Shown here: positions 1-11,597 of the stretch, one piece after another
Layout of the letters: the number at the start of each line of letters is the position of its first letter
Numbering within the stretch: position 1 is the first letter of the stretch
Origin: a virus
Lineage: Duplodnaviria > Heunggongvirae > Uroviricota > Caudoviricetes
Strand: one strand, 5' to 3'
Virus record (IMG/VR): IMGVR_UViG_638341087_000009
Coordinates: 1 to 11,597 of that record
DNA length: 11,597 bases
Notes under the pieces: model-generated
Told to the model about the DNA's origin: nothing
Databases searched by the model: none
Seen by the model: the letters and a program-made list of their open reading frames with translations, nothing else
Translations under genes and position numbers: made by a program

Positions 1-478
1 ACAGAGAATCCACCCATAACACTGTTTTTGGTTTTAACTGTTCCGCGTGCGCTGAGCCGCATTCACCGCATCACAAAATTCACTTTAAAAAGGGCGGCAG
101 AGCAGCCACGGAGTAAAACTGATACCGCCAAACGTCACCAGAAAATTGATAACAGAGGGCGTTGCAGCGGGGTTGTCACTTAAGCGTATGGTCAACCTGA
201 CAACCCGGTGTCCTCAACGGGGAAGGAATAACCCCGCCATACTTACCGCCGCGCCATTTCGCGGAGTGCCACAACCGGAAGCGCACGGTCGACGAAAATT
301 TAACGACAGGCTATCTATGAACCAGCTACCTCGCCGTGCGCTTTCGCGTTATGGTCTGACTTTTCAGGGAAATATCCTTTCAGTAAACTGTCAGTGCCGG
401 ATGCTCACCCGTGTCCGGCGCACGTACTCCACCTCACCCGTGGAGAACTCCTTAATCACCAACCCTCAGGAGGGTGAA

Positions 479-754
479 ATGTCGACTGAAAATGATGAAA
501 TCATTAACTCCCTGATACGCCAAATTAATAATTTTGATAAAGCATTGCAGCATGCTGCGGCGCGTAGTGATATAACTCTTTTAGCAATTTCATTTCTTGC
601 ATCTGTTATGGATAAAAATGAAGTCGTACGACAGAGTCTTGTTGATTATATCGACTCGCTTCAACCCGGCACTTTCAATCATGAGAGCTTCAATCATGAG
701 AAAGAGCATGTTAAGTCTGTAATTAATTCTCTTATTTTGAATCAAAAGAATTAA
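479..754 (+). CDS. Hypothetical small protein (91 aa), AT-rich insert (moron-like) in the early-left region
   Basis: ATG at 479 preceded by AGGAGGG (466-472, 6-nt spacing). Visibly lower GC than flanks. In-frame 15-bp tandem duplication (674-686 / 689-701, encoding FNHES/FNHEK). The upstream part of the 146..754 track ORF is Arg/Pro-rich, GC-rich and has no SD, so the start was moved to 479. No family recognised. Confidence 0.5.
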   Translation: MSTENDEIINSLIRQINNFDKALQHAAARSDITLLAISFLASVMDKNEVVRQSLVDYIDSLQPGTFNHESFNHEKEHVKSVINSLILNQKN

Positions 755-1052
755 TGCTTTTTGTTGCAAAGTAATTTTCAAGGGGTTCTATTCGAATCCC
801 TTTCTTTTTCATTAACAAGCCAAACCCCTTATCAATGATGTCCATTAGATCCAGGAAGTATTTTTCATGTAAATCCTGGTTATCAGAGAGCTGCTTCTCT
901 TCGTACAGACCGATAAAGGCACGACGCACGTTACCGGATATAGTATCGATGGTTTCTTTTTCTACGGTACTCAGGTCAAGAGTCGCCAGTTGGGAACGAA
1001 CTATATTCGCTGCCATTTCCTGGAATTGCATTGGTAAATCTTTAAATTCCAT
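732..1052 (-). CDS. Hypothetical protein (106 aa), last gene of the leftward early operon
   Basis: ORF with GAGG 6 nt upstream of ATG (complement of 1050-1052). Its 3' end overlaps the 479..754 gene convergently by 23 nt. No family recognised. Confidence 0.5.
   Translation of the reverse strand: MEFKDLPMQFQEMAANIVRSQLATLDLSTVEKETIDTISGNVRRAFIGLYEEKQLSDNQDLHEKYFLDLMDIIDKGFGLLMKKKGIRIEPLENYFATKSINSFDSK
780..809 (+). terminator. Candidate intrinsic terminator downstream of the 479..754 gene
   Basis: Hairpin 782-788 / 794-800 (GGGGTTC / GAATCCC, one G-U pair, 5-nt loop) followed by TTTCTTTTT (801-809). It lies inside the 3' end of the convergent 732..1052 ORF. Confidence 0.35.
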
Positions 1053-1074
1053 TATTAGCCTCGTTGGTTAGCTA

Positions 1075-1293
1075 TTAACGCGGGTATGTAATCATTCTGG
1101 CAATGCTTAATGCCGCTGCTTTTTCCAGATTGGTGATATCCTGCTCCAGAGCGGACAGATTTTCAGCCTGCTTAGCCCTGGCTTCATTAGCCCATTTCAG
1201 ATCCTGCGCTGCATTAATTTTCTGGCGCATCCACTCATAAAGTTCATCATCGGTATAGTCTGGCGAGATGATGACGGGTTCTCGTTTCTGCAT
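1075..1293 (-). CDS. Hypothetical small coiled-coil-like protein (72 aa)
   Basis: ORF with GAGGAA 5 nt upstream of ATG (complement of 1291-1293). Charged, helical-looking sequence; 22-nt gap to the next gene downstream. Confidence 0.55.
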   Translation of the reverse strand: MQKREPVIISPDYTDDELYEWMRQKINAAQDLKWANEARAKQAENLSALEQDITNLEKAAALSIARMITYPR

Positions 1294-1322
1294 ACTGATT
1301 CCTCGCGGTGCTGCTTCGCTTA

Positions 1323-1451
1323 TCAGCCGTTAGATTTTGCCGAGCTGGAAAGCGCCTGTTTAAACTCACTGAAGCTGAGAGCTTCTTCGCCTTCGGCAAG
1401 GCCTTCGAAGTATTCTTCGTAAGCCTTTTCCATGATTGTGTCGAAATCCAT
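1323..1451 (-). CDS. Small acidic protein (42 aa), not in the supplied ORF track
   Basis: Hand translation of the minus strand gives MDFDTIMEKAYEEYFEGLAEGEEALSFSEFKQALSSSAKSNG. AGGTGA lies 6 nt upstream; the start sits 1 nt after the stop of the upstream 80-aa gene. The two listed ORFs covering this interval (1247..1456 -, 1308..1505 +) look like frame shadows. Confidence 0.45.
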   Translation of the reverse strand: MDFDTIMEKAYEEYFEGLAEGEEALSFSEFKQALSSSAKSNG

Positions 1452-1452
1452 A

Positions 1453-1695
1453 TCACTCACCTGAGTTTCTTTCCAGCCAGCGACGGGCACCATTTTCGGT
1501 TTTAAACGTTTTGCTTTTGGTATACGTCATCGCGGTGAATGTGCCGTCCTGGTTGGGAAACACGCCGTACACCAGAGATTCATTGTTGCCAAGATCGATA
1601 GTATCCATGCTGACCTCATTTCCCCTTAACGCCGGGGTAGCGGAACTAAAAAACTGCTGCGCTGTTATATAAAGTGTTCCCGCCGTCATGTTCAT
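1453..1695 (-). CDS. Hypothetical protein (80 aa), first gene of the leftward early operon
   Basis: ORF with GAGGCG 4 nt upstream of ATG; sits about 85 nt downstream of the pL-like promoter. Not Arg-rich, so not obviously N-like. An internal Met would give a 50-aa product. Confidence 0.5.
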   Translation of the reverse strand: MNMTAGTLYITAQQFFSSATPALRGNEVSMDTIDLGNNESLVYGVFPNQDGTFTAMTYTKSKTFKTENGARRWLERNSGE

Positions 1696-1787
1696 ACGCC
1701 TCGGGCTGGCTACTTAACCCCTGACCACTGCCGGGTAACTCGAGGTATTGCCCTGCGTTCTGTGGGGCGGGGTGGGTTGGTGAGCGC

Positions 1788-1817
1788 ATCATAAAACACA
1801 TAAAATGTGTTAGTCAA
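1788..1817 (-). promoter_or_regulatory. pL-like sigma70 promoter for the leftward early operon
   Basis: Minus strand reads TTGACT (complement of 1812-1817), 18-bp spacer, TATGAT (complement of 1788-1793). Read directly from the sequence. Confidence 0.5.
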
Positions 1818-1831
1818 CACAAAAAAAGTGT
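1795..1831. promoter_or_regulatory. Two operator-like palindromes (ACACA-N5-TGTGT type) inside the pL-like promoter
   Basis: Site A 1795-1811 AACACA-TAAAA-TGTGTT, a perfect 17-bp palindrome in the promoter spacer. Site B 1817-1831 ACACA-AAAAA-AGTGT, overlapping the -35. Centres are 21 bp apart (two helical turns). The same motif recurs at 2849-2865. Confidence 0.5.
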
Positions 1832-1840
1832 GCGCAAGAA

Positions 1841-1872
1841 TAAAAAAACTCCCATTCAAGAGGTGATGGGAG
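1841..1872 (-). terminator. Intrinsic terminator ending the repressor/toxin-antitoxin transcript
   Basis: Stem 1849-1855 CTCCCAT / 1866-1872 ATGGGAG, followed on the minus strand by a 7-nt U tract (plus-strand A run 1842-1848). Immediately downstream of the ParE-like stop. Confidence 0.6.
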
Positions 1873-1883
1873 GTGGTTGATTA

Positions 1884-2171
1884 TTAACCGTTACCAGGAT
1901 ATTGCTGACGAGCATGTATCACGCTTACAATTTCAATGCTTGAAGTCGCTACCCTGTATAGGATTATGTAGTTAGGGTGGGTCACAATTTCTCTCAATCC
2001 AGAAACCCGTTCGCTTGGCGGGTATAGATACGGATGCTCAGATAGGGGCAGCACCGATGTTTCAATGCGTATTTTTAGTCTGCGCGCTGCCGGAGGGTTT
2101 TTTTTAGCAATGTAAGTTATAATCTGACTTAAATCATCGCGAGCAGACGGTAACCATAAAACGGGCAGCAT
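1884..2171 (-). CDS. parE: ParE/RelE-family type II toxin (95 aa)
   Basis: MLPVLWLPSARDDLSQIITYIAKKNPPAARR...YIILYRVATSSIEIVSVIHARQ fits the ParE pattern (L.W...A..DL..I..YIA...P.AA ... Y.I.YRV......I..V.HARQ). The start overlaps the upstream antitoxin stop (TAATG). The longer track ORF (136 aa) has an implausible Arg/Lys-rich N-terminal extension. Confidence 0.85.
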   Translation of the reverse strand: MLPVLWLPSARDDLSQIITYIAKKNPPAARRLKIRIETSVLPLSEHPYLYPPSERVSGLREIVTHPNYIILYRVATSSIEIVSVIHARQQYPGNG

Positions 2172-2362
2172 TACACGCTCCCGTTTTCCATGGCAATTTG
2201 ATTGATGATTTTTTCCATTTTTGCCATTACTTCGTCGTGCGGTATTGCTGGTCGTGGATCTGCAAGGCTTGCTGCAACCTTGGCGCGCAACCATTCGTTG
2301 TAACTGTTTTCTTGCTCGATAGTTTCAAATTCTGAAACTATTGGCGAAAGAACTGTGCTCAT
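2171..2362 (-). CDS. Cognate antitoxin (63 aa), ParD-like by context
   Basis: MSTVLSPIVSEFETIEQENSYNEWLRAKVAASLADPRPAIPHDEVMAKMEKIINQIAMENGSV. GAGAGG lies 7 nt upstream of the ATG; it is translationally coupled to parE. Assignment as antitoxin is strong; the exact family is less certain. Confidence 0.65.
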   Translation of the reverse strand: MSTVLSPIVSEFETIEQENSYNEWLRAKVAASLADPRPAIPHDEVMAKMEKIINQIAMENGSV

Positions 2363-2390
2363 AGTATGCCTCTCTGTCGTATGGTTGTAA

Positions 2391-2789
2391 TTATGCTCGA
2401 CGTCCTTTTTGGGCGGCGAGCCATCTTGCAACTGTGCGATCCATTGATTCTTTTTTGTCTTTCATGTCTTTAAGCATTTGTTCTTGCTCCTCTTCTGGGA
2501 AAGCCCCAAATGTTTGAAGCAAATCTCTCTGGCGCGGTCCTATTTTCATTGTATCAGGTACTACAACCTGTTCATCCTCGCTCGGAGGAAGCATGAACCA
2601 AAAAATAGGCCGAGCAGTTATTTGTGAAAGTCGATCTAAATTGTCAGGATTTGGACTAACCAAGCCTGCAGACCATCGCTGCACTGTTTGTTGCGACACT
2701 CCAACTAATTTCCCAAGCTCCGCCTGACTCCAGCCTGTTTCAGACAAGAGTTTCTTTATTCTATATGCAGTAATCTCGAGTGTTTTCAT
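2391..2789 (-). CDS. racR: Prophage repressor, RacR-like (XRE-family HTH), 132 aa from the proposed start
   Basis: HTH motif ...GWSQAELGKLVGVSQQTVQRWSAG... near the N-terminus. Start chosen at MKTLEIT (complement of 2787-2789); a TAGAAT -10 lies about 7 nt upstream, suggesting a near-leaderless mRNA like lambda cI from pRM. The alternative upstream start (2879) has no SD and would run through the operator region. Confidence 0.75.
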   Translation of the reverse strand: MKTLEITAYRIKKLLSETGWSQAELGKLVGVSQQTVQRWSAGLVSPNPDNLDRLSQITARPIFWFMLPPSEDEQVVVPDTMKIGPRQRDLLQTFGAFPEEEQEQMLKDMKDKKESMDRTVARWLAAQKGRRA

Positions 2790-2796
2790 AGTAACA

Positions 2797-2869
2797 ATTC
2801 TACTCAAAAAACGAGTAATGCGCGACACACGAAAATCGGGTTTACATATACACATTTTTTGTGTAATCT
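2797..2869. promoter_or_regulatory. Immunity switch region: divergent promoters and operator palindromes
   Basis: Leftward -10 TAGAAT (complement of 2797-2802) with a poor -35. Rightward TTTACA (2841-2846) with a -10-like TGTAAT/TAATCT (2862-2869). Palindrome TACACA-TTTTT-TGTGTA at 2849-2865 has the same half-sites as the pL operators. A second, different palindrome TACTC-N7-GAGTA sits at 2801-2817. Confidence 0.5.
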
Positions 2870-2895
2870 CCAGTCGCATGATGGAGGTACAAATA

Positions 2896-3168
2896 ATGAA
2901 TGATCATGTTAAGAAAAGGGTCGCGGGAAAATTTTCACAACGAGAACTGGCTATGTTAATGAGCACGAAACAACAAAGCGTATCTCGTTGGTTCAACTCT
3001 AAGTTCCCTGCATCAAGGGTGCTTCACTTGTGTCAATTGATGCAGTGGGAGGTTACTCCACACGAACTCCGACCAGACATTTACCCTAACCCAACCGACG
3101 GTTTACCCGTTGGATGTAAGGCTAACACATCAAATGCACCGGAGTTGATTCATGAAAATCAAGCATGA
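2896..3168 (+). CDS. ydaS: YdaS-like Cro/HTH protein (90 aa)
   Basis: GGAGG (2883-2887) 8 nt before ATG 2896. HTH-like ...FSQRELAMLMSTKQQSVSRW.... Divergent from the repressor, as in the Rac racR-ydaS-ydaT arrangement. The track ORF from 2818 is an upstream extension through the operator region. Confidence 0.7.
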   Translation: MNDHVKKRVAGKFSQRELAMLMSTKQQSVSRWFNSKFPASRVLHLCQLMQWEVTPHELRPDIYPNPTDGLPVGCKANTSNAPELIHENQA

Positions 3169-3577
3169 ACACATCCGCATGGCGATGAATGCCTGGGCGC
3201 ATCCGGACGGCGAGAAAGTACCGGCTGCGAAAATTACCAAAGCGTATTTCGAACTGGGTATGACGTTCCCGGAACTGTATGACGACAGCCATCCGGAAGC
3301 CCTGGCTCGCAATACCCAGAAAATTTTCCGCTGGGTAGAGAAAGACACTCCTGATGCGGTTAAAAAAATTCAGGCGTTGTTACCAGCTATCGAAAAAGCA
3401 ATGCCACCTCTGCTGGTGGCCCGAATGCGCAGCCATAGCTCAGCCTATTTTCGGGAACTGGTGGAGACGCGGGAACGACTGGTGAGAGACGCTGATGATT
3501 TTGTCGCAGTGGCGATCGCTGGTTTCAACCAGATGAATCGTGGTGGCCCTGCAGGAAATATTGTGGCTGTGCATTGA
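3152..3577 (+). CDS. ydaT: YdaT-like protein (141 aa)
   Basis: ATG 3152 with GGAG 7 nt upstream; overlaps the ydaS 3' end by 17 nt. Sequence MKIKHEHIRMAMNAWAHPDGEKVPAAKITKAYFELGMTF... and the synteny recall Rac prophage YdaT. Confidence 0.7.
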   Translation: MKIKHEHIRMAMNAWAHPDGEKVPAAKITKAYFELGMTFPELYDDSHPEALARNTQKIFRWVEKDTPDAVKKIQALLPAIEKAMPPLLVARMRSHSSAYFRELVETRERLVRDADDFVAVAIAGFNQMNRGGPAGNIVAVH

Positions 3578-3648
3578 CTCGCAATATTCATACCGGATCA
3601 CTTCCGGCAATTTGTGAGTAAAAAGATTCGGTATCAGAAGAGGTGAGT

Positions 3649-4686
3649 ATGGCTAACGCCTGGCTCAGATTATGGCATGACATGCCAAATGATCCTAAGT
3701 GGCGAACAATTTCCAGGGTGTCAGGACAGCCAATCGCAACAGTGATGGCTGTGTATATCCACCTTCTGGTGAGCGCGTCACGAAATGTCACGACATGTCA
3801 CGGCGTGTCACTACGTGGTCACATTGATGTCACGACGGAAGATTTAGCAAGTGCGCTTGATGTGACGGAAGACGTAATTGATTCAATTTTGCATGCAATG
3901 CAGGGGCGGGTTCTGGATGGTGACCTTATTTCCGGATGGGAAAAACGTCAGGTGCTGAAAGAGGACAATGGTAACGTTTCGCAAACGGCAAAATCCCCGG
4001 CAGAGCGCAAGAGAGCGCAGCGGGAGCGCGAAAAGCTGCGGAAATATGATGCTGATTGTCACGATGAGTCACGACGTGTCACGCATCTGTCACGACAAGT
4101 CACGACAGATAAAGATACAGATACAGAATTAAACCCCACACATAACGCGCGCATGCGCGAGAGTGCTCCAACCGGTGAGTCGAATGGTGCGTCGTTGCAG
4201 ACAGCCGAACCTGAATACCTGGACGGCCTGAGCGAACCGATCGGGAAATTTTCGATGACCACTGTCTGGCAGCCGTCGCCGGATTTTCGACAACGGGCAG
4301 CAGTGTGGGGTATGGCTCTGCCTGAGCCGGAATTTACACCTGCTGAGCTTGCCGCATTCCGGGATTACTGGATGGCGGAGGGGAAGGTTTTCACGCAGGT
4401 TCAGTGGGAGCAGAAATTTGCCCGCCACGTGCAGCACGTCAGGGCACAGGTAAAACCAGTCAGCAAGGGGGTAAGCCATGCAGCATCAGGTGGCACGGCA
4501 TCACGGGCAGTTCAGGAAATCCGGGCAGCACGCGAACAGTGGGAACGTGACAACGGATTTATCAGCAACGGAAACGGCCTGGAAGCTGTGGGAGCTTATG
4601 GGGGAGGTGTATTCGAACCGCTGGACACAGAAGAACGGGGCCGCACCTTCGAAGCTCTGGATTGCCCAGATTGGCGCGATGACTGA
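3649..4686 (+). CDS. Replication initiator (lambda O-like role); 3' boundary uncertain
   Basis: ATG 3649 with GAGGTG 4-9 nt upstream. The N-terminus MANAWLRLWHDMPNDPKWR looks like a phage replisome-organiser N-domain. The gene contains two iteron clusters in its low-complexity linker, as the lambda origin lies inside O. The last 209 nt overlap the P-like gene in another frame. Confidence 0.65.
   Translation: MANAWLRLWHDMPNDPKWRTISRVSGQPIATVMAVYIHLLVSASRNVTTCHGVSLRGHIDVTTEDLASALDVTEDVIDSILHAMQGRVLDGDLISGWEKRQVLKEDNGNVSQTAKSPAERKRAQREREKLRKYDADCHDESRRVTHLSRQVTTDKDTDTELNPTHNARMRESAPTGESNGASLQTAEPEYLDGLSEPIGKFSMTTVWQPSPDFRQRAAVWGMALPEPEFTPAELAAFRDYWMAEGKVFTQVQWEQKFARHVQHVRAQVKPVSKGVSHAASGGTASRAVQEIRAAREQWERDNGFISNGNGLEAVGAYGGGVFEPLDTEERGRTFEALDCPDWRDD
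3777..3834. repeat. Iteron cluster 1: six GTCAC(G) repeats at 10-11 bp spacing
   Basis: GTCACG at 3777, 3787, 3797 and 3829; GTCACT at 3807; GTCAC at 3818. Units resemble tGTCACGnnn. Confidence 0.75.
4058..4135. repeat. Iteron cluster 2 (five GTCACG repeats) with an adjacent AT-rich patch: candidate origin
   Basis: GTCACG at 4058, 4068, 4078, 4089 and 4099 (10-11 bp phasing), followed by AGATAAAGATACAGATACAGAATTAAACC (4107-4135). Confidence 0.7.
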
Positions 4687-5140
4687 ACAGCAAATCCGGC
4701 TGGTCTGCCGTCAGTGCATGGACCGCTGCCGGGCGGGTGAAACGTGGCCCCCGGACCTTGCTGAGTTTGTTGCACTGATTTCGGAGAGTGGGGCAAATCC
4801 ATTTGGTCTTACGGTGGATGCAGTGATGGAAGAGTACCGGCGCTGGCGCAATGAATCCTGGCGATACGACGGGAGTGATAAATACCCGTGGCCACAGCCT
4901 GTGCTGTACCACATCTGCCTCGAAATGCGTACCAGAGGGATTGAGCGCCAGATGACGCAGGGTGAGTTAAAACGACTTGCGGAACGGCAACTGACGAAAT
5001 GGGCAAAGCATGTTGGTAACGGGATGAGTGTTCCGCCAGTGCGACGACAACTGGAAGGGGCGAAACACCCGCAAGGGCCAACGCCAATTGAACGGCTGAA
5101 ACAGGAATACGAACGCCGGAAGGCAGCTGGTTTTATTTGA
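4478..5140 (+). CDS. Lambda P-like replication protein (DnaB helicase loader), 220 aa
   Basis: Segment ...DLAEFVALISE...MEEYRRWRNESWRYDGSDKYPWPQPVLYHICLEMRTRG...ELKRLAERQL... matches from memory lambda P (...FVAWCRE...YEYCRKRGLYPDAESYPWKSNAHYWLVTNLYQNMRANALTDAELRRKAADEL...). AAGGGGG (4465-4471) lies 6 nt before ATG 4478. Alternative in-frame starts are ATG 4598 and ATG 4679, the latter overlapping the O-like stop as ATGACTGA. Confidence 0.7.
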   Translation: MQHQVARHHGQFRKSGQHANSGNVTTDLSATETAWKLWELMGEVYSNRWTQKNGAAPSKLWIAQIGAMTEQQIRLVCRQCMDRCRAGETWPPDLAEFVALISESGANPFGLTVDAVMEEYRRWRNESWRYDGSDKYPWPQPVLYHICLEMRTRGIERQMTQGELKRLAERQLTKWAKHVGNGMSVPPVRRQLEGAKHPQGPTPIERLKQEYERRKAAGFI

Positions 5141-5173
5141 ATCTGAGAAACGATTTTGTCGGAGGAAATATTA

Positions 5174-5848
5174 ATGGAAACCGTATCTGACGCACTGAAA
5201 GCACTGAAAAAAGCCTCTTCACATGTGGTGGCAGCTCGCCTTGGAATCAGTCGTGAAGAGGCTGTCAACGAGCTGTGGGAACTCAAAAGAAAAGGCGTCG
5301 TTGATAAAACTGGTCACACCTGGTTTCTGGCTGGCGAAGGTGAATCCCGGGTAACCGAAGAGCGGCCAGTAAAATCTGAAGCACAGGATATGCTGACCGG
5401 GGAGGTCGAACAAAAAGTTACCGCAGACATGATGATTGAGTTTATCGGTCAGGATGGGGCTAAAACGTGTGAGGAACTGGCGGGTAAGTTCGGTGTCAGT
5501 ACTCGCAAGGTTGCTTCCACGCTGGCGGTGGTAACCGCAACGGGGCGGCTGGCACGCGTTAATCAGAACGGTAAATTTCGTTACTGCATGCCGGGCGATA
5601 ATTTACCAGCAGAGCCGAAAGCCGCGCTGGTAACGGAAAGTGATGGTAAGGCCTTTCCTCAGCCAGCAGGTGCTGCGTTACCAGTCCGGGAAGCCGCAAC
5701 ACAGGAAGAAATTAAAACAGAAACTGTGGCGGACATTGTGCAGCCGTTGCCATCGTTTACCGAAACGCAAGCAGATGAGCTGATTTTTCCGTCCCTTCGC
5801 AGGGCAAACCTGGCGCTGCGCAGGGCGAAAAGTGATGTTCAGAAGTGA
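5174..5848 (+). CDS. Hypothetical protein (224 aa) with two winged-helix-like repeats
   Basis: GGAGGA (5161-5166) 7 nt before ATG 5174. Two similar modules of about 50 aa (ALKALKKASSHVVAARLGISREEAVNELWELKRKGVVDKTG and MIEFIGQDGAKTCEELAGKFGVSTRKVASTLAVVTATGRLARVNQNG). Function unknown. Confidence 0.6.
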   Translation: METVSDALKALKKASSHVVAARLGISREEAVNELWELKRKGVVDKTGHTWFLAGEGESRVTEERPVKSEAQDMLTGEVEQKVTADMMIEFIGQDGAKTCEELAGKFGVSTRKVASTLAVVTATGRLARVNQNGKFRYCMPGDNLPAEPKAALVTESDGKAFPQPAGAALPVREAATQEEIKTETVADIVQPLPSFTETQADELIFPSLRRANLALRRAKSDVQK

Positions 5849-5959
5849 GAGCGAGTCTGCGCCGCGCTGCGGGAGCTGAACAAGCACCGGGATATTGTTC
5901 GACAGATTACTGATTCTTCCCGCCGTGTTGTATCGGAAAAGTGATTGCCGGAGGCGCTT

Positions 5960-6382
5960 ATGGCAAAAGTATTTACACAAGAAGAGCGGGAAAAAATTAA
6001 AGGGCAGGTTGTTGAACTAGTACGCCGGAGTGGGCGCGAGACGTTACGGCAACTGGAAGCCAAGACAGGTGCGACAAGATATCTGATGAGCGTTCTCGCC
6101 AGAGAGCTGGTTGCCAGTGGCGATGTATACAACTCTGGTTACGGGTTATTCCCGTCTGAACAGGCTCGTAAGGACTGGCAAAATGCCCGCAAAAAACTAT
6201 CTAGGGCAAAGGTGAAGAAACCATCTGTGGTTGATCCGGATCTTATCTGGTCATTACCAGACGGAGAAATACGCCGCTACGACAGGCGTCTGAACATAAT
6301 CTGTAGCGAGTGCCGGAAGAGCGAAGCTATGCAGCGTGTACTGGCTTTCTATCAGGGTAATTTTCAGAAGGTGCTGTTGTGA
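5960..6382 (+). CDS. Hypothetical protein (140 aa), nin-like region
   Basis: GGAGG (5950-5954) 5 nt before ATG 5960. Charged N-terminus with a C-terminal CSEC motif. No family recognised. Confidence 0.55.
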   Translation: MAKVFTQEEREKIKGQVVELVRRSGRETLRQLEAKTGATRYLMSVLARELVASGDVYNSGYGLFPSEQARKDWQNARKKLSRAKVKKPSVVDPDLIWSLPDGEIRRYDRRLNIICSECRKSEAMQRVLAFYQGNFQKVLL

Positions 6383-6487
6383 GCCAAATTAACAATCGGA
6401 ACTTCGTGAAGAGAAAGCATAATCCAAATCTGAATAATTAAGTTCAGCACTGTAAATAAAATTTAATCCTTAACTGGAGGTATATTT

Positions 6488-6700
6488 ATGTTAAATACAC
6501 AGAAAGCCATTAATGCGGAAAAATATAACGAGTGGGCAAGAAAATTCTCTGAGCAGATTTTTAAAATTACTGGCGATGAGAATGTGGCAAAAAATGAATT
6601 AGAACCGTGGACACCTGAAGGAAACGCACCAAATTATTGCTGGTGGGAGGTTGATCCGGTTGATGCTGCAAATGAAGCCATGAGTTACCACAACGATTAA
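6488..6700 (+). CDS. Hypothetical small protein (70 aa), AT-rich
   Basis: GGAGG (6476-6480) 7 nt before the ATG, in an AT-rich island. No family recognised. Confidence 0.55.
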   Translation: MLNTQKAINAEKYNEWARKFSEQIFKITGDENVAKNELEPWTPEGNAPNYCWWEVDPVDAANEAMSYHND

Positions 6701-6704
6701 TGTC

Positions 6705-6735
6705 GGGAGGCCGCCCGAAAGGGCGGTAAGAAATG
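6705..6735 (+). promoter_or_regulatory. SD-hairpin-start codon arrangement upstream of the membrane-protein gene
   Basis: GGGAGG (6705-6710), then hairpin CCGCCC-GAAA-GGGCGG (6711-6726, GAAA tetraloop), then ATG 6733. The hairpin sits between the SD and the start codon. Confidence 0.35.
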
Positions 6736-6951
6736 ACTACATTATTCAGAAAAGAATATCCGCAAAAAAGTAGGGCGACAGAATTTTTGTTTCTCATTCT
6801 GTTTATCGTATTGATGATACCGATATCCCCTCTAATTTTTGTCTGGGCAATCGGGAAAATAATTGAGCCAGTTACTGAATTGTATACCGACGTTGTATGG
6901 GCGTCGTTCAACACACTGCACAATAAAATTAATCCGTATAAGGAAAACTGA
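6733..6951 (+). CDS. Small predicted membrane protein (72 aa)
   Basis: Hydrophobic stretch EFLFLILFIVLMIPISPLIFVWAIG consistent with a transmembrane helix. Its stop overlaps the next start as TGATATG. Confidence 0.5.
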   Translation: MTTLFRKEYPQKSRATEFLFLILFIVLMIPISPLIFVWAIGKIIEPVTELYTDVVWASFNTLHNKINPYKEN

Positions 6952-6952
6952 T

Positions 6953-7216
6953 ATGGCAACTTTGACAAAAAAAGAACGGGCATGGTTAAACGAATTACAG
7001 GAAGTTCTTGATCGCTGTCCATCACCGAAAAAAATTGGCTTTTACACCATTGGCGATAAAAGCATTTACCTGTATGACCTACGCCGCATGGATGAAATCA
7101 TGGAGGCTCTTGATAATCGTTCGTCGATGGATTGGTGTGTTGCTGTTCATGATATGAATGCAGGGTTTGATGAAAAGATTTTGTTCCCCTCATCAGTTGA
7201 AAGCACTGCGGGTTAA
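6953..7216 (+). CDS. Hypothetical small protein (87 aa)
   Basis: ATG 6953 two nt after the upstream stop, with AAGGAAAA upstream. The track ORF from 6863 is an upstream extension overlapping the preceding gene. Confidence 0.5.
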   Translation: MATLTKKERAWLNELQEVLDRCPSPKKIGFYTIGDKSIYLYDLRRMDEIMEALDNRSSMDWCVAVHDMNAGFDEKILFPSSVESTAG

Positions 7217-7226
7217 GGAGTAACAC

Positions 7227-8096
7227 ATGACCACTATTACCAAAGAACGTATTGAATTGTTCATTAAAAATCCGGTTGAAAACGGGCTTACCCGTGGTGA
7301 ACAAATGGAACTGGCACGGATTGCGCTGGCATCGCTGGAAGCAGAGCCGGTGGCAAAGATTATAGCTCATTACCCATTAGGGGTTGACGTAGGCAAACAA
7401 AAATTCGTACAGGCCATTAGAGAGCTTCCTGACTTTGGCGGATATCTATTTGCCGCCCCTCCAGCGCCGATAGTGCCGGAAGAAATGTATTGGCAGGATG
7501 CGCCAGTTGAAGGCAGCAGCAAAGCGGCTGCATACGCTACAGGCTGGAACGATTGCCGCGAAGCCATGCTTCAGTCCGGAAACTTTCGGGAAAATAAAGA
7601 TTCGTCAACCAATAATTTTCGGAAAATCCCGGAAGCGTCAACCAGCTCTCCGGTAACTCCGGCTCTTCTGCCTGGTGGTTTCACCATTGAGGAGGCGAAG
7701 GAATTACATGAAGACCTGGTACGCAGCCACATAAGCAAGGCCTTAAGTGGCGAAAAGATGAAAAAGAAAGATCGCGATGCTGATTTGCGCTGGATTCATG
7801 GCGTTATAGTTCAGGCAGCGTGGTTTGTAAAAGCATCACTGGAGCAGAATGCACTATCGGGCAACTATCCGGTAACTCCGGATAGTTGGATAAGCTGTAG
7901 TGAGCGAATGCCGGATACCAAAACAGCCGTTCTTGTTGCCGTGGAGTTTGACAGGAAAGGTGACTGGCGAATGAAATGGGCGACTTACATCCCGGGGCAT
8001 CCTGACGCTAATGATGGGTGGATAATTCCTGGTGCGTCGTGGAAACCGTCACACTGGATGCCGCTACCAGAACCGCCGCAGGAGGTGCGCCAATGA
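7227..8096 (+). CDS. DUF551 domain-containing phage protein (289 aa)
   Basis: AAGGAG (7215-7220) 6 nt before the ATG. C-terminus ...WISCSERMPDTKTAVLVAV...GWIIPGASWKPSHWMPLPEPP matches the DUF551 signature recalled from memory (WxxxxExxP ... HWMPLPEPP). The roughly 220-aa N-terminal region is unassigned. Confidence 0.7.
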   Translation: MTTITKERIELFIKNPVENGLTRGEQMELARIALASLEAEPVAKIIAHYPLGVDVGKQKFVQAIRELPDFGGYLFAAPPAPIVPEEMYWQDAPVEGSSKAAAYATGWNDCREAMLQSGNFRENKDSSTNNFRKIPEASTSSPVTPALLPGGFTIEEAKELHEDLVRSHISKALSGEKMKKKDRDADLRWIHGVIVQAAWFVKASLEQNALSGNYPVTPDSWISCSERMPDTKTAVLVAVEFDRKGDWRMKWATYIPGHPDANDGWIIPGASWKPSHWMPLPEPPQEVRQ

Positions 8097-8176
8097 ACTG
8101 GCCTGAAGCATTTGCAATTACAGGCGTTGCTATGGCTATCGCTTTTTTAGTATATGTTATTTGTCGGTGGGGGTAA
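8093..8176 (+). CDS. Unannotated tiny hydrophobic ORF (27 aa): MNWPEAFAITGVAMAIAFLVYVICRWG
   Basis: ATG overlaps the upstream stop (ATGA); GGAGGTG (8081-8087) lies 5 nt upstream. One predicted transmembrane segment. Too short for the ORF track. Confidence 0.35.
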   Translation: MNWPEAFAITGVAMAIAFLVYVICRWG

Positions 8177-8211
8177 AAACGTTCGCCGGGATTAACACCA
8201 AAGGAGGGAAT

Positions 8212-8316
8212 ATGTCGGATGATATCTCACTGGCAATGGAAGGTGCGCTGGCTGTTATTGCTGTTGTGGGCGTTTACTGCCTGGTTGTGTTTTTGATGGA
8301 TCGACTAGGGAACTAA
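8212..8316 (+). CDS. Unannotated small membrane peptide (34 aa): MSDDISLAMEGALAVIAVVGVYCLVVFLMDRLGN
   Basis: Strong SD AAGGAGGG (8201-8208) 3-4 nt before the ATG. One transmembrane segment with a charged C-terminus. Confidence 0.45.
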   Translation: MSDDISLAMEGALAVIAVVGVYCLVVFLMDRLGN

Positions 8317-8324
8317 ATTCATTA

Positions 8325-8346
8325 CGATATGGGAATTCCCATATCG
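8325..8346. repeat. 22-bp perfect palindrome CGATATGGGAATTCCCATATCG
   Basis: Exact inverted repeat with no spacer, centred on GAATTC, between the small-peptide gene and the hok promoter. Confidence 0.8.
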
Positions 8347-8358
8347 GGTAAAAACGGT

Positions 8359-8386
8359 TTGCGGTAAAGCGAGAGTTAAGTAGAAT
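8359..8386 (+). promoter_or_regulatory. Candidate promoter for the hok/mok mRNA
   Basis: TTGCGG (8359-8364), 16-bp spacer, TAGAAT (8381-8386). Predicted start near 8393 gives an mRNA of about 420 nt to the terminator at 8812, similar to known hok mRNAs. Confidence 0.4.
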
Positions 8387-8440
8387 TGCTGCGGGCGCTT
8401 GAGGCTGTCTGCCTCGGGCATGCCACCGTAAGGCAGACAG

Positions 8441-8512
8441 AGAAAAGCCCCAGTTAACATTACGCGTCCGGCAAGACGCTTAACATTAATCTGAGGCCAT
8501 ATCTATGCTCTA
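8441..8512 (-). ncRNA. Candidate Sok-like antisense RNA (about 70 nt)
   Basis: Weak minus-strand promoter (TTGCCT, complement of 8543-8548; 17-bp spacer; TAACCT, complement of 8520-8525). Transcript would be antisense to the mok-frame SD and ATG (8493-8507). It would end in a minus-strand hairpin (arms 8491-8497 / 8447-8453, inner stem 8464-8468 / 8475-8479) followed by UUUUCU. Structure-based inference only. Confidence 0.3.
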
Positions 8513-8561
8513 CACACGTAGGTTAGCCTCTTACGTGCCGAAAGGCAAGGAGAAGCAGGCT

Positions 8562-8717
8562 ATGAAGCAGCAAAAGGCGATGCTAATCGCCCTGATCGTC
8601 ATCTGTTTAACCGTCATAGTGACGGCACTGGTAACGAGGAAAGACCTCTGCGAGGTACGAATCCGAACCGGCCAGACGGAGGTCGCTGTCTTCACAGCTT
8701 ACGAACCTGAGGAGTAA
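8562..8717 (+). CDS. hokD: Hok/Gef-family type I toxin (51 aa), closest to HokD/RelF; in-frame Mok-like extension from ATG 8505
   Basis: MKQQKAMLIALIVICLTVIVTALVTRKDLCEVRIRTGQTEVAVFTAYEPEE is the Hok family signature (transmembrane helix plus ...TRK.LCE..IR.G..EVAAF.AYE). AAGGAG (8547-8552) lies 9 nt before ATG 8562. The upstream in-frame ATG 8505 with its own GAGG gives a 70-aa form, as in chromosomal mok genes. Confidence 0.85.
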   Translation: MKQQKAMLIALIVICLTVIVTALVTRKDLCEVRIRTGQTEVAVFTAYEPEE

Positions 8718-8785
8718 GAGACCCGGCGGGGGAGAAATCCCTCGCCACCGCTGATGTGTCAGGCATCCTCAACGCACCCGCACTT

Positions 8786-8812
8786 AACCCGCTTCGGCGG
8801 GTTTTGTTTTTT
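8786..8812 (+). terminator. Intrinsic terminator of the hok transcript
   Basis: Stem AACCCGC / GCGGGTT with TTCG loop (8786-8803), followed by TTGTTTTTT. Confidence 0.65.
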
Positions 8813-8884
8813 CTGGTCGTTCTGGTTTACAATCCATCCGTCAGCCTGAACAACTGGCACCTGCTGCGCCAGCAGAGAAAACAG

Positions 8885-9163
8885 ATGGCGCACGATACCA
8901 AATTTTACAATTCGGATAACTCTGCCGCCCCTGCCAGCAGGCACGGGCGGCGTTCCCGCACTTTCAAATCTGACTGGTTCCAGCATCCCCCATGCACTGA
9001 AGAACAGGCCGAGTGGCTAATTCAGTGCTACCGCAGACACGGATACGAGATTAAGAAAGCCCTCAGCCTCGATTATCGTCACTGGATAATCTCCGTCAGG
9101 CTTCCTTACTCCGAACGACCACCGCGTCCGTCCCGCACATTCCAGCAACGCATCTGGAGGTAA
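8885..9163 (+). CDS. Hypothetical protein (92 aa), Rem-like by position
   Basis: ATG 8885; the track ORF from 8756 would run through the terminator. The order hok, small protein, DUF968 protein, Q matches my recollection of Qin prophage hokD-rem-ydfU-quuQ. Weak SD. Confidence 0.5.
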   Translation: MAHDTKFYNSDNSAAPASRHGRRSRTFKSDWFQHPPCTEEQAEWLIQCYRRHGYEIKKALSLDYRHWIISVRLPYSERPPRPSRTFQQRIWR

Positions 9164-9164
9164 C

Positions 9165-10211
9165 GTGCGGGTATTACTTCGACCTGTTCTGGTACCGGAA
9201 CTCGGGCTGGTGATCGTTAAGCCGGGCCGTGAATCCATGCCGGTATTCCACAATACCCGGGTACTGGTGGAGCCGGAACCGAAAAGCATGCGTAATCTGC
9301 CGTCCGGGGTCGTTCCTGCCGTTCGCCAGCCGCTGGCGGAGGATAAATCATTACTGCCATTTTTCAGCGACGAACGAGTGATTCGTGCTGCTGGTGGCGC
9401 TGGCGCATTGTCTGACTGGCTGTTGCGCCATATTAAATCCTGCCAGTGGCCACACGGCGATTATCATCACAGCGAAACCGTCATTCACCGTTATGGTACC
9501 GGCGCAATGGTGTTGTGCTGGCACTGCGACAACCAGCTGCGCGACCAGACCTCCGAATCACTGGAACATCTGGCTCAACAAAACCTGGCAGCCTGGATGA
9601 TTGACGTCATACGCCATGCAATGAATGGCTCGCAGGAGCGTGAATTATCTCTGGCTGAATTATCCTGGTGGGCGGTCCGCAATCAGGTGGCGGACGCGCT
9701 ACCGGAAGCGGTATTACGTCGTTCGCTGGGGTTGCGTGCGGAAAAAATCCGCTCAATGTACCGTGAAAGCGACATCGTACCGGGAGAGCAGACCGCCACC
9801 AGCATACTGAAGCAGCGCACAAAAAATCTTGCGCCGCTGCCTCACGCTCACCAGCAAAAACCGCCACAGGAAAAGACGGTGGTCAGCATTGCCGTTGATC
9901 CTGAGTCTCCGGAATCTTTCATGAAACGACCTAAACGTCGCCGCTGGGTTAACGAGAAATACACGCACTGGGTGAAGACACAGCCGTGTGCGTGTTGTGG
10001 TAAGCCTGCTGACGATCCGCATCACCTGATTGGTCATGGTCAGGGGGGAATGGGGACAAAATCTCACGATATTTTCACGCTACCGCTGTGTCGGGAGCAT
10101 CACAACGAGCTTCATGCGGATCCGCTGGCGTTCGAAGAAAAGCATGGTTCTCAGGTTGATTTAATTTTTCGTTTTCTTGATCACGCCTTTGCAACTGGCG
10201 TGCTTGGGTAA
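9165..10211 (+). CDS. ydfU: YdfU-like DUF968 protein (348 aa) with a Cys/His metal-binding-like C-terminus
   Basis: GTG start 4 nt after GGAGG (9156-9160). C-terminal motif ...QPCACCGKPADDPHHLIGHGQGGMGTKSHDIFTLPLCREHHNELH.... Length is close to K-12 YdfU (about 349 aa, recalled from memory). Confidence 0.7.
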   Translation: MRVLLRPVLVPELGLVIVKPGRESMPVFHNTRVLVEPEPKSMRNLPSGVVPAVRQPLAEDKSLLPFFSDERVIRAAGGAGALSDWLLRHIKSCQWPHGDYHHSETVIHRYGTGAMVLCWHCDNQLRDQTSESLEHLAQQNLAAWMIDVIRHAMNGSQERELSLAELSWWAVRNQVADALPEAVLRRSLGLRAEKIRSMYRESDIVPGEQTATSILKQRTKNLAPLPHAHQQKPPQEKTVVSIAVDPESPESFMKRPKRRRWVNEKYTHWVKTQPCACCGKPADDPHHLIGHGQGGMGTKSHDIFTLPLCREHHNELHADPLAFEEKHGSQVDLIFRFLDHAFATGVLG

Positions 10212-10223
10212 AAGAGGTGACTG

Positions 10224-10583
10224 ATGCTCATAGATTTGGTTTTACCTTACCCGCCGACGGTGAACACTTACTGGCGACGCCGTGGCAGCACATATTTTGT
10301 ATCAAAAGCCGGGGAGCGTTATCGCCGGGCTGTGGCGCTTATTGTTCGCCAGCAGCGACTGAAATTAAGCCTGTCCGGACGGCTGGCAATAAAAATTATT
10401 GCAGAGCCACCGGATAAGCGTCGTCGTGACCTGGACAATATTCTGAAAGCACCGCTGGATGCGCTGACGCATGCGGGAGTGCTCATTGATGACGAGCAGT
10501 TTGATGAAATCAATATTGTACGTGGTCAGCCAGTATCTGGTGGACGGCTGGGTGTGAAGATTTACAAAATTGAGAGTGAGTGA
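10224..10583 (+). CDS. rusA: RusA-family Holliday junction resolvase (119 aa)
   Basis: ...LPYPPTVNTYWRRRG...PPDKRRRDLDNILKAPLDALTHAGVLIDDEQ...GGRLGVKIY... matches RusA motifs recalled from memory (PPSNNRYY..., PDRRRRDLDN..K...DALT.AG...DD, GGRL). GAGGTG lies 4 nt before the ATG. Confidence 0.85.
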   Translation: MLIDLVLPYPPTVNTYWRRRGSTYFVSKAGERYRRAVALIVRQQRLKLSLSGRLAIKIIAEPPDKRRRDLDNILKAPLDALTHAGVLIDDEQFDEINIVRGQPVSGGRLGVKIYKIESE

Positions 10584-10591
10584 GCGTAAAT

Positions 10592-11122
10592 ATGATATAT
10601 CCGGAAATTACAGGCAAAAGCGGCGAACATTTACGCCTGAACACGCTGGAAGCAGTCTGGATCCAGGGGAAATTACGGATGTGGGGGCGGTGGTCGTATA
10701 TCGGTGGGGGTAAATCCGGAAATATGTTTAACCGGTTACTGGTTTCGAAAAAGCTGACGAAAACAGCAGTTAATGAGGTTTTACGCAGCATGAAGAAATC
10801 CGGGCTGGAAAAACCGGAACTTGAGGCATTTTTTCGGGATATGACCAGAGGGAAGCAGAAGAGCTGGTTGTCACATTGTACAGACACAGAGGCGTTGATT
10901 ATTGATCGCGTTATCAGTGAGGTGCTTGGGGAATATCCCGGGCTAATCAATATTCTCCGGCAAAGGTACGAAGGACGGGGAATGAGTAAGAGAAAAATGG
11001 CAGAATGTTTAAATCGTACTCACCCGGAATGGTGTTTCAGCACATGTGAGAAACGTATTGCAGGTTGGTTAGCCGTGGCTGAACACATGCTTTATGTACC
11101 TATGCACGATTCATTTCGATAA
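10592..11122 (+). CDS. Q-like late-gene antiterminator (176 aa); assignment mainly positional
   Basis: Immediately follows rusA (start 8 nt after its stop) and precedes a short terminator-bounded region, as Q does in lambdoid phages. Sequence similarity to Q families is not verified. Confidence 0.5.
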   Translation: MIYPEITGKSGEHLRLNTLEAVWIQGKLRMWGRWSYIGGGKSGNMFNRLLVSKKLTKTAVNEVLRSMKKSGLEKPELEAFFRDMTRGKQKSWLSHCTDTEALIIDRVISEVLGEYPGLINILRQRYEGRGMSKRKMAECLNRTHPEWCFSTCEKRIAGWLAVAEHMLYVPMHDSFR

Positions 11123-11129
11123 AAAAAGC

Positions 11130-11158
11130 TTGCTTTTTTACGCAGAAACAGCTTGAAT
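11130..11158 (+). promoter_or_regulatory. Candidate pR'-like late promoter
   Basis: TTGCTT (11130-11135), 17-bp spacer, TTGAAT (11153-11158), 8 nt after the Q-like stop. Weak match; placement is by analogy. Confidence 0.2.
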
Positions 11159-11216
11159 TCCTGTAAGCTTCGCAAAGCTGTATCGCGAGGCGAAATGCAA
11201 GTTTTTTCGCACAAGG

Positions 11217-11241
11217 AAGCCACCGGAAGGTGGTTTTTTTT
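11217..11241 (+). terminator. Intrinsic terminator (tR'-like)
   Basis: Stem GCCACC / GGTGG(T) with GGAA loop (11219-11233), followed by an 8-nt T run (11234-11241). Confidence 0.65.
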
Positions 11242-11364
11242 GTGTCCGTAATATACAGCAGCGCAATAAATTCGCTGGTGGTTATTAATACCGTTCTTTC
11301 AGCTTGCTGGCTTTTTCGACAAGAGTTATTGGTGTGTCACGTTAACCGAAAAAGGGAAAAAGAC

Positions 11365-11562
11365 ATGCTGAAACAGCAGGATATGACCGAAACCGCCAGA
11401 GTGGTGTTTAATGAATTAAGCGTTACCGAACCGGCGACAGTCGGGGAGGTTGCGCAGAATACTTACCTTTCACGCGAACGCTGCCAGTTAATACTGACCC
11501 AGCTTGTTATGGCGGGTCTGGCAGACTATCAGTGCGGTTGTTACAGACGCCTTCAGTCCTGA
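11365..11562 (+). CDS. Hypothetical small protein (65 aa), first gene after the tR'-like terminator
   Basis: ATG 11365 with AAGGG 8 nt upstream. The track ORF from 11230 would begin inside the terminator. Not hydrophobic, so not a holin. Confidence 0.45.
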   Translation: MLKQQDMTETARVVFNELSVTEPATVGEVAQNTYLSRERCQLILTQLVMAGLADYQCGCYRRLQS

Positions 11563-11575
11563 AGGCTTTTTATTT
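11549..11575 (+). terminator. Candidate intrinsic terminator overlapping the stop codon of the 65-aa gene
   Basis: Stem GCCTTCA / TGAAGGC with GTCC loop (11549-11566), followed by TTTTTATTT. Confidence 0.5.
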
Positions 11576-11597
11576 GTGGTGAATGGGCGGCTGGTGG

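Follow-up and report, generated by a model that had tools for sequence, protein, structure and literature searches.

The window, by which we mean the whole 11,597-nucleotide stretch of DNA that was analysed, holds the early genes of an ordinary lambda-like (lambdoid) prophage of E. coli E22, and it is a genuine recombinant patchwork; the four named K-12/lambda prophages are not the source of its pieces, which come from the E. coli prophage pool at large. In our judgement the explanation that best fits the data, and one that is very probably right, is a mosaic early region with Qin-type gene order, at least five segments, a CP-933P-like immunity region and three cargo slots. The window is the entire contig AAJV02000067.1, identical save that the stored copy contains two Ns; AAJV is the draft genome of E. 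coli E22 (PMC2974192), an EPEC O103:H2 strain. It covers only 11.6 kb of the prophage, which is adjoined by yccA in sister assemblies. Its gene order (DicF, ydfCBA, immunity, replication, nin-like genes, hok, ydfU, rusA, Q) bore out an earlier assignment, made from the DNA letters without database searches (the sequence-only reading), to a lambdoid prophage early region. More fully, the order reads (dicB)-DicF-ydfCBA, PL/OL, parE-paaA2-repressor, OR, ydaS-ydaT, initiator-P, nin-like block, hok/sok, ydfU, rusA, Q.

Segments and joints

The sequence-only reading was right that the window is a mosaic. A 100-bp identity map divided it into segments 1-1781, 1786-3198, 3199-about 3900, 4100-about 9850 and 9632-11597. 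For each of at least five segments a different E. coli prophage is the near-identical counterpart (97-100%), and outside its own segment the identity of each donor falls to 55-85% or the alignment stops; "donor" here means the closest relative sampled, and implies no direction or order of recombination. No named phage and no complete E. coli genome is collinear with the whole window: the best complete genome covers 81% of it (at 95% identity) and the best named phage record 42%.

Joint B1 (about 1745-1785) lies within the conserved pL leader, where the best donor switches at base level, and B2 (about 3175-3198) lies directly to the right of the YdaT operator. Joint B3 is inside the initiator gene, between its two iteron clusters, and B4 (about 9650-9850) is inside ydfU, with the donor switch again resolved at base level. 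Of the five joints, two are thus within core genes; taken together, the joints lie either in short conserved sequences or in genes. From these positions, we infer that the segments would have been joined by homologous recombination, either at short family-conserved sequences (the pL leader; the YdaT operator and ydaT start), or inside the conserved initiator and ydfU genes. One unbroken 5.7-kb patch is mostly 98-100% identical to a single donor type (DCE7/B1_2), dipping briefly to 90-93% near 5201-5300 and 8301-8500, and it takes in both hok and the AT-rich block of small ORFs. The claim that accessory loci sit at every module junction is consequently overstated.

Left arm and immunity region

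The left arm comprises the following features.

92-143, minus strand: DicF small RNA gene (Rfam RF00039, 75 bits; gathering score 48)
465-1054: AT-rich island of 590 bp, 37.8% GC, with two convergent ORFs overlapping by 23 bp
479-754, plus strand: island ORF1, 91 aa, with AGGAGG as ribosome-binding site; a terminator-like hairpin (780-802) follows
732-1052, minus strand (pL direction): island ORF2, 106 aa, phrog_6937 (E = 2.9e-69), function unknown
1075-1293, minus strand: ydfC
1323-1451, minus strand: ydfB
1453-1608, minus strand: ydfA/DUF1391
1621-1781, minus strand: conserved pL leader (recombination linker)

The early-left genes are arranged as in Qin, and YdfC, YdfB and YdfA are 98.6-100% identical in amino acids to their Qin counterparts; at the DNA level, 1-464 and 1055-1647 are 97.6% and 98% identical to Qin, respectively. 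dicB would be expected just past the left end of the window. The island is a precise insertion/deletion relative to Qin and DCE7-type prophages, which align over 1-464 and then from 1055 onward with nothing between, and at least 80% of it is covered in 198 of 5426 complete genomes. Judged by its homologs, which form only 15 clusters, all from E. coli (one keeps the 91-aa length at 76% identity), island ORF1 is an Escherichia-only orphan; it has no match in Pfam, PHROG or PADLOC, and runs against the pL operon, like sieB of Rac and lambda. Island ORF2 has 235 homologs in Escherichia and Salmonella, with ~55 conserved N-terminal residues and a C-terminus that varies among relatives. The pL leader is 86-100% identical in the 16 distinct relative sequences recovered, K-12 Rac (87%) being one of them.

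The immunity region follows.

1788-1831, minus strand: PL-type promoter (TTGACT, 18 nt, TATGAT) with two operator palindromes
1796-1810 and 1817-1831, minus strand: OL palindromes overlapping PL, ACACATAAAATGTGT and ACACAAAAAAAGTGT
1884-2171, minus strand: ParE-family toxin, 95 aa (Pfam ParE_toxin, E = 2.3e-17)
2171-2362, minus strand: PaaA2-family antitoxin, 63 aa (Pfam PaaA2, E = 1.7e-22)
2391-2789, minus strand: prophage repressor, 132 aa, with an N-terminal HTH_3 (Pfam) and a PaaR2-like C-terminal domain
2801-2865: OR region, separating the repressor gene from the divergent cro-like gene, sites spaced about 24 bp
2801-2817: OR variant palindrome, TACTCAAAAAACGAGTA
2825-2828: OR half-site
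2850-2864: OR perfect palindrome, ACACATTTTTTGTGT
2896-3168, plus strand: 90-aa YdaS-family protein, putative Cro analogue (Pfam YdaS_toxin, E = 2.3e-10)
3145-3162, plus strand: YdaT operator OM, TTGATTcatgaaAATCAA, spanning the end of ydaS and the start of ydaT
3152-3577, plus strand: YdaT, putative CII functional analogue, 141 aa (Pfam YdaT_toxin)

This region is a heteroimmune relative of the PaaR2-PaaA2-ParE2/YdaS/YdaT switch of the O157:H7 prophage CP-933P, the mechanism of which has been published (PMC8630535, PMC9986795). The toxin is about 70% identical to ParE2 of O157:H7 (PDB 5CW7, E = 3.8e-37), and the antitoxin, which is without a DNA-binding domain, is about 80% identical to PDB 3ZBE over 50 aa, both of these PDB entries being CP-933P proteins; the parE start codon overlaps the antitoxin stop codon. 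The C-terminal 57 aa of the repressor are 53% identical to PaaR2 of a CP-933P-type locus, and the protein is 28% identical to DicA; it has no S24 peptidase domain. With TAGAAT 7 nt before its ATG and no Shine-Dalgarno sequence, the repressor is probably translated without a leader. The sequence-only reading had counted the toxin-antitoxin pair among the junction insertions. However, the exact repressor is followed by paaA2-parE in all eight different prophage contexts, as in CP-933P (PMC8630535), and the pair is therefore the downstream part of the repressor operon, not junction cargo.

No other promoter match in the window is as good as the PL-type promoter (10 of 12 positions). Perfect ACAC-N7-GTGT sites occur three times in the window, against 0.8 expected by chance, and all three are in the two operator regions. 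OM matches, with zero mismatches, the motif TTGATTN6AATCAA obtained by footprinting (PMC9986795); 30 bp here (3146-3175) are kept even in Rac, and the alignments of several relatives stop exactly at 3175. YdaT matches PDB 3C4R (E = 1.2e-90) and CP-933P YdaT (8BT1, E = 1.8e-80), and the YdaS-like protein is 32% identical to Rac YdaS, with no BLAST similarity to the CP-933P-type YdaS. By analogy with CP-933P, the 132-aa repressor would bind ACAC-N7-GTGT at OR and OL, shutting off PR and PL, the YdaS-like protein would take the Cro role, and YdaT the CII role via its exact operator. paaA2-parE would be co-transcribed behind the repressor gene, as an addiction module travelling with the immunity cassette.

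Replication genes, cargo slots and right arm

The remainder of the window carries the features below.

3649-4686, plus strand: 345-aa replication initiator, DnaT domain at its C-terminus (Pfam DnaT, E = 2.9e-17)
3777-3835 and 4058-4105: iteron clusters in the initiator gene, GTCAC every 10-11 bp
4106-4135: AT-rich stretch after the iterons
4679-5140, plus strand: lambda-P-family helicase loader, 153 aa (Pfam Phage_lambda_P, 58 bits; cut-off 26)
5174-5848, plus strand: DUF1627 protein (Pfam), YdaW-like, 55% identical to Rac YdaW
5960-6382, plus strand: DUF977 Ren-like protein (Pfam; phrog_142, "Ren-like exclusion protein")
6383-7226, plus strand: AT-rich block, 39.3% GC, with three small ORFs
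6488-6700, plus strand: small ORF, 70 aa
6733-6951, plus strand: small ORF, DUF4014
6953-7216, plus strand: small ORF, 87 aa
7227-8096, plus strand: 289-aa protein with a C-terminal DUF551 (Pfam, E = 9.8e-21)
8212-8316, plus strand: ORF for a hydrophobic 34-aa peptide, with a strong ribosome-binding site
8393-8812, plus strand: complete hok/sok-type locus (Rfam sok, 114 bits; gathering score 59)
8393-8567, plus strand: its 5' leader with the Sok target
8562-8717, plus strand: hok (Pfam HOK_GEF)
8768-8780, plus strand: 3' element complementary to the 5' end
8786-8812, plus strand: hok/sok terminator
8885-9163, plus strand: 92-aa ORF directly upstream of ydfU, function unknown (phrog_1212; annotated in DCE7)
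9165-10211, plus strand: YdfU (DUF968, HNH-like), 348 aa (Pfam DUF968, E = 8e-77)
10224-10583, plus strand: RusA Holliday-junction resolvase, 119 aa (Pfam RusA, E = 1.6e-16)
10592-11122, plus strand: DUF1133 protein, Q-like (Pfam DUF1133, E = 1e-110)
11365-11566, plus strand: 65-aa ORF downstream of Q (phrog_331; annotated in relatives)
11549-11566: terminator-like hairpin after the 65-aa ORF

The initiator also matches PHROG replication-initiation families; it has no Phage_rep_O or DUF1376 match, and so belongs to neither the O nor the YdaU family. GTCAC-N5-GTCAC has six matches, all in the initiator gene, against 0 expected by chance. Replication probably begins at the iterons within the initiator gene, the predicted origin, aided by the lambda-P-type helicase loader.

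The accessory elements named in the sequence-only reading do exist: the ParE/PaaA2 pair, hok/sok, the 34-aa ORF (a called gene in relatives, with RefSeq annotation for DCE7), and the AT-rich stretches 465-1054 and 6383-7226, whose GC content compares with 49.1% for the whole window. The gene tables of relatives have differing accessory genes at three recurrent slots, and their cargo differs behind the repressor as well. The three slots are the DicF-ydfC interval, the block that follows DUF977, and the surroundings of hok; in the window they hold the AT-rich two-ORF island, the AT-rich small ORFs, and a hok/sok locus that is intact, respectively. In the AT-rich block, relatives break at about 6390-6420, 6700-6730 and 6980-7080. 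Differing cargo at such slots is what the known "moron" concept predicts. The cargo that relatives vary at three slots supports the proposal that the junctions themselves are insertion hot spots; the joints inside core genes speak against it. In the assembly collection, the exact 289-aa DUF551 protein occurs in 1628 indexed blocks.

HokD is 100% identical in amino acids to that of Qin, and the hok region 98.5% at the DNA level, which confirmed its Qin-like character; the Qin DNA match begins only at 8548, and K-12 has relE upstream there. The 92-aa ORF is 76% identical in amino acids to an unannotated Qin stretch, and YdfU 86% identical to Qin YdfU. The DUF1133 protein has a weak Phage_antitermQ match (35 bits against a cut-off of 26) and no BLAST similarity to QuuD, YdfT or lambda Q; it is presumed to be the late-gene antiterminator.

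Alternative explanations and known systems

The sequence-only reading joined four module types known from K-12 prophages and lambda, with cargo marking every junction as a hot spot. Taken as a whole, we consider this unlikely. Comparison with the DNA of Rac, Qin, DLP12 and lambda bore it out for Qin, which alone among the K-12 prophages has real DNA matches (1-464 and 1055-1647, about 98%; 8548-8811, 98.5%; 8868-10211, 84%), hokD and ydfU among them. In contrast, Rac has only five or six linker-sized matches of 30-174 bp, and lambda and DLP12 have no DNA match to the window. The immunity is Rac-like insofar as YdaS and YdaT share Pfam families with Rac, and strain TUM1881 has a nearly identical immunity cassette in a prophage that occupies the Rac attachment site and carries Rac-type int-xis-ralR-recET genes; yet both proteins are only about 32% identical to those of Rac, and the repressor is DicA-like, with no match to RacR. 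Likewise, replication is lambda-like in having a P-family protein, but this is 25% identical to lambda P (E = 4e-5) and its partner initiator is not of the O family; a rusA-then-Q order is present and RusA shares its Pfam family with DLP12 RusA, but the two are 40% identical in amino acids. Identities to the K-12/lambda counterparts of these proteins are only 25-40%. Differing cargo in relatives at the DicF/ydfC, repressor and hok positions accords with hot spots, whereas the joints in core genes, the single patch around hok and the AT-rich ORFs, and the toxin-antitoxin pair in the immunity operon (PMC8630535) do not, and the left arm is Qin-like as well.

Alternatively, there could be no meaningful mosaic, only one conserved prophage lineage whose patches reflect uneven sampling or divergence of relatives. 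Two observations speak for this: at least five other draft assemblies contain sister prophages that are 99.6-100% identical as far as their contigs extend, and gene order is collinear with DCE7-type prophages and the Qin skeleton. However, one donor jumps from 100% to 57-80%, or becomes unaligned, within tens of bases while another does the reverse, a pattern that cannot come from uneven mutation rates, and the immunity cassette is seen on backbones with three different integrases/attachment sites and no fewer than three distinct replication modules. We regard a single lineage as highly improbable. That the mosaic is an artefact, a chimera stitched across repeats among many similar lambdoid prophages, is scarcely credible: although the window is a whole short contig of an old draft assembly, and sister contigs end within repeated prophage DNA (at about 5169, 6061 and 7530), every joint is reproduced at 99.6-100% by three other NCBI and two Logan read-set assemblies, whose overlapping contigs (1-7530, 1-6061, 3277-8468, 6038-11597 and 8439-11597) span 1-11597, and the exact chimeric initiator and YdfU proteins are present in independent assemblies, YdfU in those of Logan.

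The gene order of the window follows the Qin skeleton from one end to the other, and its left arm (DicF, ydfCBA) is Qin-like too. Its immunity region resembles that of CP-933P, which differs in that its repressor DNA-binding domain and YdaS are unrelated in sequence to those of the window; the regulatory scheme, including operator binding, the Cro and CII roles and toxin-antitoxin addiction, is for that reason an analogy, and one that probably transfers. The location of paaA2-parE behind the repressor gene is the position occupied by rexAB in lambda.

The contig, its genes, and the K-12 reference prophages

The window corresponds to the whole of contig AAJV02000067.1 (assembly GCA_000167855.1; 11,597 bp), with which it agrees except at two positions that read N in the stored copy. 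The accession AAJV00000000 denotes the draft genome of the EPEC strain E. coli E22 (O103:H2; PMC2974192). Since the window is one entire contig of a draft genome, it is absent as a whole from the complete E. coli genomes in RefSeq (n = 5426); the best of these covers 81% of it at ~95% identity, and coverage of at least 80% was found in only 12. The best phage record covers 42%. The sequence-only reading had proposed a mosaic that follows no single known prophage throughout, and these coverages are in accord with it. The exact initiator protein, starting at the ATG at 3649, is recorded in only six contigs; we also tried a GTG start for this gene, but the look-up gave nothing and the ATG is the recorded start. 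The features to which we refer are as follows.

Features of the window (coordinates, strand, description)
2789-2391, minus: repressor, 132 aa
2362-2171, minus: PaaA2-family antitoxin, 63 aa
2171-1884, minus: ParE toxin, 95 aa
1831-1788, minus: PL-type promoter with two operators
1781-1621, minus: conserved leader
1608-1075, minus: ydfA, ydfB, and ydfC
1054-465, in the leftward arm: AT-rich island
143-92, minus: DicF RNA
2896-3168, plus: YdaS-like Cro analogue
3152-3577, plus: YdaT
3649-4686, plus: DnaT-domain initiator
4679-5140, plus: lambda-P-family protein
after the P gene, plus: DUF1627, then DUF977 (Ren-like)
6488-7216, plus: three small AT-rich ORFs
7227-8096, plus: DUF551 protein
between the DUF551 gene and hok/sok, plus: ORF for a 34-aa peptide
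8393-8812, plus: hok/sok locus
8885-9163, plus: 92-aa ORF
9165-10211, plus: YdfU/DUF968
10224-10583, plus: RusA
10592-11122, plus: DUF1133 Q-like protein
right of the Q-like gene, plus: 65-aa ORF

We compared the window by blastn with the Rac, Qin, and DLP12 regions of K-12 MG1655 and with lambda. Qin matched in four blocks (1-464, 97.6%; 1055-1647, 98.0%; 8548-8811, 98.5%; 8868-10211, 84%), which cover 2665 of the 11,597 bases (23%), and the two are not collinear at the nucleotide level across the region. Rac gave five or six short matches of 30-174 bp, and neither DLP12 nor lambda gave a DNA match to the window. The protein comparisons are listed below.

Amino acid identity between window proteins and their counterparts
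HokD and Qin HokD: 100%
YdfU and Qin YdfU: 86%
DUF1627 and Rac YdaW: 55%
RusA and DLP12 RusA: 40%
YdaT and Rac YdaT: 33%
YdaS-like protein and Rac YdaS: 32%
Repressor and Qin DicA (its best K-12 match): 28%
P and lambda P: 25%

No match to RacR was found for the repressor by BLAST or tblastn, and we rejected its reading as a RacR relative. Likewise, BLAST returned no match between the initiator and lambda O or Rac YdaU, or between the Q-like protein and QuuD, YdfT, or lambda Q; the Pfam families of lambda O, YdaU, YdfT, and lambda Q are without a match among the window proteins.

On these blastn and protein comparisons, the label "Qin-like" previously given to the hok region is correct, with HokD identical and the DNA 98.5% identical, while the Rac, lambda, and DLP12 labels given to the immunity, replication, and rusA-Q regions hold only as distant resemblances of family or design. 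Thus, YdaS and YdaT do fall into the same Pfam families as their Rac namesakes, but there is no RacR homolog and the DNA shared with Rac is linker-sized. The lambda label is right as to the P family, but the initiator lies outside Phage_rep_O and the DNA does not match. A RusA-family gene does lie upstream of an antiterminator gene, as in DLP12, but at 40% protein identity, with no DNA match, and with a Q protein unlike QuuD. The left arm is also Qin-like, and the gene order of the whole window is that of the Qin skeleton.

Three side observations arose from these searches. The gap between rem and ydfU in K-12 Qin (locus L003, 16310-16600) is unannotated and codes for a homolog of the 92-aa ORF of the window (76% identity). 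Qin YdfX (L003, 19347-19637) and the YdaT of the window are 36% identical over the first 83 residues of the latter, and YdfX looks like a truncated remnant of a YdaT (CII-analogue) beside dicC. Finally, PP818812.1, a record bearing the name "Actinobacillus phage vB_Apl-pPE4", aligns with 22% of the window (88% identity), as the Rac-type phages of E. coli do; the host label is unexpected and could reflect contamination or a mislabelled host.

Mosaic patches and the joints between them

To assign each segment its donor, by which we mean the closest relative sampled, we used an identity map in 100-bp steps against eleven loci together with a base-level map.

Segments of the window, donor types, and identity
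1 to ~1745: QA-1986 and DCE7 types; ~100% (DCE7 without the island)
~1786-3198: AATIPP, JABXUX, and TUM1881 types; 98-100%
3199 to ~3900: QA-1986 type; 96-100%
4100 to ~9850: DCE7/B1_2 type; mostly 98-100%, with short dips to 90-93%
~9632-11597: AUSMDU00014361 type; 100%

In the neighbouring segments, the same donors show 55-85% identity or fail to align. The parts also differ in how widely they are distributed: the island region (440-1080), 100% identical in QA-1986 630, is present in 198 genomes; the immunity region (1700-3160), 99.5% identical in TUM1881, is present in only 12; and the rusA-Q end (9850-11597), 99.0% identical in AUSMDU00014361, is present in 767. The mosaicism is therefore real at the population level, each part having its own close relatives, and the description of the window as a mosaic lambdoid prophage with accessory loci stands, since its segments each have near-identical relatives of their own. 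Five joints, B0 to B4, were mapped.

Joints of the mosaic and their positions
B0: 464/465 and 1054/1055; insertion or deletion of the island
B1: ~1745-1785; within the 160-bp leader just downstream of PL
B2: ~3175-3198; just right of the YdaT operator
B3: ~3900-4100; inside the initiator gene, between two iteron clusters
B4: ~9650-9850; inside ydfU

A mosaic of this kind might also be an artifact of a misassembled draft contig, and a chimera is conceivable in a prophage-rich strain. However, every joint is reproduced in independent assemblies, because sister contigs from NCBI and Logan match the window segment by segment, and we rejected this explanation. Part of the window is present in three further NCBI assemblies, positions 1-7530 in two of them (99.65%) and positions 1-5169 in the third (99.98%), and Logan assemblies of two read sets contain contigs matching 1-6061 (100%), 3277-8468 (99.9%), 6038-11597 (99.93%), and 8439-11597 (100%). 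In the sister contigs, the prophage adjoins yccA and the window region lies behind genes for a 339-aa integrase, a DUF4224 protein, a YdfE-type exonuclease, DUF1482, and dicB. We noted that the sister draft contigs (L023, L024, L026, and L027) stop at window positions ~5169, 6061, and 7530, in the DUF1627 region and the nin-like/DUF551 region, and that the window contig itself ends at the DicF flank on the left and after Q on the right. The sequences at these ends probably recur elsewhere among the prophages of these genomes, and such repeats would limit assembly from short reads.

With the mosaic thus taken as genuine, the joints do not bear out the proposal that accessory cargo sits at every junction. 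They are not confined to the sites of accessory genes, because B1 and B2 lie in conserved linkers and B3 and B4 lie inside genes, namely the initiator gene and ydfU. The 30 bp at 3146-3175, beside B2, are conserved even in Rac (96.7%), and the alignments of several relatives end exactly at 3175. Because the sequences at both B1 and B2 are conserved, the immunity cassette is flanked by two stretches, the pL leader and the YdaT-operator block, that we infer can act as recombination linkers. Such a role agrees with the classical view of immunity swaps among lambdoid phages. As a separate observation, the TUM1881 prophage (L006, 3833-13875) occupies the Rac site (ttcA) and carries int-xis-rcbA-ralR-recET-kilR genes together with a cassette 98-100% identical to that of the window; therefore, the same cassette circulates between Rac-type and Qin-type backbones.

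Immunity cassette, leader, and replication module

The closest studied system to the window's immunity region is paaR2-paaA2-parE2 with ydaS-ydaT of CP-933P/Sp12 of E. coli O157:H7, described by Jurenas et al. (2021; PMC8630535) and Prolic-Kalinsek et al. (2023; PMC9986795). Both regions have, in the same order and orientation, a regulator, antitoxin, and toxin, divergent ydaS-ydaT genes, and then an initiator. The ParE toxin matches ParE2 (PDB 5CW7) with E = 3.8e-37 and ~70% identity. The antitoxin, which is without a DNA-binding domain, lies directly upstream of parE with overlapping start and stop at 2171; it matches Pfam PaaA2 (E = 1.7e-22) and is ~80% identical over 50 residues to PDB 3ZBE. 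YdaT matches PDB 3C4R (E = 1.2e-90) and the CP-933P YdaT structure 8BT1 (E = 1.8e-80).

As a CP-933P-type reference we used locus L011, whose ParE is 100% identical to 5CW7 and whose YdaT matches 8BT1 best. Against its PaaR2, the window repressor aligns over the C-terminal 57 aa only (53% identity), while the N-terminal HTH is unalignable, and a full-length PaaR2 was thereby ruled out. A PDB search with the repressor yielded only weak, uninformative matches to the HTH domain of P22 C2. The YdaS-like protein shows no BLAST similarity to L011 YdaS; nonetheless, it matches Pfam YdaS_toxin. The operators also differ, those of CP-933P being GTTTAGTAA-type repeats and those of the window ACAC-N7-GTGT. 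Immunity specificity is consequently predicted to differ from that of CP-933P, since the repressor N-terminus, the YdaS-like protein, and the operators are all different.

Three ACAC-N7-GTGT palindromes are present in the window, where 0.8 would be expected by chance. One, at 2850-2864, lies in OR between the divergent genes, where there are also a variant at 2801-2817 and a half-site at 2825; the other two, at 1796-1810 and 1817-1831 in OL, are 21 bp apart and overlap the window's best sigma-70 match, a PL-type promoter on the minus strand (TTGACT, 18 nt, TATGAT). This arrangement of predicted operators matches the OR and OL/PL layout demonstrated by experiment for CP-933P (PMC8630535) and has the form of a lambdoid divergent switch. 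The published YdaT operator, TTGATTN6AATCAA (PMC9986795), has a single copy with zero mismatches in the window, at 3145-3162, where ydaS ends and ydaT starts, the position at which it was published. Upstream of the repressor (minus strand, 2789-2830), the end of a TAGAAT hexamer is 7 nt away from the ATG; the -35 element is poor, and a Shine-Dalgarno sequence is missing. These features suggest a leaderless repressor mRNA and are consistent with an activator-dependent, PRM-type transcript, as shown for cI and paaR2. Since the repressor has no S24 peptidase domain, RecA-mediated self-cleavage is unlikely, as it is for PaaR2.

The exact 132-aa repressor occurs in 24 contigs, and in all eight of the distinct contexts shown, it is followed by the 63-aa PaaA2 and the 95-aa ParE, even though these contexts have different integrases, attachment sites (ompW, yebY/copD, and ttcA), and replication modules. 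The toxin-antitoxin pair and the repressor therefore move together as a single cassette. The pair had been counted as junction cargo, but to call it part of the immunity module is more apt, since it is built into a CP-933P-type immunity operon as a constant companion of the repressor. The authors of the CP-933P study proposed that the pair is an addiction module that guards the immunity region against replacement (PMC8630535). In the wider family, the slot behind the repressor varies: AUSMDU00014361 has HigBA there, and it is empty in QA-1986 630, Qin, and Rac. The cassette may be an uncharacterised, heteroimmune PaaR-type switch, in which the pair may enforce retention of the whole cassette during linker swaps.

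The pL leader is common to all relatives at 86-100%, K-12 Rac included. About 100 nt of it are almost invariant in 10 distinct relatives, again including K-12 Rac, while the sequences on either side differ. The 5' part of the leader contains very many C residues (ACCAACCCACCCCGCCCCACA); a hypervariable stretch of ~35 nt comes next, followed by the conserved ribosome-binding site of ydfA. The leader does not fold more stably than shuffled sequences (z = +0.97), and Rfam gave a chance match only. In a consensus fold of the 10 relatives, 1 of 36 pairs covaries, so few because the block hardly varies. A structured RNA of the put or nut kind is thus neither supported nor excluded, and a Rho-utilisation or antitermination site would be only a guess.

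In the replication module, GTCAC iterons recur every 10-11 bp inside the initiator gene, in clusters at 3777-3835 and 4058-4105, the second being followed by an AT-rich stretch. All six matches to GTCAC-N5-GTCAC in the window fall within 3777-4103, with 0 expected by chance. The P-family gene, which overlaps the end of the initiator gene, encodes a helicase loader that matches Pfam Phage_lambda_P with 58 bits (cut-off 26). An iteron origin inside an initiator gene, followed by the gene of a helicase loader, would make this a lambda-type module. However, the only Pfam match of the initiator is a DnaT domain, whereas lambda O matches Phage_rep_O; lambda O and Rac YdaU were both ruled out as identities for it, as the Pfam families differ and there is no BLAST similarity. 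B3 divides the gene into a putative iteron-binding half and a C-terminal half which, on the 100-bp identity map, has the same donor type as the P gene. In lambda O, origin binding is the task of the N-terminal half and contact with P that of the C-terminal half, and co-inheritance of the C-terminal half with P fits this division of labour.

Accessory slots and comparison with known systems

Gene tables of the relatives reveal three slots of changing content. The first, between DicF/dicB or kilR and ydfC/ydfA, holds the island in the window and nothing, sieB, or convergent small pairs (99+92, 124+148, 211+211, and 212+69 aa) in relatives. In the second, after DUF977, QA-1986 630, TUM1881, and AUSMDU00014361 carry other genes where the window has its small AT-rich ORFs. 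The third, around hok, contains hok alone, hok with a BOF protein, hok with a Fic/Doc toxin, or ParDE instead, and in Qin relBE with a 5'-truncated hokD. The idea that the junctions are insertion hot spots for cargo therefore survives in a weaker form, as three variable slots rather than a property of every junction. Such slots are the known "moron" pattern, morons being independent accessory transcription units between phage core genes (PMC3594210). By layout, ORF1 of the island is moron-like, with a ribosome-binding site, an ORF, and a terminator in AT-rich DNA that runs against the surrounding operon; no convincing promoter was found for it. The hok/sok locus is likewise moron-like in layout, and both loci lie in slots where relatives carry different genes.

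The two island ORFs are convergent and overlap by 23 bp. ORF1 (479-754, plus strand) encodes a 91-aa orphan confined to Escherichia; like sieB, it runs counter to the pL operon, and a predicted terminator of its own follows. Some gene callers report a 145-aa fusion from an ATG at 318, because ORF1 is in frame with an upstream 54-aa ORF that is annotated in island-free relatives. ORF2 (732-1052, minus strand; 106 aa) has a conserved N-terminus and a swappable C-terminus, and the backbone, rather than the island, supplies its ribosome-binding site. Neither ORF received a functional name from Pfam, PHROGs, or PADLOC, and the homologs found are all hypothetical proteins of Escherichia and Salmonella. 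Their AlphaFold models are all-helical and of low confidence (mean pLDDT 68 and 62), and a BFVD fold search returned nothing below E = 0.05. We consider it rather unlikely that the island (465-1054) is a new lysogen-expressed pair acting in exclusion, in defence, or as a toxin-antitoxin system, and the DicF/ydfC slot of Qin-type prophages an unexplored hot spot for systems of this sort.

The Rfam sok model matches the hok region over its full length at 8393-8567 (114 bits), and the Hok ORF matches Pfam HOK_GEF. The 3' sequence CCTCAACGCACCC (8768-8780) is nearly complementary to the 5' sequence GGGCGCTTGAGG (8393-8404), and a terminator at 8786-8812 follows the 3' element. The locus thus appears complete in the window, with a toxin ORF, a putative Sok-target leader, and a predicted 3' fold-back element. 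We also noted an ATG at 8505, in frame with hok, that would give a 70-aa ORF. The match to Qin (K-12 Qin, L003 17025-17289) begins only at 8548, 14 bp before hok, because in K-12 relE lies upstream; Qin has relBE in place of the 5' regulatory leader of hok, and the window locus has the look of an intact version of the K-12 relBE-hokD arrangement.

All that we found is of known kinds, namely lambdoid mosaicism, a CP-933P-type immunity region with ParE/PaaA2, hok/sok, and RusA followed by Q; what is new is only an unstudied immunity specificity and a few genes or sequences without an assigned function. The importance of the window beyond correct annotation is small, but it is a clean worked example of lambdoid mosaicism in which a near-identical counterpart exists elsewhere for every patch. 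The cassette is bounded on one side by the pL leader and on the other by the YdaT operator, a known functional site, together with the start of ydaT; the initiator gene falls into two parts, a putative iteron-binding half and a half inherited with P; and the tempting misreading of ParE/PaaA2 as free cargo, rather than as a built-in part of the immunity operon, is corrected. Items of note are the ACAC-N7-GTGT immunity specificity, the orphan pair in a sieB-like slot, and the nearly invariant leader after PL.

Among known prophages, Qin shares with the window the order dicB-DicF-ydfC-ydfB-ydfA-repressor, then cro-(ydaT remnant ydfX)...hokD...ydfU-Q, with DicF-ydfCBA and hokD at ~98% and ydfU at 84% DNA identity. 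However, its immunity genes are dicA/dicC, it is without a toxin-antitoxin pair behind the repressor, its replication and nin-like genes are lost, and it has a lambda-Q-family antiterminator (YdfT, PF03589) and no rusA. With Rac, the window shares the YdaS_toxin and YdaT_toxin families (32-33% aa identity), a DUF1627 protein 55% identical to YdaW, and, at the DNA level, the pL leader (87%) and the 30-bp YdaT-operator block. In contrast, the replication genes of Rac encode YdaU (DUF1376) and a DnaC-like YdaV instead of a DnaT-domain initiator and P, and its early-left genes are kilR/sieB/ydaFG instead of the dicB/ydfABC type. DLP12 likewise has a RusA-family resolvase directly upstream of an antiterminator gene, and the window's Q-like protein weakly matches the QuuD family (PF06530); the genes upstream of rusA are ybcN-ninE-ybcO in DLP12, but ydfU/DUF968 in the window.

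Lambda resembles the window in design. Both have a divergent repressor/cro switch with OR and a distal OL/PL, a CII analogue, and accessory genes behind the repressor, paaA2-parE occupying the position of lambda rexAB. Both also have an iteron origin in the initiator gene, a P-family helicase loader, a Ren-like protein, and a resolvase followed by Q. Among the window ORFs scanned in Pfam, a set that left out ydfA, ydfB, and ydfC, no N-family protein was matched, and no recognisable nut site was noted. At the right end of the early region, a Pfam RusA gene precedes a DUF1133 gene that matches Phage_antitermQ with 35 bits (cut-off 26). The order of resolvase and predicted Q-type antiterminator is that of a lambdoid layout, but lambda has NinG/Rap where the window has RusA, and a Q of the lambda Q family where the window has DUF1133.

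Follow-up and report, generated by a model that had tools for sequence, protein, structure and literature searches.

A candidate accessory gene facing the dicBF operon in a variable slot of Qin-like prophages

Substitution patterns among its alleles mark a 91-aa open reading frame (ORF) as protein-coding and under purifying selection. The ORF lies in the window, the 11,597-nt stretch of viral DNA analyzed here (positions 1 to 11,597 of IMG/VR record IMGVR_UViG_638341087_000009). Profile comparison places its product as a divergent relative of PHROG 18692, a rare family of ~90-aa proteins. We lean toward reading it as a genuine, self-contained accessory gene; the slot that it occupies, between ydfC and dicF within the DicA-repressed dicBF operon of Qin-like prophages, is hypervariable. 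By itself the finding is minor, one more uncharacterized small prophage protein and an ordinary kind of gene; a rare family of ~90-aa proteins that repeatedly converge on early-operon genes behind a structured leader is, in addition, a defined and cheap experimental target.

The window covers the immunity and early region of an E. coli lambdoid prophage of the Qin/DicB type; its overall GC content is 49.1%. In QA-1986 630, the prophage adjoining yccA carries an identical copy of positions 440-1075. Two other loci in the window resemble toxin-antitoxin systems. On the minus strand (1884-2879), a 162-aa HTH protein takes the place of the prophage repressor and is followed immediately by genes for a paaA2-like antitoxin (PF21217, 3.2e-22) and a ParE toxin (PF05016, 6.3e-17); from these domain matches the arrangement looks like a three-component paaR2-paaA2-parE2-type module. 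On the plus strand (8393-8567), in the late-early region, Rfam identifies a sok antitoxin RNA (114 bits) and hence a hok/sok type I toxin-antitoxin locus.

Features of the ydfC-dicF interval and its surroundings in the window.
Feature	Position	Strand	Remarks
DicF sRNA	92-143	-	Rfam, 75 bits (gathering score 48); downstream in the operon faced by the 91-aa ORF
Weak candidate promoter	361-389	+	TTTTCA-17-TAAACT; 8/12, below scan threshold
Structured leader (predicted)	394-477	+	Hairpin 394-421, hairpin 424-448, anti-SD/SD pairing
Two-gene cassette	465-1054		590 bp; absent from phage Tritos, replaced by allelic cassettes elsewhere
Shine-Dalgarno (SD) AGGAGG	468-473	+	5 nt before ATG; in 4 of 5 cassette types examined at the slot
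91-aa ORF (type A)	ATG 479 to TAA 752-754	+	10.3 kDa, pI 5.4
15-bp tandem repeat	674-701	+	In frame, FNHES/FNHEK, at helix 3-4 junction
Imperfect palindrome	722-755		ATTAATTCTCTT / AAAAGAATTAAT; holds both stop codons
106-aa gene (extra dicBF-operon gene)	732-1052	-	Upstream of DicF, same strand; PHROG 6937
Intrinsic-terminator-like hairpin and T-tract	780-810	+	Inside coding sequence (KKKGIRIEPLEN) of the 106-aa gene
ydfC	1075-1293	-	Upstream of DicF, same strand; GC 47%
ydfB-like ORF		-	Upstream of DicF, same strand
ydfA/DUF1391	1453-1695	-	Upstream of DicF, same strand

The 91-aa reading frame and its protein family

An allele in a related viral locus (L003) is 79% identical to the window ORF in amino acids and differs from it at 42 of 276 nucleotides (15% of the DNA), with the frame kept. 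Between these two alleles the coding frame gives a dN/dS of 0.33 and the two alternative frames give 0.60 and 0.88; among distant family members the value is 0.22-0.25. The frame is unbroken in 67 of 80 related viral loci. It also stays open in relatives of 26-36% identity, in which R29, D31 (T in one distant member), R51, E74, and K75 are conserved.

RefSeq annotates the identical ORF with the identical start (WP_000102678.1). An open frame upstream of the ATG (146-478) is not conserved, with 0-34 codons open in the four relative loci that have enough upstream sequence for comparison, two more loci running off the contig end. Position 479 is therefore the start, and the degraded remnant of a larger gene, which an earlier reading made from the sequence alone had named as a finding that would count against it, is ruled out.

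Several observations of that sequence-only reading were borne out, beginning with the ORF itself at 479-754. Its GC content (34.8%) is lower than that of the window (49.1%), of the spacer to its left (54.5%), and of ydfC (47%), as had been stated of its neighbors; in a windowed calculation just 1.2% of all 276-nt windows are as low. The extent proposed for the insert, 479-809, needs two corrections: the low-GC tract continues to ~890, taking in the 3' half of the 106-aa gene (31.6% GC), and the indel relative to a cassette-less phage is 465-1054. The in-frame 15-bp tandem duplication was recovered by a repeat search as two exact 13-nt copies of TTCAATCATGAGA (674-686 and 689-701) with a period of 15, while Tandem Repeats Finder with a minimum score of 30 did not report this two-copy repeat. 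Among strains, the unit is present in one (P0004, P0005), two, or three (L007) copies.

The family assignment rests on a chain of matches. BLASTP aligns the 91-aa protein with the 92-aa type D ORF (P0136) at 28% identity (E 9e-6); type D lies beside dicF in other E. coli prophages and matches PHROG 18692 at 5.9e-63. Compared directly with the PHROG 18692 profile by hmmscan, the 91-aa protein gives a weak match (E 0.022; residues 9-88 against positions 6-89 of 92). A joint profile retrieves both subtypes as well as further members at 1e-20 to 1e-6, the members coming from E. coli, Salmonella, and four unassigned metagenome proteins. Just 19 cluster representatives were found among 1.84 billion proteins, and the subtype of the window is confined to E. 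coli-level sequences (15 clusters). With PHROG 18692 the 91-aa protein has in common a length of ~90 aa, a predicted four-helix layout, the motif R-[ST]-D ... S ... R ... EK(x)H ... S, and a location in which the gene, preceded by the same leader and SD, converges on the 3' end of an early-operon gene; it differs in being only 26-32% identical to the E. coli and Salmonella members. PHROG 18692 is annotated as function unknown.

The protein is predicted to be soluble, acidic, and four-helical. AF2 models it as four helices with low confidence (pLDDT 67 and 65 with two alignments). No membrane segment was found, the maximum Kyte-Doolittle 19-residue mean being 1.43, below the customary membrane cut-off of ~1.6. 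Searches of Pfam, NCBIfam, and PADLOC returned sub-threshold noise only (no Pfam match at E up to 1; best PADLOC match a partial one to BrxA, E 0.014, 12.7 bits) and no similarity to the superinfection-exclusion, abortive-infection, or defense families in these libraries. The family profile retrieved nothing from PDB sequences at E up to 10, and tblastn found no match to the protein in 50,697 phage records. A HEPN-like Rx4-6H motif was rejected on inspection by eye, the R being absent and the H not invariant. We found nothing on the gene in published literature on WP_000102678.1, PHROG 18692, or ydfC antisense. The profile search and structure prediction recommended by the sequence-only reading yielded the distant PHROG 18692 relationship and the low-confidence helical model; as a source of functional leads they failed, fold and sequence searches giving no functional homology.

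A hypervariable slot between ydfC and dicF

DicF was the sole match in an Rfam search of positions 1-1100 at E up to 1. The 91-aa ORF lies between the 106-aa gene and the long untranslated spacer preceding dicF, and the layout of the operon genes points it head-on into the dicBF operon; the earlier description of a gene transcribed against the early-left operon is apt as far as orientation goes, the plus-strand ORF opposing the dicBF genes. The operon, and the growth-inhibitory toxicity of DicF and DicB, have been described (PMC5069750).

Comparison of related loci indicates that, in Qin-like prophages, the interval between ydfC and dicF is hypervariable: no fewer than five alternative convergent cassettes occur there, flanked by conserved anchors, which are the leader with the SD at one end and the MEFKDLP domain of the minus-strand gene at the other. 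Against phage Tritos, the window has a 590-bp indel that holds both the 91-aa ORF and the 106-aa gene. In PPompW/Stx2a phages an allelic cassette shares with the window the SD and the N-terminal ~55 residues of the minus-strand gene (MEFKDLP...), whereas its C-terminal domain and its plus-strand ORF (77 aa) differ; the overlap is again 23 nt. Two further pairs, types D and E, join 133 aa with 92 aa and 122 aa with 100 aa, respectively. Among 80 viral loci with the window-type minus-strand gene, the plus-strand ORF is type A (the 91-aa ORF), type B (an unrelated 73-aa ORF, PHROG 7249), or lost; hhalign detected no homology of the 91-aa family to the type B ORF or to the PPompW ORF. What is exchanged between A and B is essentially just the ORF, from start codon to stop codon, and one 106-aa gene body occurs with type A, with type B, or with neither (type C). 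As judged from these alignments the slot is hierarchical, a two-gene cassette with a one-gene exchangeable unit inside. The description of the insert as a single gene is accurate at this finest scale, where the presence of A, of B, or of neither is the sole difference, but not against Tritos, where the inserted unit is the two-gene cassette.

The plus-strand ORF has been deleted, truncated, or cut by IS1 in 13 of the 80 loci and is therefore dispensable. Type A occurs in 198 of 5426 complete E. coli genomes; carriers of the cassette include strains NCTC86 (NZ_CP019778) and QA-1986 630. Two kinds of disruption can be described. In L014 (IMG/VR), P0012, P0013, and P0015, the type A ORF breaks off after approximately residue 43, where it runs into an IS1 end (...ASV|GDAANLLI). 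In L060 and L084, a deletion truncates the type B ORF and joins what is left to another, divergent DicF-like terminator hairpin (GGGCGGACATCAGCC...GATGCCGCC), the second at the locus.

The convergent 106-aa protein consists of the conserved MEFKDLP N-terminal domain of ~55 aa and a variable C-terminal part; its tail is set by whichever plus-strand ORF is present (FDSK, FDSKQEN, or ...EISINH, reading through). The convergent overlap of 23 nt between the two genes (732-754) is as the sequence-only reading gave it. The palindrome around the two stop codons has 12-nt arms, the left in the type A ORF and the right in the 106-aa gene, and gives both convergent proteins the residues INS near the C-terminus (VINSL, SINSF). 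The N-terminal ~55 residues, MEFKDLP...GLYEEK (890-1052, minus strand; also L002, L085, L087), recur in five or more PHROG families whose C-termini are unrelated (6937, 1363, 2151, 9419, and 33007); they could represent either a conserved domain or an anchor for recombination to which variable ends are fused.

Expression signals and competing explanations

The SD of the ORF is strong, as claimed. In the predicted leader structure it is partly sequestered by pairing with an anti-SD. The three helices of the leader show compensatory changes across loci (z = -3.67 for the window alone), and the consensus energy is -25.7 kcal/mol on the plus strand versus -17.2 on the minus strand, the greater stability of the plus strand being due to G-U pairs. 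The leader, which is not in Rfam, is present in L088, L090, L091, L085, L087, L002, and Tritos (L001). It also occurs in phages without any plus-strand ORF, and may therefore be an element of the DicF precursor instead of one serving the ORF. In the Salmonella locus (L088, 2230-2275), a DicF-like hairpin with an A-run (gctttaaaaagggcggatacc...ggtaccgcc) lies at the dicF position, below the Rfam gathering score.

A promoter scan found no sigma-70 promoter of at least 9/12 upstream of the ORF. At the spot of the weaker candidate at 361-389, relatives have a -10-like element, extended in L090; the candidate sequence is also found in phages without the ORF. Downstream, the terminator scan reports a stem at 780-802 of nine pairs, one of them G-U, followed by TCTTTTTC to 810; the hairpin has an energy of -11.6 kcal/mol on the plus strand and of -8.9, with no T-run, on the minus strand. 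It is part of the neighbor's coding sequence and is retained in loci that lost the ORF, so that its conservation does not prove a terminator role. The claim that the ORF has its own hairpin and T-tract inside the 3' end of the neighbor is to that extent confirmed for the feature and not for its role.

A self-contained gene in this position would be transcribed from the weak promoter at the start of the leader or from a promoter not recognized here, and the transcript would end at 780-810, inside the 3' end of the 106-aa gene. Since the operon that the ORF faces is silent in the lysogen, the lysogen is where the protein would be made, with dicBF off. On induction, the operon would fire and shut the ORF down through colliding polymerases and through pairing of sense with antisense RNA, as happens with lambda OOP and cII. 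The protein has no catalytic motif, and would therefore most likely act by binding another protein. Our best guess at its role, one to which the sequence lends no support, is a benefit to the lysogen through exclusion, defense, or modulation of host or phage. Small exclusion and counter-defense genes tend toward hypervariable slots such as this one.

Ranked behind the self-contained gene, and in our view unlikely, is a cognate two-gene module in which the 91-aa protein would bind or neutralize the C-terminal domain of the 106-aa protein, with linkage of the two genes maintained by their 3' overlap; such a module could be toxin-antitoxin-like, an effector with self-immunity, or a regulator with its anti-regulator. 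The slot holds five different pairs of common architecture, and family members converge on and overlap the 3' ends of early-operon genes in four independent contexts, by 23 nt in the window (type A) and by 41 nt each in type D (L085), Salmonella (L088), and a P2/186-like element (L090). The partner in Salmonella is a 71-aa gene and that in L090 is a CII-like HTH protein, at whose C-terminus the C-terminal segment of the 106-aa protein recurs (45% over 29 aa, E 3e-6), which hints at partnership. On the other hand, the same minus-strand gene body occurs with the unrelated type B ORF or with none, and the type D and Salmonella partner domain has no similarity to that of the window. The L090 ORF is nearer to D (48%) than to A (36%) while its partner resembles that of A, so ORF and partner do not co-diverge; a strict co-divergence of the ORF with the partner's C-terminal domain was rejected on this mismatch and on the unrelated D/Salmonella domain. 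The homologue in L091 stands alone, converging on cI with no called gene overlapped; its 3' end meets only a doubtful 55-aa TTG-start ORF (739-906), and it has its own intergenic terminator and an extended -10. Moreover, neither protein matches a PADLOC or toxin-antitoxin Pfam family, and the 106-aa partner has no defense or toxin-antitoxin match in PADLOC, Pfam, or NCBIfam. The unrelated D/Salmonella domain, the missing co-divergence, the unpaired types B and C, and the solitary L091 homologue are the reasons for which we rank the autonomous gene first and the cognate pair second.

We consider it improbable that the functional product is the antisense transcript, or convergent transcription itself, damping read-through into dicF and dicB, with the protein secondary. 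Unrelated ORFs (A, B, PPompW, D) share the slot, the orientation, the leader, and the SD, suggesting that position and orientation are under selection; the slot is directly upstream of the growth-inhibitory DicF and DicB (PMC5069750), and from 394 to 810 any plus-strand transcript would be complementary to the operon RNA. Yet the protein sequence itself is under purifying selection over a range of 26-79% identity, the ORF has a strong SD, family members are also found without a recognizable DicF nearby (L091, and Salmonella, where the candidate falls below the Rfam threshold), and cassette-less phages such as Tritos retain dicF and dicB. A slim chance may likewise be given to the idea that the PHROG 18692-related family and the leader together form a convergent "guard" of the toxic early-left operon, a new protein-plus-antisense module. 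If true, the guard would hold dicF and dicB (or, through its C-terminal domain, an adjacent early protein) in check during lysogeny and be overridden on induction, and the ydfC-dicF slot would be a small hotspot of interchangeable guard modules. Least likely of all is a decaying passenger ORF, functionless in this prophage. Its loss from 13 of 80 loci, its slippage polymorphism of one to three repeat copies, the empty promoter scan, and its restriction to 198 of the complete E. coli genomes fit a passenger; a dN/dS far below 1, a frame kept open in two alleles with a 15% difference in DNA, and motif residues common to relatives of 26-36% identity argue against one.

Comparison with known systems

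Morons were reportedly defined for lambdoid phages by Juhala, Hendrix, and colleagues in 2000. The 91-aa gene resembles one in being a discrete low-GC insert with a terminator-like hairpin, present or absent among relatives and placed between conserved operon genes; it differs in that the slot has conserved recombination anchors and several alleles rather than a one-off insertion, and in the lack of a clear promoter. The sequence-only reading had called it a moron, and on these sequence features that is a fair label: it is AT-rich and mosaic, has its own SD and terminator-like hairpin, and is present, absent, or replaced in relatives, with the 8/12 match at 361-389 as its candidate promoter.

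The precedent invoked for such a position in lambdoid phages is by analogy sound, the nearest in placement and orientation being lambda sieB, which lies on the strand opposite pL and converges on N. Like sieB of lambda, P22, and Rac (PF14163), the 91-aa gene would be an accessory gene that opposes the early-left operon and converges on an early gene. SieB, by contrast, is a protein of 160-190 aa with membrane segments, while the 91-aa protein has no hydrophobic segment long enough. A Pfam search found no PF14163 domain in it, with lambda SieB scoring 1e-29 in the same library, and on both grounds we rejected its identification as SieB.

The arrangement of transcripts has a likeness in lambda OOP RNA and the 3' end of cII, whose convergent overlapping transcripts are cleaved by RNase III. 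Here, the plus-strand transcript would similarly overlap the last ~79 nt of a convergent early gene, with the difference that the convergent transcript encodes a protein.

Follow-up and report, generated by a model that had tools for sequence, protein, structure and literature searches.

The early-left region of the viral DNA analysed here (the window, 11,597 nucleotides (nt), considered at its full length) appears from its sequence to be the ydfA–ydfB–ydfC start of a prophage dicBF operon, followed by one extra accessory gene. The region as a whole very probably represents the part nearest the promoter of a dicBF-type early-left operon in a Qin/CP-933P-like lambdoid prophage, with predicted repressor control and with products proposed to be non-toxic accessory proteins. 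The initial annotation had described a leftward early operon of four tightly packed minus-strand genes behind a PL-like promoter, none of them recognizable and one missing from the open reading frame (ORF) track. Our analysis recovers all four ORFs (1453..1695, 80 aa; 1323..1451, 42 aa; 1075..1293, 72 aa; 732..1052, 106 aa), with gaps of 1, 29 and 22 nt between successive genes, and a predicted sigma-70 site with flanking operator-like palindromes upstream of them. However, three of the four are named genes of the dicBF operon, ydfA, ydfB and ydfC (PMC5069750), the first gene is shorter than proposed, and the operon does not stop at the fourth gene but extends to the DicF small RNA at 143–92. 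The features, in the direction of leftward transcription, are as follows.

1842..1872, minus strand: intrinsic terminator of the repressor–paaA2–parE transcript, as read from the sequence (stem CTCCCAT/ATGGGAG, 10-nt loop, run of seven T).
1796..1831, no strand: putative operator-like palindromes ACACA-N5-TGTGT at 1796–1810 and 1817–1831, flanking the promoter.
1788..1817, minus strand: predicted PL-like sigma-70 promoter TTGACT-18-TATGAT (10 of 12 consensus matches, promoter scan).
1619..1646, minus strand: conserved 28-nt leader element GTTCCGCTACCCCGGCGTTAAGGGGAAA, just 5′ of the ribosome-binding site of the first gene.
1453..1608, minus strand: ydfA (DUF1391), 51 aa (Pfam PF07151, phrog_751, RefSeq 51-aa call, start conservation).
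1323..1451, minus strand: ydfB, 42 aa, acidic (pI 4.05, net charge −7.5; RefSeq 'protein YdfB' on 100%-identical DNA; phrog_2061, 1.3e-27).
1075..1293, minus strand: ydfC, 72 aa (RefSeq 'protein YdfC'; phrog_1744, 5.9e-39).
732..1052, minus strand: gene for a 106-aa hypothetical accessory protein (phrog_6937).
479..754, plus strand: gene for a 91-aa ORFan, antisense to the operon, with Shine–Dalgarno sequence (SD) and start AGGAGGGTGAA-ATG, in an indel cassette at about 443–735.
144..731, minus strand: untranslated early-left transcript leading to DicF and passing antisense through the 91-aa gene, as expected from homology.
92..143, minus strand: DicF sRNA, carrying its own terminator (Rfam RF00039; 75 bits, gathering score 48; E = 1.8e-15).

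Window positions 1–2000 match 4606 of 5426 complete Escherichia coli genomes by megablast, with ydfA, ydfB and ydfC annotated beneath the match. At least 80% of the ydfA–ydfC block is found in 2311 of the 5426, some copies being 100% identical, and the block is likewise 100% identical to RefSeq loci annotated ydfA (DUF1391), ydfB and ydfC. As in a dicBF-type operon, the three genes follow one another closely on the same strand in the order ydfA–ydfB–ydfC, and DicF lies downstream on that strand with its terminator (stem 109–94 plus a T run, terminator scan). Annotated relatives show the order int–xis–exonuclease–DUF1482–dicB–[dicF]–ydfC–ydfB–ydfA–parE–antitoxin–repressor; the window itself ends 91 nt beyond DicF, where relatives have dicB or a dicB remnant. 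The exact whole-window mosaic occurs in no complete E. coli genome, the best reaching 81% coverage at 95% identity.

The dicBF operon of the K-12 Qin prophage (ydfA–ydfB–ydfC–dicF–dicB–ydfD–ydfE, with dicBp repressed by DicA) has the same first three genes in the same order and spacing (PMC5069750, PMC10448788), and the YdfA to YdfC proteins here are 95–100% identical to those of a K-12-type genomic locus (L002). In both, DicF is downstream on the same strand and the promoter sits just downstream of the immunity repressor operon. Unlike K-12 Qin, the window has an immunity module of repressor, PaaA2 and ParE with other operators, a 5′ leader of about 170 nt rather than about 70 nt, and a cassette of about 590 bp (465–1054) between ydfC and the dicF leader, which holds the 106-aa gene, missing from K-12 Qin, and the antisense 91-aa gene; homology to the K-12 ydfC–dicF spacer resumes at about position 464. 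CP-933P of E. coli O157:H7 (paaR2–paaA2–parE2) shares the repressor–antitoxin–ParE operon and, after it, a PL-like promoter whose operators are related to the PRM/PR ones, as well as the Cro-like, YdaT-like, O and P genes rightwards. Its operators have a reported consensus of GTTTAGTAA repeats, whereas those here read ACACA-N5-TGTGT, and immunity specificity therefore differs.

Rac-type early-left regions (ydaF/ydaG, sieB, kilR, recET) of E. coli, Citrobacter, Cronobacter and Salmonella also place DUF1391 and/or YdfB homologues first behind the repressor, with an antisense gene slot next and then kilR or dicB, gam and exonuclease VIII. They differ from the present locus in that the antisense slot is taken by SieB or other genes and DicB is replaced by KilR, and often neither ydfC nor dicF is there. 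The pL operon of phage lambda (N, ral, sieB, cIII, kil, gam, bet, exo) consists of leftward, repressor-controlled small accessory genes and a division inhibitor, with the recombination genes last. The region here resembles it as a leftward early operon of small accessory genes, with repressor control predicted; unlike in lambda, an N/nut antitermination module is not recognizable, and the four proteins have no homologues among the early-left proteins of lambda.

The promoter-like site lies downstream of the immunity module, in which the repressor (2391–2789) shares one operon with paaA2–parE, and its position corresponds to those of dicBp in K-12 and PL933P in CP-933P (PMC5069750; PMC8630535), the latter being controlled by PaaR2 and YdaS (PMC8630535). 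A third ACACA-N5-TGTGT copy is found at 2850–2864 in the divergent repressor/cro region, and the motif has four matches in the whole window against a shuffle mean of 0.34, with 0 of 200 shuffles reaching four. Upstream of ydfA there are thus a promoter-like site and palindromes shared with the repressor region; repression of the corresponding promoters has been shown for K-12 and CP-933P. The terminator at 1842..1872 is absent from the terminator scan because the scan admits loops of at most 8 nt.

The first gene had been read as 80 aa, but the extent of DUF1391, the RefSeq call and start conservation all indicate 51 aa (1453–1608). The PF07151 match (96.7 bits against a gathering cut-off of 27.3) covers residues 31–78 of the 80-aa ORF, corresponding to the 51-aa protein, and, apart from about 6, the 97 distinct upstream sequences all keep ATG 1608 and its SD (ATGAGGTCAGC-ATG) unchanged or with one base different. 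Further upstream, the in-frame start varies among relatives (none, −18, −26, −27, −29, −31, −35 or −52 codons), the frame is interrupted by stops at −13 or changed by 1-nt indels that offset each other, and in Qin-type relatives the promoter, about 70 nt upstream, overlaps the would-be extension. We accordingly rejected the form reaching 1695 as an over-extension. Variants in ydfA number 23 synonymous to 21 nonsynonymous (pN/pS 0.16, p = 9e-6), and the same counts are found in ydfC (pN/pS 0.29, p = 6e-6), whose ATG lies 29 nt past ydfB with GAGGA 6 nt before it. By variant counts, the synonymous excess is restricted to the annotated frame in ydfA, ydfC, the 106-aa gene and the 91-aa gene.

The ATG of the 106-aa gene lies 22 nt past ydfC, with GAGG 7 nt before it. 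Its product combines a conserved 'MEFKDLP' N-terminal module (residues 1–53) with a variable C-terminus, and comparison with relatives indicates that the 106-aa copy is the 124-aa form shortened by the inserted antisense cassette. The AlphaFold2 (AF2) model is a helical bundle with three main helices (pLDDT 68.8) and has no Foldseek match at E ≤ 0.001 in the PDB or BFVD; the top BFVD match is simply the homologous N-terminal module, and a likeness to AcrIIC4, the top PDB fold match, was discarded as not meaningful (E = 1.1). On the opposite strand, the scans returned a terminator-like hairpin at 780–802 (plus strand). We observe the ydfC–dicF spacer, as far as sequence comparison goes, as a cassette site with orphan genes in both orientations.

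In K-12, a polycistronic ydfABC–dicF transcript from dicBp is processed by RNase E/III, and DicA represses the dicBF operon 22-fold. Given the sequence of the window and the K-12 and CP-933P precedents, the immunity repressor would bind the ACACA-N5-TGTGT operators over the PL-like promoter in the lysogen and keep the operon off. Derepression would then yield a single leftward transcript for YdfA, YdfB, YdfC and the 106-aa accessory protein, the YdfB start being coupled to the ydfA stop across the 1-nt gap. Processing of the 3′ untranslated part by RNase E/III, shown in K-12, would release DicF here as well, and read-through would reach dicB and the recombination genes, as it does in K-12. In the present variant, the antisense 91-aa gene may hamper transcription running on to DicF.

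The 42-aa acidic ORF that the initial annotation had found missing from the ORF track, with an SD and a 1-nt gap, is a real, conserved and RefSeq-annotated gene, ydfB. The ydfA stop TGA (1455–1453) is followed by a single base (1452) and the ydfB ATG (1451–1449), with the SD AGGTGA 5 nt ahead of that ATG, and this junction is preserved in Salmonella and E. coli relatives. The gene is absent from the track because the longest ORF in its frame has 56 aa (1323..1493), under a 60-aa cutoff; that maximal form (ATG 1493) was rejected, as translation of the Citrobacter and Cronobacter copies would begin with the 42-aa ATG, which immediately follows the leader there. The AF2 model (pLDDT 85.9) has helices at residues 3–16 and 27–39, a predicted helix-loop-helix. 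It has zero Foldseek matches in the PDB, a YdfB profile finds nothing significant among PDB sequences, and a metagenome scan with the YdfB alignment returned near-identical E. coli copies only. We rejected an EF-hand assignment: the PDB profile E-value of about 0.5–0.7 is non-significant, none of 21 family members has a Pfam EF-hand, and position 1 would be Leu18, not Asp. On this view YdfB is a genuine protein, whose small acidic helix-loop-helix has a conserved acidic loop and an aromatic core (Y11, Y14, F15, F27, F30), and we speculate that it most likely acts by binding a protein partner.

It is very unlikely that the ydfB frame is untranslated and owes its conservation to mRNA constraint (ydfA–ydfC spacing or stability) or to recent common ancestry. 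Such a reading could draw on E. coli variants, which, each counted once, number 9 synonymous to 27 nonsynonymous (p = 0.22), indistinguishable from neutral; on frameshifting indels in 5 of 191 full-length copies, the other 186 being intact; on YdfB peptide evidence not having been found in the searchable literature; and on a second frame that is likewise open in 24 of 25 alleles, so that openness alone is no proof of coding. From the 9:27 count and the five frameshifted copies, constraint on YdfB appears weak or relaxed across many of the prophages, which are often cryptic. Conservation of the 42-aa frame in related prophages, on which the initial annotation had staked its claim, nevertheless holds across genera: the comparison gives 19.2 synonymous changes over 45.5 sites against 29.8 nonsynonymous over 206.5 (Fisher p = 7.5e-5), whereas other frames are not significant. 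Pairwise pN/pS is 0.29 in the ydfB frame, compared with 1.26 and 0.86 for the two alternative frames, the overlapping 69-aa ORF at 1247..1456 being dismissed as non-coding at 1.26, and four of five common variants alter a third codon position without changing the amino acid. Four genera keep the start, stop and length, the Citrobacter, Cronobacter and Salmonella ORFs all having exactly 42 codons. In the first two of these, ydfB stands without ydfA as the first gene after the leader and has an SD of its own. The core motif is 60–75% identical among relatives, including stand-alone 29-aa forms in Enterobacter. The confident predicted fold also argues for translation.

Homology searches, which had been suggested for each protein together with structure prediction, supplied named families for genes 1–3 but no function-revealing relative, and the models of YdfB and the 106-aa protein gave no fold match: searches of Pfam, NCBIfam, PHROGs and PADLOC yielded nothing beyond DUF1391 and PHROGs of unknown function, the PADLOC candidates AbiEi (0.009) and BrxA (0.014) being at chance level, and PDB sequence searches with YdfA, YdfC and the 106-aa and 91-aa proteins returned nothing significant. 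The original suggestion, an 80-aa first gene and four unrecognizable proteins for host takeover (division inhibitors of the Kil type or modulators of recombination), is very unlikely. Lambda and Rac do carry kil-type genes further downstream of the same post-PL position, and in other genera these operons include KilR, Lambda_Kil and Gam genes; in related operons the Lambda_Kil, KilR and DicB models do match other genes. Yet none of the four proteins matches Lambda_Kil (PF06301), KilR (PF27398) or DicB (PF05358) at E ≤ 0.01, all are soluble and acidic with no membrane segment by hydropathy, the 80-aa extension is unconserved, and the genes are named and widespread. Moreover, growth and morphology in K-12 stay normal when the operon is induced in a strain that has lost dicF and dicB but retains ydfABC (PMC5069750), a result that concerns ydfABC. 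We propose, by analogy, that the four are soluble, acidic, non-toxic accessory proteins and that the division-inhibitor role belongs to DicF and DicB. Slightly more doubtful still is that YdfA, YdfB and YdfC regulate their own transcript (DicF-terminator read-through or RNase processing) and, together with the leader element, do the job of N/nut. In these prophages the N position lacks an N gene, a terminator lies within the operon at DicF (PMC5069750), and the leader element is retained behind differing promoter types and before differing first genes (ydfA, ydfB, ydfC, others). But that element is present with or without ydfA, covariation gave no support for a possible leader hairpin, the leader fold is no more stable than shuffles (z = +1.06), and the proteins show no arginine-rich motif and no N-protein homology. 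Less improbable, but still quite unlikely, is that the 106-aa gene, instead of being an ordinary operon member, works as a pair with the convergent 91-aa gene, whether as a lysogen-expressed exclusion factor with an induced partner or as something toxin/antitoxin-like. The two genes overlap by 23 nt at their 3′ ends and both are under purifying selection (106-aa gene, pN/pS 0.31, p = 2.4e-5; 91-aa gene, pN/pS 0.13, 9 synonymous to 4 nonsynonymous variants, p = 2e-4). MEFKDLP proteins (106 to 212 aa) that differ in their C-termini are accompanied by different antisense genes (91, 73, 92, 77 aa and others) that share one SD, and SieB holds the same antisense slot in Citrobacter Rac-like prophages. 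Against this, plain physical linkage could explain the pairing, the 124-aa form stands without any antisense gene at 13 or more loci, the promoter scan gave no convincing promoter for the 91-aa gene, and PADLOC and Pfam returned no match. The 91-aa protein does not match SieB (PF14163) and, unlike SieB, has no membrane segment (highest 19-aa hydropathy window 1.43), sharing only its position.

With the region read as the start of a dicBF operon, the operon and the missing ORF are already known, and the finding is real but ordinary because the overlooked 42-codon gene is the known YdfB. Its main value is one of clean-up: the missing ORF already stands in the K-12 and RefSeq annotation, the dicBF operon is well studied, and a small-ORF-aware or homology-aware track would have flagged ydfB. 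A bolder proposal, which we consider unlikely, is that the ydfC–dicF slot is a hypervariable two-gene site for an exclusion or defence factor and an induction-time partner and, separately, that YdfB represents a conserved family of 29-residue acidic helix-loop-helix peptides targeting a host protein; if true, the antisense slot genes would be a lysogen-expressed exclusion or defence class outside current defence catalogues. By-products of the analysis are comparative support from four genera for YdfB as a genuine gene, a corrected ydfA start and the cassette site in the ydfC–dicF spacer. The present window gives no special handle on function, and any ydfA, ydfB or ydfC phenotype would be new.

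The early-left region of the window contains all four minus-strand ORFs that the initial annotation placed between 732 and 1695. Between the stop codon of gene 1 (TGA, 1455–1453) and the ATG that opens the 42-codon ORF at 1451 lies a single base, the 1-nt gap that had been described. By sequence reading, genes 2 and 3 are spaced by 29 nt with GAGGA preceding the gene 3 ATG, and genes 3 and 4 by 22 nt with GAGG preceding the gene 4 ATG. The 42-aa frame extends to an ORF of at most 56 aa, so it was missed by the 60-aa ORF track, as had been noted. None of the four products had been considered recognizable, but the first 2 kb of the window match 4606 of 5426 complete E. coli genomes, with ydfA (DUF1391 family protein), ydfB (protein YdfB), ydfC (protein YdfC) and two hypothetical proteins annotated under the match. 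The ydfA–ydfC block is present over at least 80% of its length in 2311 genomes of this set (several 100% identical), and family matches comprise Pfam DUF1391 (96.7 bits) and PHROGs 751, 2061 and 1744. Together with the DicF small RNA, these annotations and matches identify the region, at the level of sequence, as the promoter-proximal half of the dicBF operon.

Features of the window
143–92, minus strand, as the operon: DicF small RNA (Rfam 75 bits against a gathering score of 48), with its own terminator
479–754, plus strand: p91, a 91-aa ORF with a strong Shine–Dalgarno sequence (SD), AGGAGGGTGAA-ATG, carried by a cassette at about 443–735
732–1052, minus strand: MEFKDLP-module protein (gene 4, the 106-aa p106); others at related loci L005, L037, L149, L183, L193, L210 and L254
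780–802: terminator-like hairpin inside gene 4, accompanying p91
1619–1646, minus strand: 28-nt leader element GTTCCGCTACCCCGGCGTTAAGGGGAAA, immediately preceding the operon's first gene
1817–1788: promoter-like site TTGACT-18-TATGAT, after the intrinsic terminator
1842–1872: intrinsic terminator (sequence reading), after the repressor, PaaA2 and ParE genes
2391–2789: cI-like HTH repressor, upstream of the operon
Upstream of the operon, beside the repressor: PaaA2 antitoxin (PF21217) and ParE toxin (PF05016), from Pfam
8393–8567, plus strand: hok/sok-type type I toxin–antitoxin locus (Rfam sok, 114 bits)

Of known systems, the nearest is the dicBF operon of Qin, the K-12 cryptic prophage. Compared with Qin, the immunity module here is of the PaaR2/PaaA2/ParE type, like that of CP-933P, the leader is longer, and a two-gene cassette is inserted between ydfC and dicF. 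In annotated relatives, the leftward order continues with dicB, DUF1482, exonuclease, xis and int; the window stops short of dicB, which may be disrupted or displaced in the present prophage lineage. No exact mosaic of the whole window was found in the complete E. coli genomes searched, the best reaching 81% coverage at 95% identity. At the left edge, a GTG-start ORF leaves the window (1–22, minus strand); its STEC388 counterpart is annotated as an incomplete DicB pseudogene. The hok/sok-type locus comes with a 70-aa ORF (8505–8717), and hokD is annotated at the corresponding position in a relative.

The promoter-like site carries two ACACA-N5-TGTGT palindromes (1796–1810 and 1817–1831), with a third in the divergent repressor/cro region (2850–2864); the motif has four matches in the whole window, a count reached in 0 of 200 shuffles. 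For the present immunity type, the three palindromes are candidate operators, distinct from the consensus of CP-933P. Given this site and its palindromes, the proposed ‘pL-like promoter’ is a fair description, and it parallels dicBp of K-12 and PL933P of CP-933P. On the minus strand at 1884–2789, the immunity repressor is co-oriented with the PaaA2-type antitoxin and ParE toxin, the three-gene arrangement of CP-933P in O157:H7. The match to the closest early-left regions ends at about 1781, the predicted transcription start, a position that marks a module boundary between immunity region and operon. The leader element is kept across promoter and immunity types and across first genes (ydfA, ydfB, ydfC and others), including in Citrobacter and Cronobacter; a possible CCCC/GGGG hairpin within it was set aside for want of covariation.

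Gene 1 had been read as 80 aa, a length that we revise to 51 aa on start conservation, the extent of DUF1391 (residues 31–78 alone of the 80-aa ORF) and the RefSeq ydfA (51 aa). We compared 97 distinct sequences upstream of the gene at related loci; apart from about six divergent ones, all keep the ATG at 1608 and its SD (ATGAGGTCAGC) intact or with a single base changed. In-frame starts further upstream are either absent or scattered at −18, −26, −27, −29, −31, −35 or −52 codons, stops interrupt the frame at −13 codons, and the alignment of the supposed extension has 1-nt indels that offset each other. In Qin-type relatives, the −35/−10 hexamers lie about 70 nt upstream of the ydfA ATG, inside that extension; on these features the 80-aa form is rejected.

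Whether the 42-aa frame is coding had been made to depend on its conservation in related prophages, and there it is conserved. Among E. coli-type loci, the ORF is intact in 186 of 191 full-length copies (indels in five), pairwise pN/pS is 0.29 against 1.26 and 0.86 in the remaining two frames, and of the five common variants, four change a third position synonymously. When each variant is instead counted a single time, the ratio is 9 synonymous to 27 nonsynonymous and does not depart from neutrality (P = 0.22), in contrast to ydfA, ydfC, p106 and p91 (P = 6 × 10⁻⁶ to 2 × 10⁻⁴), and another of the frames likewise stays open in 24 of 25 alleles; the within-species coding signal is therefore weak. 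Other genera supply the decisive evidence: homologues of exactly 42 codons occupy the same early-left place in Citrobacter, Cronobacter and Salmonella prophages. Across genera, two independent pairs differ at 19.2 of 45.5 synonymous and 29.8 of 206.5 nonsynonymous sites (Fisher P = 7.5 × 10⁻⁵), against 0.71 and 0.89 for the alternative frames. In Citrobacter and Cronobacter, ydfB is the first gene after the conserved leader and is preceded by an SD of its own; ydfA is absent, and this arrangement fixes the 42-aa start. Searching exhaustively without a profile returned 48 clusters, which share a conserved M7–S35 core (invariant M7, Y11, E12, Y14, F15, E20, S26, E29, F30 and S35). On this conservation, YdfB is a genuine small protein of acidic character (pI 4.05, net charge −7.5). 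Stand-alone 29-aa ORFs from outside the window (P0248, P0262, P0270 and P0272) match this core exactly, one cluster member coming from Enterobacter sp. BIDMC87.

Homology and structure prediction, the route first proposed, yielded names and families for ydfA–ydfC and a YdfB model; for p106, no significant fold match was found in PDB or BFVD. Hits in PADLOC were at chance level. The AlphaFold2 model of YdfB from its family alignment is a confident helix-loop-helix (pLDDT 85.9; helices 3–16 and 27–39); an EF-hand resemblance was tried and rejected. Our best guess, held with low confidence, is a protein-binding acidic helical hairpin. The earlier ‘Kil-like’ proposal does not fit the four proteins: Kil, KilR and DicB models match none of them but do match other genes of related operons, no membrane segments were detected in them, and the K-12 operon induced without dicF and dicB but with ydfABC leaves growth uninhibited and morphology unchanged (PMC5069750).

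The protein p106 belongs to phrog_6937, and its N-terminal 53–66 residues also match four further PHROGs; the 235 relatives in databases all carry the label ‘hypothetical’, and almost all come from Escherichia. Alignment reveals one fixed N-terminal module (MEFKDLP...ISGNVRRAFIGLYEEK) with differing C-termini, in forms of 106/109/124, 121, 133, 135, 186, 201 and 212 aa across the related loci examined, and these proteins are a modular family without annotation. At least six mutually unrelated C-termini follow the module (residues 1–53) in different prophages, including Salmonella, for protein lengths of 106 to 212 aa. The protein commonly has 124 aa; in the window, the last 18–19 codons of this form are replaced because the p91 cassette is inserted exactly at the end of the gene; K-12 lacks gene 4, with ydfC joined straight to the equivalent of about 464. 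The AlphaFold2 model is a helical bundle of three main helices at moderate confidence (pLDDT 68.8).

Antisense to the operon, the 3′ end of the ORFan p91 overlaps that of the 106-aa gene by 23 nt. RefSeq annotates p91 as hypothetical, and it has just 15 database clusters. Its variants (pN/pS 0.13; 9 synonymous to 4 nonsynonymous, P = 2 × 10⁻⁴) show purifying selection. The cassette is an indel relative to other prophages, some of which carry unrelated small genes behind the same SD in this slot; in Citrobacter Rac-like prophages it is occupied by SieB.

In K-12, DicA represses dicBp 22-fold, and a polycistronic ydfABC-dicF transcript is cut by RNase E/III, yielding DicF. With the same parts here, derepression of the promoter at 1788–1817 would give a single leftward transcript encoding YdfA, YdfB (coupled to the ydfA stop), YdfC and the 106-aa protein, with DicF carried in its 3′ portion. 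As first described, the observation was not new, since the 42-aa ORF had already been annotated as YdfB; what novelty is left belongs to the orphan cassette, which falls outside that observation or on its edge.

Follow-up and report, generated by a model that had tools for sequence, protein, structure and literature searches.

Genes and features around the leftward promoter

The window, by which is meant the whole 11.6-kb stretch of DNA analysed here, the immunity region of a lambda-like prophage, carries on the minus strand at 1788-1817 a promoter composed of a -35 element TTGACT (1817-1812), an 18-bp spacer and a -10 element TATGAT (1793-1788). The near-consensus promoter TTGACT-N18-TATGAT of the original prediction is thus present, scoring 10/12 in a consensus scan, and it is the sole strong sigma-70 match near the site; the same scan, covering 1400-1900, found no other promoter. 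It is referred to as pL, the equivalent of dicBp, and its position is that of the tested PL933P fragment of prophage CP-933P. Both of its elements are kept in the related loci L001, L022 and L025, and its transcription start would lie near 1781. From there an untranslated leader of about 173 nt (1609-1781, minus strand) would lead into the leftward genes. The leader is conserved across prophages of different immunity, better so than the neighbouring genes, and the leader region matches DNA in 4,393 of 5,426 E. coli genomes. A search for structured RNA in the leader gave no excess stability (folding of 1606-1782, minus strand, z = +0.97) and no Rfam match. The 5' end of the leader is C-rich and G-poor (CACCAACCCACCCCGCCCCACAG) and might serve as a Rho loading site.

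The first gene of the leftward operon is ydfA-like (1453-1608, minus strand; Pfam DUF1391, E = 1.7e-28) and is followed by a ydfB-like gene (1323-1451, minus strand), the names being those given by RefSeq to the homologous genes in L001 (ydfA, ydfB). An ATG at 1695 on the minus strand is in frame with ydfA and would lengthen its product from 51 to 80 residues (1609-1695); in K-12-type Rac the equivalent stretch closes after about 20 codons, so that the longer form is probably spurious. The operon has at its distal end the DicF small RNA (92-143, minus strand; Rfam RF00039, 75 bits vs a gathering score of 48). Because ydfA, ydfB and DicF lie downstream of pL, the predicted leftward operon is the counterpart of the dicBF operon of Qin. 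On the opposite strand inside this operon, between DicF and the genes on the ydfA side, there is an open reading frame of 202 codons (146-754, plus strand), for which no Pfam or PHROG match was found and whose position recalls that of the sieB-type exclusion genes in Rac.

Upstream of pL, and likewise on the minus strand, are a ParE-family toxin gene (1884-2171; Pfam ParE_toxin, E = 2.2e-17), a PaaA2-family antitoxin gene (2171-2362; Pfam PaaA2, E = 1.7e-22) and the gene for a prophage repressor of 132 residues (2391-2789; Pfam HTH_3, E = 5e-10). A predicted intrinsic terminator at 1846-1872 (minus strand) ends this repressor-antitoxin-toxin operon just upstream of OL2, the second of the left operator sites described below; it consists of a hairpin at 1853-1872, with arms CTCCCAT and ATGGGAG, and then seven T at 1846-1852, folds at -10.5 kcal/mol (z = -2.4), and in relatives keeps its stem while its loop changes. 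Rightward of the repressor gene, on the plus strand, are the genes for a Cro-like YdaS of 90 residues (2896-3168, with its ATG at 2896; Pfam YdaS_toxin, E = 2.2e-10) and a CII-like YdaT (3152-3577; Pfam YdaT_toxin, E = 1.1e-9). The features around pL were as the original prediction described them, but that description lacked the terminator at 1846-1872, the toxin-antitoxin cassette, DicF and two of the right operators, OR2 and OR3. Elsewhere in the window, a sok antisense RNA (8393-8567, plus strand; Rfam RF01794, 114 bits) indicates a toxin-antitoxin locus of the hok/sok type.

Predicted operator sites at the left and right promoters

Two inverted repeats of the form ACAC-N7-GTGT stand at pL. 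The first, OL1, has its core at 1796-1810 within the pL spacer and belongs to a 17-mer, AACACATAAAATGTGTT, at 1795-1811 (centre 1803). This 17-mer, AACACA-TAAAA-TGTGTT, had been described as a perfect 17-bp palindrome; its 6-bp arms are perfectly complementary and do form a perfect inverted repeat, but the 5-bp centre is not self-complementary. The second, OL2 (ACACAAAAAAAGTGT, 1817-1831, centre 1824), is located at the upstream edge of the pL -35, with which it has one base in common (1817), and departs from ACACA-N5-TGTGT by one mismatch and from ACAC-N7-GTGT by none, in agreement with the earlier claim of a second, related site over the -35 at a distance of 21 bp from the centre of the first. 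This distance corresponds to two helix turns, and both sites, which lie on either side of the contacts of the polymerase, have an A/T-rich centre. A search for a third left operator gave no match 21-25 bp upstream of OL2, a space that is occupied by the T-run of the terminator; two left sites are visible here, as against three in lambda, Qin and CP-933P.

The motif recurs, as had been foreseen, at 2849-2865 in the ydaS promoter (TACACA-TTTTT-TGTGTA, centre 2857). A motif scan of the 11.6-kb window returned exactly three matches to ACAC-N7-GTGT (1796-1810, 1817-1831 and 2850-2864), all of them within the two promoters and far above chance, with 0.10 matches expected and none of 200 shuffles holding three or more. 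When ACACA-N5-TGTGT was searched for with up to one mismatch, the window held four matches against 0.34 expected (0/200 shuffles), and the same motif family was recovered by an unbiased repeat search (repeats D1, D8 and I3-I5).

The immunity switch, where the original prediction had placed a single matching site, holds three, contained in the 106-bp intergenic gap between the repressor gene and ydaS (2790-2895) and centred at 2857, 2834 and 2809, that is, with spacings of 23 and 25 bp. OR1 (2850-2864) is the ACAC-N7-GTGT copy in the spacer of the ydaS promoter, within the 17-mer at 2849-2865, and is kept in L001, L022, L025 and L030. OR2 (2827-2841) lies between the -35 elements of the promoters PRM and PR and is a weak match in the window (ACAC-N7-GGGT), which reads ACTC-N7-GTGT in relatives. 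OR3 (2802-2816, ACTC-N7-GAGT), with its 17-mer TACTCAAAAAACGAGTA at 2801-2817, lies in the spacer of the putative PRM; it corresponds to D1 and I4 of the repeat search and is kept in L001, L022 and L025, and partly in L030.

PR, the promoter of ydaS-ydaT (2841-2869, plus strand), was read from the sequence as TTTACA (2841-2846), a 17-bp spacer and TAATCT (2864-2869); it scores 8/12, which is under the threshold of the scan, so it was not called, and its position is kept in relatives, with a -10 of TAACCT in L001 and L022 and of TATACT in L030. PRM (2790-2825, minus strand), read in the same manner, would have a -10 TAGAAT at 2802-2797 and a poor -35 at 2825-2820. Because this -10 ends only 7 nt before the repressor ATG (2789), a geometry that is identical in L030 with TAAAAT, the repressor mRNA is probably leaderless; a leaderless paaR2 mRNA has been demonstrated in CP-933P (PMC8630535). 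Further to the right, a perfect copy of the published box for the CII-like YdaT, TTGATT-N6-AATCAA, is found at 3145-3162, at the junction of ydaS and ydaT, where it covers the end of the one and the start of the other; this is the only exact match in the window and fits a PRE-like reverse promoter, as in Rac and CP-933P.

The repressor and its predicted sites across prophages

The repressor consists of an N-terminal helix-turn-helix (HTH) domain and a C-terminal domain of the PaaR2/DicA type. Its C-terminal 55 residues are 53% identical to PaaR2 (E = 4e-18), whereas the N-terminal DNA-binding part is without similarity to it, and among relatives the N-terminal half is variable and the C-terminal half kept. 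The NCBIfam DicA model NF007257 matches the repressor over its full length (E = 5.7e-16) with 58.6 bits, below the curated cut-off of 101, and by this NCBI threshold the protein is a relative of DicA and not a member of the DicA family. Among solved structures the only matches were weak ones to the HTH of P22 C2 (structure search, E about 8e-4), and a search by sequence turned up no entry for PaaR2. The repressor had originally been taken to be RacR-like. This identity was rejected, as BLASTP against RacR gave E = 1.0, the NCBIfam RacR model NF049929 did not match (the RacR of L008, a positive case, reaches 244.6 bits) and the RacR operator TAGGC-n3-GCCTA is absent from the window even when one mismatch is allowed; the predicted repressor at the head of this paaR-paaA-parE operon is DicA/PaaR2-like instead.

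The recognition helix of the repressor reads SQQTVQRW and that of YdaS KQQSVSRW, the HTH of YdaS being 50% identical to that of the repressor over 20 residues. The helix motif QQxVxRW, common to both, is expected if both proteins read the same sites, and the operator sites of the repressor most likely serve the Cro-like YdaS as well. In the repressor and Cro of phage 434, a Gln-Gln pair reads the outer ACA of the operators, which would fit an ACAC half-site.

The relation between OL and OR was followed across 11 prophages of different immunity, in which uniformly defined 60-nt OL segments were assigned by their best 15-mer match to the ORs, ties with the OR of another prophage being counted as own. 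The own OR was the best match of the OL in 11 of 11 prophages, and the observed total was reached in none of 200,000 permutations. A first, crude OL-versus-OR matrix had shown some cross-matches arising from common A/T-rich centres and the ACAC half-site, and was redone with the 60-nt segments. When the window is compared with L002, L003 and L021 (CP-933P), the leader is 86-95% identical, against 45-48% for the 64-bp pL/OL patch; identity is 61-83% in the toxin-antitoxin genes, 52-82% in the C-terminal half of the repressor, 42-56% in its N-terminal half and 38-52% in the OR region. The N-terminal half of YdaS diverges too, along with OR and the N-terminal half of the repressor. Two separated patches, namely OL on the one side and OR with the DNA-binding half of the repressor on the other, change together. 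As OL and OR do so across immunity types, the sites of a repressor can be read directly from genome comparisons.

Within the immunity type of the window, 12 of 5,426 complete E. coli genomes carry the OL patch, and exactly these 12 carry the OR patch, a co-occurrence that rests on few independent lineages because 10 of the 12 carriers are near-identical isolates. Among these 12 carriers the OL patch is 89-97% and the OR patch 96-100% conserved. At five same-immunity loci, the relatives L001, L022, L025 and L030 among them, the ACAC/GTGT arms of OL1 and OL2 are invariant and the centres vary. L030 is an independent, divergent case. Its repressor is 72% identical and has the same recognition helix, its leftward genes are different and the toxin-antitoxin cassette is missing; its leftward promoter, TTGACA-16-TAAACT, has the motif between the -35 and the -10 and a further copy upstream, the two sites being 29 bp apart. 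Sequenced phages offered one weak match only (phage Evi, 68% identity, in part of the repressor/toxin region), and for this reason the immunity type of the window is, as judged by sequence similarity, absent from the phage collection.

The commonest related immunity (type B: L002, L026-L040) has operators TAAC-N7-GTGT, which have one half-site and an A/T-rich centre in common with the ACAC-N7-GTGT of the window, and the recognition helices of the window and of type B are a few residues apart (SQQTVQRW vs AQQSVQKW). It is possible that this likeness represents a route by which specificity may evolve, or that it allows weak cross-recognition.

Proposed repression of the early operons and comparison with known systems

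We consider positions 1788-1831 to be, with a probability of about 0.88, the leftward early promoter and left operator of a lambda-like prophage in which one repressor would silence both early operons. The arrangement first proposed, with one prophage repressor acting on both early operons as at OL and OR of lambda, is upheld by the covariation of OL and OR in 11 prophages, the joint inheritance of the two patches, the conserved arms and the tested promoter of CP-933P, with the repressor presumed to bind at the sites. In the mechanism that we infer, transcription from pL would run on the minus strand across the leader (about 173 nt) and then through ydfA, ydfB and other genes as far as DicF. 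Dimers of the repressor, encoded 0.6 kb away (2391-2789), would bind OL1 and OL2, probably cooperatively and on the same face of the helix, using an HTH of the 434/P22-C2 type and a C-terminal oligomerisation domain of the PaaR2/DicA type, and would exclude RNA polymerase from pL. The same repressor would bind OR1, OR2 and OR3, between its own promoter and that of ydaS-ydaT, where, sitting on OR1 and OR2, it would close PR and might stimulate the promoter of its own gene; with the same repressor on OL and OR, one protein would thus silence both early operons. YdaS would use the same sites in the opposite state, after the switch flips. Looping of the DNA from OL to OR, over about 1 kb and via a higher-order oligomer of the repressor, is plausible.

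In an alternate scenario the sites would serve the Cro-like YdaS alone, the maintenance repressor would not act on them, and pL would be turned down only post-switch. In its favour, the recognition helix of YdaS is similar to that of the repressor, and in CP-933P PL933P is repressed to an equal degree by YdaS and by PaaR2, about 100-fold in each case (PMC8630535). However, these same data show repression of the equivalent promoter by the maintenance repressor itself, as do those from Qin, where DicA represses dicBp, which drives ydfABC-dicF-dicB, and deletion of dicA raises dicBp activity 22-fold (PMC10448788). An unrepressed pL would moreover express toxic division inhibitors of the DicF/DicB type in the lysogen, and it is the variable N-terminal half of the repressor that changes together with OL, so sole use of the sites by YdaS is regarded as very unlikely. 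It is also highly improbable that the stretch is merely a decayed or chance A/T-rich, promoter-like sequence of a cryptic prophage, whose leftward genes would be silent or would depend on a promoter elsewhere. Such prophages are often defective, the present one may be cryptic and its promoter decaying, its OL patch being less conserved than its OR patch among the 12 carriers, and promoter-like matches in the region number 2 against 2.7 expected in shuffles, which is no excess; however, the excess of the motif, the invariant arms, the covariation of OL and OR and the tested promoter of CP-933P argue for selection on the sites, and the scan of 1400-1900 yielded no promoter that could stand in for pL. 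That a host regulator recognises the inverted repeats, CRP for instance at the junction TGTGT-N6-ACACA (1806-1821) centred on the -35, can scarcely be credited, for although TGTGT-TAGTCA-ACACA is two positions off the CRP core TGTGA-N6-TCACA, core matches with two mismatches number 7 against 5.05 expected and show no excess over chance, the junction geometry is lost in L030 (sites 29 bp apart) whereas the ACAC-N7-GTGT sites are kept, and a site for a host factor would not vary with prophage immunity type, as OL does; the CRP-like candidate was rejected on the first two of these grounds.

With repression of both early operons by the one repressor as the preferred reading, the window provides a regulatory map of the prophage, comprising pL, OL1-2, OR1-3, PR and PRM, and a predicted 15-bp operator, ACAC-N7-GTGT, for a repressor type without a published binding site, for which PaaR2 of CP-933P and DicA of Qin are the relevant tested relatives. 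The operator also helps to predict the expression of the DicF/DicB-type cell-division inhibitors that pL would control and that are toxic when derepressed. It is conceivable, though unlikely, that the locus represents a rare two-left-operator immunity and that the repressors of co-resident prophages partly cross-regulate dicBp-type promoters via the GTGT half-site common with the commoner L002 type (TAAC-N7-GTGT), or that the very conserved C-rich leader, and not the operators, carries an undescribed control of the operon; if true, cross-regulation would join the DicF/DicB division-inhibitor operons, several to a cell, in a network.

In CP-933P, a cryptic prophage of E. coli O157:H7, PL933P lies beyond parE2, and its operators resemble those of PR and PRM; the same study cites an octameric PaaR2 (Jurenas et al. 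2021, PMC8630535). When the published PL933P primers were mapped onto an O157:H7 genome (CP-933P = L021), the cloned fragment was found to adjoin the same leader boundary, GGGTTGGT, as the pL of the window and to have the same TTGACT -35. The two prophages are alike in gene order (pL, terminator, parE, paaA, repressor, OR, ydaS, ydaT), with an operon of regulator, PaaA and ParE and with YdaS and YdaT on the rightward arm; they have homologous C-terminal domains of the repressor (53% over 55 residues), and a leaderless repressor mRNA is probable in the window too. However, the N-terminal DNA-binding domain of the repressor is unrelated, the operators of CP-933P are GTTTAGTAA-type repeats and those of the window ACAC-N7-GTGT, there are three left sites in CP-933P and two in the window, and OR and OL of CP-933P are 38% and 48% identical to those of the window. 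Because the DNA-binding domains of the repressors and the operator sequences differ, the window and CP-933P are of different immunity.

Qin of E. coli K-12 (PMC10448788, PMC3441716) has a homologous operon, ydfA, ydfB ... dicF, under the promoter, and a repressor that is likewise short and without a RecA cleavage site, the DicA model being the best NCBIfam match of the window's repressor. In Qin-type loci, too, one operator falls between the -35 and the -10 and another lies upstream of the -35, but their operators read TGTTAG-N6-CTAACA, their leader is short and their repressor gene is not separated from the promoter by a toxin-antitoxin cassette. With lambda the window has in common the divergent repressor and cro genes, three right operators (23-25 bp apart in the window) that overlap PR and PRM, and a second leftward promoter that carries the same operators and lies beyond accessory genes co-transcribed with the repressor; a further likeness is that PaaR2, the homologue of the window's repressor, forms octamers. 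In contrast to lambda, the repressor of the window is without a LexA-like self-cleaving C-terminal domain, there are two left sites where lambda has three, and the distance between OL and OR is about 1.0 kb and not 2.4 kb; an N gene or nut site as in lambda was not recognised in the window.

Rac of E. coli K-12, with RacR and YdaS (PMC9638921), resembles the window in its ydaS-ydaT arm and has a pL leader homologous to that of the window, and its pL bears copies of its own operator (L008). It differs in that RacR is unrelated, having 158 residues and two helix-turn-helix domains, and in that the operator is TAGGC-n3-GCCTA. The leftward promoter of Rac, TTGACA-17-TATAGT (L008 4637-4696), holds RacR-type operators (TTAGGC-n3-GCCTA-like) in three copies, located in the spacer, overlapping the -35 and upstream of it; PMC9638921 describes only the RacR sites between racR and ydaS. 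The layout of the window is a different-immunity variant of the architecture known from lambda, Qin and CP-933P, in the last two of which repression has been shown experimentally; what is new here is confined to the predicted operator sequence, ACAC-N7-GTGT, and a left operator of two sites, and the current understanding of lambdoid switches is unchanged.

Follow-up and report, generated by a model that had tools for sequence, protein, structure and literature searches.

The locus examined here is, judged by sequence comparison, an allele of the published three-gene paaR-paaA-parE operon of lambda-like E. coli prophages. It lies on the minus strand of the window, i.e. the whole stretch of 11,597 nucleotides that was analyzed. 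The locus probably represents a three-component type II toxin-antitoxin operon that is part of a lambdoid (Rac/Qin-like) immunity region and likely functions in addiction; the probability of this reading is put at about 0.8.

The system is known from E. coli O157:H7. As summarized in later papers (PMC4803016, PMC8630535), O157:H7 has two paralogous three-component systems, described by Hallez 2010, whose regulator PaaR is a protein distinct from the antitoxin. According to the same summaries PaaA1 fails to neutralize ParE2, and the reverse, and the summary in PMC4803016 adds that the PaaA-ParE complex partly represses the paaR promoter. In prophage CP-933P, paaR2-paaA2-parE2 forms one operon, PaaR2 is a CI analog, and YdaS and YdaT are analogs of Cro and CII (Jurėnas 2021; PMC8630535). 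5′ RACE together with N-terminal sequencing showed the paaR2 mRNA to be leaderless. The operators bound by PaaR2 and YdaS are located in the intergenic region of 97 bp and at the promoter PL933P, which is beyond the pair; YdaT activates the PRE-type promoter PRE933P, and the locus is bistable. The paaA2-parE2 pair stabilizes an unstable plasmid and is addictive. PaaA2 neutralizes its cognate ParE2 and is protease-labile, with ClpXP/ClpAP as the degrading proteases; in neither transcriptional state of CP-933P was activity of ParE2 detected (all PMC8630535). The only effects reported for ParE2 are nucleoid localization and SOS induction (PMC8630535; SOS also PMC4803016). Structures of PaaA2-ParE2 are available (5CW7/5CZE/5CZF; Sterckx 2016). 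Prolič-Kalinšek 2023 (PMC9986795) defined the YdaT operator motif by footprinting and stated that paaA2-parE2 "replaces rexA and rexB" in CP-933P. The novelty implied by an earlier, sequence-only reading of this DNA is thus not sustained, as the architecture, the regulation and the analogy to rexAB are all in print for CP-933P.

Gene organization

The three genes follow each other on the minus strand.

2789..2391, minus strand: paaR-type repressor gene, 132 aa, stop codon TAA at 2393..2391 (ORF list)
2390..2363, minus strand: spacer of 28 bp, with a GAGAGG Shine-Dalgarno sequence 6 nt before the antitoxin ATG
2362..2171, minus strand: paaA-type antitoxin gene, 63 aa (PDB, Pfam and NCBIfam matches)
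2171..1884, minus strand: parE-type toxin gene, 95 aa, ParE1-like specificity class (PDB and Pfam matches)

The gap of exactly 28 bp at positions 2363–2390, on the same strand, is as the sequence-only reading had stated, and the stretch which that reading singled out (1841–2362) covers the terminator, toxin and antitoxin exactly. The stop codon of the antitoxin gene and the ATG of the toxin gene share one base (TAATG), an overlap that is the usual sign of translational coupling and that suggests coupling of toxin to antitoxin here. RefSeq annotation of an identical locus displays the same gene boundaries. RefSeq holds proteins identical to the repressor, antitoxin and toxin, where annotation is generic, and all three proteins are found identical in an independent genome. 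Longer open reading frames are present in the frames of the toxin (136 aa), antitoxin (86 aa) and repressor (162 aa). These were rejected because residue 1 of crystallized or annotated homologs coincides in the alignments with the starts at 2171, 2362 and 2789.

The 28-bp spacer is too short for a promoter and contains no more than the Shine-Dalgarno sequence. A promoter scan of the minus strand at positions 2363–2789, i.e. between the starts of paaR and the antitoxin gene, showed no sigma-70-like site. Because of this, the simplest reading is that one PRM (and PRE) transcript would comprise paaR, paaA and parE and end at the hairpin described below.

The antitoxin and toxin

The 63 aa antitoxin has high similarity to PaaA2 of E. 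coli O157:H7 (PDB 3ZBE, 5CW7, 5CZE; E-value = 4e-23), and a pairwise comparison shows 80% identity to the solved PaaA2 over 50 aligned residues. It matches the Pfam family PF21217 (PaaA2) with 79.6 bits, where the cut-off is 27, and NCBIfam NF050103 with 93 bits. PaaA2 is the sole Pfam match at E ≤ 0.01, with no ribbon-helix-helix, ParD or other DNA-binding domain, and the protein is therefore taken to be without a ribbon-helix-helix. The toxin is similar to ParE2 (PDB 5CW7 chain B) over residues 1–92 with an E-value of 4e-37 and scores 63.8 bits with Pfam PF05016 (ParE_toxin), where the cut-off is 23. By these matches the pair belongs to the PaaA2 antitoxin family and the ParE toxin family. 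A ParE-family toxin had been recognized from the sequence alone, together with an antitoxin unlike a textbook ribbon-helix-helix ParD, and both points stand. What was taken there as a possibly atypical pairing is the already described PaaA family, of which absence of a DNA-binding domain is a defining trait.

Both open reading frames are intact and of full length relative to the crystallized proteins. In comparisons with relatives of the same specificity class, dN/dS is 0.13 for the antitoxin and 0.05–0.09 for the toxin at dS of 0.7–2.5. Both genes are under purifying selection. This selection, like the homology, the gene order and the sequence signals, is observed directly in the DNA.

Repressor and immunity region

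The 132 aa repressor displays an N-terminal HTH_3 domain (Pfam) and the conserved PaaR C-terminal domain; no peptidase domain was found in the domain search. Residues 8–128 align with positions 7–130 of the 135 positions of the DicA model NCBIfam NF007257, i.e. from end to end. The score is 58.6 bits, which is under the cut-off of 101, and by this measure the repressor is a relative of DicA and not a DicA ortholog. Against PDB sequences it gave only weak matches to the HTH regions of P22 C2 and HipB, and no PaaR structure was found; its membership in PaaR therefore rests on comparison with the E. coli loci described below. By domain content and alignment it is a PaaR/DicA-like CI analog. PADLOC matches of the repressor to RmrA and CapH were discarded, as they consist of generic HTH parts at the domain level only.

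A 106-bp intergenic region separates paaR from the divergent ydaS. The features predicted in and beyond this region, together with the corresponding operators on the other side of the toxin-antitoxin pair, are as follows.

2802..2797, minus strand: PRM-like −10 hexamer TAGAAT, 7 nt before the paaR ATG, no Shine-Dalgarno sequence
2801..2865, no strand: three OR-like, operator-like sites with 24-bp centre spacing (palindrome search)
2801–2817, no strand: OR-like site 1, TACTCAAAAAACGAGTA, predicted operator
2825–2841, no strand: OR-like site 2, degenerate, ACACACGAAAATCGGGT, predicted operator
2849–2865, no strand: OR-like site 3, TACACATTTTTTGTGTA, predicted operator in the spacer of the PR-like promoter
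2841..2869, plus strand: PR-like promoter TTTACA-17-TAATCT for ydaS-ydaT, putative, with a weak −10
2896..3168, plus strand: ydaS-like Cro analog, 90 aa (PF15943 YdaS, 40.6 bits; RefSeq annotation of an identical gene)
3145..3162, no strand: YdaT operator OM, TTGATT-N6-AATCAA, at the ydaS/ydaT junction, PRE-type control site
3152..3577, plus strand: ydaT-like CII analog, 141 aa (PF06254)
1795..1832, no strand: OL-like operators, two predicted 17-bp palindromes 21 bp apart
1795–1811, no strand: OL-like site AACACATAAAATGTGTT, in the PL spacer
1816–1832, no strand: OL-like site AACACAAAAAAAGTGTG, over the PL −35

The placement of TAGAAT and the absence of a Shine-Dalgarno sequence predict a leaderless paaR mRNA. 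The same −10/ATG arrangement without a Shine-Dalgarno sequence is found in two of the related loci (L003 and L005, below). The window (11.6 kb) contains just two exact copies of ACACA-N5-TGTGT. One is within the spacer of the PR-like promoter and the other within that of the PL-like promoter (1796–1810), with a second near-match located 21 bp from the latter. When up to two mismatches are permitted there are 12 occurrences where 4.9 are expected, a number reached by one of 200 shuffled sequences. The PL-type promoter downstream of the pair accordingly carries the same predicted operators as OR. TTGATT-N6-AATCAA has a single exact match in the window (0.04 expected by chance). The YdaT protein is 85%–92% identical to YdaT of CP-933P and of the CP-933M type. 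The divergent ydaS/ydaT genes, the leaderless-type PRM, the operators common to OR and OL and the exact YdaT operator together appear to reproduce the immunity region of CP-933P.

Predicted terminator and leftward promoter

Two further signals are located past the toxin gene.

1872..1842, minus strand: predicted intrinsic terminator, with a G+C-rich stem of 7 bp, a 10-nt loop and U7
1817..1788, minus strand: PL-like sigma-70 promoter TTGACT-18-TATGAT, 10 of 12 consensus matches

The hairpin begins 11 nt past the toxin stop codon. Its stem, CUCCCAU/AUGGGAG, is at 1872..1866 and 1855..1849 and is followed by the U run at 1848..1842. The pattern scanner missed this hairpin since its loop limit is 8 nt, and direct folding and comparison across loci were used instead. 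The folding energy relative to shuffled sequences (z = −1.6) is not significant alone. However, a hairpin is also present in each of the four divergent related loci L002–L005, always between the parE stop codon and the promoter that follows, but with a sequence of its own in each; a T-rich run comes after it in three of them. Because the position of the hairpin, though not its sequence, is conserved, there is good comparative support for it as the predicted terminator of the repressor-antitoxin-toxin transcript. The PL-like promoter reads leftward into small ydfA/B/C-like open reading frames and DicF, and a TTGAC-type promoter occupies the equivalent position in L002–L005. A terminator belonging to the pair, and its ending ahead of a pL-like promoter, had both been proposed from the sequence alone, and the comparison bears out the two.

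Related loci in E. coli

Five E. coli loci were compared with the window: L001 (strain TUM1881), L002, L003 (O157:H7 EC4115), L004 and L005 (ST131). The gene order is the same in all five and is combined with different immunity types. L005 represents the PaaR2 type, with a toxin identical to 5CW7_B and, as published, a regulator that begins with MQKKE and an intergenic region of 97 bp. The L005 DNA is 99.8% identical in prophage Sp12 of O157:H7 Sakai, where the regulator is annotated as 'phage repressor protein CI'. L003 is assigned by elimination to paaR1-paaA1-parE1 of CP-933M (copy 1), since strain 644-PT8 holds both O157:H7 copies at different sites. Amino acid identities of the window proteins to these two loci are given below.

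Regulator: 62% to L003 (copy 1), 37% to L005 (PaaR2 type)
Antitoxin: 76% to L003, 67% to L005
Toxin: 88% to L003, 70% to L005

The identity is unevenly distributed along the repressor. In relation to the HTH-type regulators of L002–L004, the C-terminal half is 64%–92% identical and the N-terminal half 52%–56%; in relation to PaaR2 the values are 48% and 26%. In the alignments, the C-terminal 19 residues of the antitoxin co-vary with toxin residues 8–38. This defines two specificity classes, with the window, L002 and L003 in one, and L004 and L005 in the other.

The nucleotide alignments show a similar pattern. Identity to L002, L003 and L005 is 32%–62% over the HTH half of paaR, the operators and the 5′ half of ydaS (approximately 2600–3050) and 36%–56% over the OL/terminator region (approximately 1800–1880). 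The toxin-antitoxin genes are 72%–92% identical to those of L002 and L003, and the 3′ half of paaR 58%–90%; L005 is lower throughout these genes (36%–88%). The start of the PL operon (92%–98%) and the 5′ two-thirds of ydaT (84%–100%, to approximately position 3400) are conserved in relation to the same three loci. By these alignments the similarity profile is a classic lambdoid immunity mosaic. A recombination joint is located inside paaR, with the HTH half variable and the C-terminal half and the toxin-antitoxin genes conserved.

L001, a prophage of the Rac type located at ttcA and carrying intR, xisR, recET and kilR, is 100% identical to the window from approximately position 1850 to 3150. 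Its repressor, antitoxin and toxin are 100% identical to those of the window, and the DNA of the locus is approximately 99% identical. Past approximately 3150 the window turns to a ydaT of the CP-933 type, with the switch located at the YdaT operator itself.

Distribution

Of the 5426 complete E. coli genomes searched, 842 (approximately 15%) have DNA homologs of the pair. The PaaR2-type operon is found in 633 of these 5426 genomes and the window allele, at 95% identity or more, in 12. Among 50,697 deposited phage genomes a relative is encoded in one, Escherichia phage Evi, where the toxin is unannotated. As this sole phage homolog is of the PaaR2 type, active phages offer little evidence on the PaaA-ParE family.

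A scan of contigs, one genome per species, gave 11 distant relatives with 34%–59% identity, from Betaproteobacteria and other metagenome-assembled genomes. A PaaA-like open reading frame is directly upstream in 10 of the 11, and no PaaR homolog was detected in their 2.5-kb flanks. The scan gave no new three-gene loci. Outside the enterobacteria the genes form a two-gene cassette in ordinary chromosomal contexts. This distribution is consistent with a published proposal in which a lambdoid immunity region acquired a two-gene cassette that then became dependent on the phage repressor.

Possible function

In the proposed mechanism, a leaderless PRM-type transcript would have the A of the paaR start codon as its first nucleotide and encode PaaR, the CI/DicA analog, which would bind the 17-bp ACACA-N5-TGTGT operators at OR and OL. 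Past the 28-bp spacer the transcript would continue through paaA, for an antitoxin that lacks a DNA-binding domain and is presumed labile, and through parE, coupled to paaA in translation, for a toxin presumed, like its homolog, to be nucleoid-associated and SOS-inducing and a member of the gyrase-poison family. Transcription would stop at the predicted intrinsic terminator just before PL. The pair would have no autoregulation of its own and would be made in the lysogenic state (from PRM) or during its establishment (from a YdaT-activated PRE). If the segment is lost or replaced, no new PaaA would be made, proteases would clear the existing PaaA and ParE would kill the cell. The most likely role, by analogy, is addiction that would stabilize both the immunity region and the prophage as a whole.

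That the genes are co-transcribed, that the antitoxin is labile, that the toxin is toxic and that the pair is addictive is taken over from experiments on homologs. Co-expression with the repressor and a stabilizing function, as suggested by the sequence-only reading, are documented for the homologous paaR2-paaA2-parE2 (an operon, and addictive; PMC8630535), and its rex-like placement of the pair matches the published equivalence with rexAB at CP-933P; both would extend to the window by analogy. Several observations stand against the mechanism: identity between the repressor and PaaR2 is only 37%, the operators differ from those of CP-933P, the folding energy of the hairpin is not significant alone (z = −1.6), and no ParE2 activity was seen in either state of CP-933P (PMC8630535). 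In addition, one toxin-antitoxin class occurs with three or more immunity specificities. It follows that recombination inside paaR does happen and that the pair does not prevent immunity swapping as such.

Other functions may be considered. Some type II toxin-antitoxin systems of other kinds defend against phages, and the pair occupies the rexAB slot, where it would be co-expressed with the repressor as rexAB is. In a rex-like process of abortive infection or superinfection exclusion, an infecting phage would shut off transcription of the host or the prophage, labile PaaA would decay and ParE would poison DNA topology. The protease lability of the homologous PaaA2 fits such a process, and the fact that no activation of ParE2 was found in normal growth leaves room for an external trigger (PMC8630535). 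However, neither antitoxin nor toxin matched any PADLOC defence model, the literature searched contained no report of phage defence by PaaA-ParE, the pair is not homologous to RexA or RexB, and the cassettes outside the enterobacteria, with their ordinary chromosomal contexts and no PaaR-type repressor in the 2.5-kb flanks, do not point to defence. A defence role is considered unlikely. A wider proposal is similarly doubtful. It holds that the pair is an abortive-infection or exclusion system expressed in the lysogen and triggered by shut-off of PRM or of host proteostasis, with the co-varying classes as the product of an arms race, or else that it polices replacement of the immunity region. 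If exclusion were its role, the two classes would reflect an arms race and not mere insulation of paralogs; if it polices heteroimmune recombinants, the joint inside paaR would be the footprint of survivors.

An autonomous two-gene pair that merely adjoins the repressor, with a promoter of its own in the 3′ part of paaR, autoregulated by PaaA-ParE and unrelated to lysogeny, is very improbable. Stand-alone two-gene cassettes do exist in other phyla, and PMC4803016 credits Hallez 2010 with the finding that the paaR promoter is partially repressed by PaaA-ParE. But the repression described in that summary acts at the paaR promoter and not at an internal one, the 28-bp gap has only a Shine-Dalgarno sequence, the scan from 2363 to 2789 gave no minus-strand sigma-70-like site, PaaA is without a DNA-binding domain (Pfam) and the homologous genes form one operon with paaR2 (PMC8630535). 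There is hardly any likelihood that the genes are a decaying, non-functional remnant in a cryptic prophage. The occurrence of the family in prophage regions of 842 of 5426 E. coli genomes and in one of 50,697 phage genomes would fit decay, as would the lack of steady-state ParE2 activity in CP-933P (PMC8630535). Against decay are the intact, full-length reading frames, the dN/dS of 0.05–0.13 at dS 0.7–2.5, the preserved start/stop overlap and Shine-Dalgarno sequence, and the identical proteins in an independent genome. Addiction continues to be the preferred reading.

As a discovery the locus has little value, given what has been published on CP-933P. Its value is comparative: one toxin-antitoxin cassette travels with several immunity specificities and in two co-varying classes, the family is carried by approximately 15% of complete E. 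coli genomes, and a repressor-free cassette is found outside the enterobacteria. What the family does (addiction, protecting the immunity region, or defence against phages) is at issue, and the window has no special bearing on it. The window allele is nevertheless a potential second, heteroimmune test case for the role of the pair.

Comparison with known systems

The Qin DicA-DicC/dicB region is related through the repressor, which matches the DicA model end to end (58.6 against a cut-off of 101), and through the ydfA/B/C-like open reading frames and DicF RNA that the window, like the dicB operon, has downstream of PL. Qin is not known to have a toxin-antitoxin pair between dicA and the promoter of the dicB operon.

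Canonical ParD-ParE systems (RK2, Caulobacter, Vibrio) have in common with the window the ParE fold and family (PF05016) and a small antitoxin encoded directly upstream. Unlike canonical ParD, which has a ribbon-helix-helix, the window antitoxin has none and would not autoregulate by itself; regulation appears to be handed to a separate phage repressor.

In lambda cI-rexA-rexB, as in the window, genes follow the repressor and end before PL; their co-transcription in the lysogen from PRM/PRE in lambda is predicted for the window as well. The gene products differ: rexAB encodes a sensor and an ion channel, whereas the window pair is a type II toxin-antitoxin. No homology of the pair to RexA or RexB was found, and the Pfam family matches are to PaaA2 and ParE only.

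CP-933P paaR2-paaA2-parE2 is alike in having OR and OL operators, a PL located after the pair and a leaderless-type PRM, the last being a prediction for the window. The YdaT operators of the two are identical; their YdaT proteins share 85% identity, and the N-terminal 45 residues of the antitoxin are nearly identical. However, the CP-933P operators are of the GTTTAGTAA type, unrelated to ACACA-N5-TGTGT of the window, and PaaR2 is 37% identical overall and 26% in the N-terminal DNA-binding half. The C-terminal tail of the antitoxin and the alpha-hairpin of the toxin are of the other specificity class. Cross-protection between the window allele and PaaA2-ParE2 is unlikely, because PaaA1 and ParE2 do not cross-neutralize.

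CP-933M paaR1-paaA1-parE1 displays the same three-gene order, the divergent ydaS/ydaT and the same slot between the repressor and a PL-type promoter. It is also of the same class, with the antitoxin C-tail VMAxMExxIxQIA and the toxin hairpin PSARDDL...AARRLKIRIET. Its repressor is only 62% identical, a value that falls to 52% over the HTH half. It also differs from the window in the sequence of the terminator hairpin, in the operators and in the N-terminus of YdaS. Because of the last two differences, the immunity specificity is predicted to differ from that of the CP-933M copy. What is particular to the window is a ParE1-like toxin-antitoxin allele joined to a distinct immunity specificity.

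Crossover at the ydaS/ydaT junction

Between about position 1850 and about position 3150, the window has 100% identity with L001, the Rac-type prophage locus of E. coli TUM1881. Past about 3150 the identity to this locus falls to 26–68% and the window sequence agrees instead with the O157:H7-type ydaT, at 94–100% identity. The crossover point, which is at the ydaS/ydaT junction, coincides with the YdaT operator. Across complete E. coli genomes, coverage of the whole window at any single place does not exceed 81%.

The E. coli RM9245 locus (L004) displays a tandem pair of paaR-type regulator genes at positions 3252–4264, upstream of a class-2 (ParE2-like specificity) paaA-parE. The 3′ end of a 153 aa PaaR1-like gene overlaps the paaA start, and a 123 aa PaaR2-like gene is found farther upstream. 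The locus resembles an intermediate in recombination between two types of immunity region.

Antitoxin N-terminus and distribution of the module

Residues 1–15 of the antitoxin (window 2362..2318), LSPIVSEFET.EQE, are strongly conserved, and this includes the distant Betaproteobacterial homologs. Over residues 1–55, the antitoxins of the distant paaA-parE cassettes (L007–L016) show 47–70% identity, a level of conservation no lower than that of the toxins (46–59%). One of the crystallised PaaA2 chains, 5CZF_A with 52 residues, begins at about residue 13; the residues before this position are therefore apparently dispensable for complex formation. Conservation of the N-terminal region hints that it may have another role, e.g. 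as a degron or in a regulatory contact.

Escherichia phage Evi (LR597642, positions 3001–3276) is the sole deposited phage genome, among 50,697, that contains a homolog. A PaaR2-type regulator and the antitoxin are present, and the ParE open reading frame is without annotation in the LR597642 record.

A candidate type I toxin-antitoxin locus, the second toxin-antitoxin locus in the window and unrelated to paaA-parE, is at positions 8393–8717 (+):
8393–8567, +, sok antisense RNA (RF01794, 114 bits)
8505–8717, +, 70 aa open reading frame overlapping the sok RNA in the same orientation, a putative Hok toxin gene

PL-like operon and remainder of the window

The PL-like promoter (1817..1788) is followed by these features:
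1695..1453, small open reading frame, phrog_751, function unknown
1493..1323, small open reading frame, phrog_2061, function unknown
1293..1075, small open reading frame, phrog_1744, function unknown
92–143, −, DicF antisense sRNA (Rfam RF00039, 75 bits; gathering score, 48)

Given the RF00039 match, the PL-like promoter heads a Qin-type operon that runs through ydfA/B/C-like genes to DicF, and would continue to dicB past the window edge.

Other features of the window are:
3643–4686, +, O-like replication initiator
4478–5140, +, P-like helicase loader
9165–10211, +, DUF968/HNH protein
10580–11122, +, Q-like antiterminator

With these genes, the remainder of the window has the standard make-up of a lambdoid early/late-control region.

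Follow-up and report, generated by a model that had tools for sequence, protein, structure and literature searches.

In the right operator region (OR) of phage lambda, the sites OR1, OR2 and OR3 are read by CI and Cro, and the transcript of the repressor maintenance promoter, PRM, is leaderless. In phage 434, where the operators have the form ACAA-N6-TTGT and OR3 deviates at position 4, the recognition helix opens with Gln-Gln and the A/T-rich, uncontacted centre of the operator modulates affinity. A switch with the same division of labor has been described for the cryptic prophage CP-933P (Sp12) of E. coli O157:H7, in which PaaR2 acts as the CI analogue, YdaS as the Cro analogue and YdaT as the CII analogue, and in which a paaA2-parE2 pair is embedded (PMC8630535, PMC9986795). 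Within the CP-933P intergenic region PaaR2 protects approximately 78 bp and YdaS approximately 65 bp, both footprints overlap both promoters, and the repeats present there have been described as four inverted repeats and three pseudosymmetric operators (PMC8630535). YdaS occupies the repressor promoter first, and there it is a stronger repressor than PaaR2; PaaR2 and YdaS each repress PL approximately 100-fold, and low levels of PaaR2 activate PRM933P (PMC8630535). The PaaR2 transcript was found to be leaderless by a combination of 5' RACE, N-terminal sequencing and mass spectrometry (PMC8630535). PaaR2 has no S24 domain and shows no response to mitomycin C. The function of the YdaT homologue has been described in both CP-933P and Rac (PMC8630535, PMC9986795, PMC11879457).

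The locus examined here has the same overall layout. It lies within an 11,597-bp stretch of tailed-phage DNA, referred to below as the window. The repressor gene (2391-2789, minus strand) encodes a 132-residue protein with an N-terminal HTH_3 domain (Pfam, E = 6.8e-10) whose recognition helix reads SQQTVQRW, followed by a C-terminal helical domain of the PaaR type. All of its Pfam matches are to HTH families, and the S24 peptidase domain is absent. A phmmer search against the PDB returned weak but consistent matches to the N-terminal domains of P22 c2 (E = 7.5e-4) and of the 434 repressor (E = 0.04-0.07). The description of this protein as RacR-like in the first-pass annotation is wrong at the level of sequence, as the BLASTP comparison gives E = 1.0. 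The 132-residue start is the one chosen by PGAP in near-identical genomes. A 162-residue reading frame from the ATG at 2879, which is listed in some databases as P0001, was considered as the real repressor gene and rejected, since it has no Shine-Dalgarno sequence (upstream of its ATG are bases complementary to the GGAGG of ydaS), could be expressed only from a promoter within ydaS, and carries an unconserved extension that stop codons interrupt in 5 of 10 relatives; PGAP, in addition, selects the 132-residue start.

Facing the repressor gene are genes of the YdaS and YdaT families, which match PF15943 and PF06254. The ydaS-like gene (2896-3168, plus strand; 90 residues) is the Cro equivalent. 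Its product matches the Pfam family YdaS_toxin (one of this pair of families) above cut-off with E = 2.2e-10, is 32% identical to K-12 YdaS over 63 residues (E = 8e-7), has the recognition helix KQQSVSRW and resembles the prophage Cro protein 3bd1 in the PDB, in agreement with its earlier identification as a Cro-like YdaS. The ydaT-like gene (3152-3577, plus strand; YdaT_toxin, E = 1.1e-9) is the CII equivalent. At the junction of the two genes is a YdaT-box, TTGATT-CATGAA-AATCAA (3145-3162), which has the ydaT ATG inside its spacer, is an exact match to the TTGATT-N6-AATCAA footprinted in CP-933P and differs by one base from the Rac box. This box is expected to mark the establishment (PRE-like) control site. 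Behind the repressor gene, a paaA2-like antitoxin gene (2171-2362, minus strand; Pfam PaaA2, E = 1.7e-22; PDB PaaA2, E = 4e-23) and a parE2-like toxin gene (1884-2171, minus strand; ParE_toxin, E = 2.2e-17) are co-transcribed over 1884-2362. The repressor-paaA2-parE2 operon ends after parE in an intrinsic terminator (1842-1872, minus strand), an inverted repeat of CTCCCAT, a 10-nt loop and ATGGGAG that is followed by seven T residues. The scan tool did not call this terminator, as the loop exceeds 8 nt.

The intergenic region between the repressor gene and the ydaS-like gene spans 2790-2895, or 106 bp. The region is divergent, as had been proposed, while the length of 107 bp given previously is corrected by placing the ydaS-like start at 2896 rather than 2897. 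The start at 2896 is in frame, is preceded by GGAGG at 2883-2887 and was chosen by PGAP in two near-identical genomes. Two palindromes can be read directly in this DNA at the positions first reported, TACTC-AAAAAAC-GAGTA at 2801-2817 and TACACA-TTTTT-TGTGTA at 2849-2865. The view that they represent two distinct half-site types is not supported, as both have the same 17-bp format and a third related site, overlooked earlier, lies between them at 2826-2842. Both palindromes fit TACNC-N7-GNGTA and have 14 of 17 bases in common, the mismatches being one symmetric arm position and one spacer position. In a repeat comparison the TACTC site groups with the two sites at the leftward promoter pL at 78% identity. 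When the 106 bp were shuffled 20,000 times with dinucleotide content preserved, a single 5+7+5 palindrome arose in 11% and a 6+5+6 palindrome in 3.0%, so a lone palindrome of the first kind could be a product of chance in an A/T-rich region. Two or more perfect 5+7+5 palindromes occur in only 0.53% of the shuffles, however, and the palindromes also recur at pL and are conserved across at least 11 divergent loci, leaving chance with a negligible probability. The conservation data in fact already refute it, and on sequence grounds they leave no doubt that the operator sites are real.

The three sites are designated OR3, OR2 and OR1 in order from the repressor gene. OR3 (TACTCAAAAAACGAGTA, 2801-2817) covers the first two bases of the PRM -10 element and most of the PRM spacer, and its occupation should shut off repressor synthesis. 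OR2 (CACACGAAAATCGGGTT, 2826-2842) has spacings of 25 bp to OR3 and 23 bp to OR1; it overlaps the -35 element of the rightward promoter (PR) by 2 bp and abuts the PRM -35 element. OR1 (TACACATTTTTTGTGTA, 2849-2865) is a perfect palindrome that fills the 17-bp spacer of PR and extends over the first two bases of its -10 element, and its occupation should block transcription of ydaS and ydaT. An operator matrix derived from related loci only was applied to the window. The scan identified five sites, with scores of 23.8 (OR1, the highest in the window), 20.9 (OL1), 18.8 (OL2), 18.3 (OR3, fourth best of 11,581 positions) and 14.5 (OR2, fifth best); the next match scores 7.9 and merely overlaps OR1. 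As judged from the sequences, the consensus of this operator family is (T/A)ACAC-N7-GTGT(A/T) with an A/T-rich N7. The switch therefore has three related operators that overlap two promoters, as in lambda, found with an independent matrix and at fixed spacing.

The two remaining sites confirm the earlier proposal that the TACACA-type site is common to the pL operators, as ACACA-N5-TGTGT is present twice at pL. OL1 (AACACATAAAATGTGTT, 1795-1811) is located in the pL spacer, and OL2 (AACACAAAAAAAGTGTG, 1816-1832) is 21 bp from OL1 and has a 2-bp overlap with the pL -35 element. The promoter itself (1788-1817, minus strand; TTGACT, 18 bp, TATGAT) was called by the promoter scan with 10 of 12 matches and heads an operon that runs from DUF1391 (assigned by Pfam) to dicF (Rfam match to DicF at 92-143). 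Operators of the OR family are thus present at the leftward early promoter, as in lambda, and in 10 related loci, too, the repressor operon is followed by a pair of sites 21 bp apart. A third OL site was sought upstream of OL2 and none was found; the ACTC at that place is part of the stem of the parE terminator, and no second half-site accompanies it.

The same consensus promoter scan called neither PR, whose -10 element has only 3 of 6 matches, nor PRM, whose -35 element is poor, and both promoters were assigned from their position, from relatives with better hexamers and from the CP-933P precedent. PR (2841-2869, plus strand) consists of TTTACA (2841-2846), a 17-bp spacer and TAATCT (2864-2869), which places the TACACA palindrome in the spacer of the ydaS promoter as originally proposed. 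The corresponding -10 position in relatives reads TATACT, TAATTT or TATTTA. On the minus strand, the PRM -10 element TAGAAT (2797-2802) lies beside the TACTC palindrome, and the distance to the repressor ATG (2789 to 2787), previously estimated as about 7 nt, is exactly 7 nt (TGTTACT, 2796 to 2790). With the -10 element in this position, transcription is expected to begin at the A of the ATG or at an adjacent base. A hexamer of the form TA(G/C/A)AAT is found 6-8 nt before a conserved ATG in all 11 non-redundant related switches, the repressor start has no Shine-Dalgarno sequence, and the frame upstream of the ATG is closed by a stop within 2-5 codons in 5 of 10 relatives. The conserved geometry of the -10 element and ATG, the closed upstream frames and the CP-933P precedent support the earlier suggestion that transcription from the maintenance promoter yields a leaderless repressor mRNA, which is very probably the case, with a predicted start at or beside position 2789.

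The putative -35 element of PRM (TCGCGC on the coding strand, 2820-2825) was placed from spacing only, at a 17-bp spacer; it has 2 of 6 matches to consensus and abuts OR2. A weak -35 element beside an operator would fit an activator-dependent promoter such as lambda PRM. In lambda, the OR2 center is approximately at -42 relative to the PRM start. The OR2 center here is approximately at -45 relative to the presumed PRM start, and because this is 3 bp further away than in lambda, activation of PRM is uncertain.

Further insights come from 11 non-redundant related switches, which are 65-77% identical in their repressors and have an invariant helix GVSQQTVQRW. These relatives come from several genera and were gathered by a protein search with look-ups of the encoding contigs and from IMG/VR; a scan of contigs for the repressor yielded one Rahnella locus. 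The sites are conserved in position and sequence in at least 11 divergent loci, with an OR3-OR2 spacing of 25 bp in 13 of 13 rows and an OR2-OR1 spacing of 22-23 bp, while the DNA between the sites diverges. Both halves of OR1 (ACAC and GTGT) are present in all 10 relatives that possess an OR1 site. OR2 follows the pattern CACACN-W5-NG(A/G/T)GTT in every relative at a constant 25 bp from OR3; its left half is ACAC in 11 of 11, while its right half is ACTC in 6, ACAC in 4 and ACCC in 1. In alleles with a 98% identical repressor OR2 reads CACACAAAAAACGAGTT, and the L002 allele (...AAAAATGGGTT) is a better match. OR2 most often takes the form of an ACAC+ACTC hybrid, and such hybrids are also found at OL in relatives, where one site is ACTC/ACTC. 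A site at the OR3 position is kept in all relatives with a left half of TAC(T/C)CA and a variable right half. Specifically, the left half is ACTC in 6 and ACCC in 5, and the right half is ACAA in 5, ACTC in 3, ACCC in 2 and ACAC in 1.

These data bear on whether the TACTC palindrome is an operator at all. Its conservation could instead reflect the elements of PRM (the -10, spacer and A-tract) or binding by another factor, for example YdaT or a nucleoid protein of the host, since the palindrome overlaps the -10 element by two bases, fills the spacer and has an A-tract at its center, and since part of the Rac intergenic region is likewise protected by YdaT. Promoter spacers do not usually retain their sequence, however, and TAC.CAAA and GTA are kept 17 bp apart in all relatives. 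The length, outer bases and A/T-rich center are those of the other four sites, and a matrix built from foreign loci scores the site at 18.3. The YdaT box, moreover, is unrelated in sequence and is located at 3145-3162. A role for the palindrome other than that of an operator is thus highly improbable.

A second question is whether the two palindromes are read by different proteins. It was originally proposed that two half-site types indicate two DNA-binding proteins rather than graded sites as in lambda. In this scenario the repressor would bind only the ACAC-type sites (OR1, OL1 and OL2), YdaS would bind only the ACTC palindrome, and the two proteins would not compete. The left half of OR3 does lend itself to such an explanation, as 12 of 12 loci have AC(T/C)C there and none has ACAC, while OR1 and OR2 carry ACAC as their left half without exception; the symmetric change in the window also produces a perfect second palindrome, and YdaS of CP-933P acts first and more strongly at the repressor promoter. 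Yet a single arm position is all that distinguishes the two site types, a dimer specific for a single type would be left with half a site at the hybrid sites of OR2 and OL, and the right half of OR3 is not kept as GAGTA, being TTGTA in 5 of 11 relatives. Results from CP-933P, where PaaR2 as well as YdaS protects the two promoters and PL is repressed by either protein, also argue against dedicated readers.

The recognition helices of the two proteins point in the same direction. The HTH segments of the repressor (WSQAELGKLVGVSQQTVQRW) and YdaS (FSQRELAMLMSTKQQSVSRW) are identical at 10 of 20 positions (E = 3e-5), and Gln-Gln opens the recognition helix in both. The consensus half-sites contain ACA, which the Gln-Gln pair may contact by analogy with the 434 structures. 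The hybrid sites and the similarity of the helices (QQTVQRW in the repressor, QQSVSRW in YdaS) suggest one operator family for both proteins, and separate, dedicated readers are unlikely. The intermediate third site, the hybrid OR2 and OL sites, the similar helices and the CP-933P footprints all speak for graded sites, contrary to the initial reading.

We therefore favor, with a probability of roughly 75%, the interpretation that the 106 bp are the OR of a lambdoid, CP-933P-type switch with three graded operators shared by the repressor and the Cro-like YdaS. The underlying arrangement noted at the outset, a divergent immunity switch with an HTH repressor gene opposite a YdaS/Cro-like gene and with matching operators at pL, is borne out. 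From the assembled features and by analogy we infer the following partition of the proteins among the sites, order of occupancy and activation of PRM. The repressor would fill OR1 and OR2 (and OL1 and OL2) first, silencing ydaS-ydaT and the pL operon, and repressor bound at OR2 would probably help the weak repressor promoter. At high concentrations of repressor, OR3 would also be filled, thereby limiting its own synthesis. YdaS would read the same sites through its similar recognition helix with a preference for OR3, such that repressor synthesis would be turned off first and its own promoter later. The repressor transcript is predicted to begin at its own AUG and hence to be leaderless. As the repressor has no self-cleavage domain, the switch would not be flipped by RecA-driven cleavage.

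The repressor-proximal (left) half of OR3 may influence which of the two proteins is the first to bind. At position 4 of this half, the consensus A is found in 0 of 12 loci, and the deviation is symmetric in the window. The difference is conserved and is not drift, and it could mean that OR3 has a different preferred reader. A more specific proposal, that position 4 of OR3 is a one-base discriminator that inverts the affinity order of YdaS and the repressor while OR2 is deliberately kept hybrid, is less likely than not. No correlation between variants of the YdaS helix and variants of the OR3 half-site was seen across 12 loci, which is too small a sample to speak against one. An origin of the position-4 change in the creation of an extended -10 element (TGn) for PRM was rejected, as the register is off by one. 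In a neighboring heteroimmune group (L003-L005 and L024-L038), the best palindrome is located at the OR3 position and only half-sites are found at OR2 and OR1, making it unsafe to assume that the best palindrome is the first site for the repressor. If the discriminator proposal is correct, the family of the present switch would offer an unusually clean natural series of how two similar HTH proteins divide a common set of operators, and the heteroimmune group, in which the palindrome gradient is reversed, would provide a natural contrast.

This immunity type is rare, being present in 12 of 5,426 complete E. coli genomes. Within the phage collection searched, no member has this immunity, and the best repressor matches are 31% over the full length (Gifsy-1/2) and 50% over the N-terminus. 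A full-text literature search for the operator sequences found no paper, and a search for newer work on PaaR2 found nothing defining operators. The switch thus belongs to a known kind and has a new immunity specificity, one that is not described in searchable papers. Its architecture and logic have already been established for lambda and shown experimentally for CP-933P, and no long-standing question is opened. What is gained is a full operator set for a rare immunity type, comprising three OR sites, two OL sites, both promoters and a predicted leaderless start. The state of the switch matters for host physiology, since a ParE-type toxin-antitoxin pair is under its control, as is the pL operon with DicF, a cell-division inhibitor RNA, at its end. 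The approximately 14 alleles available are in effect ready-made mutants for testing how a repressor and a Cro-like protein share sites.

Comparison with known systems places this switch closest in detail to CP-933P. Similar to Rac of E. coli K-12 (racR-ydaS-ydaT), it has the same positional layout, homologues of YdaS and YdaT, and a nearly identical YdaT box. In contrast to Rac, its repressor is not detectably related to RacR, and Rac has a 123-bp intergenic region with TTAGGC-type repeats and no paaA2-parE2 pair. The N-terminal HTH of the repressor resembles the P22 c2 and 434 domains (E = 7.5e-4 and 0.04), and the switch has in common with 434 the Gln-Gln in both proteins, half-sites that start with ACA, A/T-rich centers and a promoter-distal difference at one half-site position. 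The sites are 17 bp here rather than 14 bp, however, the C-terminal domain differs, and the weak likeness is limited to the HTH. With lambda it shares a short region, bearing both promoters, between divergent repressor and cro-like genes, three related 17-bp operators spaced approximately 23-25 bp center to center, outer sites that each overlap one promoter, a middle site adjoining the weak repressor-promoter -35 element, matching OL sites and a repressor mRNA predicted to be leaderless. Unlike lambda, the proteins have no sequence similarity to CI or Cro, the repressor has no S24 self-cleavage domain, there are two OL sites instead of three at a distance of approximately 1 kb from OR, a toxin-antitoxin pair occupies the position of rexAB, and the CII analogue is YdaT.

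The likeness to CP-933P is more extensive. Both have the gene order parE2-paaA2-repressor followed by ydaS-ydaT and replication genes, with the repressor, paaA2 and parE2 in one operon that here ends in a terminator after parE. Both also have a short divergent region with both promoters, the leaderless geometry of the repressor start, operators that recur at a pL promoter located beyond the toxin-antitoxin genes, an exact YdaT-box where ydaS and ydaT meet and a repressor that lacks a peptidase domain. The PaaR2 fragments available for comparison, which are only those encoded by primers, read AFPEDEQ and ...QKCRRA* toward the C-terminus and are similar to AFPEEEQ and ...QKGRRA* here; the N-termini differ, with MQKKE... 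in PaaR2 and MKTLE... in the present repressor. The CP-933P region is 97 bp with the repeat consensus GTTTAGTAA in a more complicated pattern, whereas that in the window is 106 bp with three clean 17-bp ACAC-N7-GTGT sites. Judged by sequence, the operators differ and the two switches do not have the same specificity; the switch described here is a heteroimmune relative of CP-933P.

The window covers the early region of an Escherichia coli prophage of the lambdoid (Rac/Qin/CP-933P-like) kind and shows 99.3–99.7% identity to E. coli TUM1881 across the part compared. The minus strand carries a row of three genes in head-to-tail order, beginning with that of a 132-aa helix-turn-helix repressor (2391–2789) and continuing with a paaA2-type antitoxin gene (2171–2362) and a parE-type toxin gene (1884–2171), both assigned by family matches. 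This row is closed by an intrinsic terminator (1842–1872, minus; CTCCCAT, a 10-nt loop, ATGGGAG and seven T residues), which lies 12 nt past the parE stop codon and immediately upstream of OL2/pL, and which went unreported by the scan tool because its loop exceeds 8 nt. On the plus strand are a YdaS-family gene (2896–3168), a YdaT-family gene (3152–3577), and DnaT-like and lambda-P-like replication genes. The repressor and ydaS starts are identical in the PGAP annotation of two near-identical genomes. As the ydaS ATG is at 2896, the divergent intergenic region (2790–2895) measures 106 bp, one base less than in the first-pass annotation. The late-early part of the prophage also contains a hok/sok-type element (8393–8567, plus; Rfam RF01794 sok, 114 bits).

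The divergent region carries TACTC-N7-GAGTA at 2801–2817 (OR3) and TACACA-T5-TGTGTA at 2849–2865 (OR1), exactly where the first-pass annotation had placed them, the latter flanked by TTTACA (2841–2846) and TAATCT (2864–2869). When the 106 bp are shuffled with dinucleotide composition preserved, 0.53% of the shuffles contain two perfect 5+7+5 palindromes. The proposal that an operator is shared with pL also holds, as ACACA-N5-TGTGT recurs at 1795–1811 (OL1) and 1816–1832 (OL2), both carried by this strong leftward promoter (TTGACT-18-TATGAT). The two intergenic palindromes had further been taken as two half-site types, each with its own dedicated protein, the repressor and the Cro-like YdaS. 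The sites are, however, identical at 14 of 17 positions; they match in length and outer bases (TAC...GTA), and the centre of each is A/T-rich. A repeat finder also puts the pL pair and the TACTC site into one group at 78% identity. Furthermore, a third site, CACACGAAAATCGGGTT (OR2, 2826–2842), lies midway, at 25 bp from OR3 and 23 bp from OR1. A symmetric operator matrix, derived exclusively from related loci (neither the window nor its near-identical copies contributed), was run across the whole window. The best match is OR1 (position 2849, score 23.8), followed by OL1 (1795, 20.9), OL2 (1816, 18.8), OR3 (2801, 18.3) and OR2 (2826, 14.5). The sixth match scores far lower (7.9) and only overlaps the OR1 match at 2849, indicating that the window has five operators, OR1–OR3 between the divergent genes and OL1–OL2 at pL. 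The rightward promoter (PR) and the repressor maintenance promoter (PRM) were both uncalled by a simple promoter scan of the window.

Protein searches identified many repressors 65–77% identical to that of the window, in which the recognition helix GVSQQTVQRW is invariant. The DNA of eleven related loci (Rahnella, Enterobacter, Salmonella and metagenomes) was taken for comparison, along with extra alleles from IMG/VR, two of them with a 98% identical repressor. The set of five related sites on three promoters is conserved among these switches, and the intervening DNA is divergent. OR3 lies 10–12 nt from the conserved repressor ATG in every locus, the OR3–OR2 distance is exactly 25 bp in 13 of 13 rows, the OR2–OR1 distance is 22–23 bp (OR1 is lost in one locus), and the OL pairs are 21 bp apart in ten related loci. 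A half-site gradient from OR1 through OR2 to OR3 is likewise conserved. Both OR1 halves are ACAC (10/10 left, 10/10 right); OR2 has ACAC on the left (11/11) and ACTC (6), ACAC (4) or ACCC (1) on the right; and OR3 has ACTC (6) or ACCC (5) on the left and ACAA (5), ACTC (3), ACCC (2) or ACAC (1) on the right. In both alleles with 98% repressor identity, OR2 is CACACAAAAAACGAGTT, which contains one half of each proposed type. Related OL sites include an ACTC or ACCC half joined to an ACAC half, and one is ACTC/ACTC. A dimer dedicated to one half-site type would obtain only half a site at such hybrids, which are simply explained by one site family of graded quality. The divergent immunity switch is supported, while two operator types for two proteins are not supported, given the 14/17 identity, the third site and the hybrid half-sites. 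What survives of the half-site contrast is the fourth base in the left half of OR3, which deviates from consensus in every locus, a conservation indicating selection; this deviation may well set the preference of YdaS.

One related locus, L016 (1396–1501), retains OR3 and OR2 without OR1 and a recognizable PR at the usual distance; its switch may have decayed or been rearranged. The PR -10 is TAATCT in the window, TAACCT in other alleles of the same immunity type (L002, L020, L023) and TATACT in more distant relatives; the rightward promoter of the window's E. coli lineage may have been weakened.

The repressor -10 had been read as TAGAAT, and this hexamer is found at 2802–2797 (minus), separated by 7 nt from the ATG at 2789. 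The -10 is TA(G/C/A)AAT in each of the eleven non-redundant loci and ends 6–8 nt ahead of the conserved ATG, leaving no room for a ribosome-binding site. A 162-aa frame from the ATG at 2879, called in some databases (P0001), was rejected as the repressor gene; it has no Shine-Dalgarno sequence, its promoter would have to be inside ydaS, and its extension meets stop codons within 2–5 codons in 5 of 10 relatives. In the O157:H7 prophage CP-933P, 5' RACE maps the 5' end of the transcript of the CI analogue paaR2 to the start codon, and N-terminal sequencing and mass spectrometry place translation at the transcript's first codon (Jurenas et al., PMC8630535). Together, the conserved -10/ATG geometry, the closed upstream frames and the CP-933P experiments support the earlier suggestion, and a leaderless repressor mRNA is the best reading of the window's switch.

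In the most likely mechanism, the repressor would first fill OR1, OR2, OL1 and OL2, blocking pL and PR (ydaS–ydaT and the replication genes). The pL operon passes through DUF1391 genes to DicF (92–143, minus; Rfam RF00039, 75 bits). This operon, controlled by OL1/OL2, thus resembles the Qin dicBF operon, and the repressor probably silences a cell-division inhibitor. The PRM -35 is very weak (TCGCGC, 2/6) and adjoins OR2, from which bound repressor may stimulate its own promoter. The OR2 centre lies ~45 bp upstream of the presumed repressor transcript start, three bases further out than in lambda, making PRM activation uncertain. OR3, the poorest match, would be filled last by repressor, limiting repressor synthesis, and YdaS would prefer OR3, shutting off the repressor promoter first. 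At 3145–3162 lies TTGATT-CATGAA-AATCAA, a YdaT-box that fits TTGATT-N6-AATCAA exactly and whose spacer includes the ydaT start codon (3152); the CP-933P site seen in footprints is the same. The primer published for PRE933P, ATGCGGATGTGTTCATGCTT, corresponds to the reverse complement of 3161–3180. YdaT bound to this box would drive a leftward establishment promoter (PRE). A promoter-like TTAACA-17-GAAAAT with TG ahead of the -10 (2931–2959, minus) lies inside ydaS, aimed at the repressor gene, and may be a PRE-like or antisense promoter; a reverse promoter within ydaS has been reported for Rac (PMC11879457). The repressor lacks an S24 peptidase (self-cleavage) domain, and thus induction cannot be RecA-mediated self-cleavage. 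Its only full-length phage relatives in the collection searched (records H92–H97) are of the Gifsy-1/Gifsy-2 type (~31% identity). Repressors of this type are inactivated by antirepressors, not cleavage, and this kinship hints at a possible induction route for the prophage.

Other specificities occur among the relatives. A heteroimmune sister group (L003–L005, L024–L038) has the repressor helix AQQSVQKW and the YdaS helix PQQVVSRW. Its palindrome is perfect at the OR3 position (TACA(C/T)-A7-GTGTA), and the OR2 and OR1 positions have no more than GTGT half-sites. This gradient is opposite to that of the window's group, indicating that palindrome quality alone does not tell which protein binds first. 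For the sister group, the likely leaderless start lies three codons ahead of the annotated ATG, at another ATG in the same frame (TAAAAT, 6 nt, ATG). A paaA/parE-linked relative in E. coli O157:H7 PV15-279 (L018, 2261–2368; repressor helix TQQTVQQW) has three sites of the same 17-bp format with ACAG/ACAA halves (TACAG-N7-CTGTT, ACAAT-N5-ACTGT, TACAG-N7-TTGTA), a specificity change that goes with the final residues of the recognition helix.

The window's switch is a new immunity specificity in a known, experimentally characterized kind of switch. This specificity is rare: among 5,426 complete E. coli genomes 12 carry it, no phage in the searched collection does, and the operator sequences have no match in searchable papers. 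The analysis is mainly of value for defining the operator set cleanly by comparison and for raising the testable hypothesis of a one-base discriminator.

CP-933P, the nearest system studied by experiment, shares the window's gene order, with paaR2-paaA2-parE2 facing ydaS-ydaT. In its 97-bp intergenic region, PaaR2 protects ~78 bp and YdaS ~65 bp, each overlapping both promoters; PaaR2 at low levels activates PRM and represses PR, YdaS at low concentration binds the repressor promoter and, at higher concentration, its own, and each protein represses a PL promoter with similar operators (PMC8630535). PaaR2 has no peptidase motif and is unresponsive to mitomycin C, and Jurenas et al. describe an apparent competition between the proteins for binding sequences, whose exact identity they give as still to be determined (PMC8630535). 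The C-terminal motifs encoded by PaaR2 primer sequences resemble those of the window's repressor, whereas the CP-933P operator repeats (consensus GTTTAGTAA) and the repressor N-terminus (MQKKE... in PaaR2, MKTLE... in the window) differ, suggesting that the window is a heteroimmune relative. As judged from sequence, it is the same machine with another DNA-binding specificity. RacR of K-12 has no detectable kinship to the window's repressor and the Rac intergenic repeats differ from the window's, while K-12 YdaS is a homologue of the YdaS-like protein.

The repressor N-terminal domain is similar to those of the P22 c2 and 434 repressors, and the YdaS-like protein to a prophage Cro of known structure. 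Alignment of the two helix-turn-helix segments (repressor WSQAELGKLVGVSQQTVQRW, YdaS-like FSQRELAMLMSTKQQSVSRW) gives 10 identities in 20 positions, and QQ-x-(V/I)-(S/F)-RW is kept by all YdaS relatives in the set. In the 434 system, a Gln-Gln recognition helix is common to repressor and Cro, which bind the same ACA-containing operators and are told apart by one OR3 half-site position. The window's switch appears to use the 434 solution too.

Follow-up and report, generated by a model that had tools for sequence, protein, structure and literature searches.

Among the closest described systems is the immunity region of prophage CP-933P (Jurenas et al. 2021, PMC8630535; Prolic-Kalinsek et al. 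2023, PMC9986795). PaaR2 and YdaS of CP-933P leave overlapping footprints in the intergenic region and repress both promoters, YdaT activates the promoter PRE933P, and the switch is bistable (PMC8630535). [quoted passage not shown] With the immunity region on a plasmid, most exponentially growing cells were ydaST-on, and a paaR2 stop mutation gave a measurable, all-ydaST-on population; no toxic effect of YdaT was detected, and prolonged overexpression of YdaS or PaaR2 led to growth defects (PMC8630535). Footprint, ITC and tetramer data are published for CP-933P YdaT, whose operator was mapped by footprint as 5′-TTGATT-N6-AATCAA-3′ and whose recognition helix has one fully conserved residue, Arg60 (PMC9986795).

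YdaT of Rac activates a reverse promoter (PracR4, ~190 bp from the box) through the same box, reported there with one change; R57-W58 were named as important, and the YdaT proteins of Rac and CP-933P cross-activate (PMC11879457). Silencing of racR derepresses ydaS–ydaT and kills K-12 (PMC5700377, PMC5700373; bioRxiv 2026), and expression of Rac YdaT cuts CFU by four orders of magnitude (PMC11879457). Toxicity of Rac YdaS was reported by one group and denied by another. The lethality of Rac YdaT has been tied genetically to host rcsA, whose promoter is activated by Rac YdaT and not by CP-933P YdaT (PMC11879457). In Qin, dicA is an essential prophage repressor gene, according to the Jobling letter (PMC5917428). 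Both the CP-933P and the Rac work drew a comparison with cI–cro–cII of lambda (PMC8630535, PMC11879457).

We analysed a stretch of 11,597 nucleotides from a Caudoviricetes record (IMGVR_UViG_638341087_000009), hereafter the window. As the preliminary description had observed, a ydaS-like and a ydaT-like gene overlap here by 17 nt, and the Pfam families agree with these names. The two genes occupy the cro and cII slots of a lambdoid immunity region, between a repressor gene and O/P-type replication genes, and very probably encode Cro-like and CII-like regulators that work with a DicA/PaaR-family repressor. The genes are as follows.

92–1695, minus strand: leftward early operon (ydfA-like gene, small ORFs, ydfC and DicF)
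92–143, minus strand: DicF sRNA (Rfam, 75 bits vs a gathering score of 48)
1075–1293, minus strand: ydfC, 99% identical to K-12 Qin YdfC
1453–1695, minus strand: ydfA-like DUF1391 gene (Pfam DUF1391)
1884–2171, minus strand: parE-type toxin gene (Pfam ParE_toxin, E 2e-17; ParE2 of PDB 5cw7, E 4e-37)
2171–2365, minus strand: paaA-type antitoxin gene (Pfam PaaA2, E 2e-22; PaaA2 of PDB 3zbe, E 4e-23)
2391–2789, minus strand: immunity repressor gene (132 aa; N-terminal HTH, C-terminal PaaR/DicA-type domain)
2896–3168, plus strand: ydaS-like gene, probable Cro analogue (90 aa, HTH; ATG at 2896, stop at 3166–3168)
3152–3168, plus strand: ydaS/ydaT overlap (17 nt, read from the sequence)
3152–3577, plus strand: ydaT-like gene, probable CII analogue (141 aa; ATG at 3152, stop at 3575–3577)
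3643–4686, plus strand: O-like DnaT-domain gene (Pfam DnaT, E 3e-17)
3643–5140, plus strand: replication block, closed by a lambda-P-family gene that ends at 5140 (Pfam Phage_lambda_P, E 1e-15)

On sequence similarity, the repressor is assigned to the DicA/PaaR family and is not a relative of RacR. It matched Pfam HTH_3 (E 5e-10) and, under the cut-off of the model, the NCBIfam DicA model (E 6e-16). A second paaR-type locus of O157:H7 (strain H2495; locus L003) encodes a repressor with 62% identity to it over the full length. Identity to K-12 DicA is 28% (E 3e-13); identity to PaaR2 (53%) is confined to the C-terminal 55 aa, and the N-terminal HTH is not alignable. No similarity was detectable to K-12 RacR (BLASTP E = 1) or to 'dicA' of Rac-SA53, and a Pfam scan of the repressor gave no Peptidase_S24 match, that is, no LexA-type peptidase domain. 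The genes for repressor, PaaA and ParE follow one another on one strand—a layout shared with H2495, with E. coli RM9088, which carries a 96%-identical locus, and with Sp12—and paaA, downstream of the repressor gene, presumably belongs to the same operon. PaaA and ParE match the structurally solved ParE2–PaaA2 complex. Sp12, found from the gene annotation of the Sakai genome, is CP-933P; locus L003 of H2495 is not, and may correspond to the homologous system located in CP-933M by PMC8630535.

The rightward operon starts with ydaS, which diverges from the repressor gene across a 106-bp spacer that holds operator-like palindromes; GGAGG stands at 2883–2887, 8 nt 5′ of the ydaS ATG (read from the sequence). 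YdaS passed the cut-off of Pfam PF15943 'YdaS_toxin' (40.6 bits, E 2e-10; cut-off 30), matched HTH_3 below the cut-off of that family (E 6e-4) and PHROG phrog_35 'transcriptional repressor' (E 2e-25), and gave a weak match to the Xylella prophage Cro structure 3bd1 (E 0.008). Its phage homologues, for example in Gifsy-1/2 and SPN3UB, carry Cro annotation. Identity to Rac YdaS was 32% over 63 aa, and BLASTP produced no alignment with CP-933P YdaS or with DicC of Qin. Given this lack of pairwise similarity to the studied CP-933P protein, the Cro assignment of YdaS rests on profiles and position.

For YdaT the comparisons reach further. The protein, with GGAG at 3141–3144 5′ of its ATG (read from the sequence), passed Pfam PF06254 'YdaT_toxin' (39.1 bits; cut-off 21) and matched phrog_163 'CII-like transcriptional activator' (E about 4e-45; 3.5e-45), PDB 3c4r (97% identity over all 141 residues) and PDB 8bt1 (E 2e-80). 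By homology to these solved structures it would consist of a POU-like HTH domain and a C-terminal tetramerisation helix. Phage vB_EcoS-689R5 has an identical protein (100%), annotated 'activator protein cII', whose gene is flanked by cro and replication gene O. Compared with ECs_2277 of Sp12/CP-933P, identity is 85% overall and 85 of 90 residues in the DNA-binding domain (residues 1–90); residues 58–61 (IFRW) are the same in CP-933P and align with HRW of Rac YdaT, and the recognition-helix residue Arg60 is retained. Rac YdaT is 33% identical over its full length and begins with the same eight residues (MKIKHEHI). The pair had been described as cargo, a term that finds no support for genes in the cro and cII positions, one of which encodes a protein annotated as cII in a sequenced phage.

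The sites that may control these genes are as follows.

1788–1831, minus strand: PL-like promoter (TTGACT, 18 nt, TATGAT; 10 of 12 matches in the scan)
1796–1810 and 1817–1831: OL-like operators (pattern matches that overlap the PL-like promoter)
2797–2802, minus strand: candidate PRM −10 element TAGAAT, 7 nt 5′ of the repressor ATG
2802–2864, unstranded: OR-like operator cluster (inverted repeats)
2841–2869, plus strand: candidate PR (TTTACA, 17 nt, TAATCT; operator 2850–2864 in the spacer; read by eye)
2931–2959, minus strand: candidate PRE analogue (TTAACA, 17 nt, TG-n-GAAAAT; inside ydaS)
3145–3162, unstranded: YdaT box (OM operator), TTGATTCATGAAAATCAA, which fits the footprinted CP-933P site without mismatch

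TTGATT-N6-AATCAA has a single exact match in the window, the YdaT box at 3145–3162, which covers the ydaT start codon and lies within the final codons of ydaS. The same 18-mer was found in the same place in RM9088, the second O157:H7 locus and Sp12, and with one change in Rac; the box is thus positionally conserved in five loci, the window included. By extension from the CP-933P and Rac homologues, YdaT would bind this box and activate a reverse promoter. The overlap of the two genes would follow from a ydaS allele that reads through the box at the ydaT start. Its length is also annotated as 17 nt in H2495 and in RM9088, where PGAP calls the same two genes and the replication gene order downstream of ydaT is likewise annotated, and as 4 nt in Sp12; in Rac, ydaS and ydaT do not overlap and are separated by a 22-nt gap (ydaS end 3662, ydaT start 3685 of L001). 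The architecture had been equated with that of Rac. This holds for the divergent repressor gene and for the YdaS and YdaT families, but not for the gene overlap or for the repressor itself.

The OR-like cluster comprises the palindromes ACTC-N7-GAGT (2802–2816) and ACAC-N7-GTGT (2850–2864) and a half-site (2826–2840), with centres 24 bp apart. The pattern ACWC-N7-GWGT occurs five times in the window vs 0.48 expected (0 of 200 shuffles reached five), and its matches cluster at OR and OL. These are likely the operators that the repressor would bind. Three ACAG-N7-CTGT-type sites have the same layout in L003; the half-sites there are altered (ACAG/CTGT vs ACAC/GTGT), and L003 and the window are therefore probably heteroimmune.

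PR and PRM in the intergenic region fell below the threshold of a strict sigma-70 consensus scan; the candidates given here are weaker and were chosen by eye. PR is placed at 2841–2869 on its position and on analogy with PR933P (PMC8630535), and the earlier statement that the pair is under repressor control is very probably right, with operator-like palindromes inside this putative promoter. No Shine–Dalgarno sequence precedes the repressor ATG, and from the position of the candidate PRM −10 element the repressor mRNA may be leaderless; CP-933P has GATAAT 6 nt 5′ of the paaR2 ATG. The reverse site at 2931–2959 is a weak candidate for a PRE analogue, modelled on the Rac arrangement. It lies 186 bp from the YdaT box, was the sole promoter-like match of the scan in 1800–3700 and the sole reverse site with at least 8 of 12 matches inside ydaS; the same filter found no PRE-like site in L003. 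A tR1-like structure was sought in the ydaT–O spacer, which folded no better than shuffles (z = −1.3). We also considered an OOP-like antisense RNA, from a minus-strand terminator-like hairpin in ydaT (3420–3403), and rejected it: such sites are as numerous as shuffles predict, and the scan showed no promoter for it.

Overall, the window resembles CP-933P/Sp12 in its gene order (parE, paaA and the repressor gene on one strand, divergent from ydaS, ydaT and the replication genes), in its YdaT and YdaT box, in homologous ParE and PaaA proteins and a related C-terminal repressor domain, in a −10-like hexamer 6–7 nt before the repressor ATG that suggests a leaderless mRNA, and in operator sets (here putative) at OR and at a PL-type promoter. 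The two differ in immunity specificity: neither the repressor HTH nor YdaS is alignable by BLASTP, and the operators are ACWC-N7-GWGT palindromes in the window vs GTTTAGTAA-type repeats in CP-933P. The intergenic region is also longer (106 vs 97 bp), as is the overlap, and the replication genes are of the O/P type here and of different size in Sp12. In L003, repressor and YdaS are each 62% identical to those of the window (the C-terminal 45 aa of YdaS are near-identical), and the YdaT box, the arrangement of three operators and the overlap of 17 nt recur; its downstream replication module differs.

Rac shares the synteny of repressor, cro-like, cII-like and replication genes, the same Pfam families and a YdaT box 1 nt off that of the window, which also spans the ydaT ATG; unlike the window, it has an unrelated repressor, no gene overlap and no paaA–parE, and its YdaS and YdaT belong to the same family but to another subgroup. 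In Qin, the ydfA-like gene, ydfC and DicF stand in the same order and DicA is a relative of the repressor, whereas DicC is not similar to YdaS, no paaA–parE lies between dicA and ydfA, and the cII-like gene is truncated (YdfX, a YdaT relative with 36% identity). The analogy with lambda would extend to divergent repressor and Cro genes with common operators, a leaderless repressor mRNA, a CII-type tetramer acting on a reverse repressor-establishment promoter, and O and P downstream. Lambda CII and YdaT have no sequence homology in fold class (YdaT is POU-like) and differ in target (an inverted repeat for YdaT, not a direct repeat); the repressor here also lacks a RecA-dependent autocleavage domain, and a toxin–antitoxin pair takes the place of rexA–rexB.

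Among 5426 complete E. coli genomes, 3036 carry the YdaT allele and 12 the immunity allele; this ydaT type occurs at up to 7 places in one genome. Compared with L003 and Sp12, the HTH regions of the repressor and of ydaS diverge jointly with the intergenic region and OL, and ydaT is shared, a mosaic typical of lambdoid immunity. A megablast search with the whole window returned no identical record (best match, 95% identity over 81%). The switch is of a known type; its immunity variant is new and adds a rare third specificity to the PaaR/DicA repressor family.

On this basis, the switch could work as follows. In the lysogen, the repressor would occupy ACWC-N7-GWGT sites at OR (2802–2864) and OL (1796–1831), shutting off both the rightward promoter, which would serve ydaS, ydaT, O, P and the genes as far as a Q-like one, and the leftward promoter, which would serve the genes from ydfA to DicF; a weak, probably leaderless PRM-type promoter would supply a transcript for repressor, paaA and parE. 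On loss of repression or on infection by a phage, YdaS would compete for the operators of the repressor and keep the repressor promoter off. A YdaT tetramer on the box across its own start codon would then turn on the reverse PRE-type promoter and restore repressor synthesis.

How far loss of the repressor would harm the host, and through which genes, bears on the toxicity that had been proposed for the pair. One explanation, to which we give slightly better than an even chance, is that ydaS and ydaT are regulators only and that repressor loss is harmful through other genes: the operon of DicF and probably dicB, a Q-like lytic cascade or a disturbance of paaA–parE. DicB and DicF block cell division in the Qin system. 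A strong promoter-like site directed leftward, 5′ of the ydfA-like gene, ydfC and DicF, is overlapped by the OL-like operators, and this gene order equals Qin dicA–ydfABC–dicF–dicB, where a relative of the repressor, DicA, is essential (PMC5917428). dicB itself was not found inside the window, which counts against this explanation, as does the fact that repressor binding at OL is deduced from the pattern matches; the gene lies to the left in the RM9088 prophage and in phage vB_EcoS-689R5, and probably stands just past the window edge. PaaA and ParE, with their match to the ParE2–PaaA2 complex, add a second possible route, given the addictive paaR2–paaA2–parE2 locus, whereas the ORFs after PL933P in CP-933P offer no assignable function in support of a leftward one (PMC8630535).

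The preliminary description had instead taken the pair for potentially toxic, on the precedent of reports on RacR essentiality and ydaS–ydaT lethality in Rac, which do exist (PMC5700377, PMC5700373). That the two genes are lethal here when derepressed, and the repressor essential for that reason, we consider improbable. The killing of K-12 on racR silencing and the loss of CFU with Rac YdaT speak for such lethality, as do the Pfam families, which take their names from the Rac 'toxins', the YdaT box common to Rac and the growth defect from long overexpression of CP-933P YdaS (PMC8630535). Yet YdaT of the window is only 33% identical to the Rac protein, and its 85%-identical relative in CP-933P had no detected toxicity and does not activate the rcsA promoter to which Rac lethality is linked (PMC11879457). 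ydaST-on cells are common with the CP-933P plasmid, and its paaR2 stop mutant population could be measured (PMC8630535); moreover, the repressor is not related to RacR and an identical YdaT appears as cII in sequenced phage records. If repressor loss is harmful, DicF/DicB, the lytic genes or ParE are likelier causes than ydaS–ydaT.

That YdaS and YdaT form a true type II toxin–antitoxin pair is hardly tenable: the Pfam names 'YdaS_toxin' and 'YdaT_toxin', the PGAP name 'toxin YdaT family protein' and the small, adjacent, overlapping genes suggest it, but the names come from an unconfirmed computational prediction (PMC5917428), the CP-933P and Rac experiments conclude that the proteins are transcription factors (PMC8630535, PMC11879457), the DNA-binding fold of YdaT is POU-like and its operator is defined (PMC9986795), co-induction of Rac YdaS and YdaT was not additive and the part of the Rac report available to us describes no neutralisation of YdaT by YdaS, and neither protein matched any NCBIfam family, toxin–antitoxin models included, or any PADLOC model.

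For biology, the outcome of reading ydaS and ydaT as Cro-like and CII-like regulators is small and amounts to a corrected name: the inherited designations 'toxin YdaT family protein' and 'YdaS_toxin' suggest toxin cargo where a Cro/CII-type switch stands. Deletion of the repressor would probably be harmful apart from ydaS–ydaT, through the DicF/DicB operon, the late genes or a polar effect on paaA–parE; as a test of toxicity it would be confounded, because the repressor probably gates the DicF operon and heads the paaA–parE operon, and it would mislead if these loci were left uncontrolled. The clear difference in half-sites (ACAC vs ACAG) could serve studies of repressor–operator co-evolution. 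Heteroimmune prophages have the same YdaT box (with one change in Rac) and ydaT occurs at up to 7 places per genome, and YdaT could therefore be a shared, immunity-independent signal that couples the lysis–lysogeny decisions of co-resident prophages, an idea that we put forward tentatively and think rather unlikely; less likely again is that the YdaS allele is growth-inhibitory by itself at its native derepressed level. If YdaT were such a signal, the protein from one induced or infecting phage would drive repressor synthesis in every co-resident prophage that bears the box, and paaA–parE at this locus would be switched on as well.

The ydaS-like and ydaT-like genes are open reading frames of 90 and 141 codons that overlap by 17 nt (3152–3168). 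Pfam analysis assigned YdaS to PF15943 (YdaS_toxin) and YdaT to PF06254 (YdaT_toxin), both above the curated cut-offs, and in E. coli RM9088 PGAP annotates a 96%-identical locus with the same three gene calls and the same overlap, confirming the overlapping pair and divergent repressor noted in the preliminary description.

1884–2171 (−): ParE toxin gene, next after the repressor and paaA on the same strand
2171–2365 (−): PaaA2-type antitoxin gene, next after the repressor on the same strand
2391–2789 (−): HTH repressor gene (132 aa), divergent, 106 bp from ydaS
2883–2887 (+): Shine–Dalgarno sequence of ydaS (GGAGG)
2896–3168 (+): ydaS-like gene
3141–3144 (+): Shine–Dalgarno sequence of ydaT (GGAG)
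3152–3577 (+): ydaT-like gene

A search of the phage collection matched YdaT at 100% identity to the 'activator protein cII' of Escherichia phage vB_EcoS-689R5; phages including Tritos and Evi encode proteins 97–99% identical to YdaT, and in these phages the relatives lie between a cro gene and the replication gene O. PHROGs families describe YdaT as a 'CII-like transcriptional activator' (E = 4e-45) and YdaS as a 'transcriptional repressor' (E = 2e-25), and YdaS homologues are annotated as Cro in phages such as Gifsy-1/2 and SPN3UB. Downstream of ydaT, Pfam identified an O-like gene with a DnaT domain and then a lambda-P-family gene. Given the phage homologues, the PHROGs families and the downstream O/P-type genes, ydaS–ydaT take the places that cro and cII hold in lambdoid immunity regions and hence are core regulatory equipment, not the cargo they had been labelled. 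Read as its longest ORF (4478–5140, +), the lambda-P-family gene would share 209 nt with the O-like gene (4478–4686); its start is probably near 4679, because the RM9088 P gene is annotated at 462 bp and has just 8 nt in common with O. Inside the O-like gene, GTCACG(A/G)C repeats in 10-bp phase form two clusters (3777–3836 and 4057–4106, +; 10 matches to TGTCACGAC with ≤1 mismatch, 2.1 expected) that look like origin iterons, as in the lambda ori in gene O. An antisense terminator-like hairpin in ydaT (3403–3420, −; GCCACCAGCAGAGGTGGC then ATTGCTTTTT) recalls the lambda OOP RNA opposite cII; this candidate was rejected, as such sites were just as numerous as shuffling predicts and a search for its promoter gave none.

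Comparison with the K-12 Rac region showed a likeness in synteny and common Pfam families and nothing beyond. YdaS and YdaT are 32% (over 63 residues) and 33% (overall) identical to their Rac counterparts, the repressor has no similarity to RacR (E = 1), and Rac ydaS and ydaT are separated by a 22-nt gap. The proposed Rac-like architecture therefore holds for gene order and protein families, but not for the overlap or the repressor. YdaT is 97% identical to structure 3c4r and matches 8bt1, YdaT of the O157:H7 prophage CP-933P, at E = 2e-80. The YdaT (ECs_2277) of Sp12, the identical prophage in the Sakai genome, is 85% identical; its DNA-binding domain, residues 1–90, differs at only 5 positions. 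In Sp12, ydaS and ydaT overlap by 4 nt. On sequence comparison, YdaT of the window belongs to the CP-933P subgroup.

The overlap coincides with an operator. The CP-933P YdaT footprint contains the site 5'-TTGATT-N6-AATCAA-3' at the end of ydaS (PMC9986795), and Rac YdaT protects ATGATTCATGAAAATCAA, spanning its own start codon (PMC11879457). The sole exact match to this YdaT box in 11.6 kb is TTGATTCATGAAAATCAA at 3145–3162, with the ydaT ATG inside the 6-nt spacer; the identical 18-mer occurs at the identical position in RM9088, Sp12 and H2495 (the second paaR-type locus of O157:H7), and with one change in Rac. The ydaS frame reads on through the box (…E-L-I-H-E-N-Q-A-stop), which accounts for the 17-nt overlap. 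YdaT residues 1–8 (MKIKHEHI) are identical to those of Rac YdaT, despite the low overall identity, a pattern that would fit constraint on the DNA sequence itself.

In Rac, silencing of racR derepresses ydaS–ydaT and causes cell death (PMC5700377, PMC5700373), an effect that later work ascribed to YdaT, not YdaS (PMC11014345), and tied genetically to host rcsA, whose promoter YdaT activates directly (PMC11879457). Such toxin behaviour is improbable for the present pair because its YdaT falls in the CP-933P subgroup: CP-933P YdaT cannot activate the rcsA promoter, yet cross-activates a YdaT-box promoter (PMC11879457), and no toxic effect was detected by the authors (PMC8630535), which argues against the suggested repressor-gated toxin. 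In CP-933P, growth defects appeared only upon prolonged overexpression of YdaS or PaaR2, the cloned immunity region was in the ydaST-on state in most growing cells, and a paaR2 stop mutant yielded a measurable, all-ydaST-on population (PMC8630535). A letter by Jobling likewise treats the proteins as Cro and cII homologues, which ectopic toxicity does not make toxins (PMC5917428). Uncertainty about toxicity rests mainly with the YdaS allele, which BLASTP could not align to CP-933P YdaS.

The repressor is a member of the DicA/PaaR family, being 62% identical to the H2495 repressor, 53% identical to PaaR2 (only over the C-terminal 55 residues) and 28% identical to K-12 DicA (E = 3e-13); Pfam detected no LexA-type peptidase domain. 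PaaA and ParE match the solved PaaA2–ParE2 complex (ParE to 5cw7, E = 4e-37; PaaA to 3zbe, E = 4e-23), and it is paaA–parE, rather than ydaS–ydaT, that gives the immunity module its established toxin. Putative operators lie on both sides of the repressor–paaA–parE genes.

92–143 (−): DicF sRNA (Rfam RF00039; 75 bits, gathering score 48)
overlapping 1796–1831: leftward promoter-like site (TTGACT, 18 nt, TATGAT)
2802–2816: 15-bp palindrome ACTC-N7-GAGT, repressor–ydaS intergenic region
2850–2864: 15-bp palindrome ACAC-N7-GTGT, same region

A half-site lies between the intergenic palindromes, giving 24-bp spacing, and the window has five matches to ACWC-N7-GWGT (0.48 expected). Copies at 1796–1810 and 1817–1831 overlap the leftward promoter-like site, which is strong and lies just past parE. 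This site faces a ydfA-like DUF1391 gene, ydfC (99% identical to Qin ydfC) and DicF, with which the ydfA–ydfC-type operon ends close to the window's left boundary. The order is that of the Qin dicA–ydfABC–dicF–dicB locus, and dicB is expected just past the left edge. Qin YdfX (96 aa; 1847–2137 of the K-12 Qin region, L008) aligns with YdaT over its N-terminal 83 residues (36% identity, E = 4e-8) and looks like the truncated remnant of a CII-type protein, adjoining dicC. The H2495 relative, which is probably heteroimmune, has the same layout of three right (OR) and two left (OL) sites, of ACAG-N7-CTGT type; predicted half-sites of ACAC/GTGT here and ACAG/CTGT for the 62%-identical repressor make a neat case of repressor–operator co-variation. 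By eye, a candidate rightward promoter (TTTACA, 17 nt, TAATCT) carries a putative operator in its spacer, and TAGAAT precedes by 7 nt the repressor ATG, which lacks a Shine–Dalgarno sequence and resembles the start of paaR2, whose leaderless state is experimental. We infer both the rightward and repressor promoters, neither of which was reported by the strict promoter scan.

Binned identity to H2495 and Sp12 drops to 35–60% over ~2550–3050 (repressor HTH, intergenic region and ydaS HTH) and to the same level at ~1800–1880 (OL), and reaches 94–100% through the ydaT DNA-binding domain, from mid-ydaS on for H2495 and from the YdaT box on for Sp12. This is the classic lambdoid pattern of immunity cassettes exchanged around conserved flanks. 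The immunity segment occurs in only 12 of 5,426 complete E. coli genomes; the ydaT type occurs in 3,036 of them, in up to seven places per genome, adjoining variously annotated cro-type genes.

Loss of the repressor may well be deleterious in this locus. The repressor gene heads the paaA–parE operon, and its product probably gates the DicF division-inhibitor operon (DicB likely included) and a rightward cascade towards a Q-like gene.

10580–11122 (+): DUF1133 protein, also matching the phage antiterminator Q family (E = 1e-8)

As this gene follows DUF968 and RusA genes, the rightward operon reaches a Q-type late regulator. Because of these several targets, simple repressor deletion with and without ydaS–ydaT, as previously suggested, would not isolate the contribution of that pair. 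The window also holds a hok/sok type I toxin–antitoxin locus (8393–8567, +; ORF 8505–8717, +), in which sok RNA (RF01794, 114 bits) overlaps a Mok/Hok-like ORF (…MKQQKAMLIALIVICLTVIVTALVTRKDLCEVRIRTGQTEVAVFTAYEPEE). ParE, hok/sok and DicF are more plausible killing functions nearby. Within the characterized CP-933P/Qin/Rac family of lambdoid switches, this module is a heteroimmune member, with YdaS in the predicted role of Cro and YdaT in that of CII; what is new here is only a rare immunity specificity within an already characterized switch family.

Follow-up and report, generated by a model that had tools for sequence, protein, structure and literature searches.

Could the gene of a phage replication initiator also carry the origin at which that initiator acts? 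The question is raised by one gene in the window (the whole stretch of viral DNA analysed here, 11,597 nucleotides), in which a short motif recurs at intervals of about one helical turn. An earlier note on this DNA had proposed a candidate origin with the logic of ori-lambda, where iterons in the initiator gene are followed by an AT-rich region. Every computational test that we ran supported this logic, and positions 3777–4160 very probably constitute the vegetative replication origin of a Rac/lambda-like E. coli prophage, located inside the gene of its own initiator.

Two phased repeat arrays inside one reading frame

On the + strand, GTCAC starts at 3777, 3787, 3797, 3807, 3818 and 3829 (array A) and again at 4058, 4068, 4078, 4089 and 4099 (array B; Table 1). 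These positions agree with the eleven GTCAC(G) copies of the earlier note, six and five in number, and the phasing it gave holds throughout, every interval being 10 or 11 bp. Nine of the eleven copies read GTCACG, the exceptions being GTCACT at 3807 and GTCACA at 3818; the units are direct 10/11-bp repeats with a 6-bp core and weak flanks. As had been claimed, all eleven direct copies lie within the coding sequence of the initiator (ORF 3643/3649–4686). The abundance of GTCAC over both strands of the whole window is unremarkable (26 copies versus 18.4 expected), unlike its clustering. For array A, about 0.046 copies are expected per 58 nt, and the probability of six or more is 1e-11; for array B, the probability of at least five in 47 nt is 6e-10. 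Tandem Repeats Finder detects both arrays with a period of 10 and array B also with a period of 21.

Table 1. Features of the candidate origin and the genes around it (window coordinates).
Feature	Position	Strand	Description
Initiator (O-equivalent) gene	3649..4686	+	345 aa
Iteron array A	3777..3834	+	Six direct GTCAC(G) copies, 10/10/10/11/11-bp spacing; codons 43–62
Inverted iteron copy, single	3862..3866	-	GTGAC on + strand; 33 nt after last array A copy
Iteron array B	4058..4104	+	Five direct GTCACG copies, 10/10/11/10-bp spacing; aa 137–152
AT-rich stretch AGATAAAGATACAGATACAGAATTAAA	4107..4133	+	Purine-rich top strand; presumed DNA-unwinding element; encodes DKDTDTEL of linker
GC-rich palindrome CGCGCATGCGCG	4148..4159	.	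Directly 3' of AT patch
Lambda-P-like helicase loader gene	4478..5140	+	Pfam Phage_lambda_P, E = 1.3e-15; overlaps initiator gene end

The repeats are constrained as DNA

The copies of array A fall in codon phases 2, 0, 1, 2, 1 and 0, so that all three phases are used. A protein-repeat explanation was ruled out on this ground, and because the period is not a multiple of 3. When the ORF was recoded synonymously 5000 times, approximately 0.8–1.2 copies per array were obtained, and the ORF total never rose to 11. The earlier note had suggested comparing repeat conservation with codon conservation in homologues, and we did so with 21 non-redundant sequences from gamma- and betaproteobacteria, whose hosts include Escherichia, Serratia, Rahnella, Pseudomonas, Bordetella, Acidovorax, Chromobacterium and others. 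Normalised codon entropy was 0.10 for the 14 iteron codons versus 0.81 for 64 other codons with conserved amino acids (Mann–Whitney p = 9e-9). Among 21–24 homologues, the codons of array A are fixed, for example as Val GTC (24/24), Thr ACG (24/24) and Gly GGT (24/24), and those of array B as Ser TCA (23/23), Val GTC (23/23) and His CAC (21/21). The three codon phases, the recoding results and the frozen synonymous sites in the repeats and the AT patch support the suggestion that the repeats are under DNA-level rather than protein-level selection. Because the peptide that array A encodes is itself conserved within each class, protein and DNA constraint are not fully separable there; the synonymous-site data favour DNA constraint in this array as well.

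The initiator and its genomic neighbours

The initiator comprises an N-terminal domain (aa 1–100), a basic helix (aa 117–134), a disordered linker (aa ~135–195) and a DnaT-like ssDNA-binding C-domain (aa ~200–270). The N-domain is predicted to adopt a winged-helix fold of the DnaD-NTD/RepA_N-like kind. In Pfam, the DnaT domain is the sole match in the full protein, and aa 1–164 have no match even at E <= 10, a threshold at which RepA_N is also absent from the N-domain. Phage_rep_O does not match the initiator, and the view of this protein as a lambda O homologue is therefore not upheld. A profile search of PDB sequences with the N-domain returned no match, and TIGR01714 (phage_rep_org_N) does not match the window protein; a relative from phage Tritos reaches E = 0.016 and 15.4 bits, below the 49.8-bit cutoff. 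Close relatives of this initiator are nevertheless listed at NCBI as 'phage replisome organizer'.

The P partner that the earlier note had assumed is presumably encoded by the gene that follows, which also falls into PHROG 109 ('P-like helicase loader') and bears the RefSeq label 'replication protein P'. The gene order is repressor, Cro-like YdaS, cII-like YdaT, initiator and P-like loader, and the element is an integrating lambdoid prophage of Rac/lambda-like type.

The claim that the repeats encode a linker holds for one array. Array B, which sits at mid-gene, and the AT patch encode disordered linker (aa 137–162, pLDDT < 50), whereas array A encodes a beta-hairpin or loop between two helices (aa 43–62) within the folded DNA-binding domain.

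The arrays belong to a conserved family layout

Across the family, array A (3–6 copies) is followed by the inverted copy, a spacer, array B (3–6 copies) and (A/C)GATAAAGAT... repeats. The A-to-B spacer measures 211–247 bp (about 230 bp), with one locus at 319 bp; the core logo is GTCACG, and units are spaced by 10 bp in 92 intervals and by 11 bp in 28. Two clusters some 280 bp apart had struck the earlier note as unusual, but the two-array layout is the conserved norm of the family, with a few lineages lacking array A. Array B is present in every GTCAC-type locus examined, among genome loci and unique viral loci alike. Array A has four copies in most relatives, and that of the window is expanded by 21 bp (two units, seven codons) in comparison with phage Tritos; in E. 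coli prophages that are nearly identical, the copy number of array A ranges from 4 to 6. Since a few relatives (L030, L032, L038 and L143) lack array A, the family does not strictly depend on it.

The family uses three repeat classes, GTCACG, GAACGC and GTAACG, each with the same core in both arrays. The commonest 5-mer upstream of the AT run was determined de novo; in all three classes, region A of that locus proved enriched for it as well, and the remainder of the ORF contained almost no copies. Repeat class is linked to N-domain subclades, and because the three iteron classes are clades, the co-variation rests on few independent switches. Only the N-terminal winged-helix domain is consistently co-inherited with the repeats. 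The C-terminal halves of repeat-bearing homologues vary (DnaT-like or no recognised domain), as do the downstream loaders (lambda P, DnaC/IstB-like, DUF977 or DnaB-like helicase) and, among GTCACG-array loci, the upstream genes (YdaT, a small HTH protein, a RecA-dependent nuclease, a methylase or unknowns).

The single inverted copy overlaps the turn between helices 63–70 and 74–84. It uses the Val codon GTG in 21/21 homologues and is found 33 nt past the last A copy in 17 of the 23 GTCAC-type loci examined. Locus L026, of the GTAAC class, has GTTAC at the homologous position, which is the core of its class in complement. A second inverted copy, at 3920, was dropped as a part of the element, being absent from homologues.

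The AT-rich patch and its surroundings

The AT-rich stretch noted after array B is real but short. The 30-nt window from 4105 has 27% GC, the minimum of the ORF, and GC contents this low or lower occur in just 3.1% of 30-nt windows of the 11.6-kb sequence. In every homologue examined, the last B copy is followed by 3 nt and then by AGATAAAGAT... repeats, which are 53–86% AT and 58–89% purine on the top strand. Within the patch, Asp is encoded by GAT in 22/22 and Lys by AAA in 18/19 cases, even in high-GC hosts; elsewhere in the homologues, Asp is mostly GAC. The shortness of the patch (~27 nt) and its moderately extreme rank within the window (3rd percentile) count against the origin reading.

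The palindrome beyond the patch may be a boundary or structural element of the origin. Comparable palindromes occur in L004, L010 and L035, and many other loci carry CCCCCC...GGGGGG inverted repeats at the same offset, 40–55 nt past the point at which the AT run begins. Since control segments taken from these ORFs reach similar scores, palindrome enrichment is not established and we claim no defined origin element.

DnaA boxes (TTATNCACA, at most one mismatch) number 8 versus 9.6 expected in our scan, with none in the origin, and no other host-factor sites were found; an involvement of DnaA is unsupported. A promoter and terminator scan of 2300–5300 gave counts no higher than shuffles. We regard a minus-strand promoter-like site in array B and terminator-like hairpins at 4134–4162 as by-products of the repeats and the palindrome.

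A possible course of initiation

The locus is best read as an initiator-gene-embedded iteron origin of the ori-lambda/pSK41 RepA_N kind. From the repeats, their DNA-level selection and co-variation, the N-domain linkage and the fold assignments, we infer binding, melting and helicase loading along the following lines. The winged-helix N-domain would bind GTCACG cores as protomers, probably one per helical turn, because the repeats are 10/11-bp units arranged head to tail on one helix face. A cooperative nucleoprotein array could then form on B (five sites) and on A (six sites and one inverted, ~230 bp upstream). Strain induced by the array on supercoiled DNA would melt the (GATAAA)n patch, which is AT-rich, asymmetric between its strands and directly beside the last B site; the DnaT-like C-domain may hold the exposed single strand, and the lambda-P-like protein encoded next would bring in host DnaB once the origin has opened. 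The core origin is likely to be array B with the AT patch, since all family members examined possess it, and array A would serve as an additional array for initiator binding, one that contacts B by looping or stacking, or that modulates firing. As 10 + 11 = 21 bp corresponds to two helical turns and to seven codons, arrays can gain or lose two units with frame and helical phase kept.

Relation to known origins

The logic of such an origin is classical. In the searchable literature, we found no description of, or experiment on, this widespread origin type or its two-array layout, and no origin paper matching GTCACG or GATAAAGATAAAGAT repeats; papers on Eru-type Stx phages do not contain this module, and none of the phage records retrieved annotates this origin.

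In ori-lambda and the Stx phages, 4–6 initiator-binding repeats, variable in number, lie in the middle of the initiator gene with an AT-rich unwinding tract downstream, and the ori-encoded region of lambda O is an inter-domain linker (PMC7466680). The window shares the mid-gene position, the order of repeats and AT tract in the direction of transcription, the P-type loader as the next gene, a linker encoded by part of the origin (array B and the AT patch) and a repeat number that varies between relatives. Its initiator is, however, no O homologue, combining a DnaD/RepA_N-like N-domain with a DnaT-like C-domain. Its units are 10/11-bp head-to-tail repeats with a 6-bp core, whereas lambda has 19-bp inverted-repeat iterons bound by dimers, and it has a second array with an inverted copy ~230 bp upstream, in the segment that encodes the folded DNA-binding domain.

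A similar modularity is known from RepA_N replicons. The Rep protein of pSK41 uses a DnaD-NTD-like winged helix to bind repeats central in its own gene and has an ori-encoded linker and a variable host- or partner-specific C-domain (PMC5703833). The window resembles pSK41 Rep and pTZ2162 RepA in its modular initiator, central gene-borne repeats, linker, and conserved NTD joined to an interchangeable CTD. It differs in that its initiator is not a Pfam RepA_N member, in having two arrays instead of one, and in belonging to a Gram-negative lambdoid phage with a P-like loader, where RepA_N systems recruit DnaG. Nor do its repeats have the semi-palindromic poly-A design of RepA_N boxes (PMC7145576).

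Among phage replisome organizers, whose name NCBI gives to the close relatives mentioned above, a shared role can be seen with G38P of SPP1. The oriL of SPP1 is located in gene 38. G38P binds the origin and hands over to a helicase loader and helicase (PMC5615212); unlike members of that family (TIGR01714/PF09681), the window protein stays below the family cutoff and has no Pfam match to it.

The two-array layout itself has parallels in other replicons. P1 (oriR/incA), F (incB/incC) and P4 (ori/crr) each have two arrays of one initiator-binding repeat, one at the melting site and one distant, and in P1 and F the second array (incA, incC) restrains copy number. The window likewise has two separate arrays of the same repeat in one replicon. 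The arrays of P1, F and P4, however, are placed on either side of the initiator gene or separated by kilobases, whereas here both are within coding sequence, ~230 bp apart, in a lytic/lysogenic phage.

The Rac prophage of K-12 has the same operon order (racR-ydaS-ydaT-initiator-loader). At the DNA level, the 3' half of the window gene and ydaU of phage Rac-SA53 share 88% identity, and similarity to Rac-type ydaU is confined to this half. K-12 ydaU carries phased repeats of its own, GATGTTCAA, in the linker segment, with two in the N-domain segment, followed by the AT-rich motif AATAAAGATACAGATAAAGAT, which the window shares after its repeats. YdaU differs in its N-domain (DUF1376), in having GATGTTCAA instead of GTCACG repeats and in its DnaC-like loader. 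An active origin, oriJ, has been described for Rac (PMC3945230). The phased repeats of K-12 ydaU may correspond to oriJ. The present locus points to the likely anatomy of this origin, long known and poorly mapped.

Other readings of the arrays

A rather unlikely alternative is that array B and the AT patch are the origin and array A, with no part in origin activation, is a control element, acting through initiator titration or handcuffing, as a roadblock, or as an autoregulatory operator in the initiator transcript; it would then be comparable to the second iteron cluster of P1 (incA) or F (incC). There is no evident reason for a lytic lambdoid replicon to restrain its copy number, and array A co-varies with B under equally strong synonymous-site constraint; these points sit poorly with a control role. 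They have to be set against the few lineages that lose A and keep B and the AT run, the variation from 4 to 6 copies among near-identical E. coli prophages, and a ~230-bp separation from the melting region, across which direct contact would require looping. The distal iterons of Stx phages, extra sites that are weakly bound and still matter for replication, offer a further parallel (PMC7466680). The present data are compatible with either an activating or a restraining role of array A.

The arrays might also bind a protein other than the initiator, for instance one of cII/YdaT type that activates an antisense promoter, or else a repressor or host factor, in which case the region would be regulatory. 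Lambda cII binds TTGC-N6-TTGC with 10-bp phasing inside genes, and the direct repeats look like sites of this type; a YdaT-like gene lies just upstream, and a sigma-70-like minus-strand match at 4082–4055, weak at 9/12, arises from the complement of the repeats. We consider this very unlikely, as upstream genes are wholly different among loci that retain GTCACG arrays, promoter-like sites number 2 versus 2.7 expected from shuffles, and four to six sites with an abutting AT run are the anatomy of an origin, not of activator sites. As the hosts extend from Escherichia as far as Bordetella and Acidovorax, it is itself improbable that they share a host factor able to switch between three specificities. 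We give scarcely any credence to another cis function (partition centromere, packaging or recombination site) or to low-complexity coding repeats generated by slippage. Two blocks of about five one-turn repeats do resemble R1 parC, with its two blocks of five 11-bp repeats, but no partition genes are nearby and the element is an integrating prophage. Slippage would fit the 21-bp steps in copy number, yet alone it cannot explain synonymous sites frozen over deep divergence, the co-variation of two separate arrays or their fixed junction with the AT-rich run; peptide repeats are at odds with a 10/11-bp period.

Does array A also encode the reader of the repeat?

The position of array A in the folded N-domain raises the idea, in our view distinctly doubtful, that the hairpin of aa 44–62 and the helix-turn of aa 71–73 (encoded at the inverted copy) are among the segments that read the repeat, so that specificity determinant and target would be the same nucleotides. 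If so, a change in the array A core would alter the reading peptide simultaneously, which would offer an inherent way to concerted origin-specificity switches between GTCACG, GAACGC and GTAACG. The three classes differ hardly at all in the remainder of the N-domain, and the canonical 'recognition' helix (aa 74–84) is unconserved even within a class; both are consistent with the idea. Against it, a repeat-encoded peptide must co-vary with the repeats whatever its function, the hairpin tolerates a 7-residue insertion, and some lineages are without array A. The basic helix of aa 117–134 also has class-specific residues (K/V/A at position 121 and Q/Y/W at position 124), which likewise speaks against it. 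Outside the iteron-encoded peptides, class-discriminating residues are few, in an alignment that is unreliable near the hairpin and with classes that are clades.

Distribution and implications

The initiator gene or a part of it has matches in 2556 of 5426 complete E. coli genomes, with a near-full-length copy in 658. Roughly 940 members of the family were identified, and it extends to Pseudomonas, Aeromonas, Bordetella, Serratia and numerous further proteobacteria, where phages as well as prophages carry it. A sequence definition can be drawn up from the paired phased arrays with their 6-bp core, the (GATAAA)n melting patch and the three specificity classes, and it could serve for automatic origin annotation in thousands of prophages and for predicting replication incompatibility or cross-activation between co-resident prophages. 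The locus is also a compact natural example of overlapping codes, in which a binding-site array runs through three reading frames of a folded domain and a 21-bp unit meets both the genetic code and the helical phase. As an origin type, it would bridge the lambda O paradigm of Gram-negative phages and the RepA_N/DnaD paradigm of Gram-positive plasmids. In support of the origin reading, a 50.9-kb circular lambdoid phage episome of P. aeruginosa combines this N-domain with arrays in the same arrangement.

Initiator gene and its repeats

The window is the early region of an E. coli prophage of the lambdoid (Rac/Qin-like) kind (see table of features), in which the DicF and sok RNAs are the usual cargo of Qin/Rac-like prophages. 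Its initiator gene is matched, in part or whole, in 2556 of 5426 complete E. coli genomes, at up to six places per genome. NCBI E. coli entries for the initiator (matches P0001-P0032) are mostly 'partial' and come from short contigs, and some of its NCBI clusters comprise from hundreds up to about 1100 sequences. The gene is apparently a place where draft assemblies break, presumably since it is shared by several related prophages in one genome.

The product is labelled a replication initiation protein in PHROGs. Pfam recognizes only a DnaT domain (aa 201-267); aa 1-164 give no match, even at E <= 10. In an AlphaFold2 model based on 59 homologues, a confident winged-helix N-domain (pLDDT > 90 over most of aa 11-100, except aa 41-60) is followed by a basic helix at aa 117-134, by disorder over aa ~135-195 and by a confident C-domain.

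Features of the window, with the ydaU repeats of K-12 Rac (locus L002) in the last rows
Feature	Position	Strand	Remark
DicF RNA	92-143	-	Rfam, 75 bits; antisense RNA
cI-like repressor	2391-2879	-	
Cro-like YdaS	2818-3168		
cII-like YdaT	3152-3577		
Repeat-carrying initiator gene	3649-4686		345 aa
Array A, GTCAC	3777, 3787, 3797, 3807, 3818, 3829	+	
Inverted copy	3862-3866	inverted	twelfth copy in all
Array B, GTCAC	4058, 4068, 4078, 4089, 4099	+	
AT patch	4107-4133	top strand as given	AGATAAAGATACAGATACAGAATTAAA; contains the gene's lowest-GC 30-mer
GC palindrome	4148-4159		CGCGCATGCGCG; after AT patch
Lambda-P-like loader	4478-5140		
DUF1627 gene			downstream of lambda-P-like loader in gene order
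sok antitoxin RNA	8393-8567	+	Rfam, 114 bits; hok/sok module
K-12 ydaU GATGTTCAA-type repeats, N-domain	4263, 4348 of L002		
K-12 ydaU GATGTTCAA-type repeats, linker	4472, 4505, 4538, 4550 of L002		
K-12 ydaU GATGTTCAA-type repeat, linker	4568 of L002	inverted	

The eleven GTCAC(G) copies lie exactly where the earlier note placed the two clusters, and we add the inverted copy. Nine of the eleven direct copies have the full form GTCACG. The pentamer is not enriched window-wide (26 found, 18.4 expected); its clustering has chance probabilities of ~1e-11 (six copies in 58 nt) and ~6e-10 (five copies in 47 nt). Tandem Repeats Finder reports period 10 for both arrays and also period 21 for array B. 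The AT-rich stretch claimed after array B is present but small, with 27% GC in its minimum 30-mer, and only 3% of the window's 30-mers have GC as low. Inverted repeats at the offset after the AT patch showed no significant enrichment over controls. A DNA string, AAACCCCACACATAA(A)CGCGC..., which follows the patch (window 4130-4160), is common to the window and to loci from Serratia (L010) and Sphingomonas (L035); its reading frame differs (NPTHNA in the window, KTPHIK/KTPHNA in the other two), which hints at a further DNA-level element.

The repeats had been proposed to encode a low-complexity linker. This holds for array B, which together with the AT patch encodes aa 137-162 within the modelled disordered linker, but not for array A, whose aa 43-62 form a hairpin of lower confidence that lies between helices 29-45 and 63-70 within the folded N-domain. 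The inverted copy encodes the turn between helices 63-70 and 74-84.

Constraint at the DNA level

Three tests agree in pointing to a signal in DNA rather than protein, as the earlier note had supposed. Because the period is 10/11 bp, successive copies fall in shifting codon phases (2, 0, 1, 2, 1, 0 in array A; 1, 2, 0, 2, 0 in array B), and the one word GTCAC is translated as SR, VT, CH, SL and GH. When the ORF was synonymously recoded 5000 times, using local codon usage or permuting its own synonymous codons, the recoded ORFs held 0.8-1.2 copies per array and never reached the total of 11.

The third test was the comparison of repeat and codon conservation that the note had suggested. We collected 39 related loci (44-88% protein identity) from one-genome-per-species collections, with hosts including Escherichia, Shigella, Serratia, Rahnella, Pantoea, Pseudomonas, Entomomonas, Gilvimarinus, Bordetella, Acidovorax, Aquitalea, Chromobacterium, Castellaniella and Sphingomonas. 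In the codon alignment of GTCAC-type loci, invariant residues outside the repeats have codon entropies of 2.2 (L8), 2.4 (R7) and 1.8 bits (P13). The iteron codons are fixed (V GTC 24/24, T ACG 24/24, G GGT 24/24, H CAC 23/23, S TCA 23/23), as is the valine of the inverted copy (GTG in 21/21). In 21 non-redundant sequences, 14 iteron codons have a normalised codon entropy of 0.10, compared with 0.81 in 64 other codons that are conserved (Mann-Whitney p = 9e-9). The AT patch is constrained as strongly: GC-rich hosts included, its Asp is GAT in 22/22 and its Lys AAA in 18/19, and Asp elsewhere in the same genes is mostly GAC.

Conserved layout and repeat classes

All GTCAC-type loci carry an array A of 3-6 copies (typically 4) and an array B of 3-6 copies. 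The inverted copy lies 33 nt past the last A copy in most of them and is followed, ahead of array B, by 211-247 bp (319 bp in one locus) of winged-helix coding sequence; 3 nt past the last B copy begins a AGATAAAGATAAAGA... run (53-86% AT, 58-89% purine on the top strand). The two separate arrays are thus real, but not the oddity they had been taken for, since every GTCAC-type locus has the same layout. The repeat logo shows a 6-bp core GTCACG, with G at position 6 in 85% and weak flanks, and copies are spaced by 10 bp in 92 intervals and by 11 bp in 28.

In IMG/VR, 80 E. coli prophage contigs that are nearly identical have A/B copy numbers of 6/5 (60 contigs), 4/5 (10) and 6/4 (10), and relative to phage Tritos the window has a 21-bp insertion amounting to two added A copies. 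We infer that arrays can gain or lose two units with reading frame and helical phase kept, because 10 + 11 = 21 bp makes seven codons as well as two turns of the helix. In an Erwinia phyllosphaerae locus (L025), the core is packed more densely: in both arrays (relative ORF positions 141-180 and 411-450) the GTCAC copies overlap, with a spacing of 5 bp (GTCACGTCACGTCACGTGAC).

More distant relatives have other repeats at the same two places. Called locus by locus as the 5-mer most often present in the 62 nt that precede the AT run, which is also enriched in region A of its own locus and almost absent from the rest of the ORF, the repeats form three classes: GTCACG, GAACGC and GTAACG. The classes are also clades, so independent switches are few; within each, both arrays persist over divergence that randomised synonymous sites elsewhere. 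In a GAACGC example, array A reads tcGAACGCaaccGAACGCggacGAACGC and array B has four to six GAACGC copies followed by CAGATACAGATACAGAT; in a GTAAC-class locus (L026) the inverted copy is GTTAC. Four loci (L030, L032, L038, L143) have about two degenerate B-type copies only and no array A, so array B and the AT run form the universal core and array A a frequent accessory.

In two further loci, from Serratia (L039, ORF 1501-2691) and Pantoea (L041, ORF 1501-2805), the N-domain is followed by an insertion of roughly 100 residues, which has a weak, below-cutoff match to a GIY-YIG-like model (MUG113), and CTACG/CGTAG repeats stand in for the usual array B; the insertion may be a nuclease domain placed at the origin position.

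Candidate binding protein and proposed role of the arrays

With the same N-domain and repeats, the C-terminal halves vary (a DnaT domain in the window and L035, none recognisable in most others), and so do the downstream partners (lambda P, DnaC/IstB-like ATPases, DUF977 or, in a P. aeruginosa phage episome of identical layout that is circular and 50.9 kb long, a DnaB-like helicase) and the upstream genes (YdaT, a small HTH protein, a RecA-dependent nuclease, a methylase). Only the winged-helix domain encoded around the repeats is always beside them, and it has the fold of known origin-binding proteins. This sole constant companionship excludes the repeats as cII/YdaT sites and makes a host factor an improbable binder.

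We consider it likely that array B and the AT patch are an origin to which the N-domain binds. On the lambda model, protomers of the initiator would occupy the GTCACG cores head-to-tail, one per helical turn, and the protein array on B would destabilise the adjoining (GATAAA)n tract. The exposed strand might be captured by the DnaT-like C-domain, a homologue of which has been crystallised on dT10, and the P-like protein would deliver DnaB. Array A and the inverted copy, about 230 bp upstream, might loop onto B to give a larger wrapped complex; equally, array A could restrain or autoregulate, like P1 incA or F incC. Given an origin at array B and the AT patch, the odds between an activating and a controlling array A are split roughly evenly.

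In a further reading, site and reader would share their nucleotides. The three classes have nearly identical N-domains except for the array-A-encoded hairpin and the inverted-copy-encoded turn, and the nominal recognition helix varies even within one class, so the hairpin itself might read the iteron. A confounding factor is that whatever peptide an iteron encodes has to co-vary with it. Moreover, class-specific residues also occur in the basic helix (positions 121 and 124), the hairpin tolerates a 7-residue insertion and some lineages have no array A; we therefore regard this reading as unlikely.

Comparison with known origins

The lambda-origin logic proposed for the window is supported, with repeats inside the initiator gene and then an AT-rich stretch, in an initiator that matches neither Phage_rep_O nor RepA_N in Pfam and does not reach the threshold of the replisome-organizer model TIGR01714. 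In lambda, the origin lies mid-O, with iterons followed by an AT-rich tract whose unwinding needs supercoiling, and O also binds AT-rich ssDNA (PMC7466680). pSK41 Rep binds four Rep boxes, central in rep, through an N-terminal DnaD-like winged helix; its central segment, encoded by the ori, is a linker that can be dispensed with, and host machinery is recruited through its C-terminal domain (PMC5703833). By analogy, the window element would work like ori-lambda and RepA_N origins, while by sequence it is a member of neither: its repeats are one-turn direct hexamer-core units, unlike the 19-bp palindromes of lambda (PMC7466680) or the poly-A semi-palindromes of RepA_N (PMC7145576).

The 3' half of the initiator gene is 88% identical to Rac-SA53 ydaU. 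K-12 Rac ydaU (repeat region 4260-4640 of L002, E. coli K-12 NC_000913.3 1417000-1424000) differs in having a DUF1376 N-domain and its own GATGTTCAA-type repeats, two in the N-domain segment and four plus one inverted in the linker, followed by AATAAAGATACAGATAAAGATC and CCCCCCC..GGGGG; a AATAAAGATACAGATAAAGAT motif after the repeats is common to both genes. The region has the design of the window, built on a different repeat word, and oriJ, the known active origin of Rac (PMC3945230), probably has this anatomy.

For this initiator family, the literature open to searching yielded no description of GTCACG iterons, of a (GATAAA)n tract or of an intragenic origin with two arrays, and we provisionally regard the origin type as undescribed. 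None of 22 phage records carrying the N-domain annotates an origin at its gene. The principle of an intragenic, initiator-bound origin is textbook; the new details are the initiator family, the design of its repeats, a second array placed within the sequence that codes for the DNA-binding domain, and three specificity classes that co-vary.

Several Pseudomonas phage records split the initiator gene into two 'hypothetical proteins', and L123 (P. aeruginosa CP137943.1, 6001-6899), the circular 50.9-kb lambdoid phage genome, filed as 'plasmid', has an initiator ORF with 4 + 4 GTCACG copies and no CDS in the PLSDB gene table. The C-terminal tails (…PPGFRG; last ~20-24 codons) of the Tritos initiator (L003, 3049-4116) and K-12 YdaU weakly match the extreme C-terminus of host DnaT (model NF002770, positions 156-179). 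The window initiator carries the DnaT ssDNA-binding core instead of this tail; different initiator modules seem to have borrowed different pieces of DnaT.

Follow-up and report, generated by a model that had tools for sequence, protein, structure and literature searches.

Comparative evidence that a 209-nt out-of-frame overlap between initiator and λ P-like loader genes of a Rac-like prophage is probably a maintained gene pair

Introduction

In phage λ, the initiator gene O, which contains the iteron origin, is followed by a loader gene of the Phage_lambda_P family, and the two genes overlap by the 4 nt ATGA. The parts of the two proteins that interact are encoded where the genes adjoin: the C-terminal region of O binds P and the N-terminal part of P binds O (PMC6022878). 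λ P has a disordered N-terminal 'lasso' (domain I, residues 1–29/39), followed by domain II (residues ~30–119), domain III and a C-terminal lasso (PMC12661323). A second described pair, DopC–DopE, is a domesticated λ-like initiator and P-like loader, one partner having a DnaT motif at the C-terminus and the other belonging to PF06992; the description of this pair does not mention a gene overlap, and no iterons were found (PMC5509034).

Direct homologues of the locus described here occur in Rac-type prophages (Rac-SA53, PPompW and O157:H7), which share with it 86–88% DNA identity and the gene order ydaS/ydaT–ydaU–ydaV–ydaW. The Rac-type ydaU–ydaV region has the same long double-open frame. In the existing records, ydaV is annotated from a coupled ATG, yielding 153 aa, or from an even later one, yielding 140 aa, so that the overlap is not represented. 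We found no paper in the open-access literature that describes this ydaU–ydaV initiator–loader overlap.

Long same-strand overlaps between phage genes are themselves known, the phiX174 genes and λ Rz/Rz1 being established examples. In overprinted viral genes, a constrained segment of one frame generally lies over a variable or disordered segment of the other. Long out-of-frame overlaps are usually taken for annotation errors and are dropped by pipelines.

The present locus resembles λ O–P in that an initiator gene with an iteron origin precedes a Phage_lambda_P-family loader gene, and DopC–DopE in that a DnaT-domain protein is paired with a PF06992 protein. It differs from λ in that the overlap is 209 nt long and out of frame, and in that the C-terminal half of the initiator is not O-like, comprising instead a DnaT domain and a distinct tail. 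It has both an overlap, which the description of DopC–DopE does not mention, and iterons, which were not found there. Compared with phiX174 and Rz/Rz1, the overlap is terminal and not embedded, the 3' end of one gene running into the 5' end of its neighbour; the two proteins are expected to interact; and neither half has the look of a recent de novo gene. As in the overprinted genes, the conserved segment of each frame lies over a variable segment of the other.

Results

Replication genes of the window

The window, an 11,597-nt stretch corresponding to positions 1–11,597 of IMG/VR record IMGVR_UViG_638341087_000009, is a Rac-like lambdoid prophage of E. coli. Positions 3600–5200 matched phage Rac-SA53 (ydaU, ydaV, ydaW), PPompW prophages and an Actinobacillus phage record at 86–88% identity, and positions 4300–5200 were found in 1796 of 5426 complete E. 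coli genomes. The upstream gene of the pair and its repeats are as follows.

3643..4686, + strand: replication initiator gene (ydaU-like); GTG at 3643, likely start ATG at 3649, stop TGA at 4684–4686
3776..3836, + strand: first iteron cluster (TGTCACGAC, 10-nt spacing) within the initiator gene, from a repeat search (families D1, D2); presumed origin
4057..4113, + strand: second iteron cluster (GTCACGAC repeats) within the initiator gene, from the repeat search (families D1, D2)

The N-terminus of the initiator is of the replisome-organiser type and is followed by a DnaT DNA-binding domain; the C-terminal tail is conserved. Among Pfam models it matched DnaT (PF17948, residues 203–269, E = 2.9e-17); Phage_rep_O was not among the matches. 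RefSeq names the protein 'DnaT-like ssDNA-binding domain-containing protein'. Its coding sequence holds approximately 10 copies of (T)GTCACGAC / TGTCACGAC, distributed over the two clusters. The DnaT domain and the iterons inside the gene together indicate an origin-containing initiator of the λ O functional type. In BLASTP against λ O, no significant alignment was obtained (best E = 2.1). Judged by these features, the protein is an initiator that would work like λ O and is not a member of the O family.

The downstream gene starts within the initiator gene. The elements that bear on its start are listed below.

4478..5140, + strand: λ P-like putative helicase loader gene, full form 220 aa, identified by Pfam and Foldseek; the frame opens at 4475
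4465..4471, + strand: Shine–Dalgarno sequence AAGGGGG of the P-like gene, six bases 5' of the ATG; reads Lys-Gly-Val in the initiator frame
4478..4480, + strand: proposed true start codon of the loader, an ATG inside the initiator codons CAT-GCA (His-Ala)
4598..4600, + strand: internal ATG (Met41), inside the first predicted helix; RefSeq start in Salmonella, Klebsiella and Citrobacter homologues
4679..4686, + strand: ATGACTGA, in which the Met68 codon of the P frame (ATG 4679) overlaps the initiator stop TGA; RefSeq start in E. coli

The loader matched Phage_lambda_P (PF06992) with 58 bits against a cut-off of 26 (E = 1.3e-15), residues 58–187 corresponding to model positions 31–161. The first-pass annotation had noted that the first 70 residues appear to align with the N-terminus of λ P. 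This was not borne out: BLASTP similarity to λ P (25% identity) was confined to residues 85–192 and the Pfam match begins at residue 58. Likeness to λ P over the full length came from the fold search and not from sequence. According to an AlphaFold model built on a 30-sequence alignment (mean pLDDT of 76.6), residues 1–27 are of low confidence, the leader having a pLDDT of 37–55 and being predicted to be disordered. The fold begins near residue 28, with helices at residues 28–45, 47–53 and 59–66 (pLDDT of ~84), then 70–85. The top three PDB matches of this model in Foldseek were the λ P chains of the DnaB–λ P complex 9oa1 (E = 2.6e-5 to 4.2e-5, probability 1.0, 194–223 aligned columns); the TM scores were only 0.39–0.45, as expected for flexibly linked domains. 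Overall, the loader is a PF06992 member with a predicted λ P-like fold, consisting of a disordered N-terminal lasso, two helical domains and a C-terminal helix. In the model, the 220-aa form matches the layout of λ P, and a 153-aa form would be without the leader and three helices of domain II.

Conservation of the overlap

Re-derivation of the ORFs reproduced the 209-nt out-of-frame overlap at 4478–4686 that had first drawn attention to the locus, as well as the P-like frame with its Shine–Dalgarno sequence and ATG at 4478, the initiator frame open to 4686 and the later ATGs at 4598 and 4679. Relative to the initiator, P is read one base ahead, and the two frames are open throughout the 209 nt. 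To survey this arrangement, we used 37 loci, one genome per species across Enterobacterales, with 42–96% protein identity, of which 33 were analysable. As these loci are related by phylogeny, locus counts overstate the number of independent observations. Loci L041 and L044 are disrupted copies.

In the 33 analysable loci, both frames were open over an overlap of 161–224 nt. The upstream ORF was in the same relative frame in each, with its stop 77–125 nt past the P motif AWxLW, and the P frame was open far 5' of that motif. Among near-identical IMG/VR contigs, a 209- or 212-nt overlap was kept in 78 of 80. The same arrangement was present in Vibrio phages D67, 1.214.O and D68 (~36% identity), with overlaps of approximately 191–212 nt.

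We then used synonymous resampling to evaluate how often such a double-open frame would arise from one protein alone. With the P protein fixed, the initiator frame stayed open in 0.3–10% of trials per locus; with the initiator protein fixed, the P frame stayed open with its ATG in 3–20%. The overlap was nevertheless open in 15 of the 15 divergent lineages tested in this way. The double-open frame is thus beyond chance, and neither frame is forced by the other protein.

These data bear on the idea that the overlap reflects an artefact or a lesion of recent date, the initiator having lost a stop near 4470, or the frames having been fused, through a sequencing indel or a frameshift. Only the unusual length of the overlap speaks for it. 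No such stop was present in any of the homologues aligned, all of which run through the tail to the equivalent stop, and every intact homologue examined, from E. coli to the Vibrio phages, has the same architecture. The initiator–loader junction was present in 1252 E. coli genomes at a coverage of at least 80%, and in three E. coli loci that we inspected it was annotated with no frameshift flags. The junction also occurs in the 33 loci from other genera and in the Vibrio phages. Both the lost stop and the sequencing error that the first-pass annotation had put forward can therefore be given virtually no likelihood.

The internal start of the loader gene

The ATG equivalent to 4478 was present in 33 of 33 loci, 24–35 codons 5' of AWxLW, and in the three Vibrio phages. 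An SD-like motif (GGAGG, GGGGG, GGGAG or GAGGT) lay 4–9 nt before this ATG in all 33 loci, and a recognisable one was found just 5' of it in two of the three Vibrio phages. The conserved ATG falls within initiator codons NAT-GNN. The encoded initiator residues vary (H, N or Y, then A, V, E or G, with Asp in one Vibrio phage), and the initiator wobble T within the ATG was kept in 33 of 33 loci. The constancy of this T while the residues around it vary suggests that the nucleotides, and not the initiator protein, are what selection acts on here. The homologous ATG was the sole ATG, GTG or TTG upstream of AWxLW in four loci (L015, L021, L027 and L038). Together, these data indicate that the downstream gene has a conserved candidate start codon and ribosome-binding site inside the upstream gene.

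The same elements could in principle serve a +1 ribosomal frameshift that carries initiator ribosomes into the P frame and yields an initiator–loader fusion, with the internal Shine–Dalgarno sequence acting as stimulator. The P frame is indeed in the +1 register, and an SD-like element inside the initiator ORF is conserved. However, this element stands at canonical spacing from an invariant ATG, no stop or obvious pause codon occurs in the initiator frame near it, and RNA folding around 4440–4520 was unremarkable (z = −0.37). Moreover, the P ORF with its own ATG survives initiator loss in the prophage remnants L034 and L042. We consider such frameshifting extremely unlikely; −1 frameshifting does not apply, as P is in the +1 frame. 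The folding result also gave no sign of a regulatory RNA structure at the internal start, the 4440–4520 region folding no better than shuffled sequence, and Rfam returned nothing within the overlap.

In L042, from which the initiator is gone, the former initiator frame now contains stops. L034 adjoins a ttcA-like gene. We considered these two loci as natural non-overlap controls and rejected them: they are remnants with the initiator deleted and are uninformative on the start of P.

Division of coding constraint

To determine which frame is constrained where, per-column variability was computed by codon phase in a nucleotide alignment of 35 distinct sequences. Up to ~4566, the most variable phase was the wobble position of the initiator; from 4567 onwards it was that of P, a pattern that continues in the downstream region coding for P only. 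The IMG/VR contigs, which are close relatives, showed the same change of phase (~4567) in their polymorphisms. The codon-position periodicity proposed as a check on the overlap is thus of the initiator type to ~4566 and of the P type from 4567, and the overlap falls into two parts.

4478..4566, + strand: overlap part A; initiator frame constrained (helix-like ASRAVQEIRAAREQWER); residues 1–30 in the P frame are a poorly conserved leader predicted to be disordered
4567..4686, + strand: overlap part B; P frame constrained (AWKLWELMGEVYSNRWTQKNG..., helices one to three of the folded domain); the initiator frame stays open and specifies a variable Gly-/acid-rich tail

Consistent with this division, the normalised synonymous-site entropy of the initiator, taken over columns with a conserved initiator amino acid and with the boundary between the parts at ~4575 (4478–4575 and 4575–4686), was 0.82 upstream of the overlap, 0.61 in part A (p = 0.014) and 0.11 in part B. 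This drop indicates that protein-coding constraint on the P frame extends at least 110 nt 5' of its RefSeq start. For the P frame, synonymous entropy was 0.68 within the overlap versus 0.76 outside it (p = 0.11). Constraint of both frames on the same bases is accordingly weak in either part (0.61 vs 0.82 in A; 0.68 vs 0.76 in B).

Conservation of the P protein begins at AWxLWExMGEIYSNRW (residue 34 here) in proteins down to 46% identity, and the tblastn matches of the loader in Vibrio phages start at residues 33–37. The predicted P-frame peptides upstream of Met68 include SGQHANSGNVTTDLSATETAWK and LWELMGEVYSNR. The first ~30 P residues showed no amino-acid conservation of their own; we infer their translation from the conserved Shine–Dalgarno sequence and ATG and from the lack of another start. 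For the last ~40 residues of the initiator, no amino-acid constraint was detected beyond the open frame, in a test that is without power over 4567–4686 because the wobble positions of P are there the first positions of initiator codons.

Later starts and database annotation

Database entries disagree on where the loader begins. In E. coli, RefSeq (PGAP) annotates P from the coupled ATG at 4679, giving 153 aa, an 8-nt overlap and a protein 67 residues shorter; one cluster of this 153-aa loader comes from at least 1000 contigs. The RefSeq start in Salmonella, Klebsiella and Citrobacter is the equivalent of ATG 4598 (180–181 aa). GenBank phage records give 153 or 140 aa, and other gene callers report a loader of 220–223 aa in many homologues.

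If translation began solely at the coupled ATG, in ATGACTGA, the genes would share an ordinary 8-nt overlap served by termination–reinitiation, and the long open P frame would be coincidental. Besides the PGAP annotation and the large 153-aa cluster, this arrangement is recommended by the 4-nt ATGA junctions of λ, HK225, PAS61, RothD and EPP-1. However, 7 of 35 loci have a non-start codon (TTC, CTC, TGC, TGT or CTG) in the place of ATG 4679, so that Met68, and with it a short coupled junction start, is not conserved. P-type periodicity and frozen initiator synonymous sites reach 110 nt further upstream, the Pfam match begins 10 residues upstream, and the domain would lack three of its predicted helices. 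We regard a sole start at 4679 as very unlikely.

A start at ATG 4598 (Met41) has somewhat more in its favour. It would leave an overlap of 89 nt, with the open frame upstream untranslated. The 180–181-aa annotations adopt it, the ATG is present in 34 of 35 loci and could be an additional or alternative start, and GGGAG lies 4 nt upstream. However, AWxLW lies 7 codons upstream of Met41 and is conserved down to 36% identity, Vibrio phages included. At this motif the initiator-frame codon varies only as NTG, because it tracks the TGG of the P frame, and the initiator synonymous sites 4576 and 4591 are already frozen. Met41 is also predicted to lie in the middle of helix 28–45 and is CTG in one locus, and the invariant Shine–Dalgarno sequence and ATG further upstream would be left unexplained. 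A start at 4598 in place of 4478 is therefore unlikely.

The proposal in the first-pass annotation that P might start only at one of these later ATGs thus conflicts with the conservation and periodicity from ~4567, with the seven loci that have a non-start codon and with the four loci whose one possible start lies upstream. Short isoforms from 4598 or 4679 may be made in addition to the long form.

The initiator tail

We also compared the initiators encoded upstream of P-like genes. These genes are mosaic: they encode a Phage_rep_O N-domain (L023), DUF1376 (L025, L028), DnaT with three different N-termini (the window, L012/L040 and L030) or no recognised domain (L027, L038). All of these initiators share a tail comprising S-x-A-x-Q-x-[IV]-R-A-x-R, a Gly-rich stretch, E-P-L-D-x-E-E-R and an acidic end; one predicted tail peptide in the window is DNGFISNGNGLEAVGAYGGGVFEPLDTEER. 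The common tail is the part that overlaps P, and its second half is largely dictated by P residues NRW..KNG. Initiator tail and P thus appear to move as one module.

An exhaustive search with the 86-residue tail returned 24 representatives, in which the tail was C-terminal in proteins of ~317–360 aa, and little beyond these. A word-indexed search with the same query found only E. coli fragments, and BLASTP detected no similarity of the tail to λ O. Other P subfamilies (λ, HK225/phi80, PAS61, RothD, EPP-1) are preceded by initiators with different C-termini and have a 4-nt ATGA junction.

Discussion

The overlap between the ydaU-like initiator gene and the λ P-like loader gene is most probably a genuine, evolutionarily maintained same-strand gene pair in which translation of P begins at 4478, within the initiator gene; we estimate the probability of this reading, which draws on comparative sequence data, at roughly 0.8. 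In the window and its homologues, both frames are open, the Shine–Dalgarno sequence and ATG are conserved, and coding constraint is partitioned at ~4567. From these we infer that translation starts at 4478 and that both proteins would be made from the same mRNA. Of the possibilities raised in the first-pass annotation, translation of both frames is the one favoured by the comparative evidence; its checks on homologues revealed neither initiators ending near 4470 nor P proteins that begin at a conserved Met68.

In the mechanism that we propose, ribosomes on the initiator message would read through to the TGA at 4684–4686, and separate ribosomes would initiate the loader at the Shine–Dalgarno sequence 4465–4471 and ATG 4478, in the frame one base ahead. 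Of the 209 shared bases, each protein would constrain a part, instead of both constraining the whole. Over 4478–4566, the conserved helix of the initiator would dictate the sequence, and P would receive a variable, predicted disordered leader comparable to the flexible domain I lasso of λ P. From ~4567, the first helices of the folded domain of P would dictate the sequence, and the initiator tail would merely be kept free of stops.

The shared segment may also hold the interacting ends of the two proteins, the C-terminus of the initiator and the N-terminus of the loader, as in λ O–P; binding of P by the tail is suggested by analogy to that pair. Interacting ends in the shared segment would explain its inheritance as a unit with different initiator bodies. 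We tentatively extend this to a possible, if doubtful, scheme in which the ~200 shared nt encode both halves of the interface. The initiator tail (helix ASRAVQEIRAAREQWER and the acidic end) would dock the leader and first helices of the loader, recombination of initiator bodies could not split the two, and the overlap would have been selected as a linkage device for a co-evolving pair. Internal initiation would in this scheme have a further role, fixing the proportion of initiator to a toxic loader.

Neither long same-strand phage overlaps nor the 220–223-aa ORF is new in itself, the latter being already output by some gene callers. The practical consequence is a systematic truncation of the loader in RefSeq. 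In the E. coli loci inspected, the RefSeq form is 67 residues short, and the missing part contains three predicted helices of the domain with which λ P binds the initiator; cloning or modelling from 'replication protein P' entries would start from an incomplete loader.

The locus is also a clean natural case of two genes dividing a shared sequence, with the conserved segment of each placed over the variable segment of the other. If the shared segment encodes the interacting ends, the tail would always travel with its cognate loader during recombination of initiator bodies. This provides a testable idea, namely that the overlap prevents the tail from being parted from its cognate helicase loader when phages exchange the remainder of the initiator.

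Remnant and disrupted loci in other genomes

In two homologous loci, L034 (Erwinia sp. CGal63, ~2000-3100) and L042 (Erwinia sp. MMLR14_017), the P-like ORF has been kept and the body of the initiator gene is gone. These loci are prophage remnants. The L034 remnant is adjoined by a gene similar to ttcA, the classical Rac attachment site, and stop codons are now present in the onetime initiator frame of L042. At a third locus, L041 of Leclercia adecarboxylata NCTC13032, an apparent indel within the overlap of the two genes (~3100-3200) disrupts the P-like frame, joining sequence of the P frame to sequence of the initiator frame (...WQVMGGNILEPVD...). The gene is a pseudogene here, or else the assembly is at fault.

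Toxin-antitoxin, immunity and small RNA loci

The window contains two toxin-antitoxin loci. The first is a pair encoded on the minus strand, whose ORFs, as listed, also overlap:

within 1884-2431, minus: PaaA2-type stability determinant (PF21217, E 3e-22)
within 1884-2431, minus: ParE toxin, following the determinant (PF05016, E 6e-17)

The second, at 8393-8717, is a hok/sok type I locus:

8393-8567: sok (Rfam, 114 bits)
8505-8717: Hok-like ORF

An immunity and toxin region lies upstream of the initiator gene, at 2391-3577, in which the YdaS and YdaT genes overlap by 17 nt:

2391-2879, minus: HTH repressor
2818-3168: YdaS-like gene
3152-3577: YdaT-like gene

The window also encodes a DicF small RNA, which is typical of Qin/Rac-type defective prophages:

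92-143, minus: DicF (Rfam RF00039, 75 bits)

Initiator start codon and iterons

The start of the initiator gene is ambiguous, with possible codons at 3643 (GTG) and 3649 (ATG); GAGGTGA occurs upstream of the latter. The initiator homologue of locus L004 is annotated in RefSeq as a protein of 338 aa, the equivalent start of which would correspond to position 3670, where the window has the codon TTA. About 10 copies of a (T)GTCACGAC iteron, spaced by 10 nt, occur in two clusters, all within the initiator coding sequence:

3776-3836: iteron cluster 1
4057-4113: iteron cluster 2

These clusters presumably constitute the prophage origin, which would be placed inside the initiator gene, as the lambda ori is inside O.

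Follow-up and report, generated by a model that had tools for sequence, protein, structure and literature searches.

Lambdoid phages carry conserved boundary or 'linker' sequences at the junctions of their modules, as set out in the modular theory of phage evolution. At the level of translation, the closest described systems are the split initiation regions of phage T4, in which a hairpin cuts the spacing between the Shine-Dalgarno (SD) sequence and the start codon from 22 to 5 nt (gene 38) and from 27 to 11 nt (gene 25), and which are backed by mutations, reporter fusions and DMS probing (PMC3014915). [quoted passage not shown] The present work concerns a window of 11,597 nt, meaning the whole stretch of DNA that was analyzed. 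It comes from an E. coli lambdoid prophage of Rac/Stx-like type and represents the early-right operon. Within this window, a DUF4014 gene is preceded by a distant SD sequence, a hairpin and a short spacer (Table 1), and this arrangement is compared below with each of these systems.

Table 1 Features of the AT-rich island and its leader, in window positions.
Feature	Position	Strand	Description
Non-coding leader	6383-6487	+	AT-rich, GC 0.305
Imperfect palindrome CTGAATAATTAAGTTCAG	6430-6447	+	in leader
Conserved box AATCCTTAAC	6465-6474	+	in leader
First GGAGG	6476-6480	+	putative SD for gene 1, 7-nt spacer
Gene 1	6488-6700	+	70 aa, acidic (net charge -7), helical; phrog_4659
Mini-ORF	6700-6729	+	9 codons, MSGGRPKGR; ATG overlaps gene 1 TAA (TAATG); stop TAA 6727-6729
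Shine-Dalgarno GGGAGG	6705-6710	+	22 nt upstream of ATG 6733
Hairpin CCGCCC-GAAA-GGGCGG	6711-6726	+	6-bp G+C stem, GNRA tetraloop; G6710.U6727 can extend
Spacer UAAGAA	6727-6732	+	A-rich, hairpin base to AUG
Gene 2	6733-6951	+	72-aa DUF4014 protein, 933W L0067/epsilon15 gp46 family
Gene 3	6953-7216	+	87-aa soluble alpha/beta protein, phrog_1714
Antisense ORF	6567-7025	-	152 aa, GTG start, no SD

Three small genes in an AT-rich island

Positions 6383-7216 are AT-rich, with a GC content of 0.392 vs 0.491 for the window. GC content falls from 0.498 in the DUF977 gene (5945-6382) to 0.305 in the intergenic leader, stands at 0.394, 0.365 and 0.417 in genes 1 to 3, and reaches 0.505 in the gene after the island, such that the drop begins at 6383, where a preliminary description of this DNA had placed it. 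Another AT-rich patch is found at ~451-1050 of the window and the island is therefore not unique in it. The island is flanked by the replication genes, together with DUF1627 and DUF977, on one side and by the Ead/DUF551-hok/sok-RusA-Q region on the other; Rfam matches in the window are limited to DicF (minus strand, 92-143) and sok (plus strand, 8393-8567). RefSeq annotation of 100%-identical prophages gives exactly the 70-, 72- and 87-aa ORFs, and all three genes are under purifying selection, with pN/pS about 0.2, which bears out the earlier claim of an AT-rich patch holding three plus-strand accessory genes. A preprint on the Pas sRNA, which concerns the late region, was set aside as irrelevant to the island.

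The AF2 model of gene 1 is helical (pLDDT 77), with no Foldseek match in the PDB (E above 1), and the gene has a pN/pS of 0.21, with variation highest at codon position 3. Gene 2 matches Pfam PF13198 along its full length (91.8 bits, cut-off 23.2; residues and profile positions both 1-72) and also phrog_1832. A single hydrophobic span is predicted at residues 18-43 (KD(19) 2.96), flanked by a basic N-terminus and an acidic C-terminal tail, and pN/pS is 0.24. Gene 3 is common across Enterobacterales prophages and has an invariant C22-P23 motif. A PDB sequence profile search with this protein found nothing, and gene 3 represents a confidently folded, widely conserved small domain without a known structural relative. 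The homology searches and structure predictions proposed in the preliminary description assigned families (PF13198 and three PHROGs) and did not yield a function: Pfam, PHROGs and PADLOC returned none for the three proteins, PADLOC HMMs gave no match to any of them at E up to 0.1, Foldseek against BFVD matched unnamed proteins only, and a literature search found no papers on DUF4014 or L0067. The only functional labels attached to DUF4014 ('acetyltransferase inhibitor', 'released from the phage upon host infection') are unverified annotations. Nothing was found in favor of the exclusion or anti-defence role suggested earlier for the small membrane protein, with no match among the PADLOC defence HMMs and no structural relative.

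The three genes had also been described as a translationally coupled, single acquired module. Strict coupling applies at most to genes 2 and 3, which meet at TGAtATG with a 1-nt gap and an SD (AAGGA) 8 nt upstream; the 32-nt gap between genes 1 and 2 speaks against direct coupling there, although the mini-ORF that opens at TAATG bridges most of it. The gap between genes 3 and 4 is 10 nt and contains AAGGAG. Moreover, Megablast breakpoints lie near 6728/6737 and at about 6949-6964, and the island genes pair with different partners in other phages. These junctions indicate that the three genes are separate, independently shuffling mosaic modules of the 'ea/exo-xis' accessory type and not one acquisition.

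A distant Shine-Dalgarno sequence, a hairpin and a start codon

The start of gene 2 can be placed with precision, since the TAA at 6727-6729 is in frame two codons upstream and therefore leaves ATG 6733 as the start. The GGGAGG upstream of this codon forms the best anti-SD duplex within 6690-6735 (-10.3 kcal/mol), with a P(unpaired) of 0.65. The perfect hairpin that had been noted between these two elements is indeed present. The folding energy of the 16-mer is -12.4 kcal/mol, or -15.5 kcal/mol with the additional G.U pair, and both stem arms have a P(unpaired) of 0.0. In a 71-nt context the hairpin has z = -3.7 vs shuffles, and a 16-mer this near the hairpin pattern is expected by chance 0.1 times per window. 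One further purine-rich sequence alone matches the anti-SD, AGGGCGGU (-7.8), and it belongs to the hairpin as its 3' arm, with a P(unpaired) of 0.0. Both SD and AUG lie outside the stem, and the spacer and AUG are mostly open in the ensemble; a weak outer helix in the MFE fold (6702-6705/6734-6737) touches the AUG and is not in the centroid.

Intrinsic terminators are alike in having a G+C-rich stem and a short loop. Unlike them, this hairpin has no U-tract on either strand (GGGCGG is followed by TAAGAAATGACT, the reverse strand by CCTCCCGACA) and a start codon lies within 6 nt of it. A scan of 5900-7700 for promoter and terminator consensus sequences found nothing in the leader or at the hairpin, with counts at shuffle level.

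How, then, would a ribosome initiate at ATG 6733? The distance of 22 nt exceeds the functional SD-AUG limit of ~13 nt, the residual spacer after the hairpin is 6 nt, and no other accessible SD is found at canonical distance in the window. With moderate confidence, and by analogy with T4 genes 38 and 25, we favor the hypothesis that the SD-hairpin-AUG acts as a 'split' translation initiation region. The very stable GNRA-capped hairpin would loop out 16 of the 22 intervening nt, leaving the 30S subunit with an effective spacing of about 6 nt; by the same analogy, we infer that the hairpin enhances initiation. Two roles had been offered for the hairpin in the preliminary description, bringing the SD closer to the start codon or sequestering the site. 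The first fits better, given that SD and AUG lie outside the stem, that the stem is paired throughout and that no other SD is accessible, and the second fits less well.

A cassette shared by unrelated prophage genes

The same arrangement recurs in other prophages, with a core consisting of (A/G)GGAGG, the 16-nt hairpin CCGCCCGAAAGGGCGG and TA, followed by 4-9 more nt and a start codon. The (A/G)GGAGG is invariant in nearly all cassettes, and the start codon lies 6-11 nt after the hairpin in 125 of 126. The ORFs behind these 126 cassettes belong to at least five unrelated families, among them DUF4014, MRKFKIIIETG (60 aa), Ead/Ea22-like, MQEIKENIRQQL (158-196 aa) and MRKFRKNKMADF. In IMG/VR loci fetched by protein homology, DUF4014 is led by the cassette behind two different upstream contexts, and gene 1 followed by the cassette precedes at least four different downstream genes in IMG/VR loci. 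These occurrences show the 24-nt core (A/G)GGAGG-hairpin-TA to be portable, a cassette that does not belong to the membrane-protein gene in particular. It is found in 2,636 of 5,426 complete E. coli genomes, or about half of those sequenced, at 4,799 places (up to 8 per genome) that bear no annotated feature. Two copies per prophage occur, about 1 kb apart, and the carriers include O157 and O26 Stx-phage lysogens. A literature search found no description of this cassette.

The core usually closes a conserved leader of about 105 nt that carries no annotation, and at least five unrelated genes precede homologous leaders in other prophages. Rfam 15, run at gathering and permissive settings on the window, on the island and on an intact leader, gave no match in the island or leader at E up to 5. 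Gene 1 sits between the two GGAGG motifs of the leader and is missing from loci that have the leader only. This suggests a scheme in which gene 1 was inserted exactly between the two motifs of an ancestral leader; it would use the first GGAGG as its SD, and the second GGAGG and the hairpin would be left to DUF4014. Upstream genes reading through the hairpin were ruled out, as leader-only contexts have no long ORF running into the cassette. The mini-ORF runs across the SD and hairpin and ends 3 nt ahead of ATG 6733. Leader-only copies do not have its ATG, so the cassette does not conserve it, and it was rejected as a conserved leader peptide; it is probably incidental.

Variant loci show how the elements of the cassette change. 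Where a DUF4014 allele lacks the hairpin, a canonical AAGGAG or GGGAG stands 5-6 nt ahead of its start. In one locus (L128) the upstream SD has decayed along with the hairpin, and the old 3' arm now reads GAGAGG, 9 nt from the ATG. A spacer variant at other loci (TGGAGATAATAATG/TGGAGATAATA) has its own SD (GGAG) after the hairpin, and in those copies the hairpin is thus not needed to deliver an SD. The stem variants are CCGCCT and CCGTCC, two independent substitutions that both preserve pairing as G.U; the loop variants are GGAA, which keeps the GNRA pattern, and TAAA, which breaks it. Nucleotide diversity in the 22-nt core is 0.043, most of it contributed by one haplotype, vs 0.10 at four-fold sites of the linked gene. 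The excess of conservation over neutral sites is modest and could be explained by recent spread or gene conversion.

The search for covariation was made at two scales. In 185,579 species genomes, a degenerate scan that left three inner stem pairs free returned 42 matches, of which 2 were genuine and both were canonical. RNAalifold on 53 unique leaders found pairs that were almost invariant and no compensatory double changes. The cassette is limited to a closely related Escherichia/Shigella prophage pool. With a near-invariant stem, no true covariation and so narrow a pool, the argument for structure and function therefore rests on thermodynamics and analogy.

Mosaic breakpoints coincide with the cassette. 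Lying as it does at junctions of unrelated modules, the 24-nt core marks these breakpoints and may help to create them by short-homology recombination.

Other readings of the hairpin and comparison with known systems

Could the cassette be a junction 'linker' without any RNA function, kept by homologous exchange over ~24 nt or by recent spread, with the SD-AUG distance merely tolerated? Its position exactly at mosaic breakpoints would suit such an explanation, as would the presence of up to 8 copies per genome and of paired copies about 1 kb apart in a prophage, the narrow distribution, the near-identical sequences and the lack of covariation. However, a neutral sequence needs no strong SD, no perfect GNRA hairpin and no start codon at a fixed distance (125 of 126). 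Without bridging by the hairpin, the genes behind the cassette have no usable SD, whereas alleles free of the cassette have canonical ones. We therefore consider a linker devoid of RNA function unlikely. Linker and translational roles are not mutually exclusive, and the defined RNA anatomy of the cassette indicates that it probably has a translational role besides any recombination role.

An explanation that we judge similarly improbable is that the hairpin is mainly an element of RNA stability or processing, with initiation at 6733 proceeding via the A-rich spacer, protein S1 or coupling and not via the distant SD. The upstream cistron would be shielded from 3' exonucleases, or the downstream 5' end would be protected once RNase E has cut the AU-rich leader. 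In favor of this role, the stem is G+C-rich and highly stable and immediately follows gene 1 here, leader-only copies have it just after an AU-rich stretch that is a possible RNase E target, and the spacer variant with its own SD is also compatible with this role. A 3'-end protector, however, would not be expected to have an SD before it and a start codon 6-11 nt after it whatever the upstream gene, nor to stand about 100 nt from that gene, as it does in leader-only copies, and the joint decay of SD and hairpin in L128 likewise argues against it.

A third hypothesis, which we find doubtful, is that the hairpin is a regulatory site that helps to occlude the SD or AUG or binds an RNA-binding protein (e.g. 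an N-like arginine-rich protein that recognizes a GNRA-type loop) co-regulating the cassette genes. The outer helix of the MFE fold touches the AUG; in leader-only copies, the UCC(U) of AAUCCUUAAC is able to pair with part of the SD, and an anti-SD-like CCCUC lies between the two SDs. Taken together, the helix and the UCC(U)-SD pairing make some inhibitory structure possible. One hairpin recurring before so many unrelated genes would be in keeping with a shared trans-acting factor, and GCCC-GAAA-GGGC resembles lambda boxB (GCCCUGAAAAAGGGC). Against this, neither SD nor AUG is part of the stem and both are largely open across the ensemble, the outer helix is not in the centroid, no candidate binding protein was identified, and the site is located deep in operons beside start codons, not after an early promoter. 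A nut site of the lambda type is a hairpin with a GNRA-like pentaloop behind a boxA, shortly after an early promoter, in a phage that has an N-type antiterminator, whereas here a tetraloop stands directly before start codons.

A reading in which the 152-aa antisense ORF is genuine and the plus-strand ORFs are spurious is so improbable that it can be set aside: the antisense ORF is present with a GTG start and without an SD, as first described, it is the longest in the island, and its central part matches phrog_20982, so that it is annotated in some phage records, but its frame has a pN/pS of 0.84 over gene 1 and 0.87 over gene 3 with variation peaking at its codon position 2, the value is lower, 0.39, over gene 2, where antisense and sense frames share their third codon positions, stops interrupt the antisense frame in 4 of 29 DUF4014 alleles, and the sense genes combine pN/pS of about 0.2 with Pfam and PHROG families. 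The ORF also crosses three independently shuffling modules and therefore cannot exist in most relatives. On these substitution and mosaic patterns it is not a gene, and the phrog_20982 match shows only that the frame opposite DUF4014 has been annotated by others.

Returning to a split initiation region as the favored role of the SD-hairpin-AUG, we hypothesize, much more speculatively, that leader and cassette form an 'accessory-gene expression and capture' module of Escherichia lambdoid prophages, a socket for swapped small genes in which a shared trans-acting factor would join the cassette genes into one post-transcriptional regulon; we regard this extension as improbable. Swaps would take place by recombination within the 24-nt core or at the two GGAGG motifs, as with gene 1, and the factor might read the GNRA hairpin, leader hairpin 1 and the leader palindrome, at up to 8 copies per genome. 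A practical use lies in annotation, where the cassette pins the true starts of numerous small prophage genes without a proximal SD and argues against the antisense ORFs called by some pipelines. It also offers a testable case of a short functional RNA element that doubles as a recombination junction behind phage mosaicism.

Compared with known gene sets, the island has the small, non-essential, early-transcribed and highly mosaic genes near Ead/Ea22-like that characterize the exo-xis or 'ea' regions of lambda, P22 and Stx phages. It differs from them in that those regions lie between exo and xis, whereas the island is in the rightward early operon after the replication genes, and the studied orf60a/61/63/73/ea22 set has no counterpart among its three proteins. 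Two relatives of gene 2, L0067 of 933W and gp46 of epsilon15 (PHROG 1832), have the same 72-aa architecture and the same Ead/Ea22-like and DUF551/EaA-like neighbors; unlike in the window, the DUF4014 gene in those phages is in other operons and has no hairpin cassette. The boundary sequences of lambdoid phages are alike in being short, conserved non-coding stretches between unrelated modules, at breakpoints, and the cassette differs from them by its RNA anatomy of SD, GNRA hairpin and start codon at a fixed distance.

The likeness to T4 genes 38 and 25 includes the distant SD (22 nt here; 22 and 27 nt there), a hairpin placed wholly between SD and AUG, a polycistronic phage mRNA as the setting, and a functional spacing of 5-11 nt, which would be about 6 nt here. 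If the hairpin does bridge SD to AUG, split initiation regions would reach beyond these two genes to temperate lambdoid prophages. It would also be the first case known to us in which many unrelated genes reuse a single cassette. The T4 regions are gene-specific and experimentally proven, whereas the cassette is known from sequence, serves at least five unrelated families in one identical form and, unlike the T4 regions, sits at the mosaic junctions of temperate lambdoid prophages.

Three plus-strand genes in an early operon

The preliminary description of this region was accurate as to sequence, since the GC drop, the three ORFs, the SD, the hairpin, the ATG and an antisense ORF without SD are all present (see table). 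GC content is 0.305 in the 105 nt after the DUF977 gene and 0.394, 0.365 and 0.417 in the successive ORFs of the island, compared with 0.491 for the whole window and 0.505 for the next gene, gene 4. A second AT-rich patch (GC 0.35–0.40) occupies 451–1050, close to the window's left end, around short minus-strand ORFs adjoining DicF. Folding energy of the hairpin is −12.4 kcal/mol alone and −15.5 kcal/mol with a G6710·U6727 pair added, and its 71-nt context gives z = −3.7 against dinucleotide shuffles. The proposed translational coupling holds at most at the gene 2/gene 3 junction (TGAtATG); genes 1 and 2 are separated by 32 nt, and the 10-nt gap between genes 3 and 4 contains AAGGAG. Within window 6698–6729, the stop of gene 1 overlaps, in TAATG, the ATG of a 9-codon ORF (MSGGRPKGR), which crosses the SD and hairpin and terminates 3 nt 5' of the gene 2 ATG. 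This ORF could relay terminating ribosomes in the window context, and it is not kept in copies that lack gene 1.

Features of the island and its surroundings (window positions)
Feature	Position	Strand	Remarks
DicF RNA	92–143	−	Rfam, 75 bits
DUF977 gene	end at 6382		directly 5' of island
Gene 1	6488–6700	+	70 aa
SD GGGAGG	6705–6710	+	
Hairpin CCGCCC-GAAA-GGGCGG	6711–6726	+	
Gene 2	6733–6951	+	72 aa
Gene 2 start ATG	6733	+	
Gene 3	6953–7216	+	87 aa
Antisense ORF	6567–7025	−	152 aa, GTG start, without SD
Gene 4	7227–8096		289 aa, fusion-like: Ead/Ea22-like N-terminus, DUF551 C-terminus
sok antitoxin RNA	8393–8567	+	Rfam, 114 bits
hok-family ORF	8505–8717		

Loci retrieved by protein homology supplied 17–29 distinct alleles of each gene. 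In all three, codon position 3 of the plus strand is the most variable, and sense-frame pN/pS is 0.21, 0.24 and 0.18 for genes 1, 2 and 3. RefSeq likewise annotates exactly three plus-strand genes in the island (hypothetical, DUF4014 family, hypothetical), and the three genes originally called are real. Antisense-frame pN/pS is neutral over genes 1 (0.84) and 3 (0.87); it is 0.39 over gene 2, where third positions of both frames coincide, so that part of this constraint is inherited from the sense frame. Stops interrupt the antisense frame in 4 of 29 DUF4014 alleles and the sense frame in none, and the antisense ORF stretches across three modules that are unlinked in most relatives. For these reasons the antisense ORF is rejected as a gene. 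Its match to phrog_20982 shows only that some phage records annotated the antisense frame of DUF4014; the existence of that PHROG shows that a spurious ORF has spread through phage annotations, and several old Stx-phage records carry two to three overlapping 'hypothetical proteins' here.

Prophages of E. coli O26:H11 and related STEC strains carry the 844-nt island at 100% identity, and at least 80% of it is found in one place in 401 of 5,426 complete E. coli genomes. Gene context was taken from Pfam on the window's own ORFs, with PHROGs and Rfam labels. The left part holds DicF RNA, a ParE-like gene and YdaS/YdaT-type immunity genes, followed by a DnaT-domain initiator, a lambda-P-like protein, DUF1627, DUF977 ('Ren-like' in PHROGs) and the island; 3' of it come the Ead/Ea22-like + DUF551 protein, hok/sok, DUF968, RusA and Q. 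From this context on both sides, the island belongs to the early rightward operon of a lambdoid prophage of Rac/Stx-like type. DicF, sok and the hok-family ORF are typical Qin/Rac-type prophage features. In L001, a locus with a 100%-identical O26:H11 island, the equivalent of gene 4 is annotated as fragments and pseudogenes, so gene 4 is variably intact among strains.

Accessory proteins and mosaic modules

Gene 2 encodes a full-length DUF4014 protein (91.8 bits, Pfam) with one strongly hydrophobic span (residues 18–43, KD19 = 2.96), a basic N-terminus and an acidic C-terminal tail, which is consistent with a predicted small single-pass N-in membrane protein. The only functional labels for DUF4014, 'released from the phage upon host infection' and '(O-polysaccharide/sugar) acetyltransferase inhibitor', both go back to epsilon15-type annotations. 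Conservation of gene 3 extends widely across Enterobacterales prophages, with C22-P23 invariant, and its product is confidently modeled as a small alpha/beta domain (pLDDT 91.5) whose BFVD matches are unnamed viral proteins only. Gene 1 encodes an acidic helical protein found only in Escherichia/Shigella, and its structure search returned no match. A PADLOC search of all three proteins gave no match and is therefore evidence neither for nor against the suggested exclusion or anti-defence role.

When the island was compared with phage genomes by megablast, query positions 39–346 (gene 1 and hairpin), 355–582 (DUF4014) and 567–844 (gene 3) matched different phage sets, and no phage record covered 80% of it. 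The idea of an acquired accessory module thus stands as regards accessory genes and fails as regards a single unit: the three genes are real, separate accessory modules. The ArgO145 pL operon runs gene 1, cassette (the SD-hairpin-start unit), 60-aa gene, 58-aa gene, Ead/Ea22-like gene, leader with cassette, DUF4014 and HNH endonuclease, and in 933W (L0067) and epsilon15 (gp46) DUF4014 is flanked by Ead/Ea22-like and DUF551/EaA-like genes. An HNH endonuclease gene lies directly 3' of DUF4014 repeatedly (ArgO145, L284 2596–3181; phage records g341c and HK225), a hint that homing-type endonucleases may help move DUF4014 modules.

A portable cassette and its leader

Among 80 IMG/VR loci retrieved by homology to the DUF4014 protein, (A/G)GGAGG-CCGCCCGAAAGGGCGG-TAAnnATG is found 5' of DUF4014 behind two different upstream sequences, while other DUF4014 alleles (~93–94% protein identity) have an ordinary AAAGGAGAGTGAT(G/A)TG site without the hairpin. 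Among 80 loci retrieved by homology to gene 1, this cassette lies 3' of gene 1, ahead of at least four different genes, and an exact-match scan located it in at least 120 viral contigs. Among the matches listed, the start codon is 6–11 nt past the stem in 125 of 126 cassettes, and at least five unrelated ORF families lie behind them, namely DUF4014, MRKFKIIIETG (~60 aa), Ead/Ea22-like (MTELTKEQL, MEITKERL), MQEIKENIRQQL (158–196 aa) and MRKFRKNKMADF. About 24 nt are common to all contexts, with mosaic breakpoints at their edges. The window hairpin is part of one copy of this portable SD-hairpin-start cassette, which is widespread and unannotated and most likely also marks mosaic junctions. A decayed cassette is seen in phage Rac from E. 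coli 442/2 (L327, 1565–1610), with stem CCGTCC (a G·U pair) and the start codon 3' of it mutated from ATG to ATA; its annotators called another ORF (HP1), starting within the leader.

In loci without gene 1, no ORF extends into the cassette; 5' of it lies a non-coding leader of ~105 nt, comprising in order a palindrome (CTGAAT-N6-ATTCAG), an A+T-rich stretch, AATCCTTAAC, hairpin 1 (GGAGGGATTTCTGCACCCTC), AGAACATC, AGGAGG and hairpin 2, the cassette hairpin. At least five unrelated genes are found 5' of this leader, for which Rfam has no family. Window 6430–6480 is homologous to its 5' part, and gene 1 sits exactly between the two GGAGG motifs, at which the junctions (AATCCTTAACtGGAGG-tatatttATG...gene 1...TAATGTCG-GGAGG-hairpin) are split; the first GGAGG is therefore the SD of gene 1. 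A 40-nt probe for leader with cassette matched 2,636 of 5,426 complete E. coli genomes at 4,799 places (up to 8 per genome), with no annotated feature under the matches listed, and in some prophages two cassettes are spaced 1,064 nt from each other. Leader with cassette is likewise present in E. albertii and E. fergusonii plasmid records, and no copy was found beyond this pool. E. coli-type leader/cassette sequence in Actinobacillus phage vB_Apl-pPE4 (H115, 92.5% identity) and in a 3-kb 'Collinsella sp.' MAG contig (L315, exact match) probably reflects contamination or mis-binning rather than true host range.

The inverted repeat CTGAAT-AATTAA-ATTCAG is conserved in leader copies such as L257, L248 and L249, is imperfect at window 6430–6447 (CTGAATAATTAAGTTCAG) and persists as CTGA...TCAG in another leader family that has diverged (ACTGAAGATTTAAATCAG). 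The repeat may serve as a binding site for a protein or form a weak RNA hairpin. In loci without gene 1 (e.g. L248, L217, L257), hairpin 1 is formed between an orphan, SD-like GGAGGG and CCCTC, which places an anti-SD-like CCCUC 9 nt from each of two SDs. The window has no equivalent because gene 1 replaces that part. With the double change of L217 (GGAGTG/CACTC) the register shifts and a perfect 5-bp helix forms, and the common GGATGG variant breaks the helix.

Possible action of the hairpin

GGGAGG is the only strong anti-SD match near the gene 2 ATG (−10.3 kcal/mol, 65% unpaired) and lies 22 nt off; one further match exists, AGGGCGGU (−7.8), and it forms the hairpin's 3' arm, which is fully paired. 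Spacer UAAGAA and AUG are both mostly unpaired in the computed fold, and an in-frame TAA two codons 5' of the ATG rules out any other start. Looping out the 16-nt hairpin would bring the SD to 6 nt from the AUG, and to 6–11 nt across all copies. Hairpin-less DUF4014 alleles have a canonical SD 5–6 nt from the start, and in locus L128 the upstream SD and hairpin are degraded together, the former 3' arm now reading GAGAGG, 9 nt from the ATG. Both natural comparisons agree with a split site.

The stem is almost invariant, its two independent substitutions (CCGCCT and CCGTCC) both leave the position paired as G·U and one of two loop changes keeps GNRA, but these events are too few to count as evidence. 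Four-fold sites of the linked gene are only two to six times as variable as the cassette core, one spacer variant itself contains an SD, and weak alternative pairings could occlude the AUG or, in copies without gene 1, part of the SD. Three rivals to a split site therefore remain. It is unlikely that the hairpin is a stability or processing element, and equally unlikely that the cassette is a junction sequence maintained chiefly through recombination or recent spread, an explanation compatible with a split site; a regulatory or protein-binding site is more doubtful still.

In the split initiation regions of T4, a hairpin reduces the spacing from 22 to 5 nt for gene 38 and from 27 to 11 nt for gene 25, and hairpin-destabilising mutations lower initiation of both (PMC3014915). 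The SD-hairpin-AUG of the cassette has the same geometry. The preliminary description had left two readings, the hairpin either bringing the SD nearer the start codon or sequestering the site; SD accessibility, the T4 geometry and the two natural comparisons favour the former. By analogy, we hypothesize that the cassette is most likely a split ribosome-binding site like those of T4 genes 38 and 25.
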